Below are positions 1 through 57,319 of a stretch of 57,319 nucleotides of DNA, piece by piece; the first letter of the stretch is position 1, and the number at the start of each line of letters is the position of its first letter. The stretch comes from a virus. Location of the stretch: the IMG/VR virus record IMGVR_UViG_3300025520_000002; one strand, written 5' to 3'. The notes under the pieces were generated by a model. The model did no database searches. It was not told the origin of the DNA and saw only the letters and a list, made by a program, of their open reading frames with translations. The translations under genes and the position numbers were made by a program.

Positions 1-39
1 GACGCCGGGGACCGGGCGTGCAGGATGTTCTGGGTGAAC

Positions 40-58
40 GGTCAACAAATGGTCAACA
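40..58 (+). promoter_or_regulatory. GGTCAACA-aat-GGTCAACA direct repeat inside the 3' end of int; candidate arm-type integrase sites (P arm). Duplicate copy at 57232..57250.
   Basis: The same 8-mer occurs twice here and twice at 201..220, flanking the tRNA-like core. Confidence 0.45.
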
Positions 59-92
59 TCGGAGAAAACGCGGCGTCCTGACGCCGTTTTCC

Positions 93-120
93 GCGGGTTC
101 GATTCCCGCCGCCTCCACCA
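93..120 (+). tRNA. tRNA gene 3' fragment only, the probable attP core; not a complete tRNA. Second copy at 57285..57312.
   Basis: T-arm GCGGG-TTCGATT-CCCGC, acceptor 3' strand CGCCTCC, discriminator A, then CCA. No D-arm or anticodon arm upstream. Lies directly after the int stop codon. Confidence 0.7.
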
Positions 121-191
121 CCATATCCTTATAAATCAGGTACTTACGAAGGCAGGACAGACCAGAAACTGGGGTTAGATGGGGTATATAC

Positions 192-228
192 GGGCCGGAT
201 GGTCAACATTTTGGTCAACATCCGGCCC
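192..228 (-). terminator. 9-bp-stem hairpin downstream of the 2013-aa gene. Its loop holds the second GGTCAACA pair (201..208, 213..220), candidate P' arm sites.
   Basis: GGGCCGGAT ... ATCCGGCCC. No strong U-tract, so terminator function is uncertain. Confidence 0.35.
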
Positions 229-235
229 CCAGTTT

Positions 236-3200
236 TCAGTCCGGCACGGTGCCGGTGAACCCTGCCGTGGCCTTGGTCATGGCAACACCCTCGTCAGCCA
301 GGTCCTCCCGCTCGCGCTGTTGCTGCGGCGCCTTCAACAGGGACGAGAGCGGCTGGGGCTTCATGCCGTTGCGTGCCCGCATCTCCTGCAGCTGCCTCCA
401 CTCACCACGCAGTTCGGCCATCGTCTCGGTGTCACGGCTACGTGCCGCCTCGGTGTATTGGCGCTTGATACGAGTAGCGTCGGCGCGCATCGTCTGCTCC
501 AGCTCGTACAGTACCCCCGCCTTCCACTGCCGATCAGTCAGCACCGTCGTCGGGAGCCCCACTGCCTGGAAGATCTCGCTCACCACGCCGATCTCATCCG
601 GGGACATGAGCAGGTCGCCCTTGCGGTTGCTGTACCCCTCACCGGCATAACGCATGGCGCGCATGGCATTGGTCAGGCCGTTGGGCACCAGCAGTTCGAG
701 GCCCTTCCAGTAGTCGCCCTGGTTGATATAGTCGACACCGGAGGCCGCGCGGGGTAGCAGGCCGCCGAGGAAGGGACCGGTCGCGGCCATCAGGTAGTTG
801 GTGTAGCTGTCCTTCACGGCAGGCTCGGTGTCTGCATATGGGAACAGCGACAGAACGTTGCCCATGCCCAACCGCTGGCTGACGTCCATGCCAAGCAGTG
901 CCGGCACTCCCCGTGTGAGCAGGATGGCTGCGTCACGGTCGCCCAATGCGCGAGTGAGCACAAGGTCGAGGTCCTTCTCGTCGTCATCACCGAAGGCCGA
1001 GAGGATGCCCCACACCACGTTGGCGCCAATCACCCCGGTCAGGCCGGTCATGGTCAGGTAAGTGCCAAGCATCCACGCCAGGCTCCACCGCGCTGCAGTG
1101 CGCTCGTCGGGGCTCATGCCGTCGGCGAACGACTGGCGGATGAGCTTGGCCATCAGTCCGAGCTGCACCAGCTGGAACTTGCGGAATTGCCCCATCAACT
1201 TGATCGGCAACTGGGTGCTGCCCTGCATGAGGACGCGCGGCGCGCCGGCGGCGGAGTAGTCGCCGTGGGTGTCCAGGATGATCTGGTCGGCGTACTCAGT
1301 AGCCAGACCATGGGCTGTCGCAGCGTCGACACCTTGTCCGGTGGCACGTACGTACTCCAGGCGGTAGGCTGCCAGGGCAGTCGCAACCCGGTTAGTCACT
1401 TCCACCCGCTGGGGAATCCAGCGCAGCATGCCCATAATCTTATGGCCGGTGTGCCACGACGTCTCGGAGATCTCCCCCATCTCCCGCTCAAGCGTCAGGT
1501 CGATGTGCCCGCGGTCGAGCAGTTCCTGCACAGCGTCAGCCTCGCGGCCCACGATCGACTTGAGCTTCCTCGGGTCCAGCGCGCGCCCTTCGAGCGCCGG
1601 CATGGTGTCCCGGTAACCCTGCAGTACAGCAGACCAGCTGGCGCCTGCGTTGTGGCGACCGGCCAGCACAGGCAGCGACATCATGAACGGCTGTGTGGCG
1701 TTACCGAACCAGTAGGCCGGGTTGGTCAGCAGCATCCACAGCGACGTGGTCGCCATCGCACCGTCCTGGAACGGCGTGGGGCGCGTCTCCATCAACAGCG
1801 TGTAGCGGTTGAGCACCTCATTGAGCGCATCGGCCTTCTCGGCTGTGCGGCCAGTGCGTGCCTCCGTGCGCATCTTCTGCAGTGACTCCTGCATCGGGCC
1901 GTTCACTTCGAGGGTGGCCAGCATGTGGGCCATGCCGCGCCCCTGGCTCACGAAGGCGCGCATCATGTCTTCGTTGGCGCCGTGGATGTTGCGCCGACGC
2001 TGCTGAGTCTGGCGTGCGCTGAGTGAATCGAGCGACGCGACATAGAGGTCCGAGGCGATGCGGCCGAGGATACGCTTGCTGCGCTCGGACAGCTTCTCTC
2101 CGTTCGGGCCAGTGACGATGGCTTCCTGCAGCCGCTTGATTGCCTGAAGCGGCAGCTCAGTCGCGCGGGTGCTCTCCGGCTCACGCTCAAAGCCCACAAC
2201 GTTGCGGTCGGGGAACTCACGCTGCAGCTCGACCGCCTTCTTTTCACGCTCGAACACGGAGTCCACGAACATCACCTGGTAGTGATCCGGGTCAGACTGC
2301 ATCTCTTCGACACGGGCGCCCTCGCCAGCGGCTTCTGCGTCCATGAACGCCTGCGACCGGACCACCACAGCATGGCGCCCGAACCGCTTGAGCGGGGCGT
2401 ACGGTCCCGCCAGCATCGTCTTCAGCGCACCGTTCTCGCGCGTGAGTTTCTCCTGCTCCTTCTTGAGCGCAGCGATGCGCTTCTCATCCCCTGCAGCTTC
2501 GGCCTCGGCCAGCTGTGTCATGACCTCTGCGCCCTTTGTGCGCAGCAGCACCTGCTCGTACTCCCTCTGTGTCTCATTCCCATAGGCGAACACCTGCTTT
2601 ACAGCAAGCTGCGCGTCCTCGGACAGTGCATTGAACTGAGCGGCCATTCCCGCATCCACCGGCGCGGAGCGGTCCCACTCCGGCGTGTAGCCCCACTTCT
2701 GGTTGAACGTGGACTCGTAGATGAACCGGTTGGCGCGGGCTTGCTCGGCCTGGTCAAGACGGTAGAACCGATCAGCAATTTCCATCACGCGCGCCTCACG
2801 GCGGTCACGGACGGTGATCCGGTCCTGCAGCGTACGGAAGAATGAACGCGCAGAGGGCAGCATGGCGCCGATCCGGTCCACCAGCTGGTGGCCGAACAGC
2901 AGCGCGTAGTTCGCCTTGCGGGCATAGCCCGCGACAGTGCGACGAGCGGCGGGAACCAGCACTTCCTTGAGCGTGGACTCTACCGCTGTGGCCTGCGCCG
3001 GCTTGGAGAACCTCACATACTTGTTGCCGAACGTGCTGATGACACGCTTGAGTCCCGGGGAGATGTCATAGCTGTCCGGGTCTTCGATGAGCGCCTGCAG
3101 TGCTTGGTGCGGGTAGTCGAAGCCAAGCAGGTCGTTGTTCTGCAACTCACGCAGCAGACGCCGTGCCTGCGGAGTCAACTCCTCCATCGCTGTCTCGAAC

Positions 3201-6200
3201 GCTTCGCTCGGACTGTATGCCTCGTCGTACACGTCCTGCAGGCGGAAGTACAGGCTGCGGAGAGTGTCCTCTCGCCCATACTTGCTGTTCGTCTCGCGCT
3301 CGGACCACGGCGTGGCGGCGAACCTTACTCCTTCGGTGCGTCCTTCTCCGCGCGGTCCATCTCCGCCGACGTCGGCAGTCGGTCGGGCCTCACCCTGCTG
3401 TCCACCTGTTCCTTCGGTGCCGGCCCCTTGGACCTGCGTTCCTGCGCCCGCTTCAACGCGGCTTCCAACGCGGGAGTAGTCTGCATACATCGTCTCCACA
3501 TAAGCGTGCGCCTCCGGCAGCTGCTGCTGCACGAACGCACGGAGTCCCGGGTCAAGGTGCGCAGCCCAGAGCTGGGCAAACACCTCGCTGTTTACAGCTT
3601 CAGGGGTGACCGACTCGTCTGCGAGAGGATACCGCAGGAACGAGCGAAGTCGCGTGGTCATGTCCGCCGGGCCGCCGTTGAACCGCTCGCGTACTACATC
3701 CACGATCTCCGCCCAAGCCGTATCTCCGGAGTAGTACGCGGAGCCGGCAGCGTCATCGGCGATGTGTGCCGCTTCGTGGTTGATCGTGCGGTTGAGGTCG
3801 TCGTCCGTCGCACGCGCCAGGAAGTCCTGGGTCAGAACGAGGCGGTACATGCCGTCGCCTTCCGGTACGACGAACGCATCCGCTCCGGTGTTTTCGCTGA
3901 GATACACGCCACTGATCTGGTCGTAGGCATGGCCGGCCGGGCTCACCAGCAGACGCCGCATGGCGTCCAGCACGCGGGGGTAACGCGCGAAGTTCATGTA
4001 CCGATACGACCAGAGGTTGCCGCCCGCGTCACGCGTCGACAGCTCCATGCCGAAGTACGGCTGGCGGGTGTAGAAGTTGCCCTGCTCCGCCTCGTCGAGC
4101 ATCTCGACGCCTGCACGATCAAACGCCGCCTGATTGATATCGAGGTTTTCCGCCGCCTGGTCGAGCTTCATCCATCGCTGCTTCTGCTGCGGCCCCCAGG
4201 CGCTCCACTCCGGATCACCGGCGCCGCGCCATGCGTCGTACGTCGCCTTCGCGGCGAGCAACGCCCCGCTGTTCTCATCTACCTCACGGGCTGTGAGGTC
4301 ACTGTTGTCGGCCCTGAACTCCACGAGGTCGGCCGGGTCTTGCGCGGCGCGTTCAAGCGAGCCGAGGTCAGCACCGGCGTTGATAACCTGGAACCCGGTG
4401 CTGGTGCCGCCTTCGGTGATGTCCTGCGCGATGCCCAGGTTCGCTGCATCCTGTGCCGTCATGCCGGCGCGGTCCTGGGTCAGTTGACGGATCTGGCTCT
4501 CGATCTCGGCGCGCTGTTCATCGGTCAGCCCCTCCTTGGTGTACTGCTCCTGGAGGTCGGCGAGACTTGCAGCGCGGGTAGTATCGGAGGGGACTGCGCT
4601 CGCGGGTCTCGCACTGAGGGCTTCGCGTACGGCAGTGGCGTCGAGTCCAAGACGCTGTGCAGTCTCAGCGAGAGCTGCAGCTGCAGCTGTCCGGCGCTTC
4701 TGCGCCCACTGTTTGTCGTTCTGCTCGAACTGCGCAGCGATGTCGGCGTCGCGGACCCCCATGGCCGAGAGGCGCAGCACGTCCTGCATCTGCGTCGGCA
4801 GCTGCTCGACCATGTACGCGACCTGTTGCTCGGGGTCGAGCCCGGTAACAAAGTTCTGCTCGTCGACGTCGTTCGCTTGGCGGACGGCGTCCATCGCGCC
4901 ACGTTTCACCCAGTCCATGCGTTCAGCGATGGCGTCCGCGGGGACAGCCCCCTGGTTGATCAGGGCGGCAAGGCGTCCGAGTTCAGCCTCTCGCAGTTTG
5001 TTGACCTTCTTGGTCTGCTTGATGCCGTACTGTTCCTTCAGCGTCTCCGCTGGTGGGATCAGGGGGCTTCGCGGGTCGCGCTCGGACGGGGTGCCGTAGA
5101 GCCGCGGGAACCCATCGCGTTGCACGGGCGGCTGCGCCTCCGGCACGCGCTCGTAGAGACTCGGCAGGGTGGGGTCGCCGAGTACAGATGTATCTACCTC
5201 CGGACGCGGAGGTACGTAAGGGTCGAGCCGCTCGTTCAGTGCAGGCAGGTCGCGCGTCGGCTCCTCGGATGGGATCACACCATAGCCGGGCGGCAGTTCG
5301 TTCAGGCGTGGGGCGTCCCCATAGGTATCGCCGAGCAGGTCACGCCGCTGGGTAGTGATAGGCACCGTCTCGCCTGGGATAGCACCGACTGCGCCAACCA
5401 CTCCGCCGCCCAGGGCTCCGAGCGCGCCAGCGTTCAGGTAGCCGCGGACAGCTTCTGCGTCCGTCAGGTCCTTGTAGTTCGCCTGCAGTTCGAGGGCCGT
5501 CTGGCCGATCTCAGTGCCTGCCTCAAGTCCAGCCTGCCGCACAGCTTCACGGCCGACGCGGCGAACGAGCGCTCCCGTAGCGCGGTCCCCGCCGAGGATG
5601 CGGTTCAAGGCCCGCAGCTCCGGCACAGCGTCAAGCAAGCCAGCGGCGGTGCCGTAGCCCAGTGCACGCAGCGAATCATCGTTTCCGGACTCGACCATCT
5701 CCGGGTAGATCGACCCGGCCTCCTGCGCGACGGACTGGGCAGCCGTGCCGAGCATCATGCCCCTGGAGGCACCCCGAGTGATCGCAGCCTTAGCAGCATC
5801 TCCAGCCAGAACAGCCGCACCACGGCGAGCCACAGCACCGCCCACCACACGGCCAGCGAGGCCAGCGCCAAGGCTACCGGCAGCCATTGGGACATGCTGT
5901 CCGAGGCCCGCCTGCGCAAAATCCACAGCGTCGCCGAAAGACGAGATGTTCGTGACGTCATCCGTCTCCCGAGCCAGGAGCGCGTCTTTTTCAAAGCGTT
6001 CACGGGCATAGTTCAGAGCGCCTCTCTTGATAGTTTCGGCGCCAGCGAGGTCAGCGGCGAGCGCGGTGACGCCGCCGATCGCTCCAAGGGTCTGCTGTCC
6101 GCCACGTCGCATGCCGCGGTAGAAGTCCCCGTCGTTCTGGCCGATGTCCACGCCCCAGTCGGTGGCGACACTGCGGATGTCCTTGCCGCTACGGCGGGAA

Positions 6201-6277
6201 AGCTCCTGCAGGATCTCGGCATCGGATGCCTCGGCCGCGTCCGGGTAGGCGCGGCGGATATCGTCGAGCGTGTTCAT
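236..6277 (-). CDS. Giant virion/ejection protein (2013 aa), PLxRFG type, with an internal HExxH zincin motif
   Basis: Uninterrupted ORF with GC-rich third positions. Motifs YAPLKRFGRH (PLxRFG) and TINHEAAHIADD (HExxH). Gly/Ala-rich N-terminus and hydrophobic helices near the C-terminus. Last gene of the structural operon. Confidence 0.7.
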   Translation of the reverse strand: MNTLDDIRRAYPDAAEASDAEILQELSRRSGKDIRSVATDWGVDIGQNDGDFYRGMRRGGQQTLGAIGGVTALAADLAGAETIKRGALNYARERFEKDALLARETDDVTNISSFGDAVDFAQAGLGQHVPMAAGSLGAGLAGRVVGGAVARRGAAVLAGDAAKAAITRGASRGMMLGTAAQSVAQEAGSIYPEMVESGNDDSLRALGYGTAAGLLDAVPELRALNRILGGDRATGALVRRVGREAVRQAGLEAGTEIGQTALELQANYKDLTDAEAVRGYLNAGALGALGGGVVGAVGAIPGETVPITTQRRDLLGDTYGDAPRLNELPPGYGVIPSEEPTRDLPALNERLDPYVPPRPEVDTSVLGDPTLPSLYERVPEAQPPVQRDGFPRLYGTPSERDPRSPLIPPAETLKEQYGIKQTKKVNKLREAELGRLAALINQGAVPADAIAERMDWVKRGAMDAVRQANDVDEQNFVTGLDPEQQVAYMVEQLPTQMQDVLRLSAMGVRDADIAAQFEQNDKQWAQKRRTAAAAALAETAQRLGLDATAVREALSARPASAVPSDTTRAASLADLQEQYTKEGLTDEQRAEIESQIRQLTQDRAGMTAQDAANLGIAQDITEGGTSTGFQVINAGADLGSLERAAQDPADLVEFRADNSDLTAREVDENSGALLAAKATYDAWRGAGDPEWSAWGPQQKQRWMKLDQAAENLDINQAAFDRAGVEMLDEAEQGNFYTRQPYFGMELSTRDAGGNLWSYRYMNFARYPRVLDAMRRLLVSPAGHAYDQISGVYLSENTGADAFVVPEGDGMYRLVLTQDFLARATDDDLNRTINHEAAHIADDAAGSAYYSGDTAWAEIVDVVRERFNGGPADMTTRLRSFLRYPLADESVTPEAVNSEVFAQLWAAHLDPGLRAFVQQQLPEAHAYVETMYADYSRVGSRVEAGAGTQVQGAGTEGTGGQQGEARPTADVGGDGPRGEGRTEGVRFAATPWSERETNSKYGREDTLRSLYFRLQDVYDEAYSPSEAFETAMEELTPQARRLLRELQNNDLLGFDYPHQALQALIEDPDSYDISPGLKRVISTFGNKYVRFSKPAQATAVESTLKEVLVPAARRTVAGYARKANYALLFGHQLVDRIGAMLPSARSFFRTLQDRITVRDRREARVMEIADRFYRLDQAEQARANRFIYESTFNQKWGYTPEWDRSAPVDAGMAAQFNALSEDAQLAVKQVFAYGNETQREYEQVLLRTKGAEVMTQLAEAEAAGDEKRIAALKKEQEKLTRENGALKTMLAGPYAPLKRFGRHAVVVRSQAFMDAEAAGEGARVEEMQSDPDHYQVMFVDSVFEREKKAVELQREFPDRNVVGFEREPESTRATELPLQAIKRLQEAIVTGPNGEKLSERSKRILGRIASDLYVASLDSLSARQTQQRRRNIHGANEDMMRAFVSQGRGMAHMLATLEVNGPMQESLQKMRTEARTGRTAEKADALNEVLNRYTLLMETRPTPFQDGAMATTSLWMLLTNPAYWFGNATQPFMMSLPVLAGRHNAGASWSAVLQGYRDTMPALEGRALDPRKLKSIVGREADAVQELLDRGHIDLTLEREMGEISETSWHTGHKIMGMLRWIPQRVEVTNRVATALAAYRLEYVRATGQGVDAATAHGLATEYADQIILDTHGDYSAAGAPRVLMQGSTQLPIKLMGQFRKFQLVQLGLMAKLIRQSFADGMSPDERTAARWSLAWMLGTYLTMTGLTGVIGANVVWGILSAFGDDDEKDLDLVLTRALGDRDAAILLTRGVPALLGMDVSQRLGMGNVLSLFPYADTEPAVKDSYTNYLMAATGPFLGGLLPRAASGVDYINQGDYWKGLELLVPNGLTNAMRAMRYAGEGYSNRKGDLLMSPDEIGVVSEIFQAVGLPTTVLTDRQWKAGVLYELEQTMRADATRIKRQYTEAARSRDTETMAELRGEWRQLQEMRARNGMKPQPLSSLLKAPQQQREREDLADEGVAMTKATAGFTGTVPD

Positions 6278-6285
6278 CTACCCTC

Positions 6286-7710
6286 TCAGCGGCGAAGTGC
6301 CTGGATGAGTTGGTCAGTCGTCATGTCCTCGGGCCGCATATTGGCTGCAGGTGCAGCACCGCCGGAGGCGTTGAGTCGGGTCCACATATCAATGGCGCGT
6401 CGATTGTTCGTGCTGTCGAGGTACTGAATGGCTGTGGCTTCCGTCGGACTCGGTGGCCGCTGCACTGCAGAAGGGCGCCGTGCTGAGTCCGGCGAGAAGA
6501 ACGCGCCGTTCGAGGTGAGCCCGTATGGGTCGACGCCGGCTACGCCGCCTTCGAGCTTCGCCAGGTAGTCGATGAGCTGCCTCTGCGTAGCGTCCGGGTT
6601 GTTCTCCATGAACTTCTCGGCCGCTTTGGCGCGGTCAATAGCGCGGCCCGGCTGCTCCACGCCACCGCGGAACAGCCCTTTGATGGCAGTCGGGTTGAGC
6701 GGCTTGCCGTCCTTGTCCACGGCGAGCTGGGTGTCGATGACGAGCCGTCCGTCCGGGGTCGTGCCTTGGTAGATCAGCGTGTTGTTCTTGTCGTCATAGC
6801 CGACGAGGTTCCACTTGGCGCCCTTGGCGCCGGCTGCGCCCGTCATCGCACGGTAGTACGCGCCCTTCTGGAGGGCTTCCATCTCGTCGATGCGCAGCTT
6901 GCCCTTACGGTAGTCGGCCTCCGACTGGGCGTTCGTCTCCAACACACTGAGCTTGCGGTCCTCGCGCGTGTCAGTGACTTTGTTCCGCGCATCCTCACGT
7001 TCCTCCTTGCGAGCGTTCTGGTAGCTCGCCATGTCGAGATACTTGCCAGCCGCCGCGAGTAGCTGATTGCGATCCTCCGGAAGCTGCATGCGCGCCTGCT
7101 TGCCGTCCGGCGTGGTCATCCACACCTCAGGCTTGCCGTCCTCGCTCATGCGCACTTCAGCACGGCGTTGATCCTTCCCGCCGGCGGACACCAGCTCAGC
7201 CATGCCGGAGAGGAACGTCGTGTCGTCCAGCGCGTCCTTGTTCTGCGCGAGCCAGAGGAACTTGTTCTGCACCTCCTGCTTACGCATGGTGTCGCGCATT
7301 GCGGCCAGCTGCATATCGGACTGCTCGAACTGCTTGGCCTGTGCGCGCAACTGCATCGCCGCCTGGGGGTCGAGCCCGGCCAGGTTGTCCGACATATTCC
7401 GCAGGTAGTCCTGCTCCGTCTGCACGCGGCGGCGCGAAATGGCGCCCACATCCGAACCGTTCTGGCCCGCCTCCCGGTAGATGGCCGCTTGTTCCGGCGT
7501 CATCTCGTAGTCGGCGCCGTTGACGGTGACCGACATCACTTCCTGGCCAGGCTTCGCCGTCTGCGCATAGGTGTTACGGATAGCGTCCTCACGCTGCCAC
7601 TGGTCCTGCTGGCGGCGGCGCTGCTCAGCGAGCCAGTCCTGCTCACCAAGCTGGCGAGAGGTATCCTGAAACGAGCGCGTAGCCGCGCCGAGTGCAACGC
7701 CGAGTCCCAT
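6286..7710 (-). CDS. Coiled-coil internal virion/ejection-like protein (474 aa)
   Basis: Charged, Gln/Arg/Glu-rich helical sequence. Start overlaps the upstream stop. Position is between ejection-type proteins. Confidence 0.4.
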   Translation of the reverse strand: MGLGVALGAATRSFQDTSRQLGEQDWLAEQRRRQQDQWQREDAIRNTYAQTAKPGQEVMSVTVNGADYEMTPEQAAIYREAGQNGSDVGAISRRRVQTEQDYLRNMSDNLAGLDPQAAMQLRAQAKQFEQSDMQLAAMRDTMRKQEVQNKFLWLAQNKDALDDTTFLSGMAELVSAGGKDQRRAEVRMSEDGKPEVWMTTPDGKQARMQLPEDRNQLLAAAGKYLDMASYQNARKEEREDARNKVTDTREDRKLSVLETNAQSEADYRKGKLRIDEMEALQKGAYYRAMTGAAGAKGAKWNLVGYDDKNNTLIYQGTTPDGRLVIDTQLAVDKDGKPLNPTAIKGLFRGGVEQPGRAIDRAKAAEKFMENNPDATQRQLIDYLAKLEGGVAGVDPYGLTSNGAFFSPDSARRPSAVQRPPSPTEATAIQYLDSTNNRRAIDMWTRLNASGGAAPAANMRPEDMTTDQLIQALRR

Positions 7711-9362
7711 TACACGAGCCCCTTACGTTCCGCGTACTCGCGCCACACCTGGAGTGCGTCGTCGAAGTAGCTGTAGTCAACCATCTTGAATCCGCGCACC
7801 TCAGTGACTGCGTCGGGGTAAACCTTTTCCACCTCGTCCGCCATGACACCGACGTCCCGCTTGCCGTTGCGGATGTACGTGAAGGCGTACACACCGATGT
7901 TGTCCGGCAGCTCACCAAGCTTGACGATGTCGGTCTTGAGGCGGCGGTCGGACCACTGGTTGATTGCGGCCGCGCCGATAGAGCCCATGAACGATCCGAA
8001 CCCAGCAGACTCTGCCGCGGACGCCTGGTTGGCCGCGCTCCACGCACCGAGCTGCGCGTTGTAGTTCTGCACCCCCAGCTGGCCCATCTGGCCGTACATG
8101 CCGGCGACAGCCGAAGCACCTTGGTTCGACAGCTGACTCTGCTGCGCAGCGAGGTTGCTCGGGATGAGTGCAGAGTTCTGCGCTCCGCCGATGCCCTGCA
8201 AGGCGAGGCCGGTGGAGGTGGCTTGGTTGCCTGGAAGCCCGCGGCCCAGGGCAGCGGAGTCCATGCGTTTCGCCCAGCCCAGCTGCTTGGCAGCAGTGCG
8301 TGCTTGGTTCATCGCGGCAGCAGAGGCGGCAGCTTCCATCGCGGCGTTGCTCGACGCCATAGAGGCGTACCGGCCAGAATCAGGGCTCACGCCCATGCGC
8401 GCCAGTTCAAGCCGCTGACCGGCGTTGGCACCTGCGAATCGGGACTGGATGTCTGCAGCGGCGTCACGGGCGGCAGACTCTCGGGTGGCGAGGTCACTGT
8501 CCCGGTAAAGGCGCATGGCCTCCAGCTCACTGTCGATCTGGCCGAGGTAGCTGCCATAGCCGCGCTCGATCGCCGCGCGCTCGCTGGCGAAGTCTCGCTC
8601 CGTCGGCTTGGACAACCCGCTCTGCTGTTTGAGAAGCTCCTCAATACGGTTGTCGACTGCCCGGTTCAGTCCCTCCTGGTCTACGGTGGTCTGCTTCTTC
8701 GCCGTCGTAGAACCGCGCGGCCCTGCCAGCAGAGGGTGAACCTGGACGTACGCGCTGCCGCCGTCGGTTGTGCCGACCCACTGACCACCGGGGTCCTGCT
8801 GCTCTGTGCGTTCGTAGGTGAACTTTCCACGCAGCTCGTCCTCGACCGCCTTTCGGTCGATAGCCGCCGACGCGGCCTTGGTATTGTATTCGGCGAGCTG
8901 TCGCTGGTACGCCTGCTCATCGGCGCTGAGCTGGGCGAGACGGGAGTCATACCCATAGGACGACAGTGCTGAGTTCCGCATCTGCCGCTCAATGGCGGCC
9001 GACATCTCCGGCGAAGCGTCGTAGTAGCCGAGTGAGTCGGCCATCAGCGTGCGTTCGATCGGCCAGATGGACGAAGTCAACCGGTTCTGGTTGGCGTCTG
9101 CGATGGCGGTCTGCGTATTCGACAAACCAACCTGGCTGCGGAACAGGCTGTCAATGACCGGTTCGAGGCGGGAGTTACGCGCCATGTTGGCCGCGCTCTC
9201 ACGGGCCAGGCGGTCTTCCGTCTGCTGTGCCACCTCGGCCAGCTTCTTCTGCGCCTCCCCGATGTTCGGGTCCGGGTCCGGCATGTCAGGGGAGTCCCCG
9301 CCCATGTCGAATGCCAGCGTCAGGAATTGAACGAGCCGCAGGGGGCTCCACCACTTACTCAT
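7710..9362 (-). CDS. Virion protein with a C-terminal peptidase-S74-type intramolecular chaperone domain (550 aa)
   Basis: C-terminus WSDRRLKTDIVKLGELPDNIGVYAFTY...GVMADEVEKVYPDAVT...MVDYS matches the autocleaving chaperone signature of phage fibres and spikes. Confidence 0.6.
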   Translation of the reverse strand: MSKWWSPLRLVQFLTLAFDMGGDSPDMPDPDPNIGEAQKKLAEVAQQTEDRLARESAANMARNSRLEPVIDSLFRSQVGLSNTQTAIADANQNRLTSSIWPIERTLMADSLGYYDASPEMSAAIERQMRNSALSSYGYDSRLAQLSADEQAYQRQLAEYNTKAASAAIDRKAVEDELRGKFTYERTEQQDPGGQWVGTTDGGSAYVQVHPLLAGPRGSTTAKKQTTVDQEGLNRAVDNRIEELLKQQSGLSKPTERDFASERAAIERGYGSYLGQIDSELEAMRLYRDSDLATRESAARDAAADIQSRFAGANAGQRLELARMGVSPDSGRYASMASSNAAMEAAASAAAMNQARTAAKQLGWAKRMDSAALGRGLPGNQATSTGLALQGIGGAQNSALIPSNLAAQQSQLSNQGASAVAGMYGQMGQLGVQNYNAQLGAWSAANQASAAESAGFGSFMGSIGAAAINQWSDRRLKTDIVKLGELPDNIGVYAFTYIRNGKRDVGVMADEVEKVYPDAVTEVRGFKMVDYSYFDDALQVWREYAERKGLV

Positions 9363-9817
9363 CGTGCTGCCCTCTCTGCAAGCTCAGCGCGAAATTCTTC
9401 GAGCGAGTCCTGGTGGGTCATGCGGCGGATGCGCGCCGCGTTCTCAAGTGCGTATTGCCGGCCACAAGCCAGCTCTGTGACAGTCGCCACGAAGTCGGCG
9501 AAGTTGAAACGCGTGACGTGGGCCGTCACCTGGTCCTCGGGGTCTGCGCTGTTCTCCAGCTGGCGGGAGGCGAACCACGAATGGACTGCACACTCGAAGG
9601 CTGGAAGAAGCCGCCCGACGTGCTGCTGGTAGAACGGGTTGCGTGGCAGGTCTAGCATCAAGGAGAGGAACACTTTGTCCGCCCACTCCACGCGTATGGG
9701 GTCCCCGTCAACGACGTCGTCCCACAGGTGGGATGCGTCAGCGAAAATCCATACAACCTCAGCGGCTGCGAGGTTTCCGCGGAGTAGCTCCAGCAGGTTC
9801 TGGAATCGACCGTCCAT
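9359..9817 (-). CDS. Hypothetical protein (152 aa)
   Basis: Coding-like codon bias. Preceded by a motif copy at 9826..9841. ATGA-type overlap with the downstream gene. Confidence 0.55.
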   Translation of the reverse strand: MDGRFQNLLELLRGNLAAAEVVWIFADASHLWDDVVDGDPIRVEWADKVFLSLMLDLPRNPFYQQHVGRLLPAFECAVHSWFASRQLENSADPEDQVTAHVTRFNFADFVATVTELACGRQYALENAARIRRMTHQDSLEEFRAELAERAAR

Positions 9818-9825
9818 CGCTACAT

Positions 9826-9841
9826 CCTAACAAGTTAGCAG
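9826..9841 (-). promoter_or_regulatory. Motif copy CTGCTAACTTGTTAGG
   Basis: 8 nt upstream of the ATG at 9817. Confidence 0.6.
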
Positions 9842-9853
9842 TTGTTGTCCAGC

Positions 9854-10036
9854 TCAGCGCTGTAGGCGGTCGAGTAGCTCGTTGATCTTGTCGACGACAT
9901 CCGACAGAGAGGCGTCTGGGCGTAGGGGGGCGATGGCGCCCTTACGCCCCGTGATGACCTCGATGTTGTCCCGTACCGCATCCAACCACCGCTGGTCGGG
10001 GGCTTCCTTGGCGGGGGGGATGCTGAGCTTCTTCAT
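9854..10036 (-). CDS. Small hypothetical structural-module protein (60 aa)
   Basis: ORF overlaps the upstream gene stop by 4 nt; GC3 bias. Confidence 0.45.
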   Translation of the reverse strand: MKKLSIPPAKEAPDQRWLDAVRDNIEVITGRKGAIAPLRPDASLSDVVDKINELLDRLQR

Positions 10037-12015
10037 CGGGCACGCAGTCCTTCGGCAGTTTCAGCGAACTCGAACCGGTTCAACGGCACGTTACCGCTCA
10101 GGATGAACGTCACGTTGTCGGCCTTGTAGTCCGACGGCAGGCGGTGGGAGAGCCTGTCCACCACGCGTTGGCTGTACACGACGACCTCATCGACGACTGC
10201 CGTAACCCCCAGTCGGTCGAACGTGGCGGGCGGCACTGGTGCGAGCCCGCTGCCGCCGAGCATATATGTCCCGATAGGAGCGCCGCCCAGCTCTCCGCCA
10301 GTGTTACCCGCCGCCACCAACGCAGCGTTGGAGCTGAGAACTGCTTGGCGTGCAGCCTCCGCCGCTGCCCTCTCAGCGGGGGGCATGGTGAACTCGGCGA
10401 ACGCTTTGAACGCACCCATGTTGCCCGGCGACTCCTTCTGGAACAGCTTGGAAGTCCAGGTGTACGTGAGACGCGTGCCTGTATCCGCGTCGAACCGAAA
10501 CACCAGGTCGCCCCGCGCCATGATCAGGGAGCCGTCCTGCGGATCGGTGTACAGCGCCGTCACGTCAGCGGCGGAGCCGAGAGACACCGGGGCAGGTTCG
10601 TTGGGGCGGAAGAACCAGAACTCCGTACCTGTCGGTCCCTCGTAGGCGCCGACATAAGCCGTGCCGTACGCAGCGGCGAACATGGTGCTCGGATACACCG
10701 CGGTCCAGTCGCGCTCGGTGTAGCTCGCCTCGGTGACAATCACCGGGGACCCGGCGCCGAGCCACGCAAGCCCGAACCGCGTGGGGAACGCAACGCCGTT
10801 CGGGAAGCTGACCATCGCGCGGTTGGACAGACACGGCCATACCGACTTCACATCCTCCGGCTGCATCGACGAAGGATCGGCTCCGATGAACACTTCAGGA
10901 GTGCCGGCAGTGCCGACGACAACCATCGGGCCAGCGGTACGGCACGCCACGGGGTCCGACGCGAGCGGCGTGCGGTTGGCTGCCGGCCATGCATATGGCT
11001 TGTACGGCTCGGACATGCACAGCTCATTGCCCGAAATACCGACGAGCGCGCCGCTGGAGTGTCGGCACAGGGAGTGGAGGTCAACCGGCGGAGGTGGCGC
11101 GTCAAGCAGGGGTTCGACAGCGGTGCCGACGATCGCGGCGTCAATGGTTATCGGCAGCGCCGTACTGACGGGCTTGTCGGCAACGAGCTTGTAGCTGCCG
11201 TCCGCCTCCGACCAGTAGATCCGCCAGTGTGCCCCGGCAGTGTCATATGGCACGCTGCGCACGAAGCCGCCCGTGACCGGAAGTGGGTTGGTGGCGACAA
11301 GCACAGTGAACTGCGTTGTGGTGACAGACGCGACCGTCACCGCGCCCAGCGCGCCATGCTCCAGCGTATCACCCGCCCGAAGGCCCAGAGTATCCGGGGT
11401 AACGATCGTGAGCACGCCAGCAGCCCAGGAAGCCGAAGTGGTCGGGTAGTCGTTGGGTGGCGGCGCGCGCAGACCAGACACACTCCATGTGCCCGCGGTA
11501 CGCCCGGACACGACAGTGGCCGGAGACGCCTGGGACTCCTGTGTGCCCTGGGCGTTCACGAACGAGTACAGAATAGCCCTGTTCGCCACCTCTCCCGTGG
11601 TGCCGGTGAAAGCTGCTCCAGGTGCTGCGGTGGGCGCCGGCAAGCCGAGCATCCTCGACTCCATCGGGTACCCGTCCCGCCCCGCCAGTGCATAATTCGT
11701 AAACCTCGGCGGGCCATCTCCGGTGTAGTACACCGTGCCGCTGCGGTCCCCTGCTACCAGAGCCCGGACAGCGTCGACATGGAACGGCCAAGCGAGCCAT
11801 CGCATGCCGGTAGTAGCCACCGACTTGAACAGAGACTTCGCCGGACCAGACAGGCCAAGGAGTGACGCGAGCAGGAGCGGACCGTTGAGGGGCTCCAGTG
11901 CGCCAGACGTGAGGCGAGCGTTGTAGGCGAACTGGGCTTGGTTCGCCTGCAGCTGCGAAGGGTCGACGCGGGGGGCCATGCCCCCGAACGCCATGATGGT
12001 TCCGGACTCTGCCAT
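10033..12015 (-). CDS. Large tail structural protein (660 aa), nozzle/tail-tubular-B-like
   Basis: Size and position next to the fibre gene; beta-rich Gly/Thr/Ala composition. No catalytic motif seen. Confidence 0.4.
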   Translation of the reverse strand: MAESGTIMAFGGMAPRVDPSQLQANQAQFAYNARLTSGALEPLNGPLLLASLLGLSGPAKSLFKSVATTGMRWLAWPFHVDAVRALVAGDRSGTVYYTGDGPPRFTNYALAGRDGYPMESRMLGLPAPTAAPGAAFTGTTGEVANRAILYSFVNAQGTQESQASPATVVSGRTAGTWSVSGLRAPPPNDYPTTSASWAAGVLTIVTPDTLGLRAGDTLEHGALGAVTVASVTTTQFTVLVATNPLPVTGGFVRSVPYDTAGAHWRIYWSEADGSYKLVADKPVSTALPITIDAAIVGTAVEPLLDAPPPPVDLHSLCRHSSGALVGISGNELCMSEPYKPYAWPAANRTPLASDPVACRTAGPMVVVGTAGTPEVFIGADPSSMQPEDVKSVWPCLSNRAMVSFPNGVAFPTRFGLAWLGAGSPVIVTEASYTERDWTAVYPSTMFAAAYGTAYVGAYEGPTGTEFWFFRPNEPAPVSLGSAADVTALYTDPQDGSLIMARGDLVFRFDADTGTRLTYTWTSKLFQKESPGNMGAFKAFAEFTMPPAERAAAEAARQAVLSSNAALVAAGNTGGELGGAPIGTYMLGGSGLAPVPPATFDRLGVTAVVDEVVVYSQRVVDRLSHRLPSDYKADNVTFILSGNVPLNRFEFAETAEGLRAR

Positions 12016-12016
12016 G

Positions 12017-13174
12017 TCAGTAGCGAATGAACATGTTCAGCGAGCGGTTACGTACCCGGTTCTCCGTCGCAGTGGGCACGACAAGAGATGCATCGAACCG
12101 GACAAACCGAAGCCCTACCTGGTAACTGGCGCTGGACCCGATCCATCCCGGCGCGGTAGTGTTGTTAGTGAACGCGCCGGCAAAAGACTGGAAGCCGCCG
12201 GAGTCGCCCTGCGCCCCGAAGTCACCTGTGATGTTGCGGATCGCGTCCCCTTGAAAGCTGCCCAGTACGCGCGTCGTGTCCGACTCCCATGCGCCCATCC
12301 CGTTGTGATGCACTCTCGGGACGAGGCCACGCCAGTCGAGGACTGGCAGTCGTTTATTCGACGCCCAGTCCGCGGAGGCGGATGCCCCCCTGGTGGTTGC
12401 AACTCCGTTGGCATCCTGTATCGGGCAGATGCTATTGTCGTAGATCGTCCAGAGGTGAACGAACAGTGCCTCGGCCTCCGCGCTCGCAAGCCCAGTGGCG
12501 CCGCTCGTCGCACTACCGATAGTCCTGCTGTCGCATGGCAGCCACCGGCGGCCGGCCCCGAACGACGTACGCGACGTCATCTTGTAGTCGCCGACATCGA
12601 AGCACTGATTCTCGATATAGGCAACGAGCTGCTGCAGGGACACTGCCTGCAGAGGGGCAGCGGCATCCCCGGGGAGAGTCACGGCCCCGGTGAACGTAGG
12701 GTTAGCCGTCGGGGCCTTTGTGGCCACCTGAACGATGAGTCCGTCCACGGCCCCTTGCGTCGCCGAGCGTGCCTGACTGACAGCCGTGATACGTTCGTCA
12801 AGCTCCTCCAAGGCTGCCTGTGAGGTAGTCGTGGTGATACCACCGGCTGGGACAACCGTGTGTCCGGATGCCTTCCGGAGTTCATCGAACCCCGCAGCGG
12901 TGACCGTCAGATAGAAGACCTGTCCGCTGCCTGTCCAGTCGACAGGAGACGCGCTCCGCGTGATGACGAACGAATCACCGGTGCGCCCAGTGATCATGAC
13001 CGCTTCACGCGCGCTTCCGTCAATAGCCTCGATAACAGCGGGGACGGTGTCTTCCCCGGACATCGCCGGAAACAATGCGCCATCCCCCGCTTGGACGGTG
13101 AGGGCGGTGCCCGTTGTGCCCGCGGGGGCCGTCGCAAGCTTGGTAGTTACGAAGTCACGAAGCAGGAGTGTCAT
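12017..13174 (-). CDS. Tail fibre with a phage tail-collar-like C-terminal domain (385 aa)
   Basis: PTFTGAVTLPGDAAAPLQAVSLQQLVAYI fibre motif, then a GDYKM...WLPCDSRTIG...AEALFVHLW collar-like segment. Confidence 0.6.
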   Translation of the reverse strand: MTLLLRDFVTTKLATAPAGTTGTALTVQAGDGALFPAMSGEDTVPAVIEAIDGSAREAVMITGRTGDSFVITRSASPVDWTGSGQVFYLTVTAAGFDELRKASGHTVVPAGGITTTTSQAALEELDERITAVSQARSATQGAVDGLIVQVATKAPTANPTFTGAVTLPGDAAAPLQAVSLQQLVAYIENQCFDVGDYKMTSRTSFGAGRRWLPCDSRTIGSATSGATGLASAEAEALFVHLWTIYDNSICPIQDANGVATTRGASASADWASNKRLPVLDWRGLVPRVHHNGMGAWESDTTRVLGSFQGDAIRNITGDFGAQGDSGGFQSFAGAFTNNTTAPGWIGSSASYQVGLRFVRFDASLVVPTATENRVRNRSLNMFIRY

Positions 13175-13544
13175 TACTGATCCTCAGTCTGTTTGCAAGG
13201 CTCAGCAGGTCGAGCCTGTACCACCCGTCGAAGTCGCCGCCAGCCAGCTGCGTTGCAACGTGGTCGAGCCCCTGCCCGTTCGGGCGCTCGAAGTACGCCG
13301 CTACGTAGCCGCGGTCCAAGAGCGCTCGGGTAAGCATGCGGATGGATCGCTTGTCCGCTGCCCCGTGGAACCCACGCAGCTCGCATACCCTCGACGTCCA
13401 CCGCTCAACGCTGCATACGGCGTCGTACGGCGGTCGCGGGTTGTCCGGTGTCGGCGCCTGGCTGTAGAACCGGCACATGGCCGATCCCTCCTCCCAGTGG
13501 AGTGCAGTGCCGTTGTCCGTATAGATCACTTCTTCAGCGCCCAC
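13155..13544 (-). CDS. Hypothetical protein (129 aa; start uncertain)
   Basis: ORF with coding-like bias; overlaps neighbours on both sides. Confidence 0.45.
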   Translation of the reverse strand: MGAEEVIYTDNGTALHWEEGSAMCRFYSQAPTPDNPRPPYDAVCSVERWTSRVCELRGFHGAADKRSIRMLTRALLDRGYVAAYFERPNGQGLDHVATQLAGGDFDGWYRLDLLSLANRLRISNDTPAS

Positions 13545-14068
13545 GGAGTCGAGGCCGGACGGTTAGCGAACCACCACCCGATACACACGCTCCCTTGGAA
13601 CAACACCCACTCCACCGACAGGAGCGCAAACTTGAGCTTCTGCTCCGTGGTCAGGGATGGCCATGCGTCGGTCAGAAGGTCGAGAGCCACGTAGTTCACA
13701 TAGAGCGCTGCGCCGGCGAGTACTGCGGTCAGCAGTGGGCGCACAACACCACGGATGGCGTCCACCCACATGATTCCGTAGGTCGCCCGGTCTGCCTTGT
13801 ACGACTGGGACAGGGCGGCGTACGCCGCTTGCTCGACGCTGGCCGCCCCCTCGATCGAAGCCACAGACACCGCGCGTTCGGACTCAAGCCGCATGGCTTC
13901 CATGTCCTTGTCCCGCATCGCCAACTCGTGCTGGTGGTCGAGCTGCCTGCCTTCGAGGTCAATCTTTTTGGCTTTGAGGTCAACGAACCGGTTCGCCAGT
14001 CCGCCGATCCAGCCGACAAGCGCGCCGAAGCCGCTCGACCCCATTAGCCCCATAATCGCTGTGAGCAT
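13526..14068 (-). CDS. Membrane protein (180 aa from the internal ATG at 14068), holin-like candidate
   Basis: ATGA overlap with the upstream stop. N-terminal and C-terminal hydrophobic helices flank a coiled coil. The upstream part of the 269-aa ORF looks like non-coding extension. Confidence 0.45.
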   Translation of the reverse strand: MLTAIMGLMGSSGFGALVGWIGGLANRFVDLKAKKIDLEGRQLDHQHELAMRDKDMEAMRLESERAVSVASIEGAASVEQAAYAALSQSYKADRATYGIMWVDAIRGVVRPLLTAVLAGAALYVNYVALDLLTDAWPSLTTEQKLKFALLSVEWVLFQGSVCIGWWFANRPASTPWALKK

Positions 14069-14493
14069 CACGCATCCTCCACGTTGAGCCAGAACGGCTG
14101 CATGCCCATCCTGGTGTGTAGCTGCCGGAGAGCCGGCTGGCTCACAAGCACAGCCTTCTGTCCGTTGATCTGTCCGAACTTCGACCCAACGATCAGGCAC
14201 CCCTGAGAGTTCGTCTTGAACCGCTTGAGGACGTCTCCCGCGAAATTCCCGCCGTGGATCAAGATGGCCGAGCGGCCAGGTACTCCGACGACGCCATAGA
14301 CCTTCCCGAACCTCGGACTGCGGACTGGCACGCATTGGTACCGGCCCGCGGGTATGCGAGACAGCTGTCGCCTGTTGTCTCTGTCGGGCAGTTCGACGAC
14401 GCGAAGCGCTGCGCCTCCATCAGGCAGGATGAGGACCCCGAGCGTGCCTTGGTCATCCCCGCGTTCCCGCAGGAGAAGCGCCTCTTCCATCAC
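14068..14493 (-). CDS. DUF5675-like / L,D-transpeptidase-fold cell-wall enzyme (141 aa)
   Basis: AILIHGGNFAGD...NSQGCLIVG resembles the His...Gly-Cys catalytic signature of YkuD-fold enzymes. Confidence 0.5.
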   Translation of the reverse strand: MMEEALLLRERGDDQGTLGVLILPDGGAALRVVELPDRDNRRQLSRIPAGRYQCVPVRSPRFGKVYGVVGVPGRSAILIHGGNFAGDVLKRFKTNSQGCLIVGSKFGQINGQKAVLVSQPALRQLHTRMGMQPFWLNVEDA

Positions 14494-14696
14494 CGGATGA
14501 GCACCTTGTCGATAAGCCAGCTCGCGGCGGCGCCGGCGGACGATGCAATCGCCATACCTACCCAGAATCCGCCTCTGCTCTGGTTGGCCAGCGCGAGGAG
14601 TGCCTTGATGTCCGCTCGCGCCTCCCCCAGCTCGCGCTCAAGCTGGTCGATGCGGGCTTCCAGTTTTCCGAATCGGATCGGGTCGAAGTCAGACAT
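14490..14696 (-). CDS. Small protein with a C-terminal transmembrane helix (68 aa)
   Basis: Coiled coil, then GGFWVGMAIASSAGAAASWLI. Overlaps the downstream gene by 4 nt. Confidence 0.5.
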   Translation of the reverse strand: MSDFDPIRFGKLEARIDQLERELGEARADIKALLALANQSRGGFWVGMAIASSAGAAASWLIDKVLIR

Positions 14697-14703
14697 GTGT
14701 GCC

Positions 14704-15345
14704 TCACGCCAAGGGGATCATTGATACGTGAGCAGGAGCGTCGACTCCGCCCCGAAGTACGTCGAACCTGGCCGACGCCCAGCCATCGGCGTATCGCGCC
14801 TCCTCGATAGGCAGGAGGTCCGGCTTGAAATACGTGGTGTCCGGCATGCGGAAAAGCTCCGCCTTCATGCCGGCAGCAAGGACGCGCTCCCAGCGCATCA
14901 AGATGTCGGGTATGACCGTGAACGCCCCTGCCTGCGCGACCGCCGCCCGGACAGAAAGAACGGCGTCCTCGCCGTTCGCCGGATACACGGTGATGACATT
15001 TGGTTCAAGGGAGTCCGACACGAACACTGCGGGTGTTCCCGGCGCGAGCGTTCGCCAGTCCTCGAACGGAGTGGCTGCGTCCAATGCGTCGGCTGCCTTG
15101 GGGGTAAGCACGCGGCCGTTGTAGCGCACGGACACGGGAGAGACGATCTCGTACCCGCTCGGAGGTGTGAGCGTGACGGTCGACGTACCGGCAGTGAGCG
15201 TTATCGGGTCAAGCGTCAGCAGGACTGCACGGGTCTTCCGGGAAAAATCGCGCACCACCTGTCGCCCGACAAGGTCGAGGGCGATGTCCGGAACCCCCGG
15301 AACCCAAGGGCGGACAAGCGGGTATAGCGCGCTCAGCTGGGCCAC
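14704..15345 (-). CDS. Head-tail adaptor-like protein (213 aa)
   Basis: Lies downstream of the capsid gene. Its sequence pattern is similar to the C-terminal 187 aa of the 1058-aa protein. Confidence 0.35.
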   Translation of the reverse strand: MAQLSALYPLVRPWVPGVPDIALDLVGRQVVRDFSRKTRAVLLTLDPITLTAGTSTVTLTPPSGYEIVSPVSVRYNGRVLTPKAADALDAATPFEDWRTLAPGTPAVFVSDSLEPNVITVYPANGEDAVLSVRAAVAQAGAFTVIPDILMRWERVLAAGMKAELFRMPDTTYFKPDLLPIEEARYADGWASARFDVLRGGVDAPAHVSMIPLA

Positions 15346-15348
15346 GGA

Positions 15349-15600
15349 TTACTCCGGGCTTTCCGGGGCAGTTTCGGTCGGGGTCTCTACCTGGGCGTCA
15401 GGCTTCTGGACTCTCGGCTGACGGGTAGCGCGCTGACGAGGAGCAGCGAGCAGCAGCTCGCCGTCCGGGTACACCAGCAGCTCACCAGCGACGACCTCGG
15501 CAACAACGCTGCGGTCACTGCCCGTGCCGTGGATGAACTTGGGGTAGAGGTTCTCGCAGCCGGCCTCGATGAGGCGCGCGACCTTGTCCTCGATGGTCAT
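15349..15600 (-). CDS. Hypothetical protein (83 aa)
   Basis: ORF directly after the capsid-gene hairpin; GC3 bias. Confidence 0.5.
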   Translation of the reverse strand: MTIEDKVARLIEAGCENLYPKFIHGTGSDRSVVAEVVAGELLVYPDGELLLAAPRQRATRQPRVQKPDAQVETPTETAPESPE

Positions 15601-15629
15601 ATCGTGTTCTCCGGGGAGTGAAAGGTAGC

Positions 15630-15647
15630 GGGGGGCCGAAGCCCCCC
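15630..15647 (-). terminator. GC hairpin with a UUCG tetraloop immediately after the major capsid gene
   Basis: Minus-strand sense GGGGGGC-TTCG-GCCCCCC. No U-tract, so probably an attenuator or stabiliser rather than a full terminator. Confidence 0.45.
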
Positions 15648-15659
15648 TGAAAGCCCTGC

Positions 15660-16655
15660 TTAGGCGACCAGTGCCGAAGTGAGAGCGGTGTCCTTCACGA
15701 CCTTGTAGCCGTAGACGTTCAGGCCACGGACCAGGTCACCGAAGTCGTTCGGGTTGCGAATCGACTCAGTCTTCACCAGCTGCGAGGCGAAGGTGATCGC
15801 CGACTTATGGCCGGCCAGGATCAGACGACGCTTGGCGGTACCGGCGGCAGCTGCACCGAAGTAGTCCTGGGTAGCAGCGGCGCGCGGGAGCAGGTTCGAG
15901 ACGTACACCTGGAAGCGGTCGATCATGCCGACCTTGCCGTTCCGCACCATCGACTTGTCGTCGCCCATCTGGAGCGCGTTGGCCAGGTTGGTGTTCATCA
16001 GCGCCTGGCGGGTAGCCGGGTCGATGAGCAGCCAGCGGCCTTCCTCCGGGACGTTCTGCTCATCCAGCACGGCTGCCATCTTCAGGATGGTGTCCAGTGC
16101 GGCGCCGGCGGACGACAGAGCGATCGGGGCGGCGGCGGTGCCGAGGTTGTACGCACCCGACAGCACACCCGCGGTCGCGCCCTGGTTGGCAGCAGCAACA
16201 GCGTTCCAGACGCCCTGACGGGTCGAGGTGCCGACGAGGATGTCGCGGTCGATTGCGATCTTCATCTGCATCGACGCGTCGTTGGAGAACATCTCCATCT
16301 GGTTCGGCTTGGACTGCGCGACCAGCACGTCGTGGATCGGGAAGTTGAACGACTTCGCGCGGTCGATCTGCATCTCGATCGTGCCCGGAGTCACCGGGAC
16401 ATACGTCAGCGTGCTGCCGATCGTGTAGTCCGCGATGCCGATGTCCGGCACGTTCTGGATGACAACCTTGTCGCCAAGACCCGAGATCTCACCTTGCCAG
16501 TCGGTATTGGCGATGTCGCCGAATACCGTGGTGGCATAGAACTTGGCGTTGAACTTGCCCGACCACAGGGTCGGAATGAAGGTGCCCGAGTAGTTGATGC
16601 CGGCGTACGAGCCGGTAACGCCAACCAGCGGGGTGCTTGCGGTAACAGTTGCCAC
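15660..16655 (-). CDS. Major capsid protein (331 aa, GTG start)
   Basis: T7/N4-type coat-like sequence (SGKFNAKFYATTVFGDIANTDWQGEISGLGDKVVI...). RBS GAAAGGAA. Follows the scaffold gene. Confidence 0.8.
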   Translation of the reverse strand: MATVTASTPLVGVTGSYAGINYSGTFIPTLWSGKFNAKFYATTVFGDIANTDWQGEISGLGDKVVIQNVPDIGIADYTIGSTLTYVPVTPGTIEMQIDRAKSFNFPIHDVLVAQSKPNQMEMFSNDASMQMKIAIDRDILVGTSTRQGVWNAVAAANQGATAGVLSGAYNLGTAAAPIALSSAGAALDTILKMAAVLDEQNVPEEGRWLLIDPATRQALMNTNLANALQMGDDKSMVRNGKVGMIDRFQVYVSNLLPRAAATQDYFGAAAAGTAKRRLILAGHKSAITFASQLVKTESIRNPNDFGDLVRGLNVYGYKVVKDTALTSALVA

Positions 16656-16678
16656 GTCGATTCCTTTCGTCGTGGCCG

Positions 16679-16699
16679 CCTAACGTGTTAGCAGTTAGC
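16679..16699 (-). promoter_or_regulatory. Motif copy GCTAACTGCTAACACGTTAGG (tandem half-site plus full site)
   Basis: Contains the scaffold stop TAA; 23 nt upstream of the capsid GTG. Confidence 0.65.
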
Positions 16700-17609
16700 G
16701 GATGCGTCCATCGCCGGCGGCCTGCATGATGTCGGCCTCCATGCGCGCGGCGACTTCAGGAGCGATCTGCCCTCGGCGAACCTGGTCGTAGAACGCGGCG
16801 ATCTCCGCCTGCATCCAGATCTTCGGCTCGTTACCCGCGGGCGGAGCACCACCGGAGTCATTGCGGCTGGGAGCCACCTGTTTCTCCAGCGGGTTCAACG
16901 TCGGAACTGCAGGTTTGGCGACGGTTGCGCGGTAGGCGCGGAACACCCCGAGGGTGCGCTCCACGTCCTGCGCCTGCACGTGCGCGTCAAGGATTGCCTT
17001 GCGCACGTGCCCTGTCATCGGGTCGACTTCCATCAGCCAGCGCTGGTAGAAATCCGGATCTGCGTTGGTCTGCTCCCAGTCCGACATCTGCCGGTCCAGT
17101 TCCGAGAAAAAGTCTCGCTTGCCGACACTGCTGGCAACCGTGCCCAGCTGCGCCTGCAGTCGTGCGATGACCTCATCACGTTGCGCCAACTGCTGCTCCA
17201 TGGTCTGCACCTTCGCGGTAGCGATGCGCTCGACCGTGTTCAGCAGATCCTCTCCGAAAGCCTGCTTGTCCTCGTCGGACACCACCGGCTTCGGCGGTTC
17301 GACCGGCTTTTGCTCCAGACGCTGTTTCAGCTCCTCGACCTGGGCTTGCAGTGCGCGGTGTGCCTCGTTGGAACGAGCCATCTCAGCGTTGTACTTGCCC
17401 TGCAGCGTCAGGAAACGCTGCTGCCAGTCGGGGTCCTCGTGTCTTGTCTGGGGCGGAGTCGGTTCCGCCGGTGCGTTGCTTGCAGGTGCGTCTGCGGGAG
17501 GCTGTTCCTCGACGGTCTGTGCGTCTGCCGCGGGGGCGCGCATCTGTTCCTCGATCTGTTTGGCCTCGTCCAGCTGGCGCTGTACGGCTGCGGGCAATGC
17601 ACTCATCAT
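16695..17609 (-). CDS. Scaffolding protein (304 aa)
   Basis: Highly helical, acidic and Gln-rich. Lies between the portal and capsid genes. Confidence 0.6.
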   Translation of the reverse strand: MMSALPAAVQRQLDEAKQIEEQMRAPAADAQTVEEQPPADAPASNAPAEPTPPQTRHEDPDWQQRFLTLQGKYNAEMARSNEAHRALQAQVEELKQRLEQKPVEPPKPVVSDEDKQAFGEDLLNTVERIATAKVQTMEQQLAQRDEVIARLQAQLGTVASSVGKRDFFSELDRQMSDWEQTNADPDFYQRWLMEVDPMTGHVRKAILDAHVQAQDVERTLGVFRAYRATVAKPAVPTLNPLEKQVAPSRNDSGGAPPAGNEPKIWMQAEIAAFYDQVRRGQIAPEVAARMEADIMQAAGDGRIR

Positions 17610-17730
17610 CTCTCCTTCGCGCCGACTCCCTCCGTACGCGCCCTGTCGGGTGTGCGCCGTAGGTCTACGGTCTGCGGGTACTTCAAACGTCCGCTCAGTG
17701 GCGGGCGCCGCCTTGGCGGTCTGCCCTGCC

Positions 17731-17979
17731 TTACCTCACGGTCCTGGTTGCGACGTCCGGCGCCGTCACGGCGAGGAAGTCGATAAGCTCTGCAATCACT
17801 GCTGCGCGCTGCAGGGACTTCATTGCCAGGTCGTCCCCCCGCCCCCGAACACAGTTCAGGGCGTGGGTAAGCTCGGCGTCCCGCTCACGCTTCATCACCT
17901 CCAGAAGGGTCGCTCCGGCCGCCATCTTGGGTATGGCCGCAAGCGTCAGGTACTCCTGCTCAGCGATGTTTGCCTTCAT
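17731..17979 (-). CDS. Hypothetical protein (82 aa)
   Basis: ORF between portal and scaffold; motif copy and a TTGACA just upstream. Confidence 0.5.
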   Translation of the reverse strand: MKANIAEQEYLTLAAIPKMAAGATLLEVMKRERDAELTHALNCVRGRGDDLAMKSLQRAAVIAELIDFLAVTAPDVATRTVR

Positions 17980-17992
17980 AGACCAACCATAT

Positions 17993-18015
17993 CCTAAGTT
18001 GTTAGCTTGTCAAGG
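17993..18015 (-). promoter_or_regulatory. Motif variant CCTTGACAAGCTAACAACTTAGG
   Basis: The motif's TAA is the portal stop codon. 13 nt upstream of the ATG at 17979. TTGACA-16-TATGGT can be read across it. Confidence 0.55.
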
Positions 18016-20077
18016 GTTGAGCAGTGTTGGTGACGGGAGTCCCGTCCGCCAGCTGCTGTCCGCCCCCGACCTGCGGCTGCATCTGCATTTGCTGCTGCGC
18101 CTGTGCCATCCAGCGCTGTTTGAGCACCTCGACCGGCGGGACCACCCGGTCGACCGGCATGTCGAGCCCCTTCGCCCCTTCGCGGAGCAGCTCTGCTGCT
18201 CCTTCCATGCCGATGACCTGTTGGGCGATCGGGCTCTGGAGGACCAGCTGGAGGTACTCGTTGCGACGCAGTTGCGCTTGCTCCTTTGCCACCAGCGACC
18301 TGGCGCCAGACGCGACGATGTACAGGTCGCCGCGCTTGAGATCCGTATCGGCGCTAGAGTCAATCATGTTGTTGTAGTACAGGCGTTCCAGGCACGGTTC
18401 GAGCACGCGTCCGTCCACGTTGCTGATGACCTGCTTGATGGTCTTCCCTGCGTTCGACATCAGCATGCTCATGCCGCTCGCCGTACGCCCGGCGCCGCCG
18501 ACAGCGGAATCCCCGGTCATGTAGCGTGGGATGCCGGAGTACTCATCCGCGAGGACGGAGAACTTCTCATACACCCCCATCAGCTCTGCTGCGTTGCTGT
18601 TGGGCTGGAAGAAGTCGATCGCTGGCGCAGTGGACCCGAATGGGTCGGACTTCGTCTGCCAGATCTTCCACGGGTACATCTGGGTGATCTTCTCGCCGTC
18701 GGCCAGGCGCTGCATGTTCACAGACACCTGCGGGCCGGAGCCGATCCCCATGTTGTTCATCAGCGCGCGAGCGGCGCCATTGCATGCGTCCTGGCAGTCG
18801 GCGACGAGATCCACTACCGAGTTGCCCCAGAACATCCCCGGCACTTGTTCGTAGCTTGCGGCGGCGTAGGGCTTCCGGCCGAGGTCATCGGGGTTGATCA
18901 CCGCACGGATAACCGTGTTGTCTATCAGCCATACCTCGCAGTCGTACTCGCGGGCGGGGTCTGGGACCTGGTCCTTGGGCAGTCCCCACTCGCGCAGCAT
19001 CTCGCCAGAGACCGACCCCCAGAATTGCAGTGCGTCGATACGCGTATCACCGTCGCCGACACCGGTCATATACGGGTCGAGGCGCCCTTCGGCTGCGGCC
19101 TTCGCGGAGTCTGCCGACATCCAGTTGTGGAACCCGCCACGCCCGTGCAGTTCCAGCACCTCGCGGATGGCCTTCTCGTTGTACCCGTCGACACCGATCA
19201 TCTCGGTCAGCGCCCGGCGCGTCAGCGGGATGTGCTCGATCATGTACCCGTCGTCGACGTTCGTCGCAAACGGGCTCGGGTAGAAGCGGAAGGGGTCGAC
19301 GCGCTCCCACTCCATCACCAGCCGCTCGCCTACCTTGGGCACCCAGCCGGCAGCCTCCTGCACCCACTCCAGCCGGCGCTTGCGGCGAACGACCGGCCCT
19401 TTGATGATGGCGGTCGGGAATGTAACCAGGTCGTCAATGAACTCCGAGAACGCGCGCTGGAAACCTCCCTCGGAGAGTTGGTCCTCCATCTTCAGCGCCA
19501 TGCGGTCCGCTGCGTCGCGCGCCTCAGCGTGAATGTCGGCCATCATCCGGTCGCGGAGACGCATCAGTGCCTCTCGCATGCCGGCGACCGTAGGCACCTG
19601 CCCCGTCGTCATGATGTATTGCTGCGCAGTGGCTGCGGCCTCCTGCATCGCCTCTTCCATAAGGTCCGGGGGGAGTTCCGGTATAGCCGTCGGCTCTATC
19701 GTCCACGGGCGAGCGCTGCCCGTGCCACCGTATGTGTCGCGGAGCCAGCTCGAAGCTGCACGACATTTGTTGCTCGTGAGCATCATGTAGATCTCAGACC
19801 CGCCGAACTGTCGGATCTGCGAGAGCTTCTCCGGGTCGTACTCCCCGCGTCGGCGGCGCACTGCCGACAACATGCGCTTCTCCACGCTCTGCATCTTGGC
19901 GTCGCGCGCTGCGTGCCAGCACTTGCGGACGTACCCAGCGAGTCCCTGGATAACCTGCTGGTTCTGCCCGTCTGTCGGCGCCGCGGCGGTAGTGGCCGCG
20001 GCAGCTTGGGCCGGCGTCATCACGCGTACGAGTCCACTACCCGCGTACGCAACGCGATCAATCGCTCCATCAGCCAT
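18002..20077 (-). CDS. Portal protein (691 aa)
   Basis: Size; position upstream of scaffold and capsid; conserved-looking core (DEYSGIPRYMTGD, YPWKIWQT). Confidence 0.7.
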   Translation of the reverse strand: MADGAIDRVAYAGSGLVRVMTPAQAAAATTAAAPTDGQNQQVIQGLAGYVRKCWHAARDAKMQSVEKRMLSAVRRRRGEYDPEKLSQIRQFGGSEIYMMLTSNKCRAASSWLRDTYGGTGSARPWTIEPTAIPELPPDLMEEAMQEAAATAQQYIMTTGQVPTVAGMREALMRLRDRMMADIHAEARDAADRMALKMEDQLSEGGFQRAFSEFIDDLVTFPTAIIKGPVVRRKRRLEWVQEAAGWVPKVGERLVMEWERVDPFRFYPSPFATNVDDGYMIEHIPLTRRALTEMIGVDGYNEKAIREVLELHGRGGFHNWMSADSAKAAAEGRLDPYMTGVGDGDTRIDALQFWGSVSGEMLREWGLPKDQVPDPAREYDCEVWLIDNTVIRAVINPDDLGRKPYAAASYEQVPGMFWGNSVVDLVADCQDACNGAARALMNNMGIGSGPQVSVNMQRLADGEKITQMYPWKIWQTKSDPFGSTAPAIDFFQPNSNAAELMGVYEKFSVLADEYSGIPRYMTGDSAVGGAGRTASGMSMLMSNAGKTIKQVISNVDGRVLEPCLERLYYNNMIDSSADTDLKRGDLYIVASGARSLVAKEQAQLRRNEYLQLVLQSPIAQQVIGMEGAAELLREGAKGLDMPVDRVVPPVEVLKQRWMAQAQQQMQMQPQVGGGQQLADGTPVTNTAQPLTS

Positions 20078-23000
20078 TGCTGCTCCCCATCAGGCTCGCC
20101 GCCTTGGAAATGAATTGCTGGGCGCGTTCGCGGAGCACATGCTCGTCGTCGCGCGCCTCGGCCATGCCGACGACGTAGTCCATCACCGCCGGCCAGAAGA
20201 CCCGAAGAACCGGGAACTCGTCCTGCATCGCGTACCGCTCTGGTGCGTACGCCGCCGACACGTCCAGCGGATGTCCAAACTGCGCCGGCGGCGTAACGTA
20301 GAACCTGCGCGGGTCACCCTCGTACGGAATCCAATGCGCCGGGGTCGAAAGCTCCGCCGTCATCCAGTCGGGGTCGAAGCGCTCTACCAACTCACGTGTG
20401 GTGGGACGCAGTCCGGCAATCGACGAGATGCGGATGGTGGAAGCAAGCGGGAGCCGCTGTACGACGCCTTCCTCGCACTTGTGCTTGATGAGTGCTGTGA
20501 ACAGTTCCGGGCGTACCGTCGCCAGTACGGCGAGCGCATCGTTCGCGTACCCGAGCAGGTCATCACCTGAGTAACGATACGGCTCCCGGCGGTCTGACAG
20601 GACACCGCGCGCCTGCTCAACCAGGACAGCCATCGTGTTCTGCTGCTGTGCGTTCCGGATCACCCGGACCTGGAAGCTGAAGCTCTCGCTGTCGGTCTCC
20701 GTCAGCACCTGACACGTGACGGTGTATGTCGAAAGGTGGGTGCCCCCCGACAGTGAGATCGCTGCCATGCCCGCCAAGAACGAGGTGGCGACAACGGTCA
20801 GCCCCGGCGACGTCCACGCGATGGATGTGGGGGTGCGGCCCGCTAGCCAACTGGCCCAGTTGACCTGGTATGTGGCGACCGCCTCGGGGTCCTTCTCGTA
20901 TACCCACTTGTCCTGCACCATGTAAGCAACCGACATGGGAGGAACAGAGTTCGGCACGTGCTCCGGTTCAGGGGGCGGCACGGGAGGCACGCCCTGCACG
21001 ATGTTGGGCTGGTTTCCGGACAGCGTGAGCCATGCGCCGACCGGCGATACCGTGATCGGCTGCGGGGGGATAACGATCGGCGTGATTACGGAAGGCGCCC
21101 CGCCGGTGGCAGTGATCGTCCCGGCCCCAGGGGTCACAACCGGACCCGTCATTGCGACGGAATACCCAAGGAGTGACGCCATGCGCGAGGCGATCGTGAC
21201 GATCTCTGCGCTGCCTTCGTAGTGGAGCGTGTCGTATGCCGGGGTGGGGCTGTCCAGGTCCAGTACGCCGAGCACATGCTCGTTGCTCGCCATGCCCGCG
21301 AGGGCAGCGCGGAACAGCGCGCCGTTCGCCTTGGGCGTCGGGTTGGCGTGGCATGGCATGGTCAGGACCCACTCTGCGGTCTGCCCGGATGCGGCGAACG
21401 CATCCATGATGGCGTCGAGCTTGCCCGCGTAGAGAGACGGATCGAGACCTGTGCCAGTCGCGTCGTCGGACATCGAGCCTTCGCCCTGCCACCACAGAAC
21501 TGCTCTGCAGCTGCCAATGCGCTGCGCCGTCGCCTGGAGCGCGCCGTACAGTGTGTTGGTGTCCGTCGGGTTGTTGGCCTCCCACATGTCGATCGTGGAA
21601 CTGCCTCGCGCTGCCGGGACCACGGCGATCGGGACGCCAGCCGCCATGGCAAGAGTGGCCAGATGCCCGTAGTAGGTGCCGTTGCGACCGCCGCCGCTCC
21701 CGAACGCGGAGTACACCGCCACCGCAGGGTCGTGAAACGGATTGTCCGGGGTCTCGAAGTTCTCCCTCCATGTATGCGCGAAGTCGAACTCGACCGCCTT
21801 CCAGGTGGGGTTGGCAGAGGGGGGTACGGGCTGCAGGAACGACGGCGACCAACCGGCTGCATTGCTTTGTCCGGCGGCGATATACACGTCCCCCACGCCG
21901 ACCAACGTCAGCGATGCGGATACGGCCGTATCGTTTGCGAACCGGATCTCCAGGGCACCTTGCGCAGGGCCGGAGAGCGTGACCGTTGCATCAAAGGCCC
22001 CGCCTGACGGTGAGGCGACGAGGGTCGCCCAGCTCCCGCCGTTGAAGCGCCACTGGATCGCAGTTGGCGCACCGTCGTACTCACCGGTGATGCGCACCCC
22101 GGTGGCCTGGTTCGATCCATTGCGTTGGAACAGCCGGTAGTTACGAGCGCCGGCCGGATCAGGACTGCCGCCAGACATCGGGACAGTGAACGAGATCGAG
22201 TTCGCTTCGACGGTGATGTTCGCTACGTCCGCAGACACCACCACCGTGTTGTTACTGTACCGGGCGCGGAGCACTGCGGCGACGGCGACGGGCAGCACTG
22301 CATTTCCAGACCAAACACCAGCCGACGCGGAGAACCCGGACAGCGTCACCCACGTGCCCCCGCCATGCTGTACCTGCACTCCTGCGGGGGCGGTACCGGT
22401 GTATGTGCCGCTGATCGTCGTGGTCGTAGGGATGCTGCTGCCCGCCGTCGGCGACGTGATGGTGAGGCCGTCCGAGGGTACTACGTTCGCTTCGAGGGCG
22501 AAGAAGTCACGGCCGACGTTCTGGGTCGTCGCGTCGTCCAGGGAAGTGCCGCCCCAGAAGCGAACGCCGTGGAAAGCTACGTCAATAGTCGCGGCGCTGG
22601 ACTGGTTCCAGCCCAGATACACGCGCTTGGCGCTGGTGTCGTTCCAGTCGGTGCTGTCACTGCCCGCAGCATTGCGTGCGATGAGGATGCCCGTCGGAGT
22701 CGCCTCTTGCGTCCAGACGTTCGTGACCCCGGCCCGGCGGCGAAACCACATGACGATGGTCTTGTTCGCACCGTAGACAACCGCGGTTTGCGCGGCGCCT
22801 TCACCGGTGGAGCTTGCTGCGTTGATGTACCAGCCGTTGCCGTTGCTCTCGGCGACGACGAACGAGACAAGCGCAGTGCCCGCGTCATTACGGACAACGA
22901 ACGCGTTGACCGAATTGGCCGAGGTGGGGAGTGTCGCGCCGGTGGTGATGAGTACAGCGACCTGGAAGTCGCCCGTGCCAACCTGGAGCCCCTGCCCGAG

Positions 23001-23246
23001 GAACGTCGTGTTGCTGTAGCTCGCTGGGTTACCGAGCCGAATACCTGGGATGCCGTTGTAGGTTACGGCCGTGCGCGTACCAGTGACCGACATCGTCGGT
23101 GCTGTCGCACCGCCATAGAGGAACGGCTGGGCCTCCGGTACGGTGGTGTCAAACCCAGTGAAGTCCCAGGCAAGCGTGACCCCGGCCGCGGCCGGGATGG
23201 ACCCCCGCGATAGCGGTAGAGTCCGCTGGTCGTAACTTACAGGCAT
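20070..23246 (-). CDS. 1058-aa multidomain virion protein. N-terminal lectin/Ig-like region, SASA/SGNH-type carbohydrate O-acetylesterase, small beta domain and a C-terminal adaptor-like domain.
   Basis: Esterase signatures AAGQSNAAGW and LWWQGEGSMSD (aa ~450-690). Pro-rich linker PPVPPPEPEHVP. No stop codon and no SD before the in-frame Met771 or Met872. Confidence 0.6.
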   Translation of the reverse strand: MPVSYDQRTLPLSRGSIPAAAGVTLAWDFTGFDTTVPEAQPFLYGGATAPTMSVTGTRTAVTYNGIPGIRLGNPASYSNTTFLGQGLQVGTGDFQVAVLITTGATLPTSANSVNAFVVRNDAGTALVSFVVAESNGNGWYINAASSTGEGAAQTAVVYGANKTIVMWFRRRAGVTNVWTQEATPTGILIARNAAGSDSTDWNDTSAKRVYLGWNQSSAATIDVAFHGVRFWGGTSLDDATTQNVGRDFFALEANVVPSDGLTITSPTAGSSIPTTTTISGTYTGTAPAGVQVQHGGGTWVTLSGFSASAGVWSGNAVLPVAVAAVLRARYSNNTVVVSADVANITVEANSISFTVPMSGGSPDPAGARNYRLFQRNGSNQATGVRITGEYDGAPTAIQWRFNGGSWATLVASPSGGAFDATVTLSGPAQGALEIRFANDTAVSASLTLVGVGDVYIAAGQSNAAGWSPSFLQPVPPSANPTWKAVEFDFAHTWRENFETPDNPFHDPAVAVYSAFGSGGGRNGTYYGHLATLAMAAGVPIAVVPAARGSSTIDMWEANNPTDTNTLYGALQATAQRIGSCRAVLWWQGEGSMSDDATGTGLDPSLYAGKLDAIMDAFAASGQTAEWVLTMPCHANPTPKANGALFRAALAGMASNEHVLGVLDLDSPTPAYDTLHYEGSAEIVTIASRMASLLGYSVAMTGPVVTPGAGTITATGGAPSVITPIVIPPQPITVSPVGAWLTLSGNQPNIVQGVPPVPPPEPEHVPNSVPPMSVAYMVQDKWVYEKDPEAVATYQVNWASWLAGRTPTSIAWTSPGLTVVATSFLAGMAAISLSGGTHLSTYTVTCQVLTETDSESFSFQVRVIRNAQQQNTMAVLVEQARGVLSDRREPYRYSGDDLLGYANDALAVLATVRPELFTALIKHKCEEGVVQRLPLASTIRISSIAGLRPTTRELVERFDPDWMTAELSTPAHWIPYEGDPRRFYVTPPAQFGHPLDVSAAYAPERYAMQDEFPVLRVFWPAVMDYVVGMAEARDDEHVLRERAQQFISKAASLMGSSNG

Positions 23247-23262
23247 GGCGGCTCCCGCGCGC

Positions 23263-23721
23263 TTAGACGATCACGATCCAGCCGGCGGTCGGGCAGTTGA
23301 CCGTCAGCGGGTATCCGTCCGTCGTCGCGGGGACGTTCGCCGGAGTGGTATCTCCAAGGAAATAGCCGAGCAGCGGGTCCGTGACGCCCCACAGAGCACC
23401 CTCGACGTAGAGCACGCCATACCGCCAGGCCGGGATATTGCCGCCTGCAGCGGTCCACACAGCGTTGGAGCTAGAGAGCTTCCAGCCGTTAGTGACAGCC
23501 GTCTTGGTGAGGGATACGAGCGTGGCGCCGCCAGGTGTGTAGCCACTGCCGCCCGTGATCTCATGGGCGCTCACGTCCGCCCAAGTGTCGTGCCCGCTGG
23601 TACCGACGTCAGGCACATAGCTGCTCGACAGCAGCGCGATCTTCACCGTTGCGCCGAGCAAATCGTCGATGTTGATCGCGTCCTTGTTGGCGCTGTAAAT
23701 CGTGGTGTTACCGGCTGCCAT
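23263..23721 (-). CDS. Hypothetical virion-module protein (152 aa)
   Basis: Strong RBS AGGAGG; beta-rich sequence; two motif copies upstream. Confidence 0.55.
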   Translation of the reverse strand: MAAGNTTIYSANKDAINIDDLLGATVKIALLSSSYVPDVGTSGHDTWADVSAHEITGGSGYTPGGATLVSLTKTAVTNGWKLSSSNAVWTAAGGNIPAWRYGVLYVEGALWGVTDPLLGYFLGDTTPANVPATTDGYPLTVNCPTAGWIVIV

Positions 23722-23763
23722 GTCTGCCTCCTGGGGCTGGGGGTCTACGTCCTTACATCATCA

Positions 23764-23774
23764 CGTGTTAGCAT
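23764..23774 (-). promoter_or_regulatory. Motif variant ATGCTAACACG
   Basis: 42 nt upstream of the ATG at 23721. Confidence 0.5.
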
Positions 23775-23812
23775 ATCAAGTGCTTGTCTTCTGTCCAGAG
23801 CATTGCTTTACC

Positions 23813-23828
23813 TGTCAAGGTGTTAGCT
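23813..23828 (-). promoter_or_regulatory. Motif variant AGCTAACACCTTGACA
   Basis: Starts within the TerL stop codon TAG. Confidence 0.55.
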
Positions 23829-25293
23829 ATGTCCAGCCGCCGGATGAGATCGTCTCGATCGGCTGCGCCTTGACGTCGTGCGCAGCCCCGACGAGTTCTG
23901 CCCCGCCGGCGTTCAGGCAGAGGTACTGGAAGCTGTCCGCCAGGTCCGACCAGGGGTGTGACTTCTCGGGCGAGACCTCCGTCTCCCCTTTGCTGTTGGT
24001 CTTGTAGCGATACTTGCCGGCGAGTGCCTGGACCAGGGGGGCGGCGTGCGTCGGGCACAGGAGAACCCCCGGCTCCCCGTCCACCAGTCGCGTAAGCAAT
24101 GCATCCACCGCGCCCAGTCGAGCTGGTAGTGTGTTGTTGGTGCATGCCGCCTTGACCATGAATCCTTCGGCCTTGTAGATGTCGGCCACTGTCCGTTCGT
24201 CGGTCTGCGCCCGCTGAAACGCCGCCGGGTCGACGAGCACTACGCTTCTACGCCCAGGGAACCGGTTGGCCAGCACGGGCTTGAGCTTTTCGCGGATGAA
24301 CCGAAGCGCCCCCATCCCCTCCGACGGGATGGCGTGGTAGACCAGCAGCCGGCCGCGGTAGTCCACCTCCCCGATCGACACTGCCGGTGAGAGCCCCGCA
24401 TCCGCCCCGATGAGCAGCAGCCCGCTCGACGCTGTCTGGATGAGCAGCTCGCTCTTGGCGACGTGGATGGATCGGTTGAACGCCTTGTGCACCGGCTGGC
24501 CGGAGAGCGACTTGCCGAACTTGGCGTGGATGTAGACGTCGATGTAGTCCTGCTTCTTCCCCGCGGCGAGGTTCTCGTAGTAGTCCGCCGGCAGGTACTT
24601 GATCCAGTCCGCCTCCGGCGACATGCCGCTGGGCTGGATGGTCACGTGGGTGTTCTCGGGCGGATCGGAGAGGAACGTCTCCCAGAACGTATCCATGTCA
24701 GGCGGGTTACTCGCCCCCCACAGGTGCGCGTTGGGCTGGCCGTCCTCGGTGACACACCCGCCGACCGGGCTCCCCTTCTTGTCGAGCCCCCACTCCGGTC
24801 GATGCGGCACCATCATCTTGTCCGGGTATCGGCCAAGACGCCCCTGCAGTGCTTCGAAGATGTCCTTGTTGTGCTCCCGGAACTCCTCCAACACGGCGAA
24901 ACTCGTCTGCAGCGAGAGCAGGCGGCGCACGTCGTCAGCGTCGTCCAGGCCGCGGAACAGCACCTCGCACTCCACGTCGTTGAACTGGAGCACGAACCGG
25001 TACTCCGTCTTGTAGAACGTGCCGGCCACGCCGTCCTGGTAGATCTTCAGGAAGTCCGGGATGCTCGTGTCGCGCAGCTGCTCCTTGGTGTTGCGCACCC
25101 ATACACACCGGGACCGCCGGATACCGTCCTTGCAGGGGGCCATGCGTGCCGCGTGGTACGCGATCTTCGCCAGGCTGGCCGATGTCTTGGTCGAGCCGAC
25201 CGGCCCCACCACCAGGCTGATGAATTTCTCCGAGGTGAAGAAGTCGTAAAGCGATGCAACCGGCTCGATGACCAGGTTGTTGTCGTCAGCCAC
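23827..25293 (-). CDS. terL: Terminase large subunit (488 aa)
   Basis: Walker A VGPVGSTKTS, Walker B-like FAVLEEF, and a C-terminal RNaseH-fold nuclease region (LLIGADAGLSP...). Confidence 0.85.
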   Translation of the reverse strand: MADDNNLVIEPVASLYDFFTSEKFISLVVGPVGSTKTSASLAKIAYHAARMAPCKDGIRRSRCVWVRNTKEQLRDTSIPDFLKIYQDGVAGTFYKTEYRFVLQFNDVECEVLFRGLDDADDVRRLLSLQTSFAVLEEFREHNKDIFEALQGRLGRYPDKMMVPHRPEWGLDKKGSPVGGCVTEDGQPNAHLWGASNPPDMDTFWETFLSDPPENTHVTIQPSGMSPEADWIKYLPADYYENLAAGKKQDYIDVYIHAKFGKSLSGQPVHKAFNRSIHVAKSELLIQTASSGLLLIGADAGLSPAVSIGEVDYRGRLLVYHAIPSEGMGALRFIREKLKPVLANRFPGRRSVVLVDPAAFQRAQTDERTVADIYKAEGFMVKAACTNNTLPARLGAVDALLTRLVDGEPGVLLCPTHAAPLVQALAGKYRYKTNSKGETEVSPEKSHPWSDLADSFQYLCLNAGGAELVGAAHDVKAQPIETISSGGWT

Positions 25294-25744
25294 GCAGCTC
25301 TGCCCTCGTGAACGTCAGCGTGTCGATGCCCATGCCGCACCCGACGTCCAGGTCGCACGCTACCTGCACCGCCTGCCTGGCGTTCTTTCCCAGGTGCATG
25401 GCTGCCAGGGCGAAGTGGATGCCACTGCCGATCGCCCTCTTCTGCTCGTGGAACACGATCGGGTACGGCGAGTCCTCGTAGGTGAGGGTCTTGCCTGAGG
25501 GCAGCACGACCAGTGCTTCGCTCTCACTCTCTTCGAGTGCTTTGGGCCAGGTGTTCAGGTCGAAGCCCGTCTGCGCCCAATGGACGAACGCCTGCATGTC
25601 GAACGCGCGACCAGCCACGCCGATCAGCACCGGCCCGTCTTCTGTCTGGACCTTGGCGATTTTCGTTGTAGCCATGCGCGTGTTCGCGCCGGTGGCCTGC
25701 CGGTCGGCGGCCAGGGTTTTGCCGTCCCAAGCGATGCAGGTCAT
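25286..25744 (-). CDS. HslV-like (proteasome beta-type) Ntn peptidase (152 aa)
   Basis: [32 protein letters not shown] aligns by eye with the HslV N-terminus [35 protein letters not shown]. Thr2 nucleophile, conserved Lys and the AIGSG motif are present. Confidence 0.7.
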   Translation of the reverse strand: [152 protein letters not shown]

Positions 25745-26232
25745 CAGAACTCCTCTGTCGGAAGTGCGACCTCCGCGAGCGCGGTGAGGTCGATGTTGAT
25801 GTTCGGCACCGCGGTGGCAGTGCCTTCGATGACACGGCCCTTGGGGGGCTGGAGGTTGAAGGTGATGCTGAACTTAGGACCTGTGTCGGCCTGCACTGCC
25901 TGCTTGGCTCCAATGCCGGCGCCCTTGAACAGCACGTCCAGGTACTTGACGTCCACTTCCTTCAGGCTGCGTGCGGAGACCGCCTTGGTGCAGTGCTCCA
26001 TGTGAGCGATGGCATGCATGCGCACGCGCGCCTGGTCCATCTCCCCCGTCTTCTCCAGCTGGCGGCGCTGCTCGGTGACTGCACGCTCAAGCTCGGGGCT
26101 GCGCAGTAGGTAGGCGACCTGCTCGTTCTCGAATCCGAAGTCACGAAGCACCTGCTCCGGGTCGGTCATGCCGAACGCCAGGGCAAGCACTGCTTTGTGC
26201 GGGACGTCGTAGAGGGAGATTTGATTCGACAT
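25744..26232 (-). CDS. First late gene (162 aa), candidate small terminase subunit
   Basis: Called from position only (two genes upstream of terL, first gene of the operon); no diagnostic motif. Confidence 0.35.
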   Translation of the reverse strand: MSNQISLYDVPHKAVLALAFGMTDPEQVLRDFGFENEQVAYLLRSPELERAVTEQRRQLEKTGEMDQARVRMHAIAHMEHCTKAVSARSLKEVDVKYLDVLFKGAGIGAKQAVQADTGPKFSITFNLQPPKGRVIEGTATAVPNINIDLTALAEVALPTEEF

Positions 26233-26237
26233 GCTTA

Positions 26238-26249
26238 CCTGTTAGCACA
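26238..26249 (-). promoter_or_regulatory. Motif variant TGTGCTAACAGG
   Basis: 5 nt upstream of the ATG at 26232; just downstream of the minus-strand terminator. Confidence 0.5.
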
Positions 26250-26264
26250 TCTGAGGAGGCCTGT

Positions 26265-26294
26265 CAAAAAAGACGCCCTGGTGTGAGCAGGGCG
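26265..26294 (-). terminator. Rho-independent terminator on the minus strand, about 30 nt upstream of the first late gene
   Basis: Minus-strand sense CGCCCTG-ctcacac-CAGGGCG followed by TCTTTTTTG. Confidence 0.7.
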
Positions 26295-26351
26295 AAGAGG
26301 AGACCACAAGGAGGTGAATCGAGTGTACGGGTGGCTGGTTGGCGGGTCAAG

Positions 26352-26369
26352 CTGCTAACGGTTTAGCAG
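26352..26369. promoter_or_regulatory. Palindromic motif variant CTGCTAAcggtTTAGCAG
   Basis: 7-bp perfect arms, inside the non-coding leader. Confidence 0.5.
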
Positions 26370-26769
26370 GAGGTTGGGGATAGGGCTAGCTCTGTGGGCG
26401 ATACCTAAGGGGGGTACCCCCCTGCGCGAGCGTGGTCCGGGTAGGGGGGTGGTAGGGCCGCCCGCCGGGCCATCTGGTGTCGGCGTGGCATAGGTGCAGG
26501 ACCGGCAAAGCACCGCCGGGGGGTCAGAGTTCTACAGAACGCCCGATCCCTGCCGTACAGGGTAAGAGCATGCACCGCACGACACGCGGGATTGTCTCCG
26601 GTAGGCGAAGCCATAGCGCGGACGGTGCGCACAAACCCATAGCGGGCGAGTGCCGCAACCTGAAGAACGTAGAGAATTGGCACGCCGAGTCGTCGAATGG
26701 TTCCGACCATGCAGGCCGTTAAAATCGGTAGCACTGGGGCGCCCAAGACACTAAATAGCTGTTTGACTA

Positions 26770-26794
26770 CATCACATGCGCGTTTCGTGTGATG
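26770..26794. promoter_or_regulatory. Inverted repeat CATCACA-N11-TGTGATG, candidate operator upstream of the first rightward gene
   Basis: 7-bp perfect arms; sits between a TTGACT hexamer (26763..26768) and the motif copy at 26803. Confidence 0.35.
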
Positions 26795-26802
26795 CACTCA
26801 AC

Positions 26803-26817
26803 CTGCTAACTACTTAG
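26803..26817 (+). promoter_or_regulatory. Motif copy CTGCTAACTACTTAG
   Basis: 10 nt upstream of the ATG at 26828; overlaps the RBS. Confidence 0.6.
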
Positions 26818-26827
26818 GAGTGTAACC

Positions 26828-27409
26828 ATGATCACGTCCCGCCAGTTCGCCGCGAAACTCACGGCGATCACGAAGTCTGACGACGCGCTGCGCACGGCTG
26901 TGTGCGATGCGCTTGCGTTCGCTGTGTTCCATCACACGGCGCACAAGAACAAAGACCCGGTCAAGCGCTTGCATGCCGCCGTGTCGGGCATCAAGTGGCT
27001 GTCCGCTGCGCTGTCTAAGGTGCAGATGCCCGTCACGAAGAAGGACTACACGGAGCAGGACGCCGAAACGTTCGCCACGTTCGCTGTCCGCGGTATCTGG
27101 GATGGGCAGCAGGCCAAGCGCGAGAAGTCCCGCGATGAGCGCAAGGTCCGCAAAGCCGTGAAGCCCGCAACGGACGACACGCCGAAGCCGGAAGAGCTGA
27201 CCGGCAGTCCGATGGATGAAGCCGTCATCGGCGGCGACATCATCGACGGGAAAGTTGTCGAAGTGGTCGAGCTGACCATGCCGGCTGACACCTGCGTGTT
27301 GATCGGGCTCGACGCCGTGCCGCTTGAACTGACGGTCGAGGAATACGAAGCTGCGCTGCGCGCCGTCATGGCACTGCGGATGAAGGACCGCGCCCTCAAG
27401 GCAGCGTAA
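26828..27409 (+). CDS. Hypothetical early protein (193 aa)
   Basis: RBS AGGAG; coding-like bias; Lys/Glu-rich middle segment. Confidence 0.6.
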   Translation: MITSRQFAAKLTAITKSDDALRTAVCDALAFAVFHHTAHKNKDPVKRLHAAVSGIKWLSAALSKVQMPVTKKDYTEQDAETFATFAVRGIWDGQQAKREKSRDERKVRKAVKPATDDTPKPEELTGSPMDEAVIGGDIIDGKVVEVVELTMPADTCVLIGLDAVPLELTVEEYEAALRAVMALRMKDRALKAA

Positions 27410-27420
27410 TGCGGCACCCT

Positions 27421-27443
27421 GCCCGGTTCCGGCCGGGCCATTT
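27421..27443 (+). terminator. Weak terminator-like hairpin after the 193-aa gene
   Basis: GCCCGG-ttccgg-CCGGGC followed by CATTT; short U-tract. Confidence 0.3.
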
Positions 27444-27517
27444 CCACACCGTCGGCACCGCTGGCTGTTTGGAAATGTCTTATTGCTGGATTATCAGGCA
27501 CTTGCCGGGTATTTAGT

Positions 27518-27527
27518 CAGACGTCTG
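27518..27527. promoter_or_regulatory. Palindromic box CAGACGTCTG. Related AGACG(T/C)C boxes at 27736..27743 and 27640..27646, and reversed copies near 27553 and 27862.
   Basis: Read directly; about 5-6 boxes within 400 bp of otherwise non-coding DNA. Confidence 0.5.
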
Positions 27528-27605
27528 GTATATAGGCAACCCATTTGGCATTCCGTCTAGATCGGGCACTCCCCGCAAACGGCTTGCAGCTGTCTTTTAG
27601 ACCTT

Positions 27606-27761
27606 CTATATATATATAAATAGTATAAATAGTATAATAAGACGCCGATTTAGTAGCACCGCCATTGGCAGCCCGACCCTGCGCGGGTGCAGCTGAGCCG
27701 GAGCGTGTTAGTCCATGGCCGAGGGTGCTGTAATTAGACGTCTTTTTGTACTATTTATACT
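27606..27761. repeat. AT-rich island with a 25-bp imperfect inverted repeat (27622..27646 and 27737..27761, 22/25 match, 90-bp spacer)
   Basis: Left arm AGTATAAATAGTATAATAAGACGCC. The reverse complement of the right arm is AGTATAAATAGTACAAAAAGACGTC. A (TA)6 run at 27606..27618 and a perfect TATAAT at 27633..27638. Confidence 0.8.
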
Positions 27762-27774
27762 AAATGGCGTGTAG

Positions 27775-27861
27775 ATGTCGTTTGCGGGCATGCATAACTA
27801 GCCGAAATAGACAGTTCGCCCCCGTCGCACCCCCAGCCCGGCCCTCAAGTCGGGCTTTTTT
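27775..27861 (+). ncRNA. Candidate short transcript ending at an intrinsic terminator (5' end hypothetical)
   Basis: Terminator AGCCCG-gccctcaagt-CGGGCT-TTTTT at 27835..27861, downstream of the AT-rich repeat arm (TATACT at 27756..27761). No convincing ORF. Confidence 0.25.
27835..27861 (+). terminator. Rho-independent terminator
   Basis: 6-bp GC stem, 10-nt loop, T5 run. Confidence 0.6.
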
Positions 27862-27901
27862 ACGTCTTGACCCTGCCGACCAGCCCATAAGGAGCCCCGC
27901 C

Positions 27902-28027
27902 ATGGACACCCACTGCCTGTTCATTTCGGACGAGATTGGTCAGATGAACTTCAACGACGTGTCGAAGTGGCGACCCGATACGCGCACCGTCGAGCAGTAT
28001 CTGGCGGGCTGGGTCTTCGCTGCCTGA
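27902..28027 (+). CDS. Small hypothetical protein (41 aa)
   Basis: ATG preceded by AAGGAG. The upstream part of the 87-aa ORF crosses the terminator and is rejected. Confidence 0.35.
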   Translation: MDTHCLFISDEIGQMNFNDVSKWRPDTRTVEQYLAGWVFAA

Positions 28028-28074
28028 CCACTCAAAACGTATAATTAGGCCCTCCTCAACCCGGAGTACCCGCC

Positions 28075-28497
28075 ATGCTGCCGAGCCAACACGTCGTCGC
28101 TCGCCTCCTCACCAATATGCATCGTGTCGTGGGCGCAGTGGATACACGCATCGAGCAGGAAGACGACGTCAACGTCCTGCGTGGCCTGAACGCCCTCGCT
28201 ATGCGCTTCGACCGTGACGTGTCGATCGCCCGTGGCATCCTGCTCGACTTGAAGGATCTGGACAAGCCGTTCCCGCCCCGCATGTATATGGAGGGTGGGG
28301 ACTATCAGCTGCCCCGTGGTGCATGGCCCACAGCGCGCAGGGAATGGACGCACACGGTCGAACGGCTGCGTGCCTACGACAACGACCTCATCGCGTTCCA
28401 GAGCAGCAGCATCTACCGCGCCGAGCGCGACATCCTCACGGCGTGCGGGTTCGACACCTACGCCGACATGCTGGACGACACCCCCGCCTACGCCTGA
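28075..28497 (+). CDS. Hypothetical early protein (140 aa)
   Basis: RBS GGAG; coding-like bias; TATAAT at 28040..28045 upstream. Confidence 0.6.
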   Translation: MLPSQHVVARLLTNMHRVVGAVDTRIEQEDDVNVLRGLNALAMRFDRDVSIARGILLDLKDLDKPFPPRMYMEGGDYQLPRGAWPTARREWTHTVERLRAYDNDLIAFQSSSIYRAERDILTACGFDTYADMLDDTPAYA

Positions 28498-28542
28498 ACG
28501 GCTCGGCCACTGCGAGCACTCCGCCCGCTGTGAAGTATTTAT

Positions 28543-28559
28543 CTGCTAACACCTTGACA
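28543..28559 (+). promoter_or_regulatory. Motif copy CTGCTAACACCTTGACA
   Basis: First of two tandem copies upstream of 28610. Confidence 0.65.
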
Positions 28560-28581
28560 TCATCAGGGCGCTTGGCCTAAC

Positions 28582-28596
28582 CTGCTAACACCTTAC
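28582..28596 (+). promoter_or_regulatory. Motif copy CTGCTAACACCTTAC
   Basis: 13 nt upstream of the ATG at 28610. Confidence 0.65.
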
Positions 28597-28609
28597 CAAG
28601 GAGGCACTC

Positions 28610-28948
28610 ATGCCGATGATCCAGTGGAGCAGTGGTCCTTGCCCGCTCCCACCCGACACACCGGTCCGCGTTGTCTTCAACGATGGCTTTTCGTCCGTCG
28701 GAGAGGCATCCGACTACTCGTGGGAAAACGAAACATGGAATGACTACGTCACCGCCTACGAGGTGCTGACCACCGAGCCCGAGCAGCCCCAGTGGGAGTA
28801 CCGCGTCGTCCCCATGCCGAAATACGCGAGATACCCCGACTGCTCCAACGTGCTGGAGATACTGGCCGAGGCCGGTGACGACGGTTGGGAACTGGCCGCG
28901 GCGCCCGAGCAGTACGCACACTTCATCTTCAAACGGAGGAAAGCATGA
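28610..28948 (+). CDS. Hypothetical protein with a DUF4177-like C-terminus (112 aa)
   Basis: RBS AAGGAGG. The WEYRVV...GDDGWELAAA...HFIFKRR pattern. Two motif copies upstream. Confidence 0.5.
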   Translation: MPMIQWSSGPCPLPPDTPVRVVFNDGFSSVGEASDYSWENETWNDYVTAYEVLTTEPEQPQWEYRVVPMPKYARYPDCSNVLEILAEAGDDGWELAAAPEQYAHFIFKRRKA

Positions 28949-29184
28949 CCATCCGGTTCGCAACCCCCGACACCACCTGCCGTGTCACCTTCGGCAGCCT
29001 CAACTACGGCAGGGTGTTCAAAGTTCCCGAAAACGACTCCTACTACCTTAAGACACCGGTGTTTGCCCACTGCGGCAACACCTGCAACTGCGTCGATCTA
29101 ACCACCGGTTTGCCAGGCAACGGTCTCAATAGCTCGGACCTCGTCACCCCCGTAACCCTCGAAGCCCGTGAGGTGCAACCGTGA
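28945..29184 (+). CDS. Small paralog family member A (79 aa; MTI... to ...AREVQP)
   Basis: ATGA overlap with the upstream gene; shares the N-terminal MT(I/F) and C-terminal REVQP with the gene at 29582. Confidence 0.6.
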   Translation: MTIRFATPDTTCRVTFGSLNYGRVFKVPENDSYYLKTPVFAHCGNTCNCVDLTTGLPGNGLNSSDLVTPVTLEAREVQP

Positions 29185-29585
29185 CCATCACCCTCGCAAC
29201 TCTGCCGCAGGCCACCGCGCAGGAAGTCTTCGATCAGATCGTGGAGCACCTGCTCACCCAGCGGGAACAGTCCAGCGTGTTGGTCATGCGTGGGGCCGAT
29301 GAGTCCATCGACTGCTACTACCGATACGGCCCCCTCAAGTGTGCTGCCGGCTGCCTCATCGCTGACGACGAGTACCGACCCGACATGGAGAACGTGGCAT
29401 GGGGCGGGATAGTCCGTAGCGGGTGGGCGCCGGGGCACCACAAGACGCTCATCGAGCACCTCCAGGTCATCCATGACAACTACCCGCCGGCGTCCTGGCC
29501 GTACCGTATCAGCGAACACGCCAACAGGTTCGGCTTCACCCTCTCACCGCGCATCACCCAACTGATGAAGGAGATCCAACCGTGA
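29181..29585 (+). CDS. Hypothetical protein (134 aa, GTG start), inserted within the paralog array
   Basis: GTGA overlaps at both ends; starts MTIT and ends KEIQP. Confidence 0.6.
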   Translation: MTITLATLPQATAQEVFDQIVEHLLTQREQSSVLVMRGADESIDCYYRYGPLKCAAGCLIADDEYRPDMENVAWGGIVRSGWAPGHHKTLIEHLQVIHDNYPPASWPYRISEHANRFGFTLSPRITQLMKEIQP

Positions 29586-29821
29586 CTTTCAAACTCATCA
29601 CCGGTCAAGCTGACCGTCAGCTGTTCAGTAACCTGCCCAGAGGCACTGTGTTCCGCATCACGGAAGGCGGCGCCATCTACGTGAAGGTCGAGCCGACTGG
29701 CTACGGTAAGGCCGGGTACCCGGCCAACGCCATCAACCTGTCCGACATGAACGTCACCAACGTCAGCGAGGATCGGCAGGTCTACCCCACCACCATTGCA
29801 GCGCGCGAGGTGCAACCGTGA
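29582..29821 (+). CDS. Small paralog family member C (79 aa)
   Basis: MTFKLITG...GTVFRI...IYVKV...AAREVQP; GTGA overlaps. Confidence 0.6.
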   Translation: MTFKLITGQADRQLFSNLPRGTVFRITEGGAIYVKVEPTGYGKAGYPANAINLSDMNVTNVSEDRQVYPTTIAAREVQP

Positions 29822-30042
29822 CCATCACGATCGTGAACAAGCTGACCGGAGCGAAGGCCCACCCGAAGGTCGAGGACATGGGTGAAGGCGACGTGTTCGT
29901 ACTTCTGGGCAGCCCCGCTCAAGGGCCGTACATGATGACCACCACGGGGGACATCATCGACCTGTCCACCGGCTACTCGGTCGACTTCGACAGCGAGGCC
30001 CCCGTCCGTGAAGTGAACATCACCATCGAGGTGACGGCATGA
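29818..30042 (+). CDS. Small paralog family member D (74 aa)
   Basis: MTITIVNK...GDVFVLL...; start junction identical to the one at 29181. Confidence 0.55.
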   Translation: MTITIVNKLTGAKAHPKVEDMGEGDVFVLLGSPAQGPYMMTTTGDIIDLSTGYSVDFDSEAPVREVNITIEVTA

Positions 30043-30308
30043 GAACGAAGTTCATCCCGAAGGAACGTCTGGTACCTGCATACCCCACGTTCGGCGAGTT
30101 GGAGGTGGGCCAGGGCTTCCGCTGTAAGGGCAGCCCGGATGAATACGTCTTCGTCAAGGTCGACGGTGACAACTTCCATGTAGGCGCGACCGGCAGTAGC
30201 AACGAGGGCATCCACCCCAACTGCGTGGCTTCCAACAATTGGCGGGCGTACCACATGGACCCTGAGCTGACTGTTATCCCCGTCGACCTCGAACTGCGGG
30301 AGCTGTGA
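30039..30308 (+). CDS. Small paralog family member E (89 aa, more diverged)
   Basis: FGELEVGQGFRCKG...YVFVKV pattern; ATGA overlap. Confidence 0.5.
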   Translation: MRTKFIPKERLVPAYPTFGELEVGQGFRCKGSPDEYVFVKVDGDNFHVGATGSSNEGIHPNCVASNNWRAYHMDPELTVIPVDLELREL

Positions 30309-30309
30309 C

Positions 30310-30501
30310 ATGAAGATCACCCGTGACCCCCCATCCTTCAGGCCGGTGACCATCAGGCTGGAGTCGGAGGATGAAGTCGACAAGCTGGTGGCGATCGTTG
30401 CTGGCGTCGCCCGGAATGTCCTCGTCCACACATCACCGGTCATAGCCGCCGCCAAGGACTTCGAGGCGCGGTTCTGCAGACTGCTCAACGAGGACAACTG
30501 A
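30310..30501 (+). CDS. Hypothetical protein (63 aa)
   Basis: ORF 2 nt after the preceding stop; GC3 bias. Confidence 0.5.
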   Translation: MKITRDPPSFRPVTIRLESEDEVDKLVAIVAGVARNVLVHTSPVIAAAKDFEARFCRLLNEDN

Positions 30502-30502
30502 C

Positions 30503-30649
30503 ATGCTCACCCTCTGGAGACTTCACAACTGGTGGCTGGATCAGCTGGTCACCTTCGCCAACTCACCACTCGACCACAAGGAGGACACGCTTCTCGGACT
30601 CATCTGTTTCGCTGTGCTCTGCAGTCTGCCGCATCTGCTGGACCTGTAG
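30503..30649 (+). CDS. Micro-ORF, hydrophobic peptide (48 aa)
   Basis: Translated by eye: MLTLWRLHNWWLDQLVTFANSPLDHKEDTLLGLICFAVLCSLPHLLDL. Starts 2 nt after the preceding stop. Confidence 0.35.
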   Translation: MLTLWRLHNWWLDQLVTFANSPLDHKEDTLLGLICFAVLCSLPHLLDL

Positions 30650-30703
30650 TACCTAACACCTCAACACGTAGTACCCACAACCCGCTCACCCAAGGAGATA
30701 TCC

Positions 30704-31195
30704 ATGAGCAAGAAACACGAACTGAACATCGTCATCAACATCGACTCGATCAACATCAACCACGGTGCCGGCAGCAACAACGGCCTGCTGGGTTTCCTCG
30801 CCCACCTGCTGGCCAACTCCGTCGTGACGTCGAGCACGAACTTCACCCCGAGCACCGGCGATGCCACGACCCCGGACACACCGATTGCCACTGCCGACCA
30901 GCCGACCCCGGTGCAGGACACCCCGCAGCCCCAAGCCCCGGCGGTGCAGAAGGCGAAGGTCGACTACACCTGGCCGCAGGTGGACGACGAGCTGAGCTTC
31001 TTCGAGTCGGCGAAGAACCTGCACAACGACGACACCGACAGCACCGCCTACCCCACGGTGATCGAGGTGACCGACGACTGGTTCCGTGTCAGCGGTGTGT
31101 TCCAGCGCAAGACCGGCAAGGGCACCCGCAGCGTGACGCTGAAGGTCAGCCGTGCCGAGGTGGCTGACGGCTCGGTGAAGTACGACATCTACTAA
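30704..31195 (+). CDS. Hypothetical protein (163 aa) with a Pro/Thr-rich linker
   Basis: RBS AAGGAGA; followed by a hairpin at 31218..31244. Confidence 0.6.
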   Translation: MSKKHELNIVINIDSININHGAGSNNGLLGFLAHLLANSVVTSSTNFTPSTGDATTPDTPIATADQPTPVQDTPQPQAPAVQKAKVDYTWPQVDDELSFFESAKNLHNDDTDSTAYPTVIEVTDDWFRVSGVFQRKTGKGTRSVTLKVSRAEVADGSVKYDIY

Positions 31196-31217
31196 GCCGA
31201 ACACTACGCAGTACAAG

Positions 31218-31244
31218 GTGGGCGGGGGGTCTGCCTCCGCCCAC
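31218..31244 (+). terminator. Terminator-like hairpin GTGGGCGG-N11-CCGCCCAC
   Basis: 8-bp GC stem after the stop codon; no U-tract; immediately followed by the motif variant at 31247. Confidence 0.4.
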
Positions 31245-31246
31245 AT

Positions 31247-31260
31247 CTGATAACACCTGA
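31247..31260 (+). promoter_or_regulatory. Motif variant CTGATAACACCTGA
   Basis: Follows the hairpin at 31218..31244; 24 nt upstream of the ATG at 31285. Confidence 0.5.
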
Positions 31261-31284
31261 ACAGAGCACCATTCAGGAGGAAGC

Positions 31285-33921
31285 ATGCCCGAACCAACAC
31301 CGCAACAGGAGGCACTGACTGCCTCGCAGGCTGCACAGCAGATCGACTGGCAAGCGTACGCGATTCCGCAGGATGTCCTGATGACCACTTTGGATAACGA
31401 CATGAGGCGCGCCCTCTGGCAGGACATCATGACACTGGACACCCGCCCCAACGTCGTCTTCCGCACCATGCCGGCGGTCACCTACGGACAGGTCGCTGAC
31501 GTCACCGAGTACCACACCGGCACGACCGCCGCCCACATCCCCGCCGTCACTCGCTCCGACAAACTGAGCTACAACATCGGGACACCCACAGCGGACTGCA
31601 TCAAGGAGGTCGCTGCTCTGTTCGAGGGAATCCCGTATGAGGGGTTCGTGAGCATGTATGACACGGTGTTCCACAACGGGGGGCAATACACCCGTTACGA
31701 CACCGTTAAGTGGGTGCTGCGTCTGATCAACTCCGGAGACTGCCTGGGCGCCCTCGGTGTGACTGCGGATGTGATGGAGGACTGTGAGTACGCGACGGCT
31801 TCCCTCCTCGCAGGGTGCACGTTTGGACGGGGGGTACCCCGTCGCGCACGTATCCGCTACCAGACCCACGGCCAGTACCTGACGGACCGCGGACTGCCCA
31901 CCCCCAAGTGGATGCGGGACGACTCGACGCACTACTCCTACGCCCCACTGCTCGGCCCGGAGGCTGAGGTGGTGCACACAGTAGGCGGGGCTCTCGCGTT
32001 CAGGGAGGAGGACGTGATGGCGGCGGTCCGCCTCGGCGGTAGTCGCCGTTGTAACCCCTACCACACACACGCAGTGAGGGCAATCAACGGGGAAGAGGCG
32101 ATCCGCTGGCCGTGGTGGCTGATCGACTTCGACCACTTGCTCGGAGACGCCGGGCAGAACTTGAGCCCCGAAGCCCGGCGCGCATGGCTCCGGATGCGGG
32201 CGTCCAACAACCTGCAGGCACGCATTGCGCGTTGGAACAGCGACGACATGCGCCCCGAGTACAACCCCAAGCGGACGGATATCAGCAGTGCCATTCACCG
32301 CACCCGTCACGCCGGGCTTAACGAGGCATTGATGTGGGCACGCAGCCACCAGAAGGAGTGGGACCGTGCGTATGTGCTCGAAGCTATGAGCATCAACGCC
32401 ACCTTGCCGTCCCGTCTTGGCCATGAGATGGACAACTACCGCAAGGCGAAGGCCAATAAGCTCGGGCTCAAGCACTTGGAATACTACGCTCGTCTCGACT
32501 GGATGGACCGCGAACGAGCGGGGCTGCCGCATAACCCCGACCTCGACCGGCCGTGGGACCGCAGTCGCAGCTGCCGTGGTATGCCGTGGTGTAACGAATG
32601 GTGGTGGTACGCAGGGACAAACCCGCTCGAACTCCTGCATCGTCCGGACGTTGCGACCGACCCGATGCAGCTCTCGTACTGGCAGAGCGCAGACAAGTTC
32701 CACCGTAACGTGCGCACCACCATCAAGCCGGGCAAGTACCTCAAGAAATACTTCGGGCTCAAGAGCAAGGACGCCCTGTTCCCCGTGCTGTCCGACGCCG
32801 AGATCCAGAAGTGGGCCGAAGCATGGGAGCGTGAGTTCAAGCCGGTGCCCGTGCACTTCAAGGAGGACAACGACCCCGACGGCTGGACGTGGGTGTACTC
32901 CAACGAGACGGGCTTCGAGTCGTGCATGTCGTCGGGGAAGAACTCGGGGCGAGGCCCGGACGCAGTGCGCATCTTCGCCAAGGAAGGCAACGGCCTGCGT
33001 CTCGCTTACACCACGGACACCGGAGAGCCGGACGGCATGGTGACGGCGCGCTGCATCGTCAACGACAAGGTCAAGTCGCGTGGTCGGGTGTACGGCGACG
33101 CTCGTCTGGGTATGACCCTCGGCCCCCTCGGGTACCTGCCGAAGGAACAGCAGCTCGAAGGTGTGGAGCTGGCGCTCATCGAGTACGACGCCAACCACTG
33201 GTACCTGCCCTACATTGACCGTGGTACCGAGTCGGGGGGCGGGAGCATGTACGTCAGGCTCAACGAAGACAAGACGGCACTCATCTGCACGTCAGAGCAC
33301 GTCGATGACTGCCAAGCATGCCGGTACGAGACGGCTCTCATCCCCAAGCGGTACCTCGATGCCGCCCACCGCATGAAGCCGGGCGACGAGATCATCCGAG
33401 AGGATGATGACGATGAAGAGTGCGTGCCGTGTGATGTCTGCGGTGAATACCGGCATGCGGAGGAACACGAACACTCATCGTTCCATGACGAGCATATCTG
33501 CCCCGACTGCATTGACGGGTACCGCTTTGCTTACGTGGGTCGCTATGAAATGGCGTGGGTGCGGAGTGATCTCGTAGTCGAGTGCGACGGGGAGGACTAC
33601 CTCGACCGACACGATGTGCTGTCAGCCCACGACCTGGCGCGCTGCGAGCACGACGGTGAGGTCTACTCGATCGACGATCTGGTGGAAGTGCCTTCGGGCG
33701 AGCGCGTCCACGCCATGTACGCCACTGCATTGGACCACGCCCACGAGAACGGCCACGGAGACACGTTCGACTGGTGTATGGACGAGGATGCGGTCGAGCT
33801 GCACGACGGCACTGTCGTCTTCAAGGAGGACGCTATCGAGTGGGAGGACGGTTCACTCCACCACGTCAACGACCCCGAGCCGGAGCAGGACGACGAAGCC
33901 GCAGAAGAACAAGCGGCATAA
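31285..33921 (+). CDS. Large orphan early protein (878 aa) with a Cys/His cluster and an acidic tail
   Basis: RBS AGGAGG. CVPCDVCG...HICPDC zinc-ribbon-like cluster (aa 713-742, nt ~33421..33510). C-terminal tail DPEPEQDDEAAEEQAA. No family recognised by eye. Confidence 0.7.
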   Translation: MPEPTPQQEALTASQAAQQIDWQAYAIPQDVLMTTLDNDMRRALWQDIMTLDTRPNVVFRTMPAVTYGQVADVTEYHTGTTAAHIPAVTRSDKLSYNIGTPTADCIKEVAALFEGIPYEGFVSMYDTVFHNGGQYTRYDTVKWVLRLINSGDCLGALGVTADVMEDCEYATASLLAGCTFGRGVPRRARIRYQTHGQYLTDRGLPTPKWMRDDSTHYSYAPLLGPEAEVVHTVGGALAFREEDVMAAVRLGGSRRCNPYHTHAVRAINGEEAIRWPWWLIDFDHLLGDAGQNLSPEARRAWLRMRASNNLQARIARWNSDDMRPEYNPKRTDISSAIHRTRHAGLNEALMWARSHQKEWDRAYVLEAMSINATLPSRLGHEMDNYRKAKANKLGLKHLEYYARLDWMDRERAGLPHNPDLDRPWDRSRSCRGMPWCNEWWWYAGTNPLELLHRPDVATDPMQLSYWQSADKFHRNVRTTIKPGKYLKKYFGLKSKDALFPVLSDAEIQKWAEAWEREFKPVPVHFKEDNDPDGWTWVYSNETGFESCMSSGKNSGRGPDAVRIFAKEGNGLRLAYTTDTGEPDGMVTARCIVNDKVKSRGRVYGDARLGMTLGPLGYLPKEQQLEGVELALIEYDANHWYLPYIDRGTESGGGSMYVRLNEDKTALICTSEHVDDCQACRYETALIPKRYLDAAHRMKPGDEIIREDDDDEECVPCDVCGEYRHAEEHEHSSFHDEHICPDCIDGYRFAYVGRYEMAWVRSDLVVECDGEDYLDRHDVLSAHDLARCEHDGEVYSIDDLVEVPSGERVHAMYATALDHAHENGHGDTFDWCMDEDAVELHDGTVVFKEDAIEWEDGSLHHVNDPEPEQDDEAAEEQAA

Positions 33922-33928
33922 CCAAGGA

Positions 33929-33940
33929 GTTAACACCTTA
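33929..33940 (+). promoter_or_regulatory. Motif variant GTTAACACCTTA
   Basis: Abuts the ATG at 33940. Confidence 0.4.
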
Positions 33941-35169
33941 TGAGTTACGCATCCAACGACGAAGGTGGTGAGGAGATCGCCATCAGAGCCGACGTCAAGC
34001 GACTGCTCCACATGATGAGCTACCGGCGCAAGCATGGTAGCCAGACAGAGGTCGACTTCATCACCGACTACCTCATACCGCTGCATGGCCTCTACAGCCT
34101 GCACGCCCCGCCCGCCAAGGAAGGCGAGGACATGGGTCCGGCCATGTGCTACGTCATCGACATCGGCACACCGACCGTCGTGTTCTCCAGCCACGTGGAC
34201 ACCGTCCACTCAGGTGGGGGGATGCAGGTGGTTGAGTACGACGCCAACCTGCAGGTGGCATACAAGCAGGACAACCAGCCGCTGGGTGCCGATGACGCTG
34301 CGGGTGTGTGGCTGCTCCTGGAGATGATCAGCGCCGGCGTGCCGGGACGTTACATGTTCCACCGTGGTGAAGAGTGCGGCGGTCTGGGCAGCAGGATGGT
34401 CGCCCAACACCACAAAGATCTGTTCGATGGCATCACCCACGCCATTGCATTCGATCGCAGAGGTGACTGCTCTGTCATCACCCACCAGCGGGGCGGGCGT
34501 TGCTGCTCGGACAAGTTCGCCGATGAGCTTGCGTGTCGACTGACTGCCTCGACGGGGCACACCCTTTCGGCGGACGACACGGGGAGCTTCACCGACACGG
34601 CCAACTACACCGACATCATCGGTGAGTGCACCAACGTCTCAGTCGGCTATCTGGATGAGCACTCCGGCAAAGAGATGCTGGACATCGAGTACCTGCTCAA
34701 GCTGCGCGATGCGTGCTGCGACCCTGCCATGTGGGTCGACCTGCCTGTGGTGCGCAAGGCTGGTGAGTACGAGCCTCGGACGTATGGCTACGGCGGCTAC
34801 GGTAGCTACGGCCGGCTGATGGATGAGTACGAGGAGGCGAGCTACCTCGGGTGGCTCGCACGGCACTGGCCCGACGAGACCCCGCAACGCAAGCTCTCAC
34901 TGGTGGAGAAGGAACTGGAGGGAGACCTGACTTACTCCGAGGTGCGACGGGCCAGCGGCGCCGACCTCAAGGAGTGGGCGATGCGCGCCAAGGCGAGCGA
35001 CGTGGTCGAGACCATCCTCAACCTGTCAGACCTGGTGTCCACGTACGAAGACGAGCTTGCAGAAGCGCCCGGCGATGAGTGGATCGGGTATGCCAGCGCG
35101 CTGGAGGATCTGCTGGAGGCCAACGGTATCCGCTTCGACCACCTCTCTATCGGCGGCGGCAGCAGTTGA
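33940..35169 (+). CDS. M28/M42-like co-catalytic zinc peptidase (409 aa)
   Basis: Ordered ligand-like motifs SSHVDTVH, LGADDAAGVW, HRGEECGGLGS, AFDRRG and GYLDEHSG. Confidence 0.6.
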   Translation: MSYASNDEGGEEIAIRADVKRLLHMMSYRRKHGSQTEVDFITDYLIPLHGLYSLHAPPAKEGEDMGPAMCYVIDIGTPTVVFSSHVDTVHSGGGMQVVEYDANLQVAYKQDNQPLGADDAAGVWLLLEMISAGVPGRYMFHRGEECGGLGSRMVAQHHKDLFDGITHAIAFDRRGDCSVITHQRGGRCCSDKFADELACRLTASTGHTLSADDTGSFTDTANYTDIIGECTNVSVGYLDEHSGKEMLDIEYLLKLRDACCDPAMWVDLPVVRKAGEYEPRTYGYGGYGSYGRLMDEYEEASYLGWLARHWPDETPQRKLSLVEKELEGDLTYSEVRRASGADLKEWAMRAKASDVVETILNLSDLVSTYEDELAEAPGDEWIGYASALEDLLEANGIRFDHLSIGGGSS

Positions 35170-35216
35170 TAGATGCCAGTGCAGTTGGACAGTAACCACA
35201 CGAGGGAGGAACCGCC

Positions 35217-35432
35217 TTGCCATTGATCGTCAACGTCCCCTCTACCCTGGCCATAACGCAGGAGGCCCGGCGTCGGGTCGAGCAGACGCTGGACCCCGAC
35301 AAGAGGGATGCCCTCGACGCAGCGGCTGAGTCTGTGTACTCGGCCCTACTCCCACACCTCAGACACAGGACAGCCGTGTTGCCTGCCGCAGTGCAGCCGC
35401 ACTACGCCCTGCTCAAGGAGATGATGTCATGA
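35217..35432 (+). CDS. Hypothetical protein (71 aa, TTG start)
   Basis: RBS GAGGGAGGA 6 nt upstream; 4-nt overlap with the next gene. Confidence 0.45.
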   Translation: MPLIVNVPSTLAITQEARRRVEQTLDPDKRDALDAAAESVYSALLPHLRHRTAVLPAAVQPHYALLKEMMS

Positions 35433-35890
35433 AGATCAAGACGAGTGAACTGATCGGCCCAGCGCTGGACTGGGCAGTGGCGGTGTGCGAGGAACTGCCG
35501 CTGAAGCTCGATCCGATGGGCTTCCGCAGTGAAGCACCGCAGGCGGTACAGGCCGGATGGTGGGTGTGGTACAGCGATTTCGGGTCAATGATTGTGGGCT
35601 ACAAGCCGAAGTATCGATCTGACCACGAAGGCTACAGCCCCTCCACCGACTGGGCACAAGGCGGCCCGATCGCCGAGCGGGAAGGTATTGCAGTTTGGCG
35701 CAGCACCACACCTGAGAAAGGGAAATGGGCAGCCGCCGATGAACGCTGGATGTCGCTGGATGTGGAGTCCGTTGAGTTCCTCAACTTACCCGACCCGTGG
35801 CACGGCCCTACCAGACTCGTCGCTGAGATGCGCTGCTACGTAGCGTCCAAGCTGGGTGACGAAGTCGATGTTCCAGAGGAACTGACGTGA
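35429..35890 (+). CDS. DUF2591/NinX-like phage protein (153 aa)
   Basis: N-terminus LIGPALDWAVAVCEE is typical of that family (from memory). Confidence 0.45.
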   Translation: MKIKTSELIGPALDWAVAVCEELPLKLDPMGFRSEAPQAVQAGWWVWYSDFGSMIVGYKPKYRSDHEGYSPSTDWAQGGPIAEREGIAVWRSTTPEKGKWAAADERWMSLDVESVEFLNLPDPWHGPTRLVAEMRCYVASKLGDEVDVPEELT

Positions 35891-36486
35891 CTCAGCCGCA
35901 TGACTCACAGACGCCGGACGCCACGCTCGAACAGCGTCAGTTCTGGCTCAAGGCACTGCGCGCGGCGGCCCGGTACAGACACCCAACGACGAAGCGGCAG
36001 CATTTCTGCCACGAACCGCTATACCGCGGGCATTACGTACGCCGCATTGTCATGTTGCGCAAGGCAATACAGGCTGCGGTGTACCCGCCAGAGGAAAACG
36101 ATATGAACACGCAACACATGACCAGCGAAGACCTCGCCTTCAACCTCGCCAACTTCTACGGCACCGAGAACTGGACACGGCACGCGCTCAACAAGCAGAT
36201 GCTCTACACCGACGGCGTGGCGTACTTCGCTGAGCATGCCGGTAACGGGGCACACTGGTTCCTCGATATCGTCGCCACGGAGCTGGCGCCCAAGGCAGAG
36301 CAGCCTGGACACGAGTTCATGGCCATCCGACTGATGGTCCACCCCGGTGGTACGGCGAGCATCACGGCCGACGATGGTGACGGCCTCGAACTCTACAAGC
36401 GTGGCATCCAGTGGACGGATTGCCCTTCTGGTACGTGGTCGTTCTACCTGACCGACAACGTGCTCATGCTTCCGACGGAGTACTGA
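35887..36486 (+). CDS. DUF6876-like protein (199 aa; alternative start ATG 36103)
   Basis: NLANFYGTENWTRHALNKQMLYTDGVAYFAEHAGNGAHWFLDIV resembles a plasmid/ICE-associated family. GTGA overlap at 35887; RBS GAGGA before 36103. Confidence 0.45.
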   Translation: MTQPHDSQTPDATLEQRQFWLKALRAAARYRHPTTKRQHFCHEPLYRGHYVRRIVMLRKAIQAAVYPPEENDMNTQHMTSEDLAFNLANFYGTENWTRHALNKQMLYTDGVAYFAEHAGNGAHWFLDIVATELAPKAEQPGHEFMAIRLMVHPGGTASITADDGDGLELYKRGIQWTDCPSGTWSFYLTDNVLMLPTEY

Positions 36487-36487
36487 C

Positions 36488-36643
36488 ATGCTACAGATCA
36501 TCGGCTTCATTTCCTCGCTGCTCACCGCCGTGGCGCTGTGTGTTGGTGCCTTTCAGGTAAGCGACCCGAAAGCGGCGATCCTGCTCACATGCCTCTGCAT
36601 CGGGCAGCTGATTGCCACCTTCTGCATACTGGAGAGCAACTGA
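36488..36643 (+). CDS. Micro-ORF, two-helix membrane peptide (51 aa)
   Basis: Translated by eye: MLQIIGFISSLLTAVALCVGAFQVSDPKAAILLTCLCIGQLIATFCILESN. ATGA overlap with the next gene. Confidence 0.4.
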   Translation: MLQIIGFISSLLTAVALCVGAFQVSDPKAAILLTCLCIGQLIATFCILESN

Positions 36644-37446
36644 TGAAACGCACGAACTTCGATGTCTTCACCGACCTGTTCAATGCGAACGGCTACGTCA
36701 CCAACGCCATGCTGGAGGAGGCGGGGGTCAAATATCCGTCCTCGTACACCACGTCGTGGCAGCGCGAGGTGCCCCCGCGCATCGTGCAGACCAACAACCG
36801 CAAGCCCTACCGCTACGCATTGCCGCAGGCCGCAGTGAAGCCGGCGATCGAGGCGACTCCGCCGCCCCTGCCTGACGTCGACCTGGACTCAGTACTGTTC
36901 AAGCTCGACGACGCGCCCGCCGTCCTTGACGGCACGGGTCACGTGGCGCCGGGTCCCACACCGGCAAAGCCTGCACCCGAGCTTCCGGTCTACACGCCGG
37001 ACATCAACGTCCTCATCAGTCAGGTGGCCGACCACATCGCTGCACAGATCGCCCACCAAGTACGTCTTCGCCTGCAGGACTACCTCATCCAAGCTGTGCC
37101 GGAAGACCTGCCGGTGTCCGAAGAAGAGGCCGTCACTCCTCCCCCTGTCCGTAAGGCCAAGGGAGACAGGCTTCACGTGTGCATCGCCGGCCTCCTGCCG
37201 CAGCAGGCGCAGATCATCAACAACGAGTTCGGCAAGGACATGCGCCTGTCGTTCATCCACAGCAACGCCAACCCAAAGGACGCCAAGGGTCTGCTCGCCC
37301 ACGCCGATGCCGCTCTCATCATGACGAAGTTCGTGGGGCACTGGCTCGATGGCGTCGTCTCCAAAGCAGGCATCCCTGTGCAGCGCATCACCGGGGGCAT
37401 GAGTCGGCTGCGTGACAGCTTGACTTCGCTCTACTGTACGGCCTAA
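36643..37446 (+). CDS. Putative DNA-binding protein with a DUF2325-like C-terminal domain (267 aa)
   Basis: Start MKRTNFD by ATGA coupling. C-terminus RLHVCIAGLLP...ADAALIMTKFVGHWL...GIPVQRITGGMS matches the DUF2325 pattern (from memory). Confidence 0.45.
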   Translation: MKRTNFDVFTDLFNANGYVTNAMLEEAGVKYPSSYTTSWQREVPPRIVQTNNRKPYRYALPQAAVKPAIEATPPPLPDVDLDSVLFKLDDAPAVLDGTGHVAPGPTPAKPAPELPVYTPDINVLISQVADHIAAQIAHQVRLRLQDYLIQAVPEDLPVSEEEAVTPPPVRKAKGDRLHVCIAGLLPQQAQIINNEFGKDMRLSFIHSNANPKDAKGLLAHADAALIMTKFVGHWLDGVVSKAGIPVQRITGGMSRLRDSLTSLYCTA

Positions 37447-37447
37447 A

Positions 37448-37471
37448 CTGCTAACACCTTATCTGATAAGG
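37448..37471 (+). promoter_or_regulatory. Motif copy CTGCTAACACCTT fused to the 15-bp palindrome CCTTATCtGATAAGG
   Basis: Starts 2 nt after the stop at 37446; the palindrome arm overlaps the RBS of the gene at 37480. Confidence 0.65.
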
Positions 37472-37479
37472 AGAGAGGT

Positions 37480-37734
37480 ATGGTAGGAGGTAACAACCCG
37501 TTCTATGACCCCATGAGGGATCAGTACTTCAGGGCCGCATATGGCCAGGGGGCACAGCTCACGAACCAGCAGCGGGCGGACCTCGGAGCTGTGAGTCTGT
37601 CCGAAATAGAGGCTCGCCTGAGACACTTCGAGCAGCAGCAAAAAACCATGGCCCAACAACGCGCCGTGTCCGGACCCGCGTCGCAGGAGGATGAAACACA
37701 CAAGCTGCGCCAACAACTGCTCTTGCTTTGCTAA
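37480..37734 (+). CDS. Hypothetical protein (84 aa)
   Basis: RBS AAGGAGAGAGG; its stop TAA lies inside the next motif copy. Confidence 0.5.
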   Translation: MVGGNNPFYDPMRDQYFRAAYGQGAQLTNQQRADLGAVSLSEIEARLRHFEQQQKTMAQQRAVSGPASQEDETHKLRQQLLLLC

Positions 37735-37740
37735 CACCTG
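37728..37740 (+). promoter_or_regulatory. Motif variant TTGCTAACACCTG
   Basis: The motif's TAA is the stop of 37480..37734; 17 nt upstream of the ATG at 37758. Confidence 0.55.
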
Positions 37741-37757
37741 AACACAAGGAGAGAACC

Positions 37758-38045
37758 ATGGCATTCAAACTGCCGAAGTACGAAGACATCATCAGGATGA
37801 GTAAGGAACTCAAGGACGCCGCCCTTGCACCGGTGCGCGCCAAGCAGGCGCGTGTCCGCTTCGATGCGGCGATCGCCAACCTCGAAGAGCAGCTCATCAA
37901 CGCCGAGACCAGGATCAGCGAGCTGTCCGCTCAGCACCCGCTGGACGTGGACAAGCTGGTCGACGCAGTCGATACCCGTACTCTCGTCGAACGTCGCATC
38001 AAGGCCACCCGTGACGTCTACGACCAGCTGTTCGGGGATGCGTGA
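37758..38045 (+). CDS. Hypothetical coiled-coil protein (95 aa)
   Basis: ATG preceded by AAGGAGAGAA (MAFKLPKY...). The upstream 10 codons of the ORF overlap the motif. Confidence 0.55.
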   Translation: MAFKLPKYEDIIRMSKELKDAALAPVRAKQARVRFDAAIANLEEQLINAETRISELSAQHPLDVDKLVDAVDTRTLVERRIKATRDVYDQLFGDA

Positions 38046-38473
38046 TGGACAAGAACATCGCAGCCATCCTCCGCGAAGACGCGCGTACCGTCACTGTCCG
38101 CTACACATCAGGCCGCACGTACGGGGCGAAAGGCGAGGACGCAAACGCCACATACACCTACGTCACGACTCTGGACCTGGCACCGGATGACCTCGTGGTC
38201 GTGCCGTGCAAGTCGCACTTCTCCGTGGCGGAGGTGGTGGAGGTGCACGACGACCTGCGCATCCAGCCCAATGAAGATGTCCAGTACGCGTGGGTTGTTC
38301 AGAAGGTAGACCTCACGCAGTTCCGCCAGATATGTGAGCAGAACAAAGCACTGCAGGAAGTCGTCGGCAAGGCGTACCAGCAGAACCTCCGTCGCTCGTT
38401 CGCCCAAAGTGTGTTGGCCAACCTGTCCGACGAGCAGAAGTCGGCAGTCACTGGCCTGCTGGGGAGTGCGTGA
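38042..38473 (+). CDS. Hypothetical protein (143 aa)
   Basis: GTGA/ATGA coupling; coding-like bias. Confidence 0.55.
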   Translation: MMDKNIAAILREDARTVTVRYTSGRTYGAKGEDANATYTYVTTLDLAPDDLVVVPCKSHFSVAEVVEVHDDLRIQPNEDVQYAWVVQKVDLTQFRQICEQNKALQEVVGKAYQQNLRRSFAQSVLANLSDEQKSAVTGLLGSA

Positions 38474-38625
38474 TGAAGATGCCTTCCTACGCACAGCTGT
38501 TCCTCATCGCCATGGGCTTCGATGACCTGCTCGTGACGCTTGCCCACAAGCGCGGGCGTCTCCCGCACCACACGAAGAAGGGTCCGGGCCGGCGGCACCA
38601 GCACGGAAAGCCGGAGGCCGACTGA
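38473..38625 (+). CDS. Micro-ORF (50 aa), basic C-terminus
   Basis: MKMPSYAQLFLIAMGFDDLLVTLAHKRGRLPHHTKKGPGRRHQHGKPEAD; ATGA overlaps at both ends. Confidence 0.35.
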   Translation: MKMPSYAQLFLIAMGFDDLLVTLAHKRGRLPHHTKKGPGRRHQHGKPEAD

Positions 38626-38960
38626 TGCACCACAGCCATATCTTCGACGCGGCGGCGGGCTACGGCAAACGGTTTCGTATGACCTCGCTTATCCGGGCAG
38701 ACACCCGTCTTCCCGACGGACGCGCCATCGAGATGATGAAGGAGCAGCTGGCCCACCAGCTTGCCCGAGAGCTTCTCAGGGAATCGGACATATTCCAGGT
38801 CAGTGAAGCGATGGTAGGGCTGTACGCCGTCGACGCTGCCTTCTTCGTCCTGACCACGGAGCAGCTGCGTCAGTTCGCAACGCGCCAGTTCAAGGAAGGA
38901 CTGGATCACGCGACCGGGTTCATGCCGAGAGAATGTGCCTTGCAGATGGAGATCTCGTGA
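38625..38960 (+). CDS. Hypothetical protein (111 aa)
   Basis: ATGA coupling at both ends. Confidence 0.5.
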   Translation: MHHSHIFDAAAGYGKRFRMTSLIRADTRLPDGRAIEMMKEQLAHQLARELLRESDIFQVSEAMVGLYAVDAAFFVLTTEQLRQFATRQFKEGLDHATGFMPRECALQMEIS

Positions 38961-39067
38961 TGGACTGCTACCTGCAGCCTGACCTCTACACCGCACTGCT
39001 CGTGACCTTCGGCGTCATTGCCGGAAGCCTCATCACTGTCCTGGCCCGCTGGGCCTTGACGCCCTAA
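38960..39067 (+). CDS. Micro-ORF, single-pass membrane peptide (35 aa)
   Basis: MDCYLQPDLYTALLVTFGVIAGSLITVLARWALTP; ATGA overlap upstream. Confidence 0.3.
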   Translation: MDCYLQPDLYTALLVTFGVIAGSLITVLARWALTP

Positions 39068-39077
39068 CGCACAAGAA

Positions 39078-39251
39078 ATGATCCGTCTCGCCCTCCTGTG
39101 GCTGCGCAGGTACAACGCAGCCATCCAACTGGACGCCGCCCGCAAGCTGCTTGAGATCGAGCAGTCCTTGGGGGCCGGCGCCGAACACATCATCCGAGCG
39201 CAGGCACTGGTCAACTCCAGGTACCACACCTGCCTTCAACTGGAGAAGTGA
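39078..39251 (+). CDS. Micro-ORF (57 aa)
   Basis: MIRLALLWLRRYNAAIQLDAARKLLEIEQSL...; its TGA overlaps the dut ATG. Confidence 0.35.
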   Translation: MIRLALLWLRRYNAAIQLDAARKLLEIEQSLGAGAEHIIRAQALVNSRYHTCLQLEK

Positions 39252-39706
39252 TGCAAGTCAACGTCAAGCGTATCCACCCCGATGCCAAGCTGCCCACCTA
39301 CGCAACCGATGGCAGCGGGTGCTTTGATCTGTACGCCCACCGACTGGAGGGCGGGTATGGACACCTGCGGGTGTTTGACGGCGTGCCTCTGGTGTGCAGC
39401 ACCGGTCTTGCGTTCGAGGTGCCCGACGGCCACGTGATGTTGGTGTTCAGTCGGTCCGGCCACGGCTTCAACTACAGCGTGCGTCTGGCCAACTGCGTAG
39501 GCGTCATCGACTCGGACTACCGGGGCGAGGTGAAAGTCAAGCTGACGTGCGACGAGAACAACGAGCGAGATGATCTCCTCGTCAGCCGCGGCGACCGCAT
39601 CGCCCAGGCACTGATCCTTCCGGTCGAGCGGGTTGAGTTTGTTGACGTGCCGGTACTGAGTGATACGGGCCGGGGCACTGGCGAGTTCGGTTCGTCGGGT
39701 GCGTGA
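39251..39706 (+). CDS. dut: dUTP pyrophosphatase (trimeric dUTPase)
   Basis: Motifs GSGCFDL, RSGHG, GVIDSDYRGEV and a C-terminal RGTGEFGSSG. Confidence 0.9.
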   Translation: MQVNVKRIHPDAKLPTYATDGSGCFDLYAHRLEGGYGHLRVFDGVPLVCSTGLAFEVPDGHVMLVFSRSGHGFNYSVRLANCVGVIDSDYRGEVKVKLTCDENNERDDLLVSRGDRIAQALILPVERVEFVDVPVLSDTGRGTGEFGSSGA

Positions 39707-40137
39707 TGTGGCATCGGTTCGGAGACGTCCGGGAGAGCTTCCTCTCCCGCCTGCAGGCAGGTGAAGTGCTGTCGTGGCATGTGCTGGTTGAACAAGGGAT
39801 GGCCAAGCGGTACGCCTGCCGGGTTGTGCGGGGGTGGAAGGAACAGGGCCTCATCCACGTGGCGAGGTACGAGCGCAACCACAGCGGCCCGCCTATCCCT
39901 TTCTACACCTGGGGCGCCGGTGACGATGCAGTCAAGCCGAAGGCCACACGCCCGAGGGTCCGAGCGCGCAAGTGGCGCAAGGAAAACCCCGACGCTTACC
40001 TCGGCGCTCTGATGCGGCAGCGCGCCAAGCGACTCATGAAGAAACCACCTGCGATGGACCCAGTCCTCGCAGCACTGATGGGAGCAAGTCGATGTTCAGA
40101 CAGTTCACCTGCCGGATCTTCGGGCACGCCCCCCTGA
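39706..40137 (+). CDS. Putative winged-helix DNA-binding protein (143 aa)
   Basis: ATGA coupling with dut; a wHTH-like segment, then a very basic tail (RPRVRARKWRK). Confidence 0.4.
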   Translation: MWHRFGDVRESFLSRLQAGEVLSWHVLVEQGMAKRYACRVVRGWKEQGLIHVARYERNHSGPPIPFYTWGAGDDAVKPKATRPRVRARKWRKENPDAYLGALMRQRAKRLMKKPPAMDPVLAALMGASRCSDSSPAGSSGTPP

Positions 40138-40295
40138 CCACATCGGGGTGGGCCGGCGGTGTGGGGTATGCACGCACAGCGTGGGACACCATTGATGGGA
40201 TGGGTACATGGCACCTACATCTGTCCGCGGAGTGTCCCCGCTGCGGAGAGCAGTATCTGATAGCCAACGTGCATGTCCCGGAGAACAGACCGTGA
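40092..40295 (+). CDS. DUF1660-like small Cys protein (67 aa)
   Basis: MFRQFTCRIFGHAP... plus a CPRCG pair; RBS GGAGCAAG. Confidence 0.45.
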   Translation: MFRQFTCRIFGHAPLTTSGWAGGVGYARTAWDTIDGMGTWHLHLSAECPRCGEQYLIANVHVPENRP

Positions 40296-40597
40296 TCGAC
40301 GGCAACCTCATCCGGGCTGAGTTCGCCCGGTACCTACACGAGCACACCCATACGAGATGGGGTCTCGACGCTGCACTGATGCACGTCGGGCGTATCTGCT
40401 ACGACCAAGGCATCAAGGACGAGAAGGAGCGAAAGAACATGGAACACGGCTGCAGTATTGGCGACGGACTCTCGGAGTGTCAGAGACGACTTTTCGATGT
40501 TCTGCTCGGGGATGACGGGCAGGCGTGGAACGAGGCCGAGCGGTACCTTGAGCGCGAAAGACCTGACCTGTACGCCGCCTTACGGGAGGGAAAGTAA
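40292..40597 (+). CDS. Hypothetical protein (101 aa, GTG start)
   Basis: GTGA overlap. Confidence 0.5.
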   Translation: MIDGNLIRAEFARYLHEHTHTRWGLDAALMHVGRICYDQGIKDEKERKNMEHGCSIGDGLSECQRRLFDVLLGDDGQAWNEAERYLERERPDLYAALREGK

Positions 40598-40779
40598 TGG
40601 CACTACTCCCATGGGACGTAGATACCACGCTCGGAAAAACACCCTGCACCAACGACCGCGATGCGTGGCGCTGCCCAAATATGAAATCAGTCGAGGGGGA
40701 TACCAGCATGACATACGAGCACTACAAGTGCGAGCTATGTGGAAGGCGTGAAGCTCTGGACTATGACGAGATGAGGTGA
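40597..40779 (+). CDS. Zinc-ribbon-like small protein (60 aa)
   Basis: The C..RC ... CELCG arrangement; ends within junction cassette A. Confidence 0.5.
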   Translation: MALLPWDVDTTLGKTPCTNDRDAWRCPNMKSVEGDTSMTYEHYKCELCGRREALDYDEMR

Positions 40780-40783
40780 AGCC

Positions 40784-40873
40784 GTGAGCATCGCAGCACG
40801 AATCAAAGAAGCGCGTGCCGCCGTCAAACGACTGCGGAAATACATCATCGTCGTTCGGAGGGCGAAGCCGTGA
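40784..40873 (+). CDS. Micro-ORF (29 aa) bounded by two junction-A cassettes
   Basis: VSIAARIKEARAAVKRLRKYIIVVRRAKP, translated by eye. Confidence 0.3.
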   Translation: MSIAARIKEARAAVKRLRKYIIVVRRAKP

Positions 40874-41208
40874 TCGTGAAGCCATTGACCATCGAAGACT
40901 GCGAGCATTTGTTCTGGCTTGCTGCACGGGATGTTGTCTTCTTCGGCACCTACGACGAAGGGGCCGAAGACTGGGACGCCGGCTGGCACCCTGCTGTGAA
41001 CTGCAACGACACCTTCTACTACGCAAGCGCGGACGCCTGTAGTTTCGATCCGCATGAAGCGAAGGAAATTCGCAGCGCATTCGAGCGGTGGGGATGGGCT
41101 GGCGTGGTTGCATGGTGCGCACTGAAACGTAACGAAGAACCGCTTCCGCACCTTCGGACGGATCAGTACCTAAAAGCTATATCTGCCCTGCTTGAGGAGG
41201 CGAACTGA
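40870..41208 (+). CDS. Hypothetical protein (112 aa)
   Basis: GTGA overlap; coding-like bias. Confidence 0.5.
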   Translation: MIVKPLTIEDCEHLFWLAARDVVFFGTYDEGAEDWDAGWHPAVNCNDTFYYASADACSFDPHEAKEIRSAFERWGWAGVVAWCALKRNEEPLPHLRTDQYLKAISALLEEAN

Positions 41209-41402
41209 TGGCGCAACACGGAACCTGCGGCGGAGAGCCGTGCACGTGCAGCCTGCACGCCGACGAGTGCGACGAGGGCGTCGGGGTCTTTCTCCCCGGC
41301 AGCAAGTACGGTGAATGCGAAACGCGCCCGTGTCGGAAGCAGCGCGATCTTGAAGACCATGACGCACGGTGGCGCGCGTGGTGCGGGGAGGTGAAGCCGT
41401 GA
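41208..41402 (+). CDS. Cys-rich small protein (64 aa), ends GEVKP
   Basis: 7 Cys; ATGA and GTGA overlaps. Confidence 0.5.
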   Translation: MAQHGTCGGEPCTCSLHADECDEGVGVFLPGSKYGECETRPCRKQRDLEDHDARWRAWCGEVKP

Positions 41403-41713
41403 ATATCTACCCGGCATGCAAAGGAAAGAACTGTGGCTGCACAGACGGGGTAAGCCACTCGTCGGAATGCCAGCAGGAGCACGACGATGCCTGCGCTGGG
41501 GTGCTCGGGCGCTGCTCTGTCCCTGTGTGGGTCGGTGGCTGCCCGGCCGGCACTTGCGGAGAAAAAGCCTATGGCACCCGCCCACCTTCACGCATGTGGA
41601 TGAACTACGCGGCCGGAAGAATGATGCGCGAGGACGGTCGATATGACGGTTACGTGCCGGGGCTGGCCTGCCCAAATCACGGAGGCCCGCAGGGCGGGGA
41701 GGTGAAGCCGTGA
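41399..41713 (+). CDS. Cys-rich protein (104 aa, GTG start), ends GGEVKP
   Basis: 10 Cys (CKGKNCGC..., CPAGTCG); GTGA overlaps. Confidence 0.5.
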   Translation: MNIYPACKGKNCGCTDGVSHSSECQQEHDDACAGVLGRCSVPVWVGGCPAGTCGEKAYGTRPPSRMWMNYAAGRMMREDGRYDGYVPGLACPNHGGPQGGEVKP

Positions 41714-41976
41714 GCATGGACATACTGAGCCGCTTGCGCAGCGCACCGAAAGGCGACAAGACCTCCCATGCCGCAGCGGATGAAATCGACCGCCTGCGCG
41801 CCGAACTCGCAGCCAGCCGTGAGCGCGAGGCGGAGCTGCAGCTCATCCTGTCGCGTGTTGCCGGGTGGGATCACCGAGGGAGCGCGCTGTGGGAAGAATA
41901 CGAACGCCACTACAGCGAGCCGTGGCCGTGCCCGCCTGACGATATTGGAGCACTCGCTGAAGGGGCGCAGGGATGA
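41710..41976 (+). CDS. Hypothetical coiled-coil protein (88 aa), ends EGAQG
   Basis: GTGA and ATGA overlaps. Confidence 0.5.
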   Translation: MSMDILSRLRSAPKGDKTSHAAADEIDRLRAELAASREREAELQLILSRVAGWDHRGSALWEEYERHYSEPWPCPPDDIGALAEGAQG

Positions 41977-42656
41977 GCGAATGCAAATGTGACTTCCGCG
42001 CCCGCATGGTCGGTGACGGCTGCGACGTGTGCAACCCGGCGCAGGCGCTGGAATATGCGGAGGAAACCATCGCCGAACAGGCTGTCGAGATCGACCGCCT
42101 GAACTCCTGCCTGCGCTACGAGCAGCATCGCGCAGAGCGTGTCGGCACACATGGACCGGGGTGTGAGACGTGGGGTCCAGCGCACTACAACTGCGCAGTC
42201 CAAGCAATCGAAAAGCTCAAGCACGCGCTGGCTGACCGCGACGAGGACCTGGAGAAGAACCTCGCAACGATTGTGCATTTGAGCGGACGACTCGCCGCTG
42301 CTCACGAGCGTGAGGCGCGGATGCGAGAAGTGCTGTCCATGTGTCGGGACTACTACACCCGGTTGTTTGGCGTACCGCGAGTCGCCGCGTCGGTGGTCCA
42401 CCCTAGCGCTGCGGGCCGGATGTTCGATGCCATCGACGCCGCACTCGTTGAAGGAGCCCCCGCCGTACGACAGACCCCGTGCGCGCGCCACTGCGAAGCC
42501 ACTGCATTCCAGATCAAGATCCGCAACCTGCAGAGTCAGGGGTATGAGCTGCTCGGGGTTATCGCCGATGTTGAACAGGGCCATGGCTTCGACGATGTGT
42601 GTCTCAGGACGCTGAAGCGGGTGGCCGGTGCATTGCTCGACGGAGCGCAGGGATGA
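41973..42656 (+). CDS. Hypothetical Cys-containing coiled-coil protein (227 aa), ends DGAQG
   Basis: N-terminal CKCD...GCDVCN; ATGA overlaps. Confidence 0.55.
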   Translation: MSECKCDFRARMVGDGCDVCNPAQALEYAEETIAEQAVEIDRLNSCLRYEQHRAERVGTHGPGCETWGPAHYNCAVQAIEKLKHALADRDEDLEKNLATIVHLSGRLAAAHEREARMREVLSMCRDYYTRLFGVPRVAASVVHPSAAGRMFDAIDAALVEGAPAVRQTPCARHCEATAFQIKIRNLQSQGYELLGVIADVEQGHGFDDVCLRTLKRVAGALLDGAQG

Positions 42657-43024
42657 GTGCCTGCTACTGCGACTACGAGCCGGCGCAGTTCTACGTCTCC
42701 GAGGCGCGCACTGCACGCAAGCAGCACAAGTGCTCAGAGTGTGGCCGGTTGATCGCTGAAGGTGAGCGCTATGAACACGTCCGCGGTAAGTGGGACGGCG
42801 ACATGGGGACGTTCAAGACCTGCCCCCGATGCCTGTCGCTGCGCGAGTGGGTCAAGGCGCACGTTCCATGCTTCTGCCTCGAACATGGGAACCTGATAGA
42901 GGAGGCAGTCAGTACGGCGCAGGCGTATGCGCACGAGGCACCCGGACTACTGTTCGGTGCCTATCGTCGTTTGGTGGGTATCAAGCGAGCACCGAAGACC
43001 AAGAGTACCGGAGCGCAGGGATGA
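42653..43024 (+). CDS. Cys-rich protein (123 aa), ends TGAQG
   Basis: CYCDYEP...HKCSECG...CPRC...CFC. Confidence 0.55.
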   Translation: MSACYCDYEPAQFYVSEARTARKQHKCSECGRLIAEGERYEHVRGKWDGDMGTFKTCPRCLSLREWVKAHVPCFCLEHGNLIEEAVSTAQAYAHEAPGLLFGAYRRLVGIKRAPKTKSTGAQG

Positions 43025-43263
43025 TGCTACTGCTCGGATGGACCTTGAGTGAGCTGGCGGAAGCCAAGGCGCGCTACACAAAGCACACAGGCGCCACCCC
43101 TGCGGCCGACATTACTGGCGCGACGGACGTCATAGTCTGGTGGGAGGAGCGGTACAACGGGCGACCGGGAGAAGTGCGGCTGATTACTGATTATGTGCCG
43201 GAGCTAGACCTTGCCTGGGCGTCGAAGACGTTCTGTAAGGTGTCGTCGGAGGTACTACGATGA
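43021..43263 (+). CDS. Hypothetical protein (80 aa)
   Basis: ATGA overlaps at both ends. Confidence 0.5.
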   Translation: MMLLLGWTLSELAEAKARYTKHTGATPAADITGATDVIVWWEERYNGRPGEVRLITDYVPELDLAWASKTFCKVSSEVLR

Positions 43264-45215
43264 AACTTCTCACCCTCGACTTCGAGACGTTCTACGACAC
43301 CGACTACTCCCTGAAGAAGATGACCACGGAGGAGTACATCCGTGACCCGCGCTTCGAGGTGATTGGCTGTTCGACGCAGATGGGCAACGCGCCGGTGGAC
43401 TGGATGACCGCCTACCCCGGCCGGCTCGAAGCTGTGTTCAAGAAACTGGACTGGTCGAACATCGCCGTGCTTGCGCACAACACCAAGTTCGACGGCGCCA
43501 TCCTGGAGTGGAAGTACAAGGTGCGGCCGGCGTTTTACTTCGACACCCTGAGCATGGCCCAGGCGATCCACGGGCTGGAGGGCAGCCTCTCACTCGATGC
43601 ACTGACCCAGCGGTATGGGCTCGGCCAGAAGGGCGATGAGGTGATCAACGCCAAGGGAAAGAGGCTGGCGGACTTCTCGGCAGCGGACCTCGATCGCTAT
43701 GGCGGGTACTGCAGCAACGATGTTGTGCTAACACGTAAGCTACTCGATGCACTGCGCCGGCAAGGGGACTGGCACTTCCCGACCGGTGAGCTGGCAATCA
43801 TCGACCTGATGCTGCGGATGTTCATCCGTCCATCCATAGCGCTCGACAGTGCGCAGCTGGAGACGCACCTGGCTCAGGTCATTGCCCGCAAAGAGAAGCT
43901 CCTGTCCAAGGTCGAGGAAGTCGCCGGCAAGGACGCCCTGATGTCCAACGAGAAGCTGGCTGTAGTGCTCCGCGGGCTTGGCGTCGAACCGCCGATGAAG
44001 CCGTCTCCTGCCGCCCTGAAGCGCGGGGAGGAGAAGCTGACCTACGCCTTCGGCAAGTCAGACCTGGAGTTCAAGGCGCTGCTCGACCACGACGACGAGC
44101 GCGTGCAGGCGGTTGTCGCTGCACGTATGGGGGTGAAGTCCACCCAGGCGGAGACCCGTGCCTACAGGTTCATCGGGATGGCCAAGCGGGGACTGATGGC
44201 CGTGCCGCTGCGCTACTACGCTGCACACACCGGGCGGGCCGGCGGGGACGACAAGGTGAACCTGCAGAACCTCCCATCCAGAACCGGGGACCTCTCACTG
44301 CGGCGGTCACTGATCGCCCCTCCGGGTCACAGCATCGTCACGTGCGACTCAGCACAGATCGAAGCGCGGGTGCTCGCCTACGTGGCCGGCCAGTGGGATC
44401 TGGTCGAAGACTTCCGACGGAAGGTCGACATCTACTCGTCCTTCGCCTCCGACGTTTACGGCTACCCGGTCGACCGAAAGGCCAAGGCCATCGACGAGAA
44501 CGGCAAGGAGTACCACCCACACAAGCTGGAGGGCATGGTCGGCAAGGAAGGCATTCTCGGCCTGGGCTTCGGGATGGGGGGCGATAAGTTCTGCCTCCGC
44601 CTTAAGCAGCAGGCGGGGATCACCATGGAGCCAGAGAAAGCCGCCGAGGTCGTGCAGGTGTACCGCACCAGGTTCGCCGAGGTGCCCAAGCTATGGAAGC
44701 AAGCACAACGCGCCATCGAGCAGATGGTCAAGGGCTACACCGCGACGATCGGTGTCGGTATCAAGCTCCAGTGCTACCCGGCGGACGACTTTGGCCCTGC
44801 CCGTATCGCCCTGCCCAATGGAATGTTCCTCCGCTACCCGGAGCTGCGAGCTGAGGCCGGCGGCAAGTACGGCGTCGAGTATAAGTACACCGCGCGCAAA
44901 GGACGCAAGGTCGAGACGATCTACACCTACGGCGCTAAGGTGGTGGAAAATATCGTCCAGGCCCTGGCCCGCATCATCGTGTTCGATCAGCTGCTCGGCA
45001 TAGATCGGTGGATGGGAAAGCAGGGCATCGGGACAGATGAGTATCTGAATGTTGCGATGACCGTGCACGATGAAGGCGATGCCGTGGCGCCGGATCACCT
45101 CGTGGAAGAGACCGAAGCGGCAATGCTGCGCATCATGTCCACCCCTCCGAAGTGGGCACCGGAATTGCCTATCGCCGCCGAGACCGGGGTCGGCAAGAAC
45201 TACGCAGACGCATAA
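43260..45215 (+). CDS. Family-A DNA polymerase with a 3'-5' exonuclease domain (651 aa)
   Basis: Exo I LTLDFETF; pol motif A CDSAQIEARVLAY; motif B KEGILGLGFGMG; motif C MTVHDE. Confidence 0.9.
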   Translation: MKLLTLDFETFYDTDYSLKKMTTEEYIRDPRFEVIGCSTQMGNAPVDWMTAYPGRLEAVFKKLDWSNIAVLAHNTKFDGAILEWKYKVRPAFYFDTLSMAQAIHGLEGSLSLDALTQRYGLGQKGDEVINAKGKRLADFSAADLDRYGGYCSNDVVLTRKLLDALRRQGDWHFPTGELAIIDLMLRMFIRPSIALDSAQLETHLAQVIARKEKLLSKVEEVAGKDALMSNEKLAVVLRGLGVEPPMKPSPAALKRGEEKLTYAFGKSDLEFKALLDHDDERVQAVVAARMGVKSTQAETRAYRFIGMAKRGLMAVPLRYYAAHTGRAGGDDKVNLQNLPSRTGDLSLRRSLIAPPGHSIVTCDSAQIEARVLAYVAGQWDLVEDFRRKVDIYSSFASDVYGYPVDRKAKAIDENGKEYHPHKLEGMVGKEGILGLGFGMGGDKFCLRLKQQAGITMEPEKAAEVVQVYRTRFAEVPKLWKQAQRAIEQMVKGYTATIGVGIKLQCYPADDFGPARIALPNGMFLRYPELRAEAGGKYGVEYKYTARKGRKVETIYTYGAKVVENIVQALARIIVFDQLLGIDRWMGKQGIGTDEYLNVAMTVHDEGDAVAPDHLVEETEAAMLRIMSTPPKWAPELPIAAETGVGKNYADA

Positions 45216-45328
45216 ACAGCGGCGCATTCCTAACGACAATTCACGTGGAGCCAGACATAGAATGTCCAGATATCCAAACGTCAAGTCTTGCGTACCTACT
45301 TGGCATGGTTGCATATCCCACCCACCAT

Positions 45329-45344
45329 AGCTAAACTGTTAGCA
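45329..45344 (+). promoter_or_regulatory. Motif-related dyad AGCTAAACTGTTAGCA
   Basis: 20 nt upstream of the ATG at 45365. Confidence 0.4.
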
Positions 45345-45364
45345 ACAAGAGGGAGAACCAACAC

Positions 45365-45916
45365 ATGTCTATCAACGAAATCGCGGAGCGACTACGGACG
45401 GACTTCAGCGCAGGACAGAAGTTGAAAGACCTCTACCGGACCATGCAAGCAGCGCGCAGGAGCGGCAGGGTCAAACTCGCGGACGACATCGCGTGGCTGG
45501 AGCCACTGATGGATGCGTTCCTGGATGATATGCCGGGGTTCCGCCGATTCCTGCTTGACCTCTGCATCCGCAAGGGGCAGTACCGCGTGCCGATGGAGGG
45601 AGAAGGGGACCACAAGACTCTCCGTGATCTCTACCGCCTGGTGTATCAGAACACCACGATGACCGAGCGTAGAGGACGCCTGTATAAAGCGATCGAGATC
45701 TACCGCCGCAGAGGATATTCCTTCACCAACGTCACCCGCGCGCTCACCGCATCCAGGCAAGTCAAGCACTGGGCTGAGCAGCGAAGCGCGTACCTGGAGA
45801 AGGTGAAGAAAGAGTACGGCGGAAAGCTGTCCTGGGACGACCGCAACGCTGCCATCGAGAAGTTCTGGCACGCAGTTGATACAAAGCTCGACGCCGAGCT
45901 TGAGTCGCTCAAGTAG
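45365..45916 (+). CDS. Hypothetical protein (183 aa)
   Basis: RBS GAGGGAGAA; coding-like bias. Confidence 0.55.
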   Translation: MSINEIAERLRTDFSAGQKLKDLYRTMQAARRSGRVKLADDIAWLEPLMDAFLDDMPGFRRFLLDLCIRKGQYRVPMEGEGDHKTLRDLYRLVYQNTTMTERRGRLYKAIEIYRRRGYSFTNVTRALTASRQVKHWAEQRSAYLEKVKKEYGGKLSWDDRNAAIEKFWHAVDTKLDAELESLK

Positions 45917-45953
45917 AAAAAATCTGCGCCGTACTATGCGGCGTCCACCCGAA

Positions 45954-45969
45954 CTGCTAACATGTTAGC
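45954..45969 (+). promoter_or_regulatory. Motif copy CTGCTAACATGTTAGC, containing the perfect 14-bp palindrome GCTAACATGTTAGC
   Basis: Overlaps or abuts the start of the Cas4-like nuclease gene. Confidence 0.65.
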
Positions 45970-45970
45970 C

Positions 45971-46627
45971 ATGACAGCCTGGTCCCACTCAGCACTCAAT
46001 CAGTTCGAGACGTGCCCCCGTCAGTACTACCTCCTCCGCGTGTCCAAGCAGGCAAAGGACGTGAAGGGGGAAGCGGCGCTGTGGGGTGACGCGGTGCATA
46101 AACACCTCGAAGCCAGAGCGAAGAACGGCACGCCGCTTCCGAGCTATCTCAACTACCTCAACCCGATCGTCGAGCGCATCCTCGCCAGCCCTGGCGAGAA
46201 GATCGTCGAGCACAAGATCACCATCACACACGACTACTCCCCTACCAGCTGGTTCGCCAAGGACGCATGGTGCAGATCCATCATCGACCTCGGTGTGGTG
46301 GGCGAGACCTCCGCAACACTGCTCGACTGGAAGACGGGTAAGCGCAAGCCTGACTCCGACCAGATGGCACTGTTTGCTGGCATGGCCTTCGTCGAGTACC
46401 CGAACGTCGAAGTCATAGACACAGGGTTCGTGTGGATCAAAGACAAGAAGGTTGACAGGGATCGGTTTACACGGTCCGATGTCGCGGCAATATGGGGCGG
46501 ATTCCTGCCGCGTATTGCACGGCTGGAGCACGCTTTCAAGACCAACAACTGGCCCGCTACGCCAGGGGGCCTCTGCAAAAAATACTGCCCAGTGGGTAAG
46601 TCGTTGTGCCCATATTGGGGGGGATAA
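45971..46627 (+). CDS. Cas4/RecB-like PD-(D/E)XK nuclease with a 4-Cys cluster (218 aa; alternative start 45962)
   Basis: IIDLGVV...LLDWKTGKRK nuclease core. Cys in ETCPRQYY plus CKKYCPVGKSLCPYW. Confidence 0.75.
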   Translation: MTAWSHSALNQFETCPRQYYLLRVSKQAKDVKGEAALWGDAVHKHLEARAKNGTPLPSYLNYLNPIVERILASPGEKIVEHKITITHDYSPTSWFAKDAWCRSIIDLGVVGETSATLLDWKTGKRKPDSDQMALFAGMAFVEYPNVEVIDTGFVWIKDKKVDRDRFTRSDVAAIWGGFLPRIARLEHAFKTNNWPATPGGLCKKYCPVGKSLCPYWGG

Positions 46628-46640
46628 CTTGGGACCGATC

Positions 46641-46847
46641 ATGATGGCACTGACACACCTGACAGACACCGAACTCATCCAGCACGCTCTTTCGCAGGAG
46701 CACCTATCTGACCTTGAGCGCGAACTGCTAACACGTCTTGAACTGTCAATCGACCTTTTGGATGAGGCCGGCTTGTTGGCTGGGGACGTGGTGCAGTGTC
46801 CGAGCTGCGGGAGTGAGGTGGGGGTACTGCCTGAGGTAGCTCTGTGA
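46641..46847 (+). CDS. Hypothetical small protein (68 aa) with a CPSCG motif
   Basis: Internal ATG with a plausible protein sequence; GTGA overlap with the next gene; contains an in-gene motif copy. Confidence 0.4.
   Translation: MMALTHLTDTELIQHALSQEHLSDLERELLTRLELSIDLLDEAGLLAGDVVQCPSCGSEVGVLPEVAL
46725..46739 (+). promoter_or_regulatory. Motif copy CTGCTAACACGTCTT (inside a small ORF)
   Basis: Exact 10-mer core, sense orientation. Confidence 0.45.
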
Positions 46848-47209
46848 GCAAGACCCCCGAGGGGAGGGTCAAGGACGCGGTGAAGCTTTTCCTCCATGAG
46901 CAAGGGCTGATCCGCGCTGCTTCCCGTAGGGACACCTGGCCCGAGACCGTCCGAGGCTGGTATTACATGCCGGTGCAGAACGGGATGGGTGTCTCGGGTA
47001 TCCATGACTTCGTCGGTTGTATGGAGGGACGGATGTTCACCATCGAGACCAAGGCGCCGGGCAAGCTCAGCGGCGTGACCGAGAACCAGAAGGACCGAGG
47101 CTACGAAATGCAGCTCGGCGGCGGGCAGCCGTTCTACGTCGATAGCGCCGACAAACTTCGGGAGCAGTGGTCCGAATGGTTGGCGCGCTGGCTATCTGCT
47201 AACACGTAG
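46844..47209 (+). CDS. VRR-NUC domain nuclease (121 aa)
   Basis: GIHDFVGCMEGRMFTIETKA (D...ExK) core. Confidence 0.75.
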   Translation: MSKTPEGRVKDAVKLFLHEQGLIRAASRRDTWPETVRGWYYMPVQNGMGVSGIHDFVGCMEGRMFTIETKAPGKLSGVTENQKDRGYEMQLGGGQPFYVDSADKLREQWSEWLARWLSANT

Positions 47210-47210
47210 T
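47196..47210 (+). promoter_or_regulatory. Motif copy CTGCTAACACGTAGT
   Basis: Spans the last codons and stop of the VRR-NUC gene; 4 nt before the ATG at 47214. Confidence 0.6.
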
Positions 47211-47213
47211 GAT

Positions 47214-47636
47214 ATGCCGACAGGTAGAAAACCCCGCTCGACCAGTGGACAGTGGTCAGCCGCCGGCTCTGCTTGGTCAGAGTTCGAGCACCAACCACCG
47301 CCGGAGCCCGTCCGTAAGCTCAACGAGGAGGAGACCCTGCTCGTTGCCATCCTCCACCGGGGCCTGATCGACTACGCGACTGTCCTGGGGGTACGCGCCG
47401 GCACAGTCCGACCGACCCGAGAACTCCCAGAGATGCTCGACGCAGAGCGATGGGTCAAGAGCCGCGCAAACCACCCCTTCTCATTCGAGTTCTGCTGCTG
47501 GCAAGGACTCGGCCAAGACCCGGAACTCATCCGGGAGACCACCACGAAGCACTGGCAGCGACTGCTGACGAAGGACGCAGCGGTGATCTTCGCTACCTAC
47601 ACCCCCCCGAAGGACACGGAAAATGCTGGTTTCTGA
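47214..47636 (+). CDS. Hypothetical protein (140 aa)
   Basis: Coding-like bias; overlaps the helicase start by 14 nt. Confidence 0.5.
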   Translation: MPTGRKPRSTSGQWSAAGSAWSEFEHQPPPEPVRKLNEEETLLVAILHRGLIDYATVLGVRAGTVRPTRELPEMLDAERWVKSRANHPFSFEFCCWQGLGQDPELIRETTTKHWQRLLTKDAAVIFATYTPPKDTENAGF

Positions 47637-50217
47637 GAAGCACAGGAAGGTCGTGCTCAACCTGCAGAACCCGGCACGCGTGACGACCGTCGTGCCGACT
47701 GCCAAGACCTTCGAGTACAAGGGGCGGACCCTGGTGGCCGTACCGCACTGCCGGGATGAAGTGAAGGTACTGCACAACCTTGGCATCAGGGCGCCGGAGC
47801 CTGTCCGTCACTACTACAAGTGGCCGGGTCAATTCGATCCATTCCATGCCCAGCGCGAGACAGCGGCCATGCTTACGATGGAGCCTCATGCCTATGTACT
47901 CAATGACATGGGATGTGTCGACGCGGACACGGAGTACCTCTCCCCCGCTGGGTGGCGTCGTATCGACCAGTACGAAGGCGGTGAAGTTGCGCAGTACGAC
48001 CCGGCAAGCGGGGACGTAACCTTCGTCCAGCCGACGGAGTACGTTAAGCGTCCATGCGCCAGCATGATCCACTTCAAAACCAAGTACGGCGTTGACCAGG
48101 TTCTCAGCCCGGAGCACAGGGTGCTCCTCGAAGCAACCGACTCTAAGCGTATGGAGGTATGCAGCGCGGCTGAGTTGCTCGACCGTCAGAACCAGTGGAT
48201 CGCCGGGACGGCGCGTAAAAGAGCAGGCCGTATCGGGTGGAGTAAAGCGGGCATACCAAACACGTTCGCATACAGCGGGCCTGGCATCGCGCTCACTGAC
48301 GCTGAACTGCGCCTGCAGGTAGCAGTTATTGCGGATGGGTACTTCCCCTACGCGTCGAGCGGCGCGTGCGTTGTACGGCTGAAGAAGCAGCGGAAGAAGG
48401 ACCGCTTGCGCAGCCTGCTGGTGGCCGCGTCGGTTGAGTTCAGGGAAGTGCCGTGTCTGCCGGATGGCTTCACGCGCTTCAGCTTCTATGCACCGCGCTA
48501 CTGGAAGCGCTACGGTAGTGAGTTCTGGCTGTGTTCCCAACCCCAGCTGTCCATCATCACGGATGAGGTAATGCACTGGGACGGCAGCGTATCGACAGAT
48601 AAACCCTCGCAGCGCTTCAGCACGGCGGTTCGGGATAGCGCGGACTTCATACAGTTCGCATTCTGCGCCACAGGTAGGACGGCGCGTGTCATCGAGACGC
48701 GCAGGGCGCGTCGAGGCCGCGAAGAGATTGAGTTCACTGTCCAGGTCCGCGCCACGGGTAAGCCGCTCGGCCTCGTCGGCCTGGGGTCAGACGGGACTAA
48801 GCTGACCAACGCGAGGGAAGTAGCTTCGCCTGACGGATACAAGTACTGCTTCATGGTCCCGAGCACGTTCCTTCTGTTCCGCCGGAACGGATGCGTGTTC
48901 CTCAGTGGCAATACGGGCAAGACCCTATCGGTGCTCTGGTCATACGACTACCTGCGCGAGATCGGAACAGTCCGCCGGATGCTGGTCGTAGCCCCCCTCT
49001 CAACGCTGGACGACACATGGCTCAACACGGTACATGGGCAGTTCTTCCACCTCAACGCCGTCGTCGTACATGGTACGAGGGAGCGCCGGCTCCGTCTGAT
49101 CAAGGACGACTATGACGTATACATCATTAACCACGACGGGCTGAAAAGCGCCGGTGTCGTAGATGCTATCCGGGCACGGGGGGATATCGACCTCGTCGTG
49201 CTGGATGAGCTGGCCGTCTACCGCAACACGGGGACTGACCGGTGGAAGGCAGCGGATGCTCTCTGTAACCCCAGGCTGAACAAGAAGACCCCCCTCCCCC
49301 GCCCGTGGGTGTGGGGTCTCACCGGTACTCCCACACCCAACGCCCCGACCGACGCCTTCGCCCAGTGCAAGCTCGTCACGCCGCACACCGTGCCCGAGTA
49401 CTTCGGCAGGTTTCGTGATCTGGTTATGCGGCAGGCCGGCCCCTATGCCTGGGTCCCGCGGGACAACGCCATCGAAACGGTCCACCGGGTGATGACGCCC
49501 GCTGTGCGGTACGCGATGGAGGACTGCGTCGACCTGCCTGAGCAGTTGCTTCAGACCCGTGAGGTCGGCATGTCGGCGGAGCAGGAGCGGGCCTACAACG
49601 ACATGCTCCGCAAGCTCAAGGCTGAGTATGAGGGCGGGCAGATAACCGCGGCCAACGAGGCGGTGAAGGCGAGCAAGCTCCTGCAGATCTGCTGCGGCGC
49701 TGCCTACACCAACGACGGAGGCGCCGCGCTCATCCCCGCCACGCCCCGACTCAACGAACTCGAAGAGATCATTGAGCAAGCAAGCGCCAAGGTCATCGTA
49801 TTCGTGCCCTTCACCGAAGCACTGGAGCAGGTCGCGGCGTTTGTTGCCCGGCGCTGGGGGGTTCTGACGATGCACGGCCAGGTGTCGCGGACCAAACGCG
49901 CCGAGGTGTTCAGTCAGTTCAAGCGTGATCCGCACATCCGCGTGATGGTCGCTGAGCCGAGAACGATGAGCCACGGGCTGACGCTCGTCGAAGCCAACGT
50001 GATTGTGTGGTTCGCCCCCACCACGTCCAACGACACCTACGGACAAGCGTGCGCCCGCGTGCGCCGTCCTGGACAGACCAAGGCCACGCTGGTCGTGCAC
50101 ATGTGCGGCTCGTCGATCGAACGGAAGCTCTACGCCCGCCTTGCCGGCAAACAGAAAATGCAGGGTGACCTGCTGGACATGTTCAAGGAGACACGAAATG
50201 CGCACTTGACTGCATGA
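47623..50217 (+). CDS. SNF2/Rad54-family helicase (864-aa precursor, 531-aa exteins) interrupted by an intein
   Basis: Split motif I LNDMG|...|TGKT; motif II VVLDELAVYRN; motif III GLTGTP; C-terminal lobe MHGQVS..R, SHGLTL, QACARVRRPGQ. Confidence 0.9.
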   Translation: MLVSEKHRKVVLNLQNPARVTTVVPTAKTFEYKGRTLVAVPHCRDEVKVLHNLGIRAPEPVRHYYKWPGQFDPFHAQRETAAMLTMEPHAYVLNDMGCVDADTEYLSPAGWRRIDQYEGGEVAQYDPASGDVTFVQPTEYVKRPCASMIHFKTKYGVDQVLSPEHRVLLEATDSKRMEVCSAAELLDRQNQWIAGTARKRAGRIGWSKAGIPNTFAYSGPGIALTDAELRLQVAVIADGYFPYASSGACVVRLKKQRKKDRLRSLLVAASVEFREVPCLPDGFTRFSFYAPRYWKRYGSEFWLCSQPQLSIITDEVMHWDGSVSTDKPSQRFSTAVRDSADFIQFAFCATGRTARVIETRRARRGREEIEFTVQVRATGKPLGLVGLGSDGTKLTNAREVASPDGYKYCFMVPSTFLLFRRNGCVFLSGNTGKTLSVLWSYDYLREIGTVRRMLVVAPLSTLDDTWLNTVHGQFFHLNAVVVHGTRERRLRLIKDDYDVYIINHDGLKSAGVVDAIRARGDIDLVVLDELAVYRNTGTDRWKAADALCNPRLNKKTPLPRPWVWGLTGTPTPNAPTDAFAQCKLVTPHTVPEYFGRFRDLVMRQAGPYAWVPRDNAIETVHRVMTPAVRYAMEDCVDLPEQLLQTREVGMSAEQERAYNDMLRKLKAEYEGGQITAANEAVKASKLLQICCGAAYTNDGGAALIPATPRLNELEEIIEQASAKVIVFVPFTEALEQVAAFVARRWGVLTMHGQVSRTKRAEVFSQFKRDPHIRVMVAEPRTMSHGLTLVEANVIVWFAPTTSNDTYGQACARVRRPGQTKATLVVHMCGSSIERKLYARLAGKQKMQGDLLDMFKETRNAHLTA
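47914..48912 (+). mobile_element. 333-aa class-1 intein with a LAGLIDADG-type homing endonuclease, inserted in the helicase P-loop
   Basis: Starts at Cys (CVDADTEYL). Block B is SPEH. Dodecapeptide-like LQVAVIADGYF and ITDEVMHWDGS. Ends FLSGN, followed by Thr+1. Confidence 0.85.
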
Positions 50218-50224
50218 CCATTAA

Positions 50225-50238
50225 CAGCTAACGTCTTA
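50225..50238 (+). promoter_or_regulatory. Motif variant CAGCTAACGTCTTA
   Basis: 8 nt after the helicase stop; 16 nt upstream of the ATG at 50255. Confidence 0.45.
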
Positions 50239-50254
50239 TCACATGGAGGTAAAG

Positions 50255-50638
50255 ATGCAAGTCAATGAGCTTGTAGCGAAGTACGTCCAGCTTCGGGACA
50301 AGAAGGCCCAGCTGGAGCAAGCGCAGAAGGATAAGCTCGCACCCATCAACGCGATGCTCGACAAGATCGAGGGTGTGCTGCTCAACCAGTTCGATCAGCT
50401 GGGTGTCGACTCGATGAAGACCGAGGCCGGCACTGCCTACACCACTAGCAAATCCAGTGCTACCGTTGCCGACAGGGATGCGTTCCTGCAGACGTTCGTG
50501 ATCCCGAACGAGGCGTGGGAGTACCTGACCAACCACGTCAGCAAATCTGCCGTCGAAGCCTACAAGGCGGCCAACGAAGAACTGCCACCGGGCATCAACT
50601 GGTCCGAAGTGCGCACCATCAACATCCGCAGGAGCTAA
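50255..50638 (+). CDS. Coiled-coil phage protein (127 aa), Gp157-like
   Basis: RBS GGAGG before MQVNELV; family assignment from memory only. Confidence 0.3.
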   Translation: MQVNELVAKYVQLRDKKAQLEQAQKDKLAPINAMLDKIEGVLLNQFDQLGVDSMKTEAGTAYTTSKSSATVADRDAFLQTFVIPNEAWEYLTNHVSKSAVEAYKAANEELPPGINWSEVRTINIRRS

Positions 50639-50641
50639 CAC

Positions 50642-51598
50642 ATGAGCAATGACCTGATCGCACTGAAGCAAAACCTGCCGGCCTTCCTCGCCGGCGCTGC
50701 GGCAGCGAACTCCGACCTGACCGGACACGCCGGCGCAGGCTTTCCCGCTATGTCCATCAAGGGCAAGGTATTCACCCTGGTGCGTGGCGGCGAGCGCCAG
50801 ATCCTGATGTCTCCGGCCGACCCGGATGCGCCGGCGTCGAGCATCGAGGTGATTATCCTCAAGGCCAACCCGAAGAACTCGAAGACCTTCTATGCCGAAG
50901 CATACGTCGACGGCTCGGACGGCAACCCGACGTGCTACTCGAATGACGGTGTGAAGCCGGCGCCTGACGCTGCGGAGCCCCAGTGCAAGACCTGTGCTGC
51001 CTGCCCGCAGAATGTGTGGGGCTCGCGCACTGGTGACAACGGCTCCAAGGGCAAGGCATGCCAGGACAACGCCCGCGTCGCCATCGCCGCTCCGGATGCC
51101 ATCAACGACCCGATGCTGCTGCGCGTGCCGCCTGCATCGCTCAAGCCGCTGTCCGAGTTCGGTGCTGCGCTGGAGAAGCGCGGTGTGCCGTACAACGCAG
51201 TGATCACCAAGCTCGGCTTCGACCACACCCAGGCCACTCCGAAGCTCACGTTCAAGGCAGTCAACTACGTGACCGCAGAGCAGTTCGCCGCAGTCCAGGA
51301 ACAGCTGGCCGGAGATGTCGTGGGCCAGATCATTGGCACTGTCGCCGTTGCAGTCGCTCCGGATGACGGCTTCGAGATGCCGGCGGGTGAGCCGCCTGCT
51401 GCAGCCAAGAAGGCCGAGGACAAGCCTGCCGCCAAGCCGAAGGCAGCGGCTCCCAAGCCGAAGGCCGCGCCGGCAACTCCGCCGGAGCCTGAAGTCGAAG
51501 CGACGAACCCGGCAGTAGTGGTGACCAGCGAAGATGAAGCTGGCGGTGATCTGCTGGGTGATATCGACGCAATGCTCGGCGCCCTCGACGACGCCTAA
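50642..51598 (+). CDS. Conserved-looking replication-module protein with a 4-Cys motif and an Ala/Pro/Lys-rich acidic tail (318 aa); possible ssDNA-binding or annealing protein
   Basis: CYSNDG...CKTCAACPQNVWGS...GKAC; low-complexity tail KPAAKPKAAAPKPKAAPATPPEPE ending in an acidic DDA. Confidence 0.3.
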   Translation: MSNDLIALKQNLPAFLAGAAAANSDLTGHAGAGFPAMSIKGKVFTLVRGGERQILMSPADPDAPASSIEVIILKANPKNSKTFYAEAYVDGSDGNPTCYSNDGVKPAPDAAEPQCKTCAACPQNVWGSRTGDNGSKGKACQDNARVAIAAPDAINDPMLLRVPPASLKPLSEFGAALEKRGVPYNAVITKLGFDHTQATPKLTFKAVNYVTAEQFAAVQEQLAGDVVGQIIGTVAVAVAPDDGFEMPAGEPPAAAKKAEDKPAAKPKAAAPKPKAAPATPPEPEVEATNPAVVVTSEDEAGGDLLGDIDAMLGALDDA

Positions 51599-51640
51599 GT
51601 GATGACGCCCCCGGTAGGTGCCGGGGGCAACAGGACGCAT

Positions 51641-51907
51641 ATGAACAAAATCAAGCAGACACTCAAGGATACCGGCGTCTCCCAGGGCGAGTTCGGGCAC
51701 CTGGTCGGTGTGAGCCGCGTTACGGTCGGCTGGTGGTGCAACGACAGGCACCTACCGAGCAAGTGGATCAAGCCGACTGTCGACAAGGTGCTCGCGCGCC
51801 TGTCTGCTGCGCTGGCTGACGGCTCGCTCGTCCCCCTCCAAGACTGCTCGTCCTCCGCCGAACGACTGGAACTGCTCAATGCCGTGATCCTCTCCGACCC
51901 CGCCTAA
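51641..51907 (+). CDS. XRE/Cro-type helix-turn-helix protein (88 aa; alternative starts 51599 and 51602)
   Basis: GVSQGEFGHLVGVSRVTVGWWCNDRHLPS is a typical HTH_XRE segment. Confidence 0.6.
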   Translation: MNKIKQTLKDTGVSQGEFGHLVGVSRVTVGWWCNDRHLPSKWIKPTVDKVLARLSAALADGSLVPLQDCSSSAERLELLNAVILSDPA

Positions 51908-51922
51908 CTGCTAACACCTTAG
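51908..51922 (+). promoter_or_regulatory. Motif copy CTGCTAACACCTTAG
   Basis: Begins right after the stop at 51907; 21 nt upstream of the ATG at 51944. Confidence 0.65.
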
Positions 51923-51943
51923 CTTATAACAACGGGAGGTTGG

Positions 51944-54900
51944 ATGGACGCGCAGGCGTTTCTGAGGCTTATCGTCCCTGCCGAAGGGATCAAATATCTC
52001 GGCATCAGTACTCAGGGCGGACGACCGGCGCACTACGCGTACGACTACTTTGACCCGATGGCTGAGGCCGCGGTGCAGTTCAACCGTCAGCGCAAGGACG
52101 TCTACTTCGCGCTGGCTAGCTACAAGCCACCGGTACAAGCGGTCGACCGTGAGAACCGCCTTGTTTTTCACCTGGACGGCCAGCCCAAGATGCTCAAGCG
52201 TACGGCCGGGCTGGCTCTCAAGGTCAAGGCGTTCTGGGCAGACTTGGACTGTGGGGACGGCAAGCCGTACGCGACACAGACAGAAGCCATCGACGACGTC
52301 GCTCGGTTCGTATCCGAATCCGGGGCGCCCACACCCCTGCTGGTGAACTCTGGCGGTGGCGTGCATGCGTACTGGCCTATTGACCAGGCTGTCCCTGCCG
52401 CGACGTGGCAGGCGTGGGCGAAGTACTGGCGTACGGTCCTCCACCACTACAAGGTGAAGTCCGACCCTGCACGCGACATGGACGTGGCGAGCATTCTTCG
52501 CGTGCCCGACACAGGGAACTACAAGCGCGAAGTAGTGCGCCCCGTCGCCATCCTGCAGGAGGCCGAGGCAACGGCGGGCCGTGAGTTCTTCACGTGGCTC
52601 TCTGCCCAGGCCAAGCTCGCCAAACCCGCTGTAGAAACTGCCACCAAGGGCGCGCTCGGCGCGATCCCCGAGTGGCTGAAGACTGACGACGCGGACAACG
52701 CCGACCTGACCGGGCATACCGATGCCCTGAAGTCGAGCGCGGTCGAAGCGTCCAAGCACTGCGCACAGCTGCGCCTCGTTGCCTCGTTGAAGGGTGACGT
52801 CGATGAGCCGGTGTGGCGCGCCATGCTTGGCGTCGTCAAGCACTCCTCTGAGGGGGATGCGCTGGCGCACGAGTGGAGTACAGGACACCCCGAGTACGAC
52901 GAGGGCCAGACCCAGGACAAGCTGGACCGCTGGACCGCTGGACCGTCCACATGCGTGCACTTCCAGAACATCAACCCGTCGGAGTGCGAGAGCTGTCCGC
53001 ATAAGGGCAAGGTCACATCGCCTATACAACTCGGCGTCACCTTCGTCGAAAAGCAGGTCATCAACGTCACCGTTGCTGTCGACACGGACACGGAAGAAGG
53101 TGTGCAGGTCCAGACCCAGGAGGTGGTGCTGCCGCCGGGGTACGTATGGGATGCGGGTAAGTCACTGCTCTGCAAGCAGACGCGCGGGGATGACGGCGTG
53201 GTGGACAACGTGCCATTCAGCCGATCGCTGTTCTACGCGACAACACGGGTCCGGGCACTAGACGGCACGTACCAGATCCGCCTGCGCTCGCATCACGAAC
53301 GCGGCGTGCGTGAGTTCTCCGTCCCGACAGCGGAAGTGTCTGTCTGCAATGAATCATTTCTGAAGGCGTTGGGGGCACGCGAGGTATTCACGTACGCCAC
53401 CAACGAAAAGGTCAAAGGCATGCTCCGAAACTACCTGTTCGATGAGGTACGCCGGTGTGAGCGCGCCGGGAACGAGGTGGTCACATTCGATCAGTTCGGC
53501 TGGCACGACGACGGTAGGTCCTTCCTCCTCGGCAACAAGCTGTTCCGCAAGGACCCAGGGGAATCGACTGAGGTGCTGCCCTCCGAGGGACTGAAGGCCC
53601 ACAAGGAGATCGGTGCCGACGCCAACGCCAGTTCCAAGCTCTGGGCCGAGGCAGTGAACTCCGTCTATGGCACGACGGGCGCTGAGCCCCTGCAGTACGC
53701 CATCGCTGCATCGTTTGGTTCTCCGTTGTCCGACCTGTTCGGTGATGACTACCACGGCGCAGCGGTATGTCTCTCCGGTGTGAAGTCCGGCCAGGGCAAA
53801 ACGACCGCGTGCTGGACTGGCCTGTCAGTGTGGGGCAAGCCGAGCCAGATGATGTACTCCAACCGTGAAGGCTCCACCTTCAACGCGCGGATTGCACGGC
53901 ATGGGCGCTACAAGAACATCCCCGTGCTGCATGACGAGCTGTCCATGTTCACGCCTGATGAGGCGATGGGACTGCTGTACGCAATGGCCAACGGCCGTGG
54001 CCGCGCGCGCCTGGACCAGAGCGGCGAGAACGAGCGGGAGCCCCGTCGCTGGAAGATGGCAGGGTACGTCACCACCAATCGCCCCCTGAACGATCTGGTC
54101 GCTAACGCGAAGGGCGGCTTGATGGCAACCGTGGTGCGCAACTTCGAGATCAACCTCGACGACTACGTTATTCCGCGGGTGGAGATCGAGCCCATGCGTG
54201 CGGCACGCGAAGTGATCGAGGCCAACTGCGGGGCCGCCGGCGAGGTGTTCGCTCAGTACATCGTCACTCACCGGGAGACGATCAAGCAGGTCATTCGGGA
54301 GATGTCTGACCGGATCGTGGCGCGCCTCCCCGTCTTGGCCAACGATACGCGCTTCCGCCTGTACCGCATGCACCTCGAAGCCACCCTCACCGGTGCGCTC
54401 CTGGCGAACAAGCTCGGGCTGCTTAAGTTCGACATGAAGCGTCTGATGGCTTGGGCACTGGCCCACACGGAGAAGCTCTGCGTATTCGCGGACGAGGTGG
54501 AGGAGGAGCAGAACTCCACGCCTGTCGAGCGGATGTTCTCCGATCTGATGAGTAGAACCATCATCACTGAGGGGTACCGCGACAGCCGATGCAAGGAGGG
54601 GCCGGAGCGTCCGCTTCAGATCCCGCGAGAAGCCCCGGTGGCTCGGTTCGTCATTGGCCTCCCGAACATGGGGGCAGGCGCCTGGGCCGCGCGGAAGTTA
54701 GTCGTCACCGTATCGGCCGTGCGTGAGTGGGCGGCTGCAAACCGTATGACCAAGAACAAGCTGCTGCAGGCGGCGCGGGAGGGCGGTTACTACGACGGAA
54801 GTGAGGCGGCGCGCATGGTCCTCACCCGCGGGACCACGCTACCTGGCGGCCAGGAGCGCTGCTACATCTTTGACCTCGCCAACGCGGATACCACCCGCGC

Positions 54901-54946
54901 CTTGGCCGCTATCCAGAAGGGAGATGACGATGATACCGGCGACTAA
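51944..54946 (+). CDS. Bifunctional primase-polymerase / PriCT-2 / SF3 (D5-like) helicase (1000 aa)
   Basis: Prim-pol motifs FWADLDCG and VNSGGGVHAYWPI; Walker A SGVKSGQGKTT; Walker B-like PVLHDEL. Confidence 0.85.
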   Translation: MDAQAFLRLIVPAEGIKYLGISTQGGRPAHYAYDYFDPMAEAAVQFNRQRKDVYFALASYKPPVQAVDRENRLVFHLDGQPKMLKRTAGLALKVKAFWADLDCGDGKPYATQTEAIDDVARFVSESGAPTPLLVNSGGGVHAYWPIDQAVPAATWQAWAKYWRTVLHHYKVKSDPARDMDVASILRVPDTGNYKREVVRPVAILQEAEATAGREFFTWLSAQAKLAKPAVETATKGALGAIPEWLKTDDADNADLTGHTDALKSSAVEASKHCAQLRLVASLKGDVDEPVWRAMLGVVKHSSEGDALAHEWSTGHPEYDEGQTQDKLDRWTAGPSTCVHFQNINPSECESCPHKGKVTSPIQLGVTFVEKQVINVTVAVDTDTEEGVQVQTQEVVLPPGYVWDAGKSLLCKQTRGDDGVVDNVPFSRSLFYATTRVRALDGTYQIRLRSHHERGVREFSVPTAEVSVCNESFLKALGAREVFTYATNEKVKGMLRNYLFDEVRRCERAGNEVVTFDQFGWHDDGRSFLLGNKLFRKDPGESTEVLPSEGLKAHKEIGADANASSKLWAEAVNSVYGTTGAEPLQYAIAASFGSPLSDLFGDDYHGAAVCLSGVKSGQGKTTACWTGLSVWGKPSQMMYSNREGSTFNARIARHGRYKNIPVLHDELSMFTPDEAMGLLYAMANGRGRARLDQSGENEREPRRWKMAGYVTTNRPLNDLVANAKGGLMATVVRNFEINLDDYVIPRVEIEPMRAAREVIEANCGAAGEVFAQYIVTHRETIKQVIREMSDRIVARLPVLANDTRFRLYRMHLEATLTGALLANKLGLLKFDMKRLMAWALAHTEKLCVFADEVEEEQNSTPVERMFSDLMSRTIITEGYRDSRCKEGPERPLQIPREAPVARFVIGLPNMGAGAWAARKLVVTVSAVREWAAANRMTKNKLLQAAREGGYYDGSEAARMVLTRGTTLPGGQERCYIFDLANADTTRALAAIQKGDDDDTGD

Positions 54947-55313
54947 CCAGCCGACGGCGCATTACTGCGCCAAGCACGACTACGCGCAACACCCTGGGGA
55001 CCTCCCCTGCCCCCAGTGCTCCGAGGAGCGCTTGGACCGAGCGCTGCGTAATGCACAAGGGGCGGAGACAGTCAAGCCTCCATCTGCGCTGAGCACCCAG
55101 GAAGGCGGCGACCACTACAAGAAGCTTGGTCAGTACCAGCCGTGGGAGGTGCTCGCGCGCTGGCTCACGCCGGAAGAACTGAAAGGCTTTGCCAAGGGCA
55201 CCGTCGTCGCCTATCTGGCCAGAGAAGAGGACAAGGGCGGACGCCTGGACATCAAGAAGGCCATGCACACCCTCCAGATCTACCTTGAATTGACCGAGGA
55301 GAACGAGCAGTGA
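54924..55313 (+). CDS. DUF3310-like phage protein (129 aa)
   Basis: QEGGDHYKKLGQYQPWEV...GTVVAYLAREEDKGG...KKAMHTLQIY; internal ATG with RBS AGAAGGGAG. Confidence 0.55.
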   Translation: MTMIPATNQPTAHYCAKHDYAQHPGDLPCPQCSEERLDRALRNAQGAETVKPPSALSTQEGGDHYKKLGQYQPWEVLARWLTPEELKGFAKGTVVAYLAREEDKGGRLDIKKAMHTLQIYLELTEENEQ

Positions 55314-55891
55314 CGCACCACATCATGCTGGACCTGGAGACGATGGGCAAAGGCCCCGAAGCCGCAATCGTCTCAATCGGCGCCGTCGAAGTGCTGGTGG
55401 ATGATGGCTACATCGGTCGGGAGTTCTACGCACCGGTGGATCTGCAGTCAGCGATGGACACCGGCGCCAAGGTGGATGCCAGCACCATCATGTGGTGGCT
55501 CAAGCAGAGTGACGCGGCCCGCGCCGCGCTTGACGTTGGCAACCTGCCGCTGCATCAGACGAGCATCCACATGGTGCTCGACGGCTTGTCCAGCTGGTTC
55601 CGCTCCATCGACCTGGACAAGGACTCGTTCGTTGTCTGGGGCAACGGCGCTACGTTTGACAACGTCATCCTGGCCTCAGCATACCGCAATGATCGACTGC
55701 TCCCCCTCCCTTGGGGCCACCGCGGTGACCGCTGCTACCGCACGTTGAAGAACCTGTTCCCCCACATCAAGTGCCCCGATGTCGGAGTCAAGCACCACGC
55801 ACTCGACGACGCCAAGGCGCAGGGACTGCATCTCATTGAACTGCTGAGAGCCGCGCGGGGGGATGTCTCGCAGCGGTTCGCCGCCTCCTGA
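55310..55891 (+). CDS. DnaQ-like 3'-5' exonuclease (193 aa, GTG start)
   Basis: DEDDh motifs IMLDLETMG, WGNGATFDNVIL and HHALDDA. Confidence 0.8.
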   Translation: MTHHIMLDLETMGKGPEAAIVSIGAVEVLVDDGYIGREFYAPVDLQSAMDTGAKVDASTIMWWLKQSDAARAALDVGNLPLHQTSIHMVLDGLSSWFRSIDLDKDSFVVWGNGATFDNVILASAYRNDRLLPLPWGHRGDRCYRTLKNLFPHIKCPDVGVKHHALDDAKAQGLHLIELLRAARGDVSQRFAAS

Positions 55892-55915
55892 CCAGCAGGG
55901 CGCAAAAGCACCCCC

Positions 55916-56203
55916 ATGTCAGCAAGGTTCGTGACCATCGCCAAGTTCTCTGCCGAGTCGGGATATACGGAGGACGCGATTCGCACTAAGATCCGCGACG
56001 GTGTGTGGATCGAGGGCGAGGTGTGGCGGTACGCACCTGATGGCCGCATCCTTGTGGACATGGAGGGGTACGACAAGTGGGTCATGAGCGGAAGTACGAA
56101 GGCGTTCGCCCCGGTTCGGGGTCGTCGATCGAGATCGACTTTCGCTACAACGAGCGCCGCTGCAAAGAGCGCCTCCCCCTTGAGCCCACCCCCGCTAATC
56201 TAA
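55916..56203 (+). CDS. xis: Excisionase-like DNA-binding protein (up to 95 aa; the C-terminal tail overlaps int)
   Basis: FVTIAKFSAESGYTEDAIRTKIRDGVWIEGEVWRYAPDGRILVDMEGYDKWV resembles Xis/AlpA-type winged helix; directly upstream of int. Confidence 0.55.
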   Translation: MSARFVTIAKFSAESGYTEDAIRTKIRDGVWIEGEVWRYAPDGRILVDMEGYDKWVMSGSTKAFAPVRGRRSRSTFATTSAAAKSASPLSPPPLI

Positions 56204-57273
56204 AGCGGGCAGCTCTCCATCGCGCCGCCGTCCTGGCGGCCATACGTGACGGGTCGTTCGACTACGCCACGACATTCCCCAAATCAAAGAACGCACAGCG
56301 GTTTTCACTGCGGCCGCAGGGCGACAACGGCTACACAGTGGCGCCCTACCTCGACAGCTGGATCAAAGCCAAGGCGCTGGAACTCAAGTCCAGCACGCTG
56401 CGTGGCTACGAGAAGGTGATCAACCGGTACTGGATACCAACCATCGGCAAGGATCGGCTGGCAGACCTTCGGCGCCCGCGGATCAAGGAAGTGTGCGCCG
56501 GGCTGGATGTCACCAACAAGACACTGGCCAACGCACAGAGCGTGCTGCGCGCGGCCCTCGACGACGCGGTTGAGAACGAGCTGCTGGACGCGAACCCTCT
56601 GGCCAACTGGACCTACGCGAAAGCCGGTGCAGTCCAAGAGGACGATGATATCGACCCCTTCACGGCCGCCGAGCAGCGCGCGATCTTAAGCGGGCTCGCC
56701 GGTCACGCAAAGAACCTGGTGCAGACAGCGCTCTGGACCGGCATGCGCACCAGTGAACTGGTGGCGTTGGAGTGGCGGGACGTCGACTTCGTGGCCGGTT
56801 TGATCCGCGTACGCCGCATCCGGACACAGCACTCCAAGAGCCCAGAGCCACCGAAGACGAAGGCCGGCCGGCGCGACATCAAGATGTTGCCGCCGGCGCG
56901 CGGGGCGCTGCAGGCCCAGTACGAACTCACCGGGCACCAAGAGGTGGTGTTCTTCAACCCTGCGTACGGAGAACCCTGGACCGGCGACCAGGCCATCCGC
57001 AAGACGATGTGGCAGCCGGCTCTTGAGCGAGCGAAGGTACGGTACCGCTACCCCTACCAGACTCGGCACACCTACGCCTCGATGATGCTCTCCGCCGGCG
57101 AGCACCCGATGTGGGTCGCGCAGCAGATGGGCCATGCTGACTGGGGGGTGATCCGCAGAGTGTATGGGCGCTTCATGCCGGAGGCAGCCCCCGACGCCGG
57201 GGACCGGGCGTGCAGGATGTTCTGGGTGAACGGTCAACAAATGGTCAACATCGGAGAAAACGCGGCGTCCTGA
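56077..57273 (+). CDS. int: Tyrosine integrase (398 aa, GTG start)
   Basis: N-terminal arm-binding-like SSIEIDFRYNERRCKERL. Catalytic residues in GMRTSEL (R), RHTYAS (H-x-x-R region) and HADWGVIRRVYGRF (H...Y). Followed by the tRNA-fragment core. Confidence 0.9.
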   Translation: MGHERKYEGVRPGSGSSIEIDFRYNERRCKERLPLEPTPANLKRAALHRAAVLAAIRDGSFDYATTFPKSKNAQRFSLRPQGDNGYTVAPYLDSWIKAKALELKSSTLRGYEKVINRYWIPTIGKDRLADLRRPRIKEVCAGLDVTNKTLANAQSVLRAALDDAVENELLDANPLANWTYAKAGAVQEDDDIDPFTAAEQRAILSGLAGHAKNLVQTALWTGMRTSELVALEWRDVDFVAGLIRVRRIRTQHSKSPEPPKTKAGRRDIKMLPPARGALQAQYELTGHQEVVFFNPAYGEPWTGDQAIRKTMWQPALERAKVRYRYPYQTRHTYASMMLSAGEHPMWVAQQMGHADWGVIRRVYGRFMPEAAPDAGDRACRMFWVNGQQMVNIGENAAS

Positions 57274-57319
57274 CGCCGTTTTCCGCGGGTTCGATTCCCG
57301 CCGCCTCCACCACCATATC
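57193..57319. repeat. Right copy of the 127-bp terminal direct repeat
   Basis: Identical to 1..127. Confidence 0.95.

Follow-up and report, generated by a model that had tools for sequence, protein, structure and literature searches.

An imperfect 22-bp dyad dispersed along a temperate phage genome in the orientation of transcription as a candidate operator network

What is the role of a short motif that recurs, in the direction of transcription, at the gene boundaries of an uncultured temperate phage? The question is raised by IMG/VR record IMGVR_UViG_3300025520_000002, a viral stretch of 57,319 nucleotides analysed at its full length (hereafter the window), where such a motif had been noticed on both arms and ascribed to a stoperator-like network, an mRNA operator, or a new promoter class. 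The counts behind this original prediction were reproduced exactly. The decamer CTGCTAACAC occurs 7 times (16685 on the minus strand; 28543, 28582, 37448, 46725, 47196, and 51908 on the plus strand) versus 0.10 expected from dinucleotide shuffles, and the octamer CTGCTAAC 11 times versus 1.02. A position weight matrix trained solely on the sites of relatives and then applied to the window gave 28 matches, representing 22 dyads, versus a mean of 0.23 and a maximum of 2 in 200 shuffles. The listed near-matches are present at 23765, 23820, and 26239 on the minus strand and 31247, 33929, 37728, and 50225 on the plus strand, a few bases or less from the positions originally given. The one placed at 17993 also corresponds to a site, although this position marks the mirror arm and the core lies at 18001–18006 (minus strand).

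The conserved unit is not the 10–13-mer initially proposed. It spans 22 bp and forms an imperfect dyad, A.CTGCTAAC.NN.GTTAGCAG..T, whose upstream arm hardly varies while the downstream one is degenerate. For six of the eight mirrored pairs, complementarity is seen in 39%–95% of the 64 unique sites, the symmetry extends out to A(−4)/T(+17), and the 14-bp palindrome reported at 45956–45969 is exact. The core has TGn-TA geometry with C at the −7-equivalent position in most copies, while A occupies position +14 in 80% of sites. Compensatory changes between the arms are absent, with the right arm varying uncompensated and the left arm being invariant, which is expected of protein half-sites and not of a hairpin; the dyad form in turn implies binding by a dimer.

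The motif had been described as always sense-oriented and located at gene boundaries, and both statements hold with few exceptions. The stronger arm lies upstream in 21 of the 22 dyads, the exception being 45326–45347, with its stronger arm antisense; among the matches of the relatives-only matrix assigned to the two arms, 19 out of 19 are sense-oriented (p = 4e-6). Most copies are found at gene boundaries, and of the 27 gaps between co-directional genes that measure 8 nt or more, 13 contain a sense copy, whereas two copies, 46727 and 43727 (polA), are intragenic. The distance to the start codon ranges from overlap with the ATG up to 117 nt and is 0–45 nt for most copies. The stop codons of the portal, scaffold, and TerL genes and of the ORF 37480–37734 lie inside or against the motif, as had been stated.

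Conservation in relatives, named in advance as a test, was observed in at least four lineages of uncultured phages (L018/L027, L023/L028, L025/L026/L030, and L029), in which the motif is kept at orthologous gene boundaries while flanks and spacers diverge. Even the 39-bp spacing of the tandem pair 28541/28580 is conserved in L018, L023, and L026. The intragenic copy at 46723–46744 (plus strand) is kept in five lineages via the rare codons CTA and ACA, CTA constituting 1.4% of Leu codons. The other intragenic copy (43723–43744, plus strand), in polA, also involves rare codons and occurs only in the window and L023/L028. The dyad with the antisense stronger arm (45326–45347, minus strand), the sole one of its kind, is conserved in L028.

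A substantial part of the copies coincides with promoter-like boxes. The term host-type promoter assumes here the standard σ70 consensus, which may differ from that of the host. Six of the nine strict σ70-like promoters in the genome overlap copies, versus 0.10 expected. Their −10 boxes lie at motif positions −6, −6, −3, +2, +10, and +15, which puts the motif centre at roughly −21 to +1 relative to the predicted start, so that the register varies and the motif falls on the spacer, the −10, or the +1. The TTGACW sequence is enriched beside the motif (near 7 of 24 copies) and at two site groups forms a −35 exactly 17 nt upstream; for about half of the copies, neither a −35 nor a −10 could be recognised. 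Motif-bearing relatives all show these promoter–motif registers at the orthologous sites, and motif-less relatives lack them.

On the minus strand, copy 9822–9843 (core GCTAAC at 9834–9839) lies in the spacer of the putative promoter TGGACA-16-TAGGAT, with an ATG at 9817, 6 nt after the −10. The same arrangement is seen at 17989–18010, conserved in L018, where the copy occupies the spacer of TTGACA-16-TATGGT, the portal stop TAA lies within the core, and the ATG again follows the −10 by 6 nt. Copy 16675–16696 has the scaffold stop codon on one side and the major capsid gene on the other. After TerL, the left arm of copy 23755–23776, a copy shared with L018 and L023, overlaps the −10 of TGGACA-16-TATGCT, and a weaker, window-specific copy at 23810–23831, whose right arm is TTGACA, overlaps the TerL stop codon. 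Where the late operon begins, copy 26229–26250, also conserved in L018 and L023, is arranged as TTGACA(26262–26267)-N17-TAACAG, and the first late gene has its ATG at motif position +14. An intrinsic terminator (26274–26294, minus strand) separates this late-operon promoter from another leftward one at 26322–26350 (TTGACC-17-TACACT), whose −35 is abutted by the most symmetric copy (CTGCTAACGGTTTAGCAG, 26350–26371, plus strand) in the gene-free control region.

All remaining copies are on the plus strand. Copy 26801–26822 precedes the first early gene and contains a Shine–Dalgarno (SD) sequence within its right arm. In the tandem pair, the right arm of the first copy (28541–28562) is the −35 of TTGACA-18-TAACCT and the second copy (28580–28601) sits at its +1, a position also taken by copy 37446–37467 relative to TTGACT-18-TAAACT. 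A weaker copy with the non-dyad right arm CCTCAACAC (30648–30669) precedes a 163-aa gene, copy 31245–31266 lies directly 3′ of a GC-rich hairpin and upstream of an 878-aa gene, and a degenerate copy (33925–33946) has an SD on one side and the ATG of a peptidase gene on the other. Copy 37726–37747, likewise with a non-dyad right arm, carries the stop codon of the upstream gene in its core. Upstream of the PDDEXK nuclease gene, copy 45952–45973 reads TGcTAACAT and has T at position 7 in all lineages, with no SD and the ATG always at +15; copy 47194–47215 overlaps a stop codon, and the ATG of the next gene is at +16 in all lineages. Copy 50223–50244 forms the −10 of TTGACT-17-TAACGT, an arrangement present in all four lineages despite varying spacer sequence. 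The ATGs at +14, +15, and +16 are devoid of an SD, and hairpins lie directly 5′ of some copies. Several genes downstream of copies appear to be leaderless. The highest-scoring copy (51906–51927), upstream of the primase gene, abuts the stop codon of a helix-turn-helix (HTH) gene.

The phage is temperate, as it encodes a tyrosine integrase and has an attP carrying a tRNA 3′ end. Scans of its approximately 50 proteins against Pfam, PHROGs, and NCBIfam revealed no RNA polymerase or sigma factor, in agreement with the original prediction, and the 878-aa orphan protein matched no solved polymerase by sequence profile or fold and shows no RNA polymerase fold. Neither a two-domain L5-type repressor nor a C1-like protein was detected. 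Only one DNA-binding protein is recognisable, an XRE-type HTH protein of 88 aa (51641–51907, plus strand); three lineages share its HTH segment without change, against 68%–78% identity over the remainder. Its gene has no obvious promoter of its own, and the gene end adjoins the strongest site. Small XRE proteins are common, and the link between this protein and the motif is circumstantial.

We favour, with a probability of roughly 0.5, the view that the motif represents the operator network of a single dimeric phage regulator acting at promoters and possibly also as a roadblock. One sequence-specific, phage-encoded regulator would bind each site as a dimer contacting one strong and one weak half-site, the XRE-type protein being the best candidate for the binder. 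With copies on or beside σ70-like promoters at most boundaries between transcription units on both arms, the bound regulator would silence these promoters by covering the −35, spacer, −10, or +1, and copies with no recognisable promoter may serve as weaker operators or hinder read-through as roadblocks. The analysis shows that the sites exist, with their dyad form, orientation, conservation, and overlap with promoter-like boxes; binding by a protein, the identity of that protein, repression, and activity of the boxes as promoters are inferred. The strong half (TGcTAAC..) might double at some sites as an extended −10-like element, and such fusion of promoter and operator could place several downstream genes on leaderless mRNAs. 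The conserved reversed dyad at 45326–45347 favours recognition at the DNA level. If this is true, a single phage regulator controls the whole genome through about 22 dispersed sites. A symmetric dimer is, however, not by itself sufficient to cause the upstream position of the strong arm in 21 of 22 sites, and a promoter reading suits the fixed ATGs, the A at +14, the TGn-TA core, and the upstream hairpins equally well.

Such a new promoter class, −10-like or single-element (TGcTAACAc, start at about +14) and resembling T4 late or T7-type promoters that precede many genes, would have as its reader either a phage polymerase or the host RNA polymerase carrying a phage-encoded sigma-like or redirecting factor, in both cases one that escaped recognition. 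We regard it as a possible, though doubtful, competitor. It would accommodate the strict sense orientation, the end of the conserved stretch of ~19–22 bp at A +14, the ATGs at +14 (first late gene), +15 (PDDEXK), and +16 (next gene) in all lineages with no SD, the TTGACW −35 at 17 nt in two site groups, the GC hairpins or terminators directly 5′ of some copies, and a per-genome copy number similar to that of T7 or T4 late promoters. It leaves the dyad symmetry unexplained and lacks a recognisable reader among the ~50 proteins, the 878-aa orphan included; most copies carry C at the −7 equivalent where σ70 needs T. The SD lies inside the motif at 26805 and 9839, and at 33929 the motif separates SD and ATG, so that a start at +14 is excluded for these genes. 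Moreover, a better promoter encloses the motif in its spacer at 18006 and 9839 and precedes it at 28584 and 37450, and one conserved copy is reversed.

The stoperator-like network was the closest of the earlier readings, as the sites are dispersed, transcription-oriented, placed at gene boundaries, and conserved in relatives. Nevertheless, many copies reside inside conserved σ70-type promoters, which makes them operators at least as much as stoperators. True stoperators, intergenic sites where a repressor bound asymmetrically would halt RNA polymerase during elongation in one orientation and keep the prophage silent, as in L5 and Bxb1, seem unlikely: about 22 gene-boundary sites on both arms of a temperate phage, tied in orientation to transcription and with stop codons inside or against them, fit the idea, while the 22-bp dyad in place of a 13-bp asymmetric site and the undetected two-domain repressor do not, and promoter operators explain many copies more simply. 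Action at the RNA level, through a hairpin, processing site, translational operator, or target of a phage antisense RNA near ribosome-binding sites of the sense transcript, is improbable, and the mRNA operator originally envisaged is not supported. The copies are on the sense strand near start codons, the dyad could fold into a short hairpin, and a candidate small RNA (27643–27862) contains GTGTTAG. Yet this heptamer is not conserved in L018, L023, or L026, an Rfam search gave zero matches, arm changes are never compensated, the start-codon distance varies, one conserved copy is reversed, and several copies lie in promoter spacers or upstream of the predicted transcript start. Hardly credible is a co-opted site of a host regulator, such as LexA or another global dimeric repressor, suggested by the general CTG...CAG type of the palindrome and the single recognisable phage DNA-binding protein; the spacing here is CTG-N12-CAG, whereas the classical LexA box is CTGT-N8-ACAG, and strong orientation bias with 22 copies per phage would be unusual for a host factor.

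The network resembles the C1 operators of P1 and the stoperators of L5 and is a member of neither family. Such networks had been thought undescribed in phages of Gram-negative hosts, which is contradicted by P1, with 22 asymmetric 17-bp C1 operators dispersed over its genome (PMC8546580), and by T1-like phages (T1, TLS, Stevie), with 16–21 copies of 21–22-nt intergenic repeats that were likened to stoperators by the authors, their function being posed as a question (PMC4319613, PMC11447400). P1 is similar as a temperate phage of a Gram-negative host with ~22 scattered operators at many separate promoters and not in one immunity region, but its operators are asymmetric with the unrelated consensus ATTGCTCTAATAAATTT, and a C1-like protein was not detected here. 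To our knowledge, strict sense orientation has not been described for P1 operators. The T1-like repeats are also intergenic and co-oriented with transcription in phages having no RNA polymerase or sigma factor of their own; these are, however, virulent siphophages with an unrelated consensus, aaATAGCACnnnTTGnTAAAA, ~76 nt upstream of start codons, whereas copies here are mostly 0–45 nt away and overlap promoter boxes. The gp71 system of L5 is, like P1, a precedent for a dispersed repressor-site network, and its defining features are set out in PMC9283540. L5 and other cluster A phages, temperate and devoid of a phage RNA polymerase, share more than 20 sites in promoters and short intergenic spaces on both arms, with orientation correlated with transcription. 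They differ in the 13-bp asymmetric site bound by a monomer with HTH and stoperator domains, as opposed to a 22-bp dyad and an 88-aa HTH protein as the only one detected, and in virion type and likely host. The repressor of the Streptomyces phage phiC31 reportedly binds conserved inverted repeats, said to be dyad-symmetric operators in many highly conserved intergenic copies across a temperate genome, although in an actinobacterial host and with a different sequence.

A subset of copies also recalls extended −10 σ70 promoters of leaderless mRNAs, with TGn + TAnnnT and an ATG 6–8 nt downstream, namely the groups of 45956 (TGcTAACAT), 50227 (TGcTAACGT, −35 at 17 nt), and 26246. In contrast to such promoters, most copies lack a −35 and carry a base other than T (C, A, or G) at −7, and the motif is dyad-symmetric and conserved far beyond what a −10 requires.

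The 10-mer CTGCTAACAC and the 8-mer CTGCTAAC, put at seven and eleven copies in the original prediction, occur exactly that often in the window, against expectations of 0.10 and 1.02, respectively. A scan with a PWM trained solely on the sites of related phages gave 28 matches (22 dyads) in the window and 0.23 in shuffled controls, so the anticipated excess over such controls was borne out. The alignment of all GCTAAC-centred copies showed conservation from position -4 to position +17 (counted from the G of GCTAAC), with a nearly invariant T at +9 and with mirrored positions T(-1)/A(+14) and A(-4)/T(+17). The conserved unit is thus an imperfect palindrome of 22 bp, A.CTGCTAAC.NN.GTTAGCAG..T, with 86%–100% conservation in the upstream arm and 41%–95% in the downstream arm. 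The latter appears in two types, dyad-like (G/C)TTAG(C/G) or CCT(C/G)AACAC. The strong arm lies upstream relative to transcription in 19 of 19 arm sites identified with the relatives-only PWM (p = 4e-6). The claim that every copy reads in the sense direction holds for 21 of 22 dyads scored with a window-trained PWM, the dyad at 45326-45347 being the exception. Of 27 gaps between co-directional genes that measure 8 nt or more, 13 hold a sense copy.

Related lineages, all from other metagenomes, were found through TerL, the 878-aa early protein encoded at 31285-33921, and the SNF2 helicase. Megablast against phages and searches with SNF2 in GTDB, with the primase in JGI metagenomes, and with the phage HTH protein in IMG/VR yielded no useful relatives. 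Four lineages (L018/L019/L027; L023/L024/L028; L025/L026/L030; L029), with about 50%–86% protein identity and about 78% DNA identity to the window, bear the motif, in all four at the same gene boundaries. When 16 groups of orthologous sites were stacked, the motif was kept in each, while flanks and spacers drifted, and in four lineages the two tandem copies keep the same 39-bp spacing. Five lineages retain the intragenic copy at 46727 as CTG CTA ACA CGT; the persistence there of CTA, a rare codon (1.4% of Leu codons), indicates that selection acts on the nucleotides themselves. The intragenic copy in polA is lineage-specific. Neither the motif nor a comparable dispersed repeat is present in relatives at 62%–69% TerL identity, in IMG/VR SNF2 relatives at 36%–43%, or in Pseudomonas phage Rollin. 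The distant contigs L020-L022 were considered as carriers of an analogous dispersed motif and rejected, as only local repeat clusters occur there.

The motif is closely associated with sigma70-type promoter boxes. Seven of the 24 TTGACW hexamers have a motif copy on the same strand within about 45 nt. Under strict criteria taken from the standard sigma70 consensus (a -35 box with at least 4 of 6 matches, a TAnnnT -10 box, a 16–18 nt spacer), nine promoters were found genome-wide, and six of them overlap motif copies against 0.10 expected. From their sequence, we infer that the sigma70-like boxes overlapping the motif are active promoters. The motif is placed in the spacer at 18006 (TTGACA-16-TATGGT) and 9839 (TGGACA-16-TAGGAT), over the -10 box at 23772 (TATGCT), 50227 (TAACGT, with TTGACT 17 nt upstream) and 26246 (TTGACA-17-TAACAG), over the -35 box at 28545, and at +1 at 28584 and 37450, where the -10 boxes TAACCT and TAAACT, respectively, are fused to its 5' edge. 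Relative to each predicted start, its centre lies within a range of about -21 to +1, so a protein bound there would exclude RNA polymerase. At the orthologous sites, every motif-bearing relative shows identical boxes and registers around spacers that vary, and the boxes are absent from motif-less relatives. The genes starting at 26232, 17979, 9817 and 45971 have their start codons 6–7 nt past the -10 box and no SD, which suggests leaderless mRNAs.

The best explanation, to which we give a probability of about one half, is that the motif constitutes a genome-wide operator network overlapping host-type promoters. A small XRE-type dimer would bind the approximately 22 sites and shut or time these promoters. 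The candidate is an 88-aa XRE-type HTH protein encoded at 51641-51907 on the plus strand, the sole recognisable DNA-binding protein among the approximately 50 scanned (HTH_31, E = 1.6e-4, below the Pfam cut-off; PHROG 'transcriptional regulator', E = 2.7e-5). In the three lineages that yielded the gene, the HTH segment does not vary, and the remainder of the protein shows 68%–78% identity. The stop codon of the gene abuts the top-scoring motif site, and the HTH operon appears to begin at the motif-overlapped promoter at 50206; the gaps directly 5' of the HTH gene and of the integrase gene contain no sense copy. Circumstantial evidence is suggestive of autoregulation of the HTH regulator. The operator reading does not account for a strong arm that always faces upstream; a role as a polar roadblock or as a promoter may lie behind it.

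That the motif is a promoter in its own right seems unlikely to us, and a particular form of this proposal is less probable still: a promoter of an unrecognised system, dependent on a very divergent sigma-like or RNAP-redirecting factor or on a novel polymerase among the orphan early proteins, that starts transcription at +14 on both arms of a temperate podophage, gives several leaderless mRNAs, and carries the dyad for a superimposed second regulator. The TGn-TA core, the A at +14, the ATGs fixed at +14, +15 and +16, and the hairpins immediately 5' of some copies all speak for a promoter. However, most copies have C at -7, where sigma70 needs T, and the dyad symmetry would stay unexplained. 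Position 7 is C in 34 and T in 13 of 64 unique sites; at the PDDEXK site it is T in all lineages, creating a proper extended -10 (TGcTAACAT), and, apart from a few single copies, only the groups at 45956 and 50227 have the full extended -10 feature (TGn and TAnnnT, T at -7). Translation signals also argue against a promoter: at 26805, 9839 and 33929 the SD lies within or 5' of the motif, so a start at +14 cannot serve those genes, and at four sites the motif just accompanies a better promoter, either within it or downstream of it. These exceptions leave no fixed distance from element to start that fits the translation signals at every copy. A reading of CTGCT as a sigma54 element was rejected on direct inspection, since the GG box is 2 nt out of register and missing at most sites. 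It had been stated that no RNA polymerase or sigma factor is recognisable in the window, and indeed none was detected among about 50 proteins with Pfam, PHROGs and NCBIfam, which weighs against a promoter of this kind, although divergent sigma types like T4 gp55 could escape such scans and several proteins of 140–320 aa are unannotated. The large window proteins lack an RNAP domain. The 878-aa orphan was rejected as a hidden RNA polymerase, as it matches neither a Pfam family nor a polymerase profile, and it has no sequence match in the PDB. Its AF2 model, built from a 24-sequence alignment with pLDDT 80–97 over residues 440–860 (a first model, at pLDDT 37, was unusable), gave no PDB fold match better than E = 0.09. 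It is one of more than 1000 related proteins of unknown function, which lack a Pfam family and share a conserved core (residues about 415–850) and two CxxC pairs, and a GC hairpin and a motif copy are always found 5' of its gene.

RNA-level readings fared worse, and the proposed mRNA operator is not supported. An RNA hairpin was rejected because right-arm changes break pairing without a single compensation, next to a left arm that never varies; one conserved motif copy is reversed, the distance to the start codon varies from overlap with the ATG up to 117 nt, and there is no Rfam match. A role as an antisense-RNA target was likewise rejected, as the anti-motif GTGTTAG of the candidate sRNA is present in the window only and absent from relatives.

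Genome-wide single-site regulatory networks have been well characterised in only a few phages, namely P1, and L5 with its relatives. Dispersed repressor networks are represented by the 22 asymmetric C1 operators of P1 (PMC8546580) and by the operators and oriented stoperators of L5 (PMC9283540), and T1-like phages carry oriented intergenic repeats whose function is still an open question (PMC4319613, PMC11447400). The suggested likeness to stoperators stands as far as dispersal and orientation are concerned: L5-type phages have more than 20 copies in promoters and short intergenic spaces, with site orientation tracking transcription, and the window has 22 dyads with the same tendency. Orientation-dependent arrest of elongating polymerase, another property of the L5 system, is only a possibility for the window motif. 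The likeness does not extend to the site or the repressor. The L5 site is 13-bp, asymmetric and recognised by a monomer, whereas the motif described here is a 22-bp imperfect palindrome, and no L5-type repressor (a protein of about 180 aa that starts with an HTH and ends with a stoperator domain) was found among the about 50 proteins scanned, small ORFs being partly covered. P1 C1 resembles the present case in having about 20 operators of the same consensus at promoters, comparable with the six overlapped strict promoters in the window, whose activity is predicted; however, the P1 operator is an asymmetric 17-bp site and the window motif is dyad-symmetric and unrelated in sequence, and family scans gave no match to a C1-like protein. 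The T1-like phages, compared by description only, likewise have intergenic repeats in a common orientation (about 20, each of about 21 nt) and no RNAP of their own (PMC11447400), but their repeat sequences are unrelated to the window motif. Because it is a dyad of unrelated sequence and has no homologous repressor, the motif falls outside the L5 and P1 families, and the proposed network would be a variant of the known dispersed regulatory networks, separate from both.

If the operator reading is true, a small XRE-type dimer can silence or time an entire 57-kb phage through about 22 sites, and a rule for the polarity of such sites would follow. If, instead, the motif is a promoter, a transcription factor or polymerase is hidden among the orphan proteins. 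The clade offers a clean comparative set, with a 22-bp dyad at 16 orthologous positions in lineages whose proteins are only 50%–80% identical, site-specific box registers, apparent leaderless starts, and a single obvious candidate binder. Under either reading, the motif provides a practical marker of transcription-unit boundaries for annotating a large group of uncultured phages.

The window ends share a 127-nt overlap (1-235 and 57193-57319 region), which indicates a complete, circularly permuted genome of about 57.2 kb. Its G+C content is 62.9%, and near-identical contigs occur in at least three further samples. It encodes an SU10-type portal, a Phage_capsid_4 major capsid protein, a GP4 gp77-like adaptor, a family A DNA polymerase, an SNF2 helicase, a DUF927 primase, and a tyrosine integrase, with late genes running leftward from 26232 and early genes rightward from 26828. 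The attP adjoins the integrase and contains the 3' end of a tRNA gene, GGTTCGATTCCCGCCGCCTCCACCA, at 96 and 57288, for which no exact match exists among GTDB genomes; the repeat TGGTCAACA nearby, at 50, 200 and 212, probably represents integrase arm-type sites. The close relative L028 (JGI 3300073941) lies on a 470,807-bp contig in which the integrase still adjoins the gene for the large virion protein, an arrangement shared with the circular form, so the phage is not integrated at attP there, and the contig may be a chimeric or concatemeric assembly. The closest cultured phage is Rollin, with TerL identity of only 43%. It was rejected as an analogue since its 26-bp palindromes, AAAAGGTAGCAAGTTACTACCTTTT, present in five copies at 1-500, are clustered within 500 bp and not dispersed; they are probably operators or iterons. 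A distant SNF2-bearing phage carries, in a 21-kb IMG/VR stretch (L007), 5–6 copies of the 18-bp palindrome TTTGCAATCGATTGCAAA.

Several other elements were noted around the control region. A gene-free block of about 330 nt at 26470-26800, within the divergent control region, is 94%–100% identical in the window, L018 and L023, and the coding DNA beside it is only about 75%–85% identical. It was rejected as a partner of the motif, as it is missing in the motif-bearing L026 and has no Rfam match, folding z-score signal, codon periodicity, or phage GenBank match; a cis-acting DNA element and a recently exchanged module are both possible explanations. On the minus strand at 26274-26350, a strong intrinsic terminator lies about 30 nt beyond a leftward sigma70-like promoter (TTGACC-17-TACACT), and the late-operon promoter comes next; the -10 box of the leftward promoter and the terminator are kept in L018 and L023. 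This order resembles lambda PR'-tR' and, by analogy, hints at antitermination control of the late genes. The AT-rich stretch at 27500-27870 has a perfect TATAAT at 27631, a flanking inverted repeat CCCGCAAACG at 27572 (plus) and 27788 (minus), the palindrome AGACGTCT at 27519 and 27736, and a strong terminator at 27835-27862. Lineage-specific repeats occupy the same place in relatives, with AATGTGACA about eight times in L026 and GCGTCTAG 11 times in L021. Possible identities for the region are an iteron-bearing replication origin, an immunity region, and a gene of about 200 nt for a small RNA. The idea that these repeats at 27.4–28.1 kb are immunity operators, which would argue against the motif as a repressor site, was dropped, as they fit origin iterons equally well. 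Finally, 3' of the motif copy at 30652, the leader GTAGTACCCACAACCCGCTCAC.CAAGGAG at 30668-30700 is conserved across lineages, including the L023 and L026 orthologues, which hints at a further element within the 5' UTR of the 163-aa gene.

Follow-up and report, generated by a model that had tools for sequence, protein, structure and literature searches.

Why does a phage keep a gene for a small proteasome-like peptidase wedged between its packaging genes, to which branch of the proteasome superfamily does the product belong, and what may it do for the phage? Such a gene is found in the window analysed here, namely the whole 57,319-nt stretch of the IMG/VR virus record IMGVR_UViG_3300025520_000002. 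The original prediction, made from the letters of the DNA, regarded its product as a phage-encoded HslV, which could either mature the virion or partner with the ATPase HslU of the host.

The Peptidase Gene and Its Neighbors

The peptidase gene (25286..25744, minus strand) encodes 152 aa, and its annotation as a proteasome-like N-terminal-nucleophile (Ntn) peptidase of the PPH family (see below) draws on the ORF, PHROG 1040, an AF2 model, Foldseek, and dN/dS. The reading frame overlaps both neighbors, as originally described: its ATG occupies 25744-25742, and base 25744 also belongs to the TGA that closes the 162-aa ORF upstream (TGATG; a 1-nt overlap), and its TGA shares 8 nt with the GTG start of terL (GTGGCTGA). 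A putative Shine-Dalgarno-like GAGGAG can be read 5 nt 5′ of the ATG (25750..25755, minus strand). This motif falls within the 3′ end of the upstream 162-aa gene. No promoter or terminator was seen next to the peptidase gene in a consensus scan of its flanks, and 5′ of the late operon the consensus scan gave a weak sigma-70-like promoter candidate (26322..26350, minus strand). The dN/dS of the peptidase gene is 0.14-0.22, similar to that of terL, which indicates purifying selection on a functional gene.

The downstream gene, terL (23827..25293, minus strand), encodes a terminase large subunit of 488 aa (phrog_2, E = 6.4e-17). Its product has 467 relatives in IMG/VR, the best 80 of which show 62-70% identity, and the GTG start is supported because many of these related proteins align from residue 1. 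The upstream 162-aa gene (25744..26232, minus strand), the first of the late operon, is called “terS-like” here by its position, size, and helical layout only. Its product has no family match in Pfam, PHROGs, and NCBIfam, and a homologue search yielded five close relatives only. The AF2 model of this product, consisting of three short helices and a long helical hairpin, is poor (pLDDT 56), and Foldseek found no fold match for it (best E = 1.2). Farther along, a 1058-aa gene (20070..23246) was formerly suspected to encode a polyprotein. There is no hint of this, because a SASA esterase domain, a Gp77 adaptor domain, and phrog_399 are found in it (Pfam, PHROGs), as in an ordinary multidomain fibre/adaptor protein. 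The label “T7-like” given to the head module fits loosely: the portal is of the SU10/phrog_332 type, and it is preceded by the terminase genes, which is not the T7 order.

The window carries an exact 127-nt terminal repeat at its ends and therefore represents a complete circular genome. The reported lack of HslU holds for this complete genome: no AAA+, HslU, or ClpX match was obtained for the 18 ORFs of ≥250 aa, each scanned against Pfam, NCBIfam, and/or PHROGs. The genome was binned with a Dechloromonas MAG. Since it harbors an integrase gene (56077..57273), and an integrated relative is present within a 470-kb contig, the lineage is temperate. Megablast of 13 kb around the peptidase gene against 50,697 phage records gave no match; thus, the phage has no close cultured relative there.

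Fold and Family of the Product

The 152-aa product matches PHROG 1040, “peptidase HslV family,” with an E-value of 1.9e-36, which, at the level of sequence comparison, puts its homology to this family well past chance. The score against Pfam Proteasome is sub-threshold (18.4 bits; cut-off 22.4). Because phmmer with the single sequence retrieved from PDB only proteasome beta3 at an E-value of about 0.2, profile and structure were needed to reach relatives of solved structure. A profile search against PDB detected HslV (6.8e-5) and BPH (1.2e-4), with alignment gaps falling at the apical helix H2. In the AF2 model (pLDDT 96.1), a single helix, 47-58, is predicted where HslV has the H1/H2 pair; the 18-residue linker following it holds only 3-residue turns, and the chain closes with a strand (140-143), followed by a helical turn of five residues (147-151). 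When this model was submitted to Foldseek, a check suggested along with the original prediction, the top known folds were HslV (E = 4e-9, TM about 0.7) and 20S beta and BPH (TM 0.70-0.76), and closer matches were uncharacterised phage proteins (TM 0.83). Thus, profile and fold searches bear out the placement in the proteasome/HslV-like Ntn superfamily. In Pfam, PHROG, and NCBIfam, only matches of the proteasome/HslV type were obtained, and none to the known prohead protease families (S78, S49/ClpP-like, U9/U35).

The product is, however, not an HslV orthologue, because it falls far short of the curated HslV models (TIGR03692, 14.1 bits versus a cut-off of 157.75; NF003964, 13.6 bits versus 137; both NCBIfam), H2 is missing, and the complete genome encodes no HslU. 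The whole-length alignment with HslV proposed earlier is therefore right as to homology but not as to full length: HslV has H2 and, at its C-terminal end, ~20 residues for which the phage product offers no counterpart.

Catalytic Residues

Conservation was counted in an alignment of 265 relatives. Once Met1 is removed, Thr2 (codon ACC, 25739..25741, minus strand) is predicted to serve as the N-terminal nucleophile (Thr1). This column contains Thr in 230 and Ser in 34 relatives, and it is located at residue 2 in 257 of 264; no in-frame upstream start exists in 46 of 80 viral loci. The peptidase is thus predicted to be made without a propeptide, the nucleophile directly following the initiator Met. 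Asp14 (GAC, 25703..25705) and Lys28 (AAA, 25661..25663), equivalent to proteasome Asp17 and Lys33, are both invariant (265/265), and Gly45 (GGT, 25610..25612), equivalent to Gly47 of the oxyanion hole, is kept in 263/265. Gly106-Ser107-Gly108 (GGC AGT GGC, 25421..25429), equivalent to the proteasome Ser129/Gly130 motif and aligned to the GSGG motif of HslV, is found in 265, 207, and 263 of the 265 relatives, respectively; all these codons are on the minus strand. The three motifs formerly matched by eye map to these conserved family columns (D14, K28, G45, and G106-S107-G108). Conservation of the Thr, Lys, and Gly positions, on which the original prediction was staked, is indeed nearly complete, and with Asp these residues are essentially invariant among the 265 relatives. 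A conserved triad is no proof of proteolysis, because relatives in the superfamily include a ligase, connectase.

Probable Membership in the PPH Family

The phage/prophage proteasome homologue (PPH) was described by Fuchs, Alva and Lupas (2021; PMC8665760), who regard it as the first branch of this family that is truly viral. In their account, no AAA+ protein co-occurs with PPH, and its gene context is uninformative (PMC8665760). PPH is a stripped-down (~145-aa) proteasome-fold Ntn hydrolase. Judged by the published features of PPH, with PHROG 1040 and annotated phage homologues standing in for reference PPH sequences such as WP_042125023.1, the 152-aa product is probably (at a rough probability of 0.6) a PPH member working as an accessory, late-expressed, ATPase-independent peptidase, an activity predicted from homology. 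The finding is accordingly an instance of a known family, not a discovery. An exhaustive search for the family gave 817 clusters (50% identity) at E ≤ 1e-30, compared with 324 nr90 sequences in 2021 (PMC8665760), so that PPH is far commoner than reported. The C-termini of most relatives lie near residue 144. In the literature, a search for experiments with PPH or with HslV-like proteins of phages returned only annotation-level mentions.

Distribution and Genomic Context of Relatives

The survey of gene position proposed with the original prediction revealed variable contexts. Among phages with related TerL (the best 80 of the 467 IMG/VR relatives), none carries the peptidase gene; in 64 of the 80 the sequence 5′ of terL spans 700 nt or more, and a portal is detectable (37-55% identity) in 79. 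In these 80 relatives, terL adjoins a conserved 116-aa gene. Identity of this gene of the distant relatives with gp49_66 of sister phages was considered and rejected, as they are different genes. In the sister phages, a one-gene indel is found at the matching junction. Hence the placement of the peptidase gene between the terS-like gene and terL is lineage-specific. A similar patchiness is seen in another lineage, in which its site is between an adaptor gene (Ad1) and a head-closure gene (Hc1): the peptidase gene is present in 7 and absent from 68 of 75 Ad1 relatives, and Ad1 directly adjoins Hc1 in 58 of the 75. These Ad1 relatives were collected with an alignment query; a single-sequence query gave only near-identical loci.

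Across the family, the gene overlaps its upstream neighbor by 4 nt in 36 of the 57 lineages where that neighbor is on the same strand, and in at least 32 of 71 lineages it is at most three genes away from genes for packaging, head, or neck. The latter tally is a lower bound and biased, since only recurrent, conserved, mostly structural neighbor clusters were annotated individually and the ORF caller was crude; antisense shadow ORFs in GC-rich loci (e.g., “cluster 1”) were ignored. Recurrent settings are scaffold-MCP-Ad1-[PPH]-Hc1, portal-[PPH], and terS?-[PPH]-terL, the last of which is also found in two lineages with an unrelated terL family (L040 and L067). Relatives are also located within replication, early, and lysis modules of other phages, some of them in lysis cassettes or in a sugar-biosynthesis cluster, and many of their carriers are virulent, Autographiviridae and jumbo phages among them. 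Carriers that can be cultivated are Klebsiella phage vB_KpnM_IME346, Xanthomonas phage phi Xc10, and Stenotrophomonas phage BUCT548. The peptidase gene is thus an accessory gene, patchily distributed at tight gene junctions of late operons, and from these comparisons it appears dispensable for the assembly modules hosting it.

Possible Functions

A working scheme for an accessory PPH peptidase can be outlined as follows. The gene would be transcribed within the late packaging/head operon, and its translation would be coupled to that of the upstream gene. Met1 would then be removed by host methionine aminopeptidase, for which Thr is permissive as the second residue, and the amino group and hydroxyl of the exposed Thr1 would form the catalytic centre with no need of autoprocessing. 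Late in infection, the enzyme may cleave peptides, or unfolded or loosely folded proteins, independently of an ATPase, candidate substrates being host proteins or surplus phage proteins. It may thereby raise the fitness of the phage, and virion assembly would not depend on it.

The frequent location in head, neck, and packaging operons could point to an assembly-linked role. In one tentative form, which we consider rather unlikely, PPH is an optional assembly-linked protease co-translated with packaging, head, or neck proteins, which would trim or clear a structural or scaffolding component, or would be packaged and injected to act against a host protein. Another idea, proposed originally and slightly less likely still, is a prohead or virion maturation protease, which would process scaffold, capsid, or fibre proteins in place of the missing conventional enzyme. 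Embedding of the gene in, and its translational coupling to, the packaging genes, as well as the repeated placement inside head/neck modules, are consistent with this idea, and, as was claimed, no other prohead protease is recognised in the window by Pfam and PHROG scans. However, a fixed part of the head module would be expected, whereas the gene is patchy and positionally variable: it is absent from all 80 TerL-related phages, 79 of which have a detectable portal, and from 68 of the 75 relatives of the Ad1/Hc1 lineage, and its relatives reside in replication, early, and lysis modules elsewhere. Moreover, the 1058-aa fibre gene offers no polyprotein to be processed, and heads built on the portal-scaffold-MCP plan, such as those of the T7, P22, and SPP1 types, do not depend on a protease. 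The maturation-protease idea is therefore disfavored. The other original proposal, that the product mimics HslV and docks on the host HslU to redirect ATP-dependent proteolysis, is more doubtful. In its favor, HslV is the top match among solved structures, the phage has no ATPase of its own, and hslVU is generally found in proteobacterial hosts. Against this, the HslV equivalog score is 14 bits where cut-offs are 137-158, and BPH and 20S beta match nearly as well as HslV. The pocket of HslV for the HslU C-tail consists of Phe54/Phe57 (H1), Ala79/Lys80 (H2), and Gln114 (PMC6429459); because its H2 portion is absent here in both the model and the alignments, canonical partnering with HslU is unlikely, in line with the absence of AAA+ co-occurrence noted for PPH (Fuchs et al., 2021; PMC8665760).

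Two further readings were considered. The product might be a non-proteolytic Ntn enzyme, namely a connectase-like ligase/transpeptidase or an amidase with a small molecule, a cell-wall peptide, or a glycan peptide as its substrate, which seems about as improbable as the optional assembly-linked protease. Versatility of the superfamily (PMC8665760), the relatives in lysis cassettes or the sugar-biosynthesis cluster, and the loss of H2, which may not permit a closed proteolytic chamber, speak for such an enzyme; yet conservation extends to the complete triad of the proteasome type, the oxyanion Gly, and the GSG motif, as in proteolytic members, HslV and 20S beta, which come nearest in structure, are peptidases, BPH has been solved with the proteasome inhibitor epoxomicin (5ovt), and the S3/S4 insertion of the connectase type is not seen in the AF2 model. 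Accessory genes of prophages are often defence genes, and the lineage here is temperate, which would suit an anti-phage defence component borne by the prophage or a lysogenic-conversion gene expressed from it. This is the least probable of the readings, because the gene overlaps its neighbors inside a late operon without its own promoter or terminator, has no PADLOC match, and is present in many virulent phages.

What is added to the knowledge of PPH is its frequent insertion into late head, neck, and packaging operons, yet patchy occurrence among close relatives, and the copy described here is a clean case in a complete genome of a temperate, Dechloromonas-associated phage. Purifying selection and overlapping frames in late operons, together with dispensability for the assembly modules, narrow the hypotheses. 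If PPH is an optional assembly-linked protease, it would represent a new class of phage protease, derived from the proteasome and serving morphogenesis or ejection, and the repeated independent insertion at terS/terL, portal, and Ad1/Hc1 junctions would be explained. Knowledge of the role of a minimal, ATPase-free proteasome in a phage would inform the biology of phage and host (host takeover, counter-defence, or recycling, for example) as well as the minimum size of a functional proteasome-like enzyme.

Comparison with Known Systems

Conventional prohead proteases (HK97 gp4/S78, lambda gpC/ClpP-like S49, and T4 gp21/U9) are likewise phage-encoded and often belong to a late morphogenesis operon. 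Their folds are unrelated, their catalysis uses Ser or Ser/His instead of the Ntn-Thr, and they occupy a fixed portal-capsid slot kept within lineages, while the PPH gene is variable in position and patchy. HslV (ClpQ) shares with the phage peptidase the Thr1 exposed by Met removal, the catalytic residues, and the GSG motif, and is among the closest solved structures to its model. It differs in that identity is only 17-24%, that its apical helix H2 contributes to the HslU-tail pocket, that its C-terminus extends by about 20 residues more, and that it has an hslU partner gene. HslV is a dodecamer, in which two hexameric rings are stacked; D7-G8, W56, and P67 are invariant residues specific to PPH. 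BPH (PDB 5ovs) and archaeal/bacterial 20S beta subunits have the common fold and catalytic set (TM 0.70-0.76), but they are larger (180-220 aa) and possess both apical helices. BPH, too, functions with no known ATPase, and in the published cluster map it is the hub that PPH joins; its pore loop is long and acidic, and it assembles as a tetradecamer.

The closest likeness is to PPH itself. The product is compact and free of extra domains (152 aa; family median, 145-147 aa), and its proteasome-like core lacks the second apical helix H2, according to the AF2 model and the gaps in the HslV alignment, as well as the C-terminal S12/H5 in the AF2 model. Thr1/Ser1, Asp17, Lys33, and Gly47 are kept (T2, D14, K28, and G45; 100/100/100/99% in 265), there is no propeptide, the sequence beginning with MT, no AAA+ ATPase is associated, and the setting is that of a tailed phage or prophage of Proteobacteria, as in this Dechloromonas-binned genome. 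At its C-terminus, the copy here exceeds the family median by 7-8 residues, and it differs in nothing substantive otherwise.

Genome and Operon Context of the Peptidase Gene

The window begins and ends with an exact 127-nt direct repeat (1-127 and 57193-57319), and because such a terminal repeat is the usual signature of a circular assembly, the window is a complete phage genome of ~57,192 bp (~57.2 kb). The minus strand is the structural arm, encoding a DarB-like 2013-aa protein, fibers, the major capsid protein (15660..16655), a scaffold-like 304-aa protein, the portal (18002..20077), a 1058-aa fiber/adaptor, terL, the peptidase and the terS-like gene; the plus strand is the replication and lysogeny arm, with DNA polymerase A, an SNF2 helicase, a DUF927 primase-helicase and an integrase. 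A protein identical to the peptidase is on record in a Dechloromonas sp. MAG contig (57,333 bases). The 2013-aa protein (236-6277, minus strand), at the end of the structural arm, is a candidate packaged anti-restriction protein, its C-terminal ~730 residues matching a DarB-like antirestriction family (phrog_10089, E = 4e-56). In the early/replication arm, a 409-aa protein (33940-35169, plus strand) shows weak M28/PepT-like metallopeptidase similarity (Pfam, 20.3 bits vs. a cut-off of 21.3; NCBIfam PepT-like, E = 1e-7, local) and is a possible second peptidase of this genome.

The 152-aa peptidase ORF, starting with [16 protein letters not shown], lies at 25286..25744 on the minus strand, exactly where it was originally placed, and its overlaps with both neighbors are as described: one base is common to the ATG (25744-25742) and to the TGA of the 162-aa terS-like ORF upstream (25744..26232, minus strand), and the peptidase TGA overlaps by 8 nt the GTG start of terL (23827..25293, minus strand), the gene for the 488-aa large terminase. 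The alignment of related TerL proteins from residue 1 onward supports this terL start. A GAGGAG motif is located 5 nt 5′ of the peptidase ATG. In a consensus scan, neither promoter nor terminator was found beside the peptidase gene, and the sole promoter-like site upstream of it precedes the 162-aa gene; the peptidase gene thus looks like an internal cistron of a late operon. Between that promoter-like site (26322-26350) and the terS-like start, a terminator-like hairpin followed by a T-run is present at 26274-26294 (minus strand), a possible attenuator or target of antitermination in late transcription, if it is not a chance match.

Fold and Active Site

The peptidase matches phrog_1040, “peptidase HslV family,” over its full length (PHROGs, E = 1.9e-36), while its Pfam Proteasome score is sub-threshold (18.4 bits vs. 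a cut-off of 22.4) and the NCBI curated HslV equivalogs give ~14 bits vs. cut-offs of 137-158. A single-sequence PDB search was marginal; a profile of 59 homologues retrieved HslV/CodW (6.8e-5) and the beta-proteobacterial proteasome homologue BPH (1.2e-4), with gaps in the HslV alignment corresponding to the second apical helix of HslV. The AlphaFold model built on the same 59-homologue alignment is very confident (pLDDT 96.1, pTM 0.90), and consists of a proteasome beta-sandwich with an H3/H4 pair at 109-117 and 122-132, a short C-terminus, and a single long helix (47-58) in place of the H1/H2 pair of HslV and 20S subunits. With this model, Foldseek against the PDB placed HslV at the top (E = 4e-9, TM about 0.70), archaeal 20S beta and BPH being close behind (TM 0.70-0.76), and closer, uncharacterised phage proteins were found in a viral structure library (TM 0.83). 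The proteasome-like Ntn peptidase recognized by eye was thus correctly identified, and its assignment to PPH, the phage/prophage proteasome homologue family, is by itself very likely.

Catalytic positions were scored over 265 diverse family members, and the Thr, Lys and Gly positions singled out in the original prediction proved near-invariant. T2, corresponding to the Thr1/Ser1 nucleophile of the proteasome, is Thr in 230 and Ser in 34; D14 (proteasome Asp17), K28 (Lys33) and G106 are found in all 265, G45 (Gly47) and G108 (Gly130) in 263 each, and S107 (Ser129) is Ser in 207. Judged from these sequences and from the profile and fold searches, the peptidase is a proteasome/HslV-superfamily Ntn hydrolase whose active site is intact. 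Residue 2 is the nucleophile in 257 of 264 proteins; in the others, the start seems to have been mis-called. There is no propeptide: an in-frame upstream start is absent in 46 of 80 viral loci, which excludes one in those 46. The most conserved non-catalytic stretch of the family, [19 protein letters not shown], covers helices H3/H4, which correspond to the contact between rings in proteasomes and HslV, so that by analogy some form of oligomer is plausible.

Position of the Gene in Related Phages

In two sister phages (L004 and L005) and an integrated prophage (L170), which are 78-85% identical, the peptidase gene is kept upstream of terL. These carry an extra gene for a 115-116-aa Phage_gp49_66 protein (PF13876) between the terS-like gene and the peptidase (L004:5647-5997; L005; L170:5489-5836), and comparison of the window with L004 gives a clean 350-nt indel exactly at this junction, marking it as a hotspot of accessory-gene gain and loss. 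L170, at 23.7-34.2 kb of a 470,807-bp, presumably chromosomal contig (JGI 3300073941), is the same phage type in integrated form, and entries for the terS-like protein (P0265) occur in 25 collection blocks, with 24 contigs read and 0.2-1 Mb contigs in eight blocks; the lineage is thus a temperate one, and widely distributed in those samples.

The wider lineage was examined in 80 IMG/VR loci with TerL 62-70% identical, 79 of which have a detectable portal relative (37-55% identical). A family HMM found no peptidase copy in any of the 80, both positive controls being recovered. At least 700 nt are available upstream of terL in 64 loci, and in 58 of these a conserved ~116-aa gene, probably their small terminase, overlaps terL by about 17 nt; by BLAST it is unrelated to the 162-aa gene and to gp49_66. 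The portal directly follows terL in these relatives, and of the two genes located between terL and portal in the window, the 1058-aa gene (20070-23246, minus strand) has no match in any of the 80 loci and its 152-aa neighbor (23263-23721) only in one (L099); these two genes are therefore lineage-specific as well.

In the family at large, 84 loci (71 lineages at 80% identity) were surveyed. A packaging, head or neck gene is located within three genes in at least 32 of the 71. The most common arrangement is scaffold-MCP-adaptor Ad1-[PPH]-head-closure Hc1-Neck1-tail terminator; others are portal-[PPH], terL-x-[PPH]-portal and [PPH]-terS-terL, and L040 and L067 have the order terS?-[PPH]-terL with an unrelated terL family (phrog_38, not phrog_2). 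Seven lineages have PPH beside HNH, helicase, polymerase or methylase genes, and the other 32 have mixed neighbors, such as holin/endolysin, NinB, primase, polymerase, MazG and a few head genes. The homologue is found in a small island amid tail genes in PEi21 and IME346, among early genes in BUCT548, after spanins in phi Xc10 and after PhoH in Vibrio 1.187.O; in other relatives it is directly upstream of DNA polymerase or in a sugar-biosynthesis cluster. In L006 (1-7400), a 47%-identical PPH gene lies inside a phage-borne nonulosonic-acid/sugar biosynthesis cluster with NeuB, epimerase/dehydratase, CTP-transferase, methyltransferase and acetyltransferase genes. Members of the family typically overlap their upstream gene by 4 nt (ATGA), as in 36 of the 57 lineages having a same-strand upstream neighbor. 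By our rough estimate, in a ~70-gene phage about one in four randomly placed genes would be no more than three genes away from a ~12-gene packaging/head/neck block, vs. at least 45% of lineages here, which suggests enrichment; the tally is weakened by a crude ORF caller, by annotation mainly of the recurrent, and hence conserved, clusters and by non-independent lineages.

Among 75 Ad1 relatives with enough downstream sequence (Ad1 46-99% identical), seven carry PPH, and Ad1 directly abuts Hc1 in 58. The TerL and Ad1/Hc1 lineages, which are independent, agree that PPH is an insertion at an otherwise tight late-operon junction. Its dN/dS of 0.14-0.22 resembles that of terL (0.10-0.22); the gene is under purifying selection and maintained where present.

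Possible Functions

We favor, at a probability of about 0.6, an accessory late peptidase acting independently of ATPase. It would be co-expressed late with packaging and head genes. Host methionine aminopeptidase, which tolerates Thr and Ser in second position, would remove Met1 and thereby free Thr1 as the nucleophile. Peptides and unfolded or loosely folded proteins are candidate substrates for hydrolysis without ATPase. The genome encodes no HslU-type ATPase, as had been noted. The proposed partnership with host HslU holds up poorly: as published, the pocket that receives the C-terminal tail of HslU involves Phe54/Phe57 (H1), Ala79/Lys80 (H2) and Gln114 (PMC6429459), and its H2 part is missing in the peptidase, so canonical docking is unlikely.

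A dedicated maturation protease, also proposed originally, is unlikely too. Portal-scaffold-capsid modules of this kind (T7, P22, SPP1) assemble without a protease, and the 1058-aa neighbor, once read as a polyprotein, is a multidomain fiber/adaptor (DUF7311, SASA/SGNH carbohydrate esterase, podophage-GP4 Gp77 fiber-tail adaptor and phrog_399 structural domains) and shows no sign of being processed as a polyprotein. What decides the matter is the patchy distribution: the gene is missing from most phages that share the assembly module, as in the TerL and Ad1/Hc1 relatives, so that it is dispensable for the modules in which it sits. An optional assembly-linked or injected protease is a long shot. 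The interest of the gene is that of PPH in general, an abundant, minimal viral proteasome homologue, and frequent late-operon insertion of a gene that is yet dispensable there sharpens the question of its function modestly.

Comparison with PPH and HslV

The family is large: an exhaustive profile search gave 817 clusters (50% identity) at E ≤ 1e-30 and 6,219 at E ≤ 1e-10. About 44 GenBank/RefSeq phage records hold homologues 27-37% identical to the window copy, labeled “peptidase HslV family” or “NTN hydrolase domain protein.” HslV-like genes without HslU were already remarked on in phage papers (PMC7823757), and a literature search found no experimental study of PPH or phage HslV-like proteins. 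Some members have long C-terminal extensions (190-320 aa in total; e.g., L089:3001-3804 of Vibrio phage 1.187.O, P0145, P0207 and P0213), and are possibly the “RPC” group of Fuchs et al., PPH-related proteins with a C-terminal extension.

Among 22 new proteasome homologues, PPH was described as a group I member radiating from BPH, ~140 residues long, found in Caudovirales and Proteobacteria prophages, without helix H2 and the C-terminal S12/H5 elements, and with neither propeptide nor associated AAA+ protein (Fuchs et al., 2021; PMC8665760). The name HslV holds up poorly, since the peptidase lacks three defining HslV features: a sufficient score with the curated models, the H1/H2 pocket and an hslU partner. 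In contrast, all testable features agree with PPH as published, and the peptidase, judged by that description, belongs to this already known family.

Follow-up and report, generated by a model that had tools for sequence, protein, structure and literature searches.

In phage lambda, the late operon is preceded by the promoter PR', by a short terminated transcript, the 6S RNA of 194 nt, and by the terminator tR', and the antitermination protein Q binds between the -35 and -10 elements of the promoter. Several other phage systems bear on the locus that we analyze here. In the lambda repressor gene cI, transcription from PRM starts at the A of the AUG, giving one of the leaderless mRNAs that are uncommon in proteobacteria. 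Dispersed operator motifs are found in the Cluster A mycobacteriophages (L5, Bxb1), where they are called stoperators, and in phage P1, whose C1 operators are scattered. In lambdoid phages, the N-terminal domain of the O protein swaps together with its ori.

The source of our sequence is a circular temperate podophage of ~57.2 kb, and we refer to the whole analyzed stretch of 57,319 nucleotides (IMG/VR record IMGVR_UViG_3300025520_000002) as the window. Like lambda, this temperate phage has a sigma70 promoter and a short terminated transcript, both of them predicted here, ahead of a terminase-first late operon.

Results

The interval 26233-26827 separates the early half of the genome from the late half as a divergent control region; it is not the ~560-nt leader of the late genes that a first-pass annotation had proposed. 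A map of ORFs and GC3, together with gene calls for the neighbourhood taken from L091, a contig identical to the window, places the late arm (minus strand, ATG 26232) on one side of this 595-base gap and the early arm (plus strand, ATG 26828) on the other. The right-hand neighbour gene, 26828-27409, is on the plus strand and no minus-strand gene lies upstream of the interval. We find no conserved ORF. The 130-aa ORF at 26405-26797 has a GC3 of 0.60, compared to 0.82-0.88 in real genes, it is disrupted by a 1-nt insertion in the relative L093, and substitutions within it show no third-position bias; for these reasons the interval is non-coding, as had been supposed. Besides this ORF we rejected as genes an 81-aa ORF, a 252-aa gene call in L100, which is a junk translation with its frame closed in L094, and, by reading, a plus-strand mini-ORF after the Shine-Dalgarno-like CAAGGAGG, which meets an immediate stop (GTG TAG) in the L150-group sequences. 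The region is not attP, since a prophage on a contig of 470,807 bp carries it intact; the integrase gene lies 30 kb off.

The sequence elements that had been listed for the interval are all present: the minus-strand hairpin CGCCCTG-ctcacac-CAGGGCG with its tail TCTTTTTTG at 26265-26294, the palindrome GGGGGGTACCCCCC at 26409-26422, the dyad CTGCTAAcggtTTAGCAG at 26352-26369, the inverted repeat CATCACA-N11-TGTGATG at 26770-26794, and a motif copy directly adjoining ATG 26232. Searches beyond the close relatives were empty. BLAST with the region as query matched nothing in phage or plasmid collections, two exact-pattern scans of IMG/VR gave nothing, and the invariant 19-mer, used as a pattern on metagenome contigs, gave 48 matches, all of them chance or coding. 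We found no tRNA or tmRNA in the region, only chance-level complementarity between it and the rest of the genome, and an overall folding energy not beyond chance (z of -0.46 and -0.35). Of two further lines of analysis that the first-pass annotation had proposed, comparison of the window with the Rfam 15 covariance models gave no hit at the gathering score (best sub-threshold E of 0.68-9.8), and the search for covariation found compensatory changes in the terminator and in two hairpins of the distal part of the interval. Our comparison set of 8-9 related lineages splits the interval into a late control core, 26233-26519, which is common to all classes, and a distal block.

The hairpin at 26265-26294 (minus strand), also picked up by the terminator scan, is a genuine and evolutionarily maintained intrinsic terminator, as had been claimed. 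The terminator itself spans 26266-26294 and has a G+C-rich 7-bp stem with 6 G-C pairs, a 7-nt loop and the tail UCUUUUUU, the U-tract TCTTTTTT following directly after the hairpin, and its folding z is -3.1. Moreover, it is kept as five different stems in five lineages, each a hairpin with a U-run, with compensatory change. It is missing in L101, and in L094-L096 a 131-nt insertion lies between it and the element that we call P2 below.

All promoters discussed here are predictions. The first of them, P1, is a sigma70-type promoter found by a promoter scan at 26322-26350 on the minus strand (TTGACC-17-TACACT). In six lineages its TACACT is invariant and its spacing is 17-18 nt, the sequence of the spacer being free; P1 is absent in L101. 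The position of the -10 would imply a transcript of ~50 nt (26266-26315, minus strand), with a single-stranded 5' end of ~20 nt that contains CCUCCUUG (26314-26307), followed by the terminator. This fold architecture is the same in five lineages. The sequence CCTCCTTG is kept in five of the six P1-bearing lineages, L093 having TCTCCTTG instead, and TCACCTCCTT (26317-26308) matches the 3' end of 16S rRNA. In our proposal the terminator would end this short P1 RNA and would shield P2 against transcription from upstream, without being the gate of the late operon.

Could the unit of P1 and terminator be a regulatory sRNA that stands alone? Its 5' CCUCCUUG would then be an anti-Shine-Dalgarno-like seed pairing with phage or host ribosome-binding sites, and its place by the late promoter would be incidental, or would add promoter occlusion. 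The combination of a promoter, a ~20-nt single-stranded seed and a hairpin with U-tail, shared by five lineages, is what one would expect of such an RNA, as are the conservation of the seed in all but one of the P1-bearing lineages and the folding z; the best near-match in Rfam, mmgR (26259-26323), is an anti-Shine-Dalgarno-type sRNA, at a weak and non-significant E = 0.98. However, no target stands out, the best phage start regions being those of the integrase at -24.9 kcal/mol and of gene 17609 at -24.1, compared to a mean of -15 with a standard deviation of 4, and a CCUCC seed would pair with nearly any ribosome-binding site. Moreover, L101 does without the unit. We give this reading, which is compatible with our best explanation, a rather small chance of being right.

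Past the terminator lies a second candidate, P2 (26239-26267, minus strand), with TTGACA at 26267-26262, 17 nt, and TAACAG at 26244-26239, preceded by TGc. Here TTGACA-N14-TGCTAACAGGTAAGCA is joined to the T-tract of the terminator, which overlaps the -35, and the final A of the 16-mer is the A of ATG 26232. Seven lineages have the identical hexamer at a constant 14 nt from the 16-mer, with free sequence in the spacer; one of them, L101, retains TTGACA-N14-16mer-ATG though it has neither P1 nor the terminator. L094 is not independent evidence for P2, because its TTGACA derives from a TTTTTG target duplication. In the 57 kb, TTGACA is rare, with only nine copies on both strands, three of which lie 0-23 nt upstream of a 16-mer, and the gap-14 geometry recurs at 50226 (TTGACT-17-TAACGT), where a normal leader and a Shine-Dalgarno sequence follow. 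The -10 of P2 does not have the usual final T, and without its TG extension, its consensus -35 or an activator P2 would be weak.

The -10 of P2 ends 6 nt ahead of the A of the ATG, a distance conserved in seven lineages. No start other than this ATG is possible: the motif immediately before it contains an in-frame TAA, and the encoded N-terminal peptide is conserved. Neither L097 nor L101 has a Shine-Dalgarno sequence. We propose that P2, a sigma70 promoter of host type, would serve the late operon as its own promoter, with transcription starting at, or one or two bases from, A26232, so that the first late mRNA would be leaderless. Against this speak the rarity of leaderless mRNAs in proteobacteria and a weak AGGT 5 nt ahead of the ATG in the window, which would equally serve a read-through transcript from P1; some other lineages have a weak AGGT as well.

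The first-pass annotation had argued that there is no room between hairpin and gene for a conventional promoter and 5' UTR, that late transcription therefore seems to need either read-through of the terminator or an unconventional start, and that a promoter mapped within 26233-26264 would speak against its view. We agree that there is no space for a conventional 5' UTR, and an unconventional start seems likely. Read-through of the terminator, on the other hand, is probably not required, since the P2 candidate lies past it; a promoter is indeed predicted in the interval named (TTGACA at 26267-26262, a spacer of 17 nt and TGc-TAACAG, with invariant spacing in seven lineages, L101 among them).

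The 16-mer recurs along the genome. Scored against the consensus TGCTAACnnGTTAGCA at 14 positions, it has 17 sites with at least 11 matches, where 1.1 are expected, and 10 sites with at least 12, where 0.1 are expected; perfect 14-nt palindromes alone are not beyond chance, with 8 in the genome and about 5 expected. Three copies lie in the region. O2 (26232-26247, minus strand) is the 16-bp quasi-palindrome at the late start, with 13 of 14 matches and conserved in all lineages, and the left half of it is also the TGn-extended -10 of P2. O1 (26353-26368, TGCTAAACCGTTAGCA, 13 of 14) is the best palindromic copy, lies 2 nt upstream of the -35 of P1, and has the form TGMTAA-N4-TTAKCA in each of the lineages, around a centre that varies. 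O3 (26804-26819, plus strand, TGCTAACTACTTAGGA, 12 of 14), conserved in relatives, overlaps the ribosome-binding site of gene 26828-27409 on the plus strand.

From the site lists we read that the stronger half-site is upstream, relative to local transcription, in 15 of the 17 sites, the exceptions being one within polA and one that is inverted. The 16-mers overlap sigma70-like promoters in three different registers, and a tandem pair, conserved in relatives, flanks a promoter at 28544/28583. One copy runs from a stop codon across to the ATG that follows, and cannot be a promoter there. Given this copy and the inconsistent register, we rejected the views that the 16-mer is a plain sigma70 -10 and that it is a -30 activator box. 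Found at about 17 gene boundaries, the 16-mer behaves like a putative operator; alternatively it could be a phage-specific promoter element, or it could act in RNA. If it is an operator, the late switch would probably be set by whichever protein binds the 16-mers, with the TGc-TAACAG of P2 sitting within the operator-like palindrome O2, which would cover about -15 to +1 of that promoter, with O1 adjoining the -35 of P1, and with O3 at the point where ribosomes would bind the message of the divergent gene. About 14 more copies lie at gene boundaries. The only pointer to a repressor is a weak HTH_31 match, at 51599-51907.

How does the lambda model fare against these data? In a reading of the PR'-tR' style, P1 would be the late promoter, its transcripts would end at the terminator as a ~50-nt RNA, a phage factor would confer resistance to the terminator, and the 26-kb late operon would then be read from P1; a Q-like protein that escaped recognition might be this factor, perhaps one acting via O1. 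A conserved predicted promoter and a conserved terminator directly upstream of the first late gene are just what this reading calls for, and it could also accommodate the conserved O1 next to the -35, the AGGT ahead of the ATG in the window, and the many early ORFs without a recognisable family, among which an unrecognised factor could be sought. However, about 40 ORFs that we scanned gave no Pfam or PHROG match to a Q-family antiterminator, in agreement with the earlier remark that no Q-like gene is recognisable, and family searches of the ORFs found no N or other antiterminator, no sigma factor and no RNA polymerase gene, although distant or novel antitermination factors are possible. Moreover, the spacer between the -35 and -10 of P1 is not conserved, L101 dispenses with P1 and terminator but keeps TTGACA-N14-16mer-ATG, the insertion between terminator and P2 is tolerated in L094-L096, and two lineages have no Shine-Dalgarno sequence for what would be an internal AUG. 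Finally, the late arm has no more terminator-like sites than expected from shuffles, so that there is no apparent need for processive antitermination. We consider the lambda-style reading unlikely, though still to be taken seriously. An 878-aa protein was considered as an RNA polymerase and rejected, since it has no family or PDB sequence match and, on reading, no DxDGD motif.

The rest of the core, 26370-26519, is common to class A and class B and partly to L101, as judged from blastn and alignments. Its parts are the hairpin CCGGCgg..GCCGG; CTGCACCTATGCCACGCCGACACC, which is invariant; a segment of G/C runs whose sequence varies; and, at 26409-26422, a hairpin of the form G5-loop-C5 with TTAGGTAT after it. 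The distance from the invariant block to O1 is kept at 96-109 nt (85 in L101). A sigma54 reading of TGGCATAGGTGCA was rejected by inspection, the spacing being wrong.

It had also been suggested that the region is the pac site. More generally, a packaging site, cos or pac, might occupy the region, or its shared core near the G/C runs and the G6TAC6 palindrome, ~180 bp ahead of the terS-like gene. Such a site would be well placed here, with the terS-like gene and TerL immediately downstream, the core and the terS-like protein are both common to all classes, and a palindromic G/C element of the core stands between invariant flanks at a preserved distance from O1. However, the G/C segment differs greatly among lineages that share 73-93% identity in the terS-like protein, the class of the distal block does not track the terS-like protein, and the contig ends of relatives differ (about 26668 in L092, about 26468 in L152). 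In addition, position is the only ground for calling the terS-like gene a small terminase, as neither a family nor a fold matched; a search of IMG/VR found no relatives of its protein, and the TerL relatives in genomes and IMG/VR are at most 70% identical and not syntenic at this junction. We find a packaging site here quite improbable.

Sliding identity delimits an ultraconserved class-A block at 26480-26800, which is 90-97% pairwise identical between lineages, compared to 51-86% in the flanking genes. In class B, blastn finds an unrelated ~580 nt in its place, with the same late genes. Between the two classes, the block is exchanged along with the first ~100 codons for the adjacent 193-aa protein, the C-terminal domain of which stays ~70% identical; physical linkage alone would explain this co-inheritance equally well. 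The 193-aa protein has no recognisable family, and fold searches with it and with the terS-like protein gave no significant PDB match. A replication origin in the block was rejected, since neither class has iterons or an AT-rich element.

Covariation within the block is confined to two hairpins, with 4 compensatory pairs where 0.6 are expected. H1 (26765-26799), which includes CATCACA-N11-TGTGATG, has one compensatory change from A-T to G-C, and H3 (26699-26743) has, in L158, three compensatory pair changes and one G-U to G-C; each contains a G-U pair only when read as the minus strand. These changes, the strand on which the G-U pairs form, and the extreme nucleotide conservation would fit a long structured cis-acting RNA on the minus strand, 26800-26300, whether put-like, of another processive antitermination type or a leader RNA. 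However, upstream of the block there is no minus-strand promoter that is conserved, the folding energy of the block is no better than that of shuffles (z of -0.58 and +0.42), and of the one-sided changes outside H1 and H3, 7 preserve pairing and 6 break it as A-C, which is no structural signal. Moreover, class B has its unrelated block with unchanged late genes, and Rfam gave no match. We regard a long cis-acting RNA as very improbable. The leader reading of the first-pass annotation is not supported either: there is no conserved promoter from which so long a leader could start, the predicted terminated transcript is only ~50 nt, and the distal ~320 nt form a swappable module tied genetically to the plus-strand neighbour rather than to the late operon. 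Our preferred reading is that the ~320-nt block would be part of the module of that neighbour.

Discussion

Our analysis leads to a view of the region as a whole in which P2 acts as a leaderless late promoter, the terminator is not a gate, the 16-mers exert control, and the distal block belongs to the plus-strand module; to this view in its entirety we give about even credence. One can go further and suppose that the block with H1 and H3 is a new cis-acting element, RNA or structured DNA, paired with the N-terminal domain of the 193-aa protein, with classes A and B as specificity alleles, and that alongside it a Gram-negative podophage has an operator-embedded leaderless late promoter under a stoperator-like repressor network. 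We offer this combined picture as speculation with a low chance of being correct.

The closest comparison remains that with lambda PR'-6S RNA-tR'. As a lambda-type Q system would have it, a predicted promoter is followed by a terminator. However, the P1 spacer holds no conserved element of the kind at which Q would bind, no Q-family gene was found among the ORFs scanned, a second promoter-like element lies past the terminator, and the terminated RNA is predicted at ~50 nt compared to 194 nt in lambda. More generally, a terminator annotated before late genes is no proof of antitermination control. The likeness to the put RNA of HK022, a cis element upstream of operons that replaces a protein antiterminator, was a suggestion of the first-pass annotation only and did not hold up: downstream of P1, the twin stem-loops, an Rfam match and a thermodynamic signal are all lacking.

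For the distal block, the nearest parallel is the lambdoid O protein and ori, where likewise a specificity domain and the adjoining non-coding DNA are exchanged together. Here, in contrast, there are no iterons and no AT-rich unwinding element, and the 193-aa protein is without a recognisable family or fold. A block conserved above its flanking genes, with an alternative allele tied to a protein domain, is a target in the search for new protein-nucleic acid recognition pairs.

The predicted late start has its counterpart in the leaderless cI mRNA from PRM, which likewise starts at the A of the AUG; here the start is a prediction, with the Shine-Dalgarno sequence absent in some lineages. Unlike cI, the gene concerned is the first of the late structural operon, and an operator-like palindrome overlaps its start. 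If our predictions hold, late control in this phage group is compact and unusual, the T-tract of a terminator being joined to the -35 of a promoter that starts at the ATG within an operator.

Finally, the 16-mers resemble the stoperators of Cluster A mycobacteriophages and the C1 operators of phage P1 in being a dispersed motif, with 17-20 copies here. Their copy number is far above chance, and both their position at gene boundaries and their orientation are coupled to transcription, as expected of dispersed operators: they occur on both arms, nearly all at gene boundaries and oriented with transcription, some of them inside promoters and others not. In contrast to stoperators, the motif is a 16-bp quasi-palindrome and not a 13-bp asymmetric site, and it belongs to a podophage of a Gram-negative host. 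About 17 oriented copies of the putative operator over both arms would extend to this phage a layout that is best documented in the actinobacteriophages, with their stoperators, and in phage P1.

Results

Our analysis indicates that 26233-26827 is a divergent intergenic region with no same-strand gene upstream, since the minus-strand arm (236-26232; packaging and structural genes) lies to its left and the plus-strand arm (26828-57273; replication and early genes, a tyrosine integrase last) to its right. The window represents one whole phage genome, assembled as a circle of ~57.19 kb (about 57,192 bp), bases 1-127 being identical to 57193-57319 as the 127-nt assembly overlap of the circle; second copies of the same phage are a 57,333-bp ENA contig (L091) and a 7.5-kb MAG contig (L092). 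The minus arm encodes a terS-like protein of 162 aa, an HslV-like peptidase, TerL, a SASA/GP4-gp77 adaptor of 1058 aa, the portal and a DarB-like protein of 2013 aa. The HslV/proteasome-like peptidase gene (phrog_1040; 25286-25744) is unusually placed, between the terS-like gene and TerL, and relatives carry an additional Phage_gp49_66 gene there. The 1058-aa protein (20070-23246) combines a SASA esterase domain with a GP4 gp77 fibre-tail adaptor domain, and the C-terminal part of the 2013-aa protein (236-6277) is similar to DarB-like giant virion proteins of Bcep22-type podophages.

The interval is non-coding, as the first-pass annotation had proposed: the GC3 of its 130-aa ORF is 0.60, against 0.82-0.88 in real genes, the ORF is broken by a 1-nt insertion in the relative L093, and its substitutions are spread without bias over codon positions 1, 2 and 3. 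The four sequence elements named in that annotation were all found in place, the hairpin also by a terminator scan. Taken alone, neither the perfect 14-nt palindromes (8 observed, about 5 expected) nor the folding energy of the whole region (z = -0.46 and -0.35) goes beyond chance.

No sequence similar to the region was found in collections of isolate phages and plasmids, and TerL relatives were too distant; relatives with the same junction were reached through homologues of both flanking proteins. Class A comprises the window, L093, L097-99, L150-153, L155/156 and L158-162 (gap 592-596 nt where complete), class B comprises L094-96 (gap 997 nt) and L100 (gap 878 nt), and L101, a partial sequence, is more distant than either. 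L093 is part of a 470,807-bp contig in which the gap is unbroken, so that the region is not attP.

Sliding identity between lineages is 90-97% in the distal block 26480-26800, against 51-86% in the flanking genes, and 54-77%, with sharp conserved islands, in 26233-26480. Class B has in common with the window only 26519-26233, upstream of which lie about 580 nt of unrelated sequence. Block class tracks the N-terminal domain of the 193-aa protein encoded on the plus strand at 26828-27409 (between classes this domain is 33% identical, the C-terminal 60 residues 70%) and does not track the terS-like protein (identity 88% and 84% in class B, only 73% in L097 of class A); the block therefore belongs genetically to its plus-strand neighbour. 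The 193-aa protein and its homologues (P0006-P0018) have a helical N-domain, a basic/acidic disordered linker and a small C-domain, of unrecognised family and fold, and a mosaic breakpoint falls between its N- and C-domains.

What could this ultraconserved block be? It folds no better than shuffles (z = -0.58 and +0.42), and neither an Rfam match, nor iterons, nor notable complementarity to the rest of the genome was found. Over seven lineages, double-sided compensatory change occurs in 4 base pairs, against 0.6 expected (0 of 500 shuffles), all of them confined to two hairpins, 26765-26799 and about 26699-26743. Outside these, one-sided changes keep pairing seven times and break it, as A-C, six times, so structural support is lacking there. 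Realistically, it may serve the plus-strand gene as a cis site or leader, or mark a module boundary that recombination has homogenised.

In the late control core, aligned over six lineages, the invariant columns are mainly the half-sites of O1, a palindromic 16-mer copy (26368-26353), TACACT (26327-26322), TTTTTGACA, TGTGCTAACA..G..GCATG and parts of CCTCCTTG, with a few scattered others. The predicted minus-strand promoter P1 (26350-26322), TTGACC-17-TACACT, keeps its 17-nt spacing in all six (18 in L097) while the spacer sequence is unrelated. Its predicted transcript, starting at about 26315, would be ~50 nt long, with a single-stranded 5' end carrying CCUCCUUG, then a hairpin and U-tract; TCACCTCCTT matches the 3' end of 16S rRNA. 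The first-pass annotation's terminator (26294-26266, minus strand) is borne out, in that five lineages have five different stems with one common fold (window z = -3.1), and comparative sequence evidence thus says that the hairpin is a genuine terminator under selection. The stretch between the invariant block and O1 keeps a length of 96-109 nt; in 26370-26475 the position taken by a C6-7 run in some lineages is occupied by a G6-7 run in others (ACCCCCC-TACCCGG versus ACGGGGGGG-TACCCGG).

TTGACA (26267-26262) comes directly behind the terminator, whose T-tract it shares; a variable 14-nt spacer follows, and then the 16-mer TGCTAACAGGTAAGCA (26247-26232), which ends on the A of the ATG. As a predicted promoter, P2 (26267-26239, minus strand), this element combines a consensus -35 with a 17-nt spacer and a TG-extended -10, TAACAG, and would place the start at the A of the AUG, 7 nt farther down. 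This spacing is invariant in seven lineages, and L101 retains TTGACA-N14-TGATAACAAGTCAACA-TG without P1 or terminator. The TTGACA of L094 is not independent evidence, because it arose by a 131-nt insertion between terminator and P2 (L094, about 2260-2395; also L095 and L096) with TTTTTG duplicated at the flanks, which looks like a small, MITE-like insertion element. Genome-wide, TTGACA occurs no more than 9 times, 3 of them 0-23 nt upstream of a 16-mer. The ATG at 26232 is the only possible start, given an in-frame TAA just upstream and a conserved N-terminal peptide, and a Shine-Dalgarno sequence is absent in L097 and L101. From the conserved geometry, retention in L101, rarity of TTGACA, sole ATG and missing Shine-Dalgarno sequence, we think that the late operon has its own predicted promoter downstream of the terminator and a leaderless first mRNA. 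P2 would then drive the operon from the A of the AUG, and the apparent lack of room for a promoter and 5' UTR would be answered without read-through.

The 16-mer at this ATG is a 16-bp quasi-palindrome, TGCTAACnnGTTAGCA, spread over the genome, where 17 sites match at least 11 of 14 positions (1.1 expected) and 10 match at least 12 (0.1 expected). The roughly 17 sites (among them 9825, 16678, 17992, 23758, 28544, 28583, 37449, 37729, 45329, 45955, 50226, 50633 and 51909) lie almost all at gene boundaries, with the stronger half-site upstream relative to local transcription, and are kept at orthologous places in relatives. They overlap sigma70-like promoters in different registers. At P2 and 50226 the 16-mer begins after a gap of 14 nt from TTGACW; at 28583 and 37449 the gap is 23 nt and a TAAnCT -10 sits immediately ahead of the 16-mer; at 17992 it follows TTGACA without a gap. 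The copy at 50633 spans one gene's stop codon and the next gene's ATG. Given this distribution, these registers and that copy, a putative operator of a dimeric regulator fits better than a promoter as such. The tandem copies 28544/28583, 39 nt apart, bracket a promoter for which the first supplies TTGACA from its right half and whose TAACCT -10 abuts the second; this stretch, 28544-28598, is kept in L093, L097, L150, L153 and L154 and probably constitutes the principal early promoter, equipped with two operators.

Ahead of the gene for an 878-aa protein (31285-33921), which has an acidic, Cys- and His-rich C-terminus and no sequence match in Pfam or PDB, lies a variant of the 16-mer (TGATAAC). 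The genome's second non-coding gap, 27410-27900, is AT-rich. In it, repeated AATAGTATAA comes after TATATATATA, (T)AGACGTCT palindromes lie near 27518 and 27736, and a terminator (27835-27856) gives way directly to TTGACC and a 41-aa ORF. An immunity switch or an origin is a possible role for this gap.

Discussion

The earlier interpretation thus stands in part. The terminator is genuine, and the predicted start is unconventional; a 560-nt leader gated by antitermination finds no support, the interval being divergent and its distal block tied to the plus-strand neighbour. The analogy with lambda Q failed in three of four testable features and that with put outright; as the first-pass annotation had noted, no Q-like gene was found, nor a sigma factor or RNA polymerase. 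For a pac or cos site the indications are mixed. Starts, short RNA and leaderless mRNA all remain predictions from sequence.

The genome-wide arrangement of the 16-mer appears operator- or stoperator-like. Phage P1 also has dispersed, oriented repressor sites, which the layout here resembles. A similar resemblance holds for L5-type phages, in which dispersed, oriented repressor sites are known (PMC6550527).
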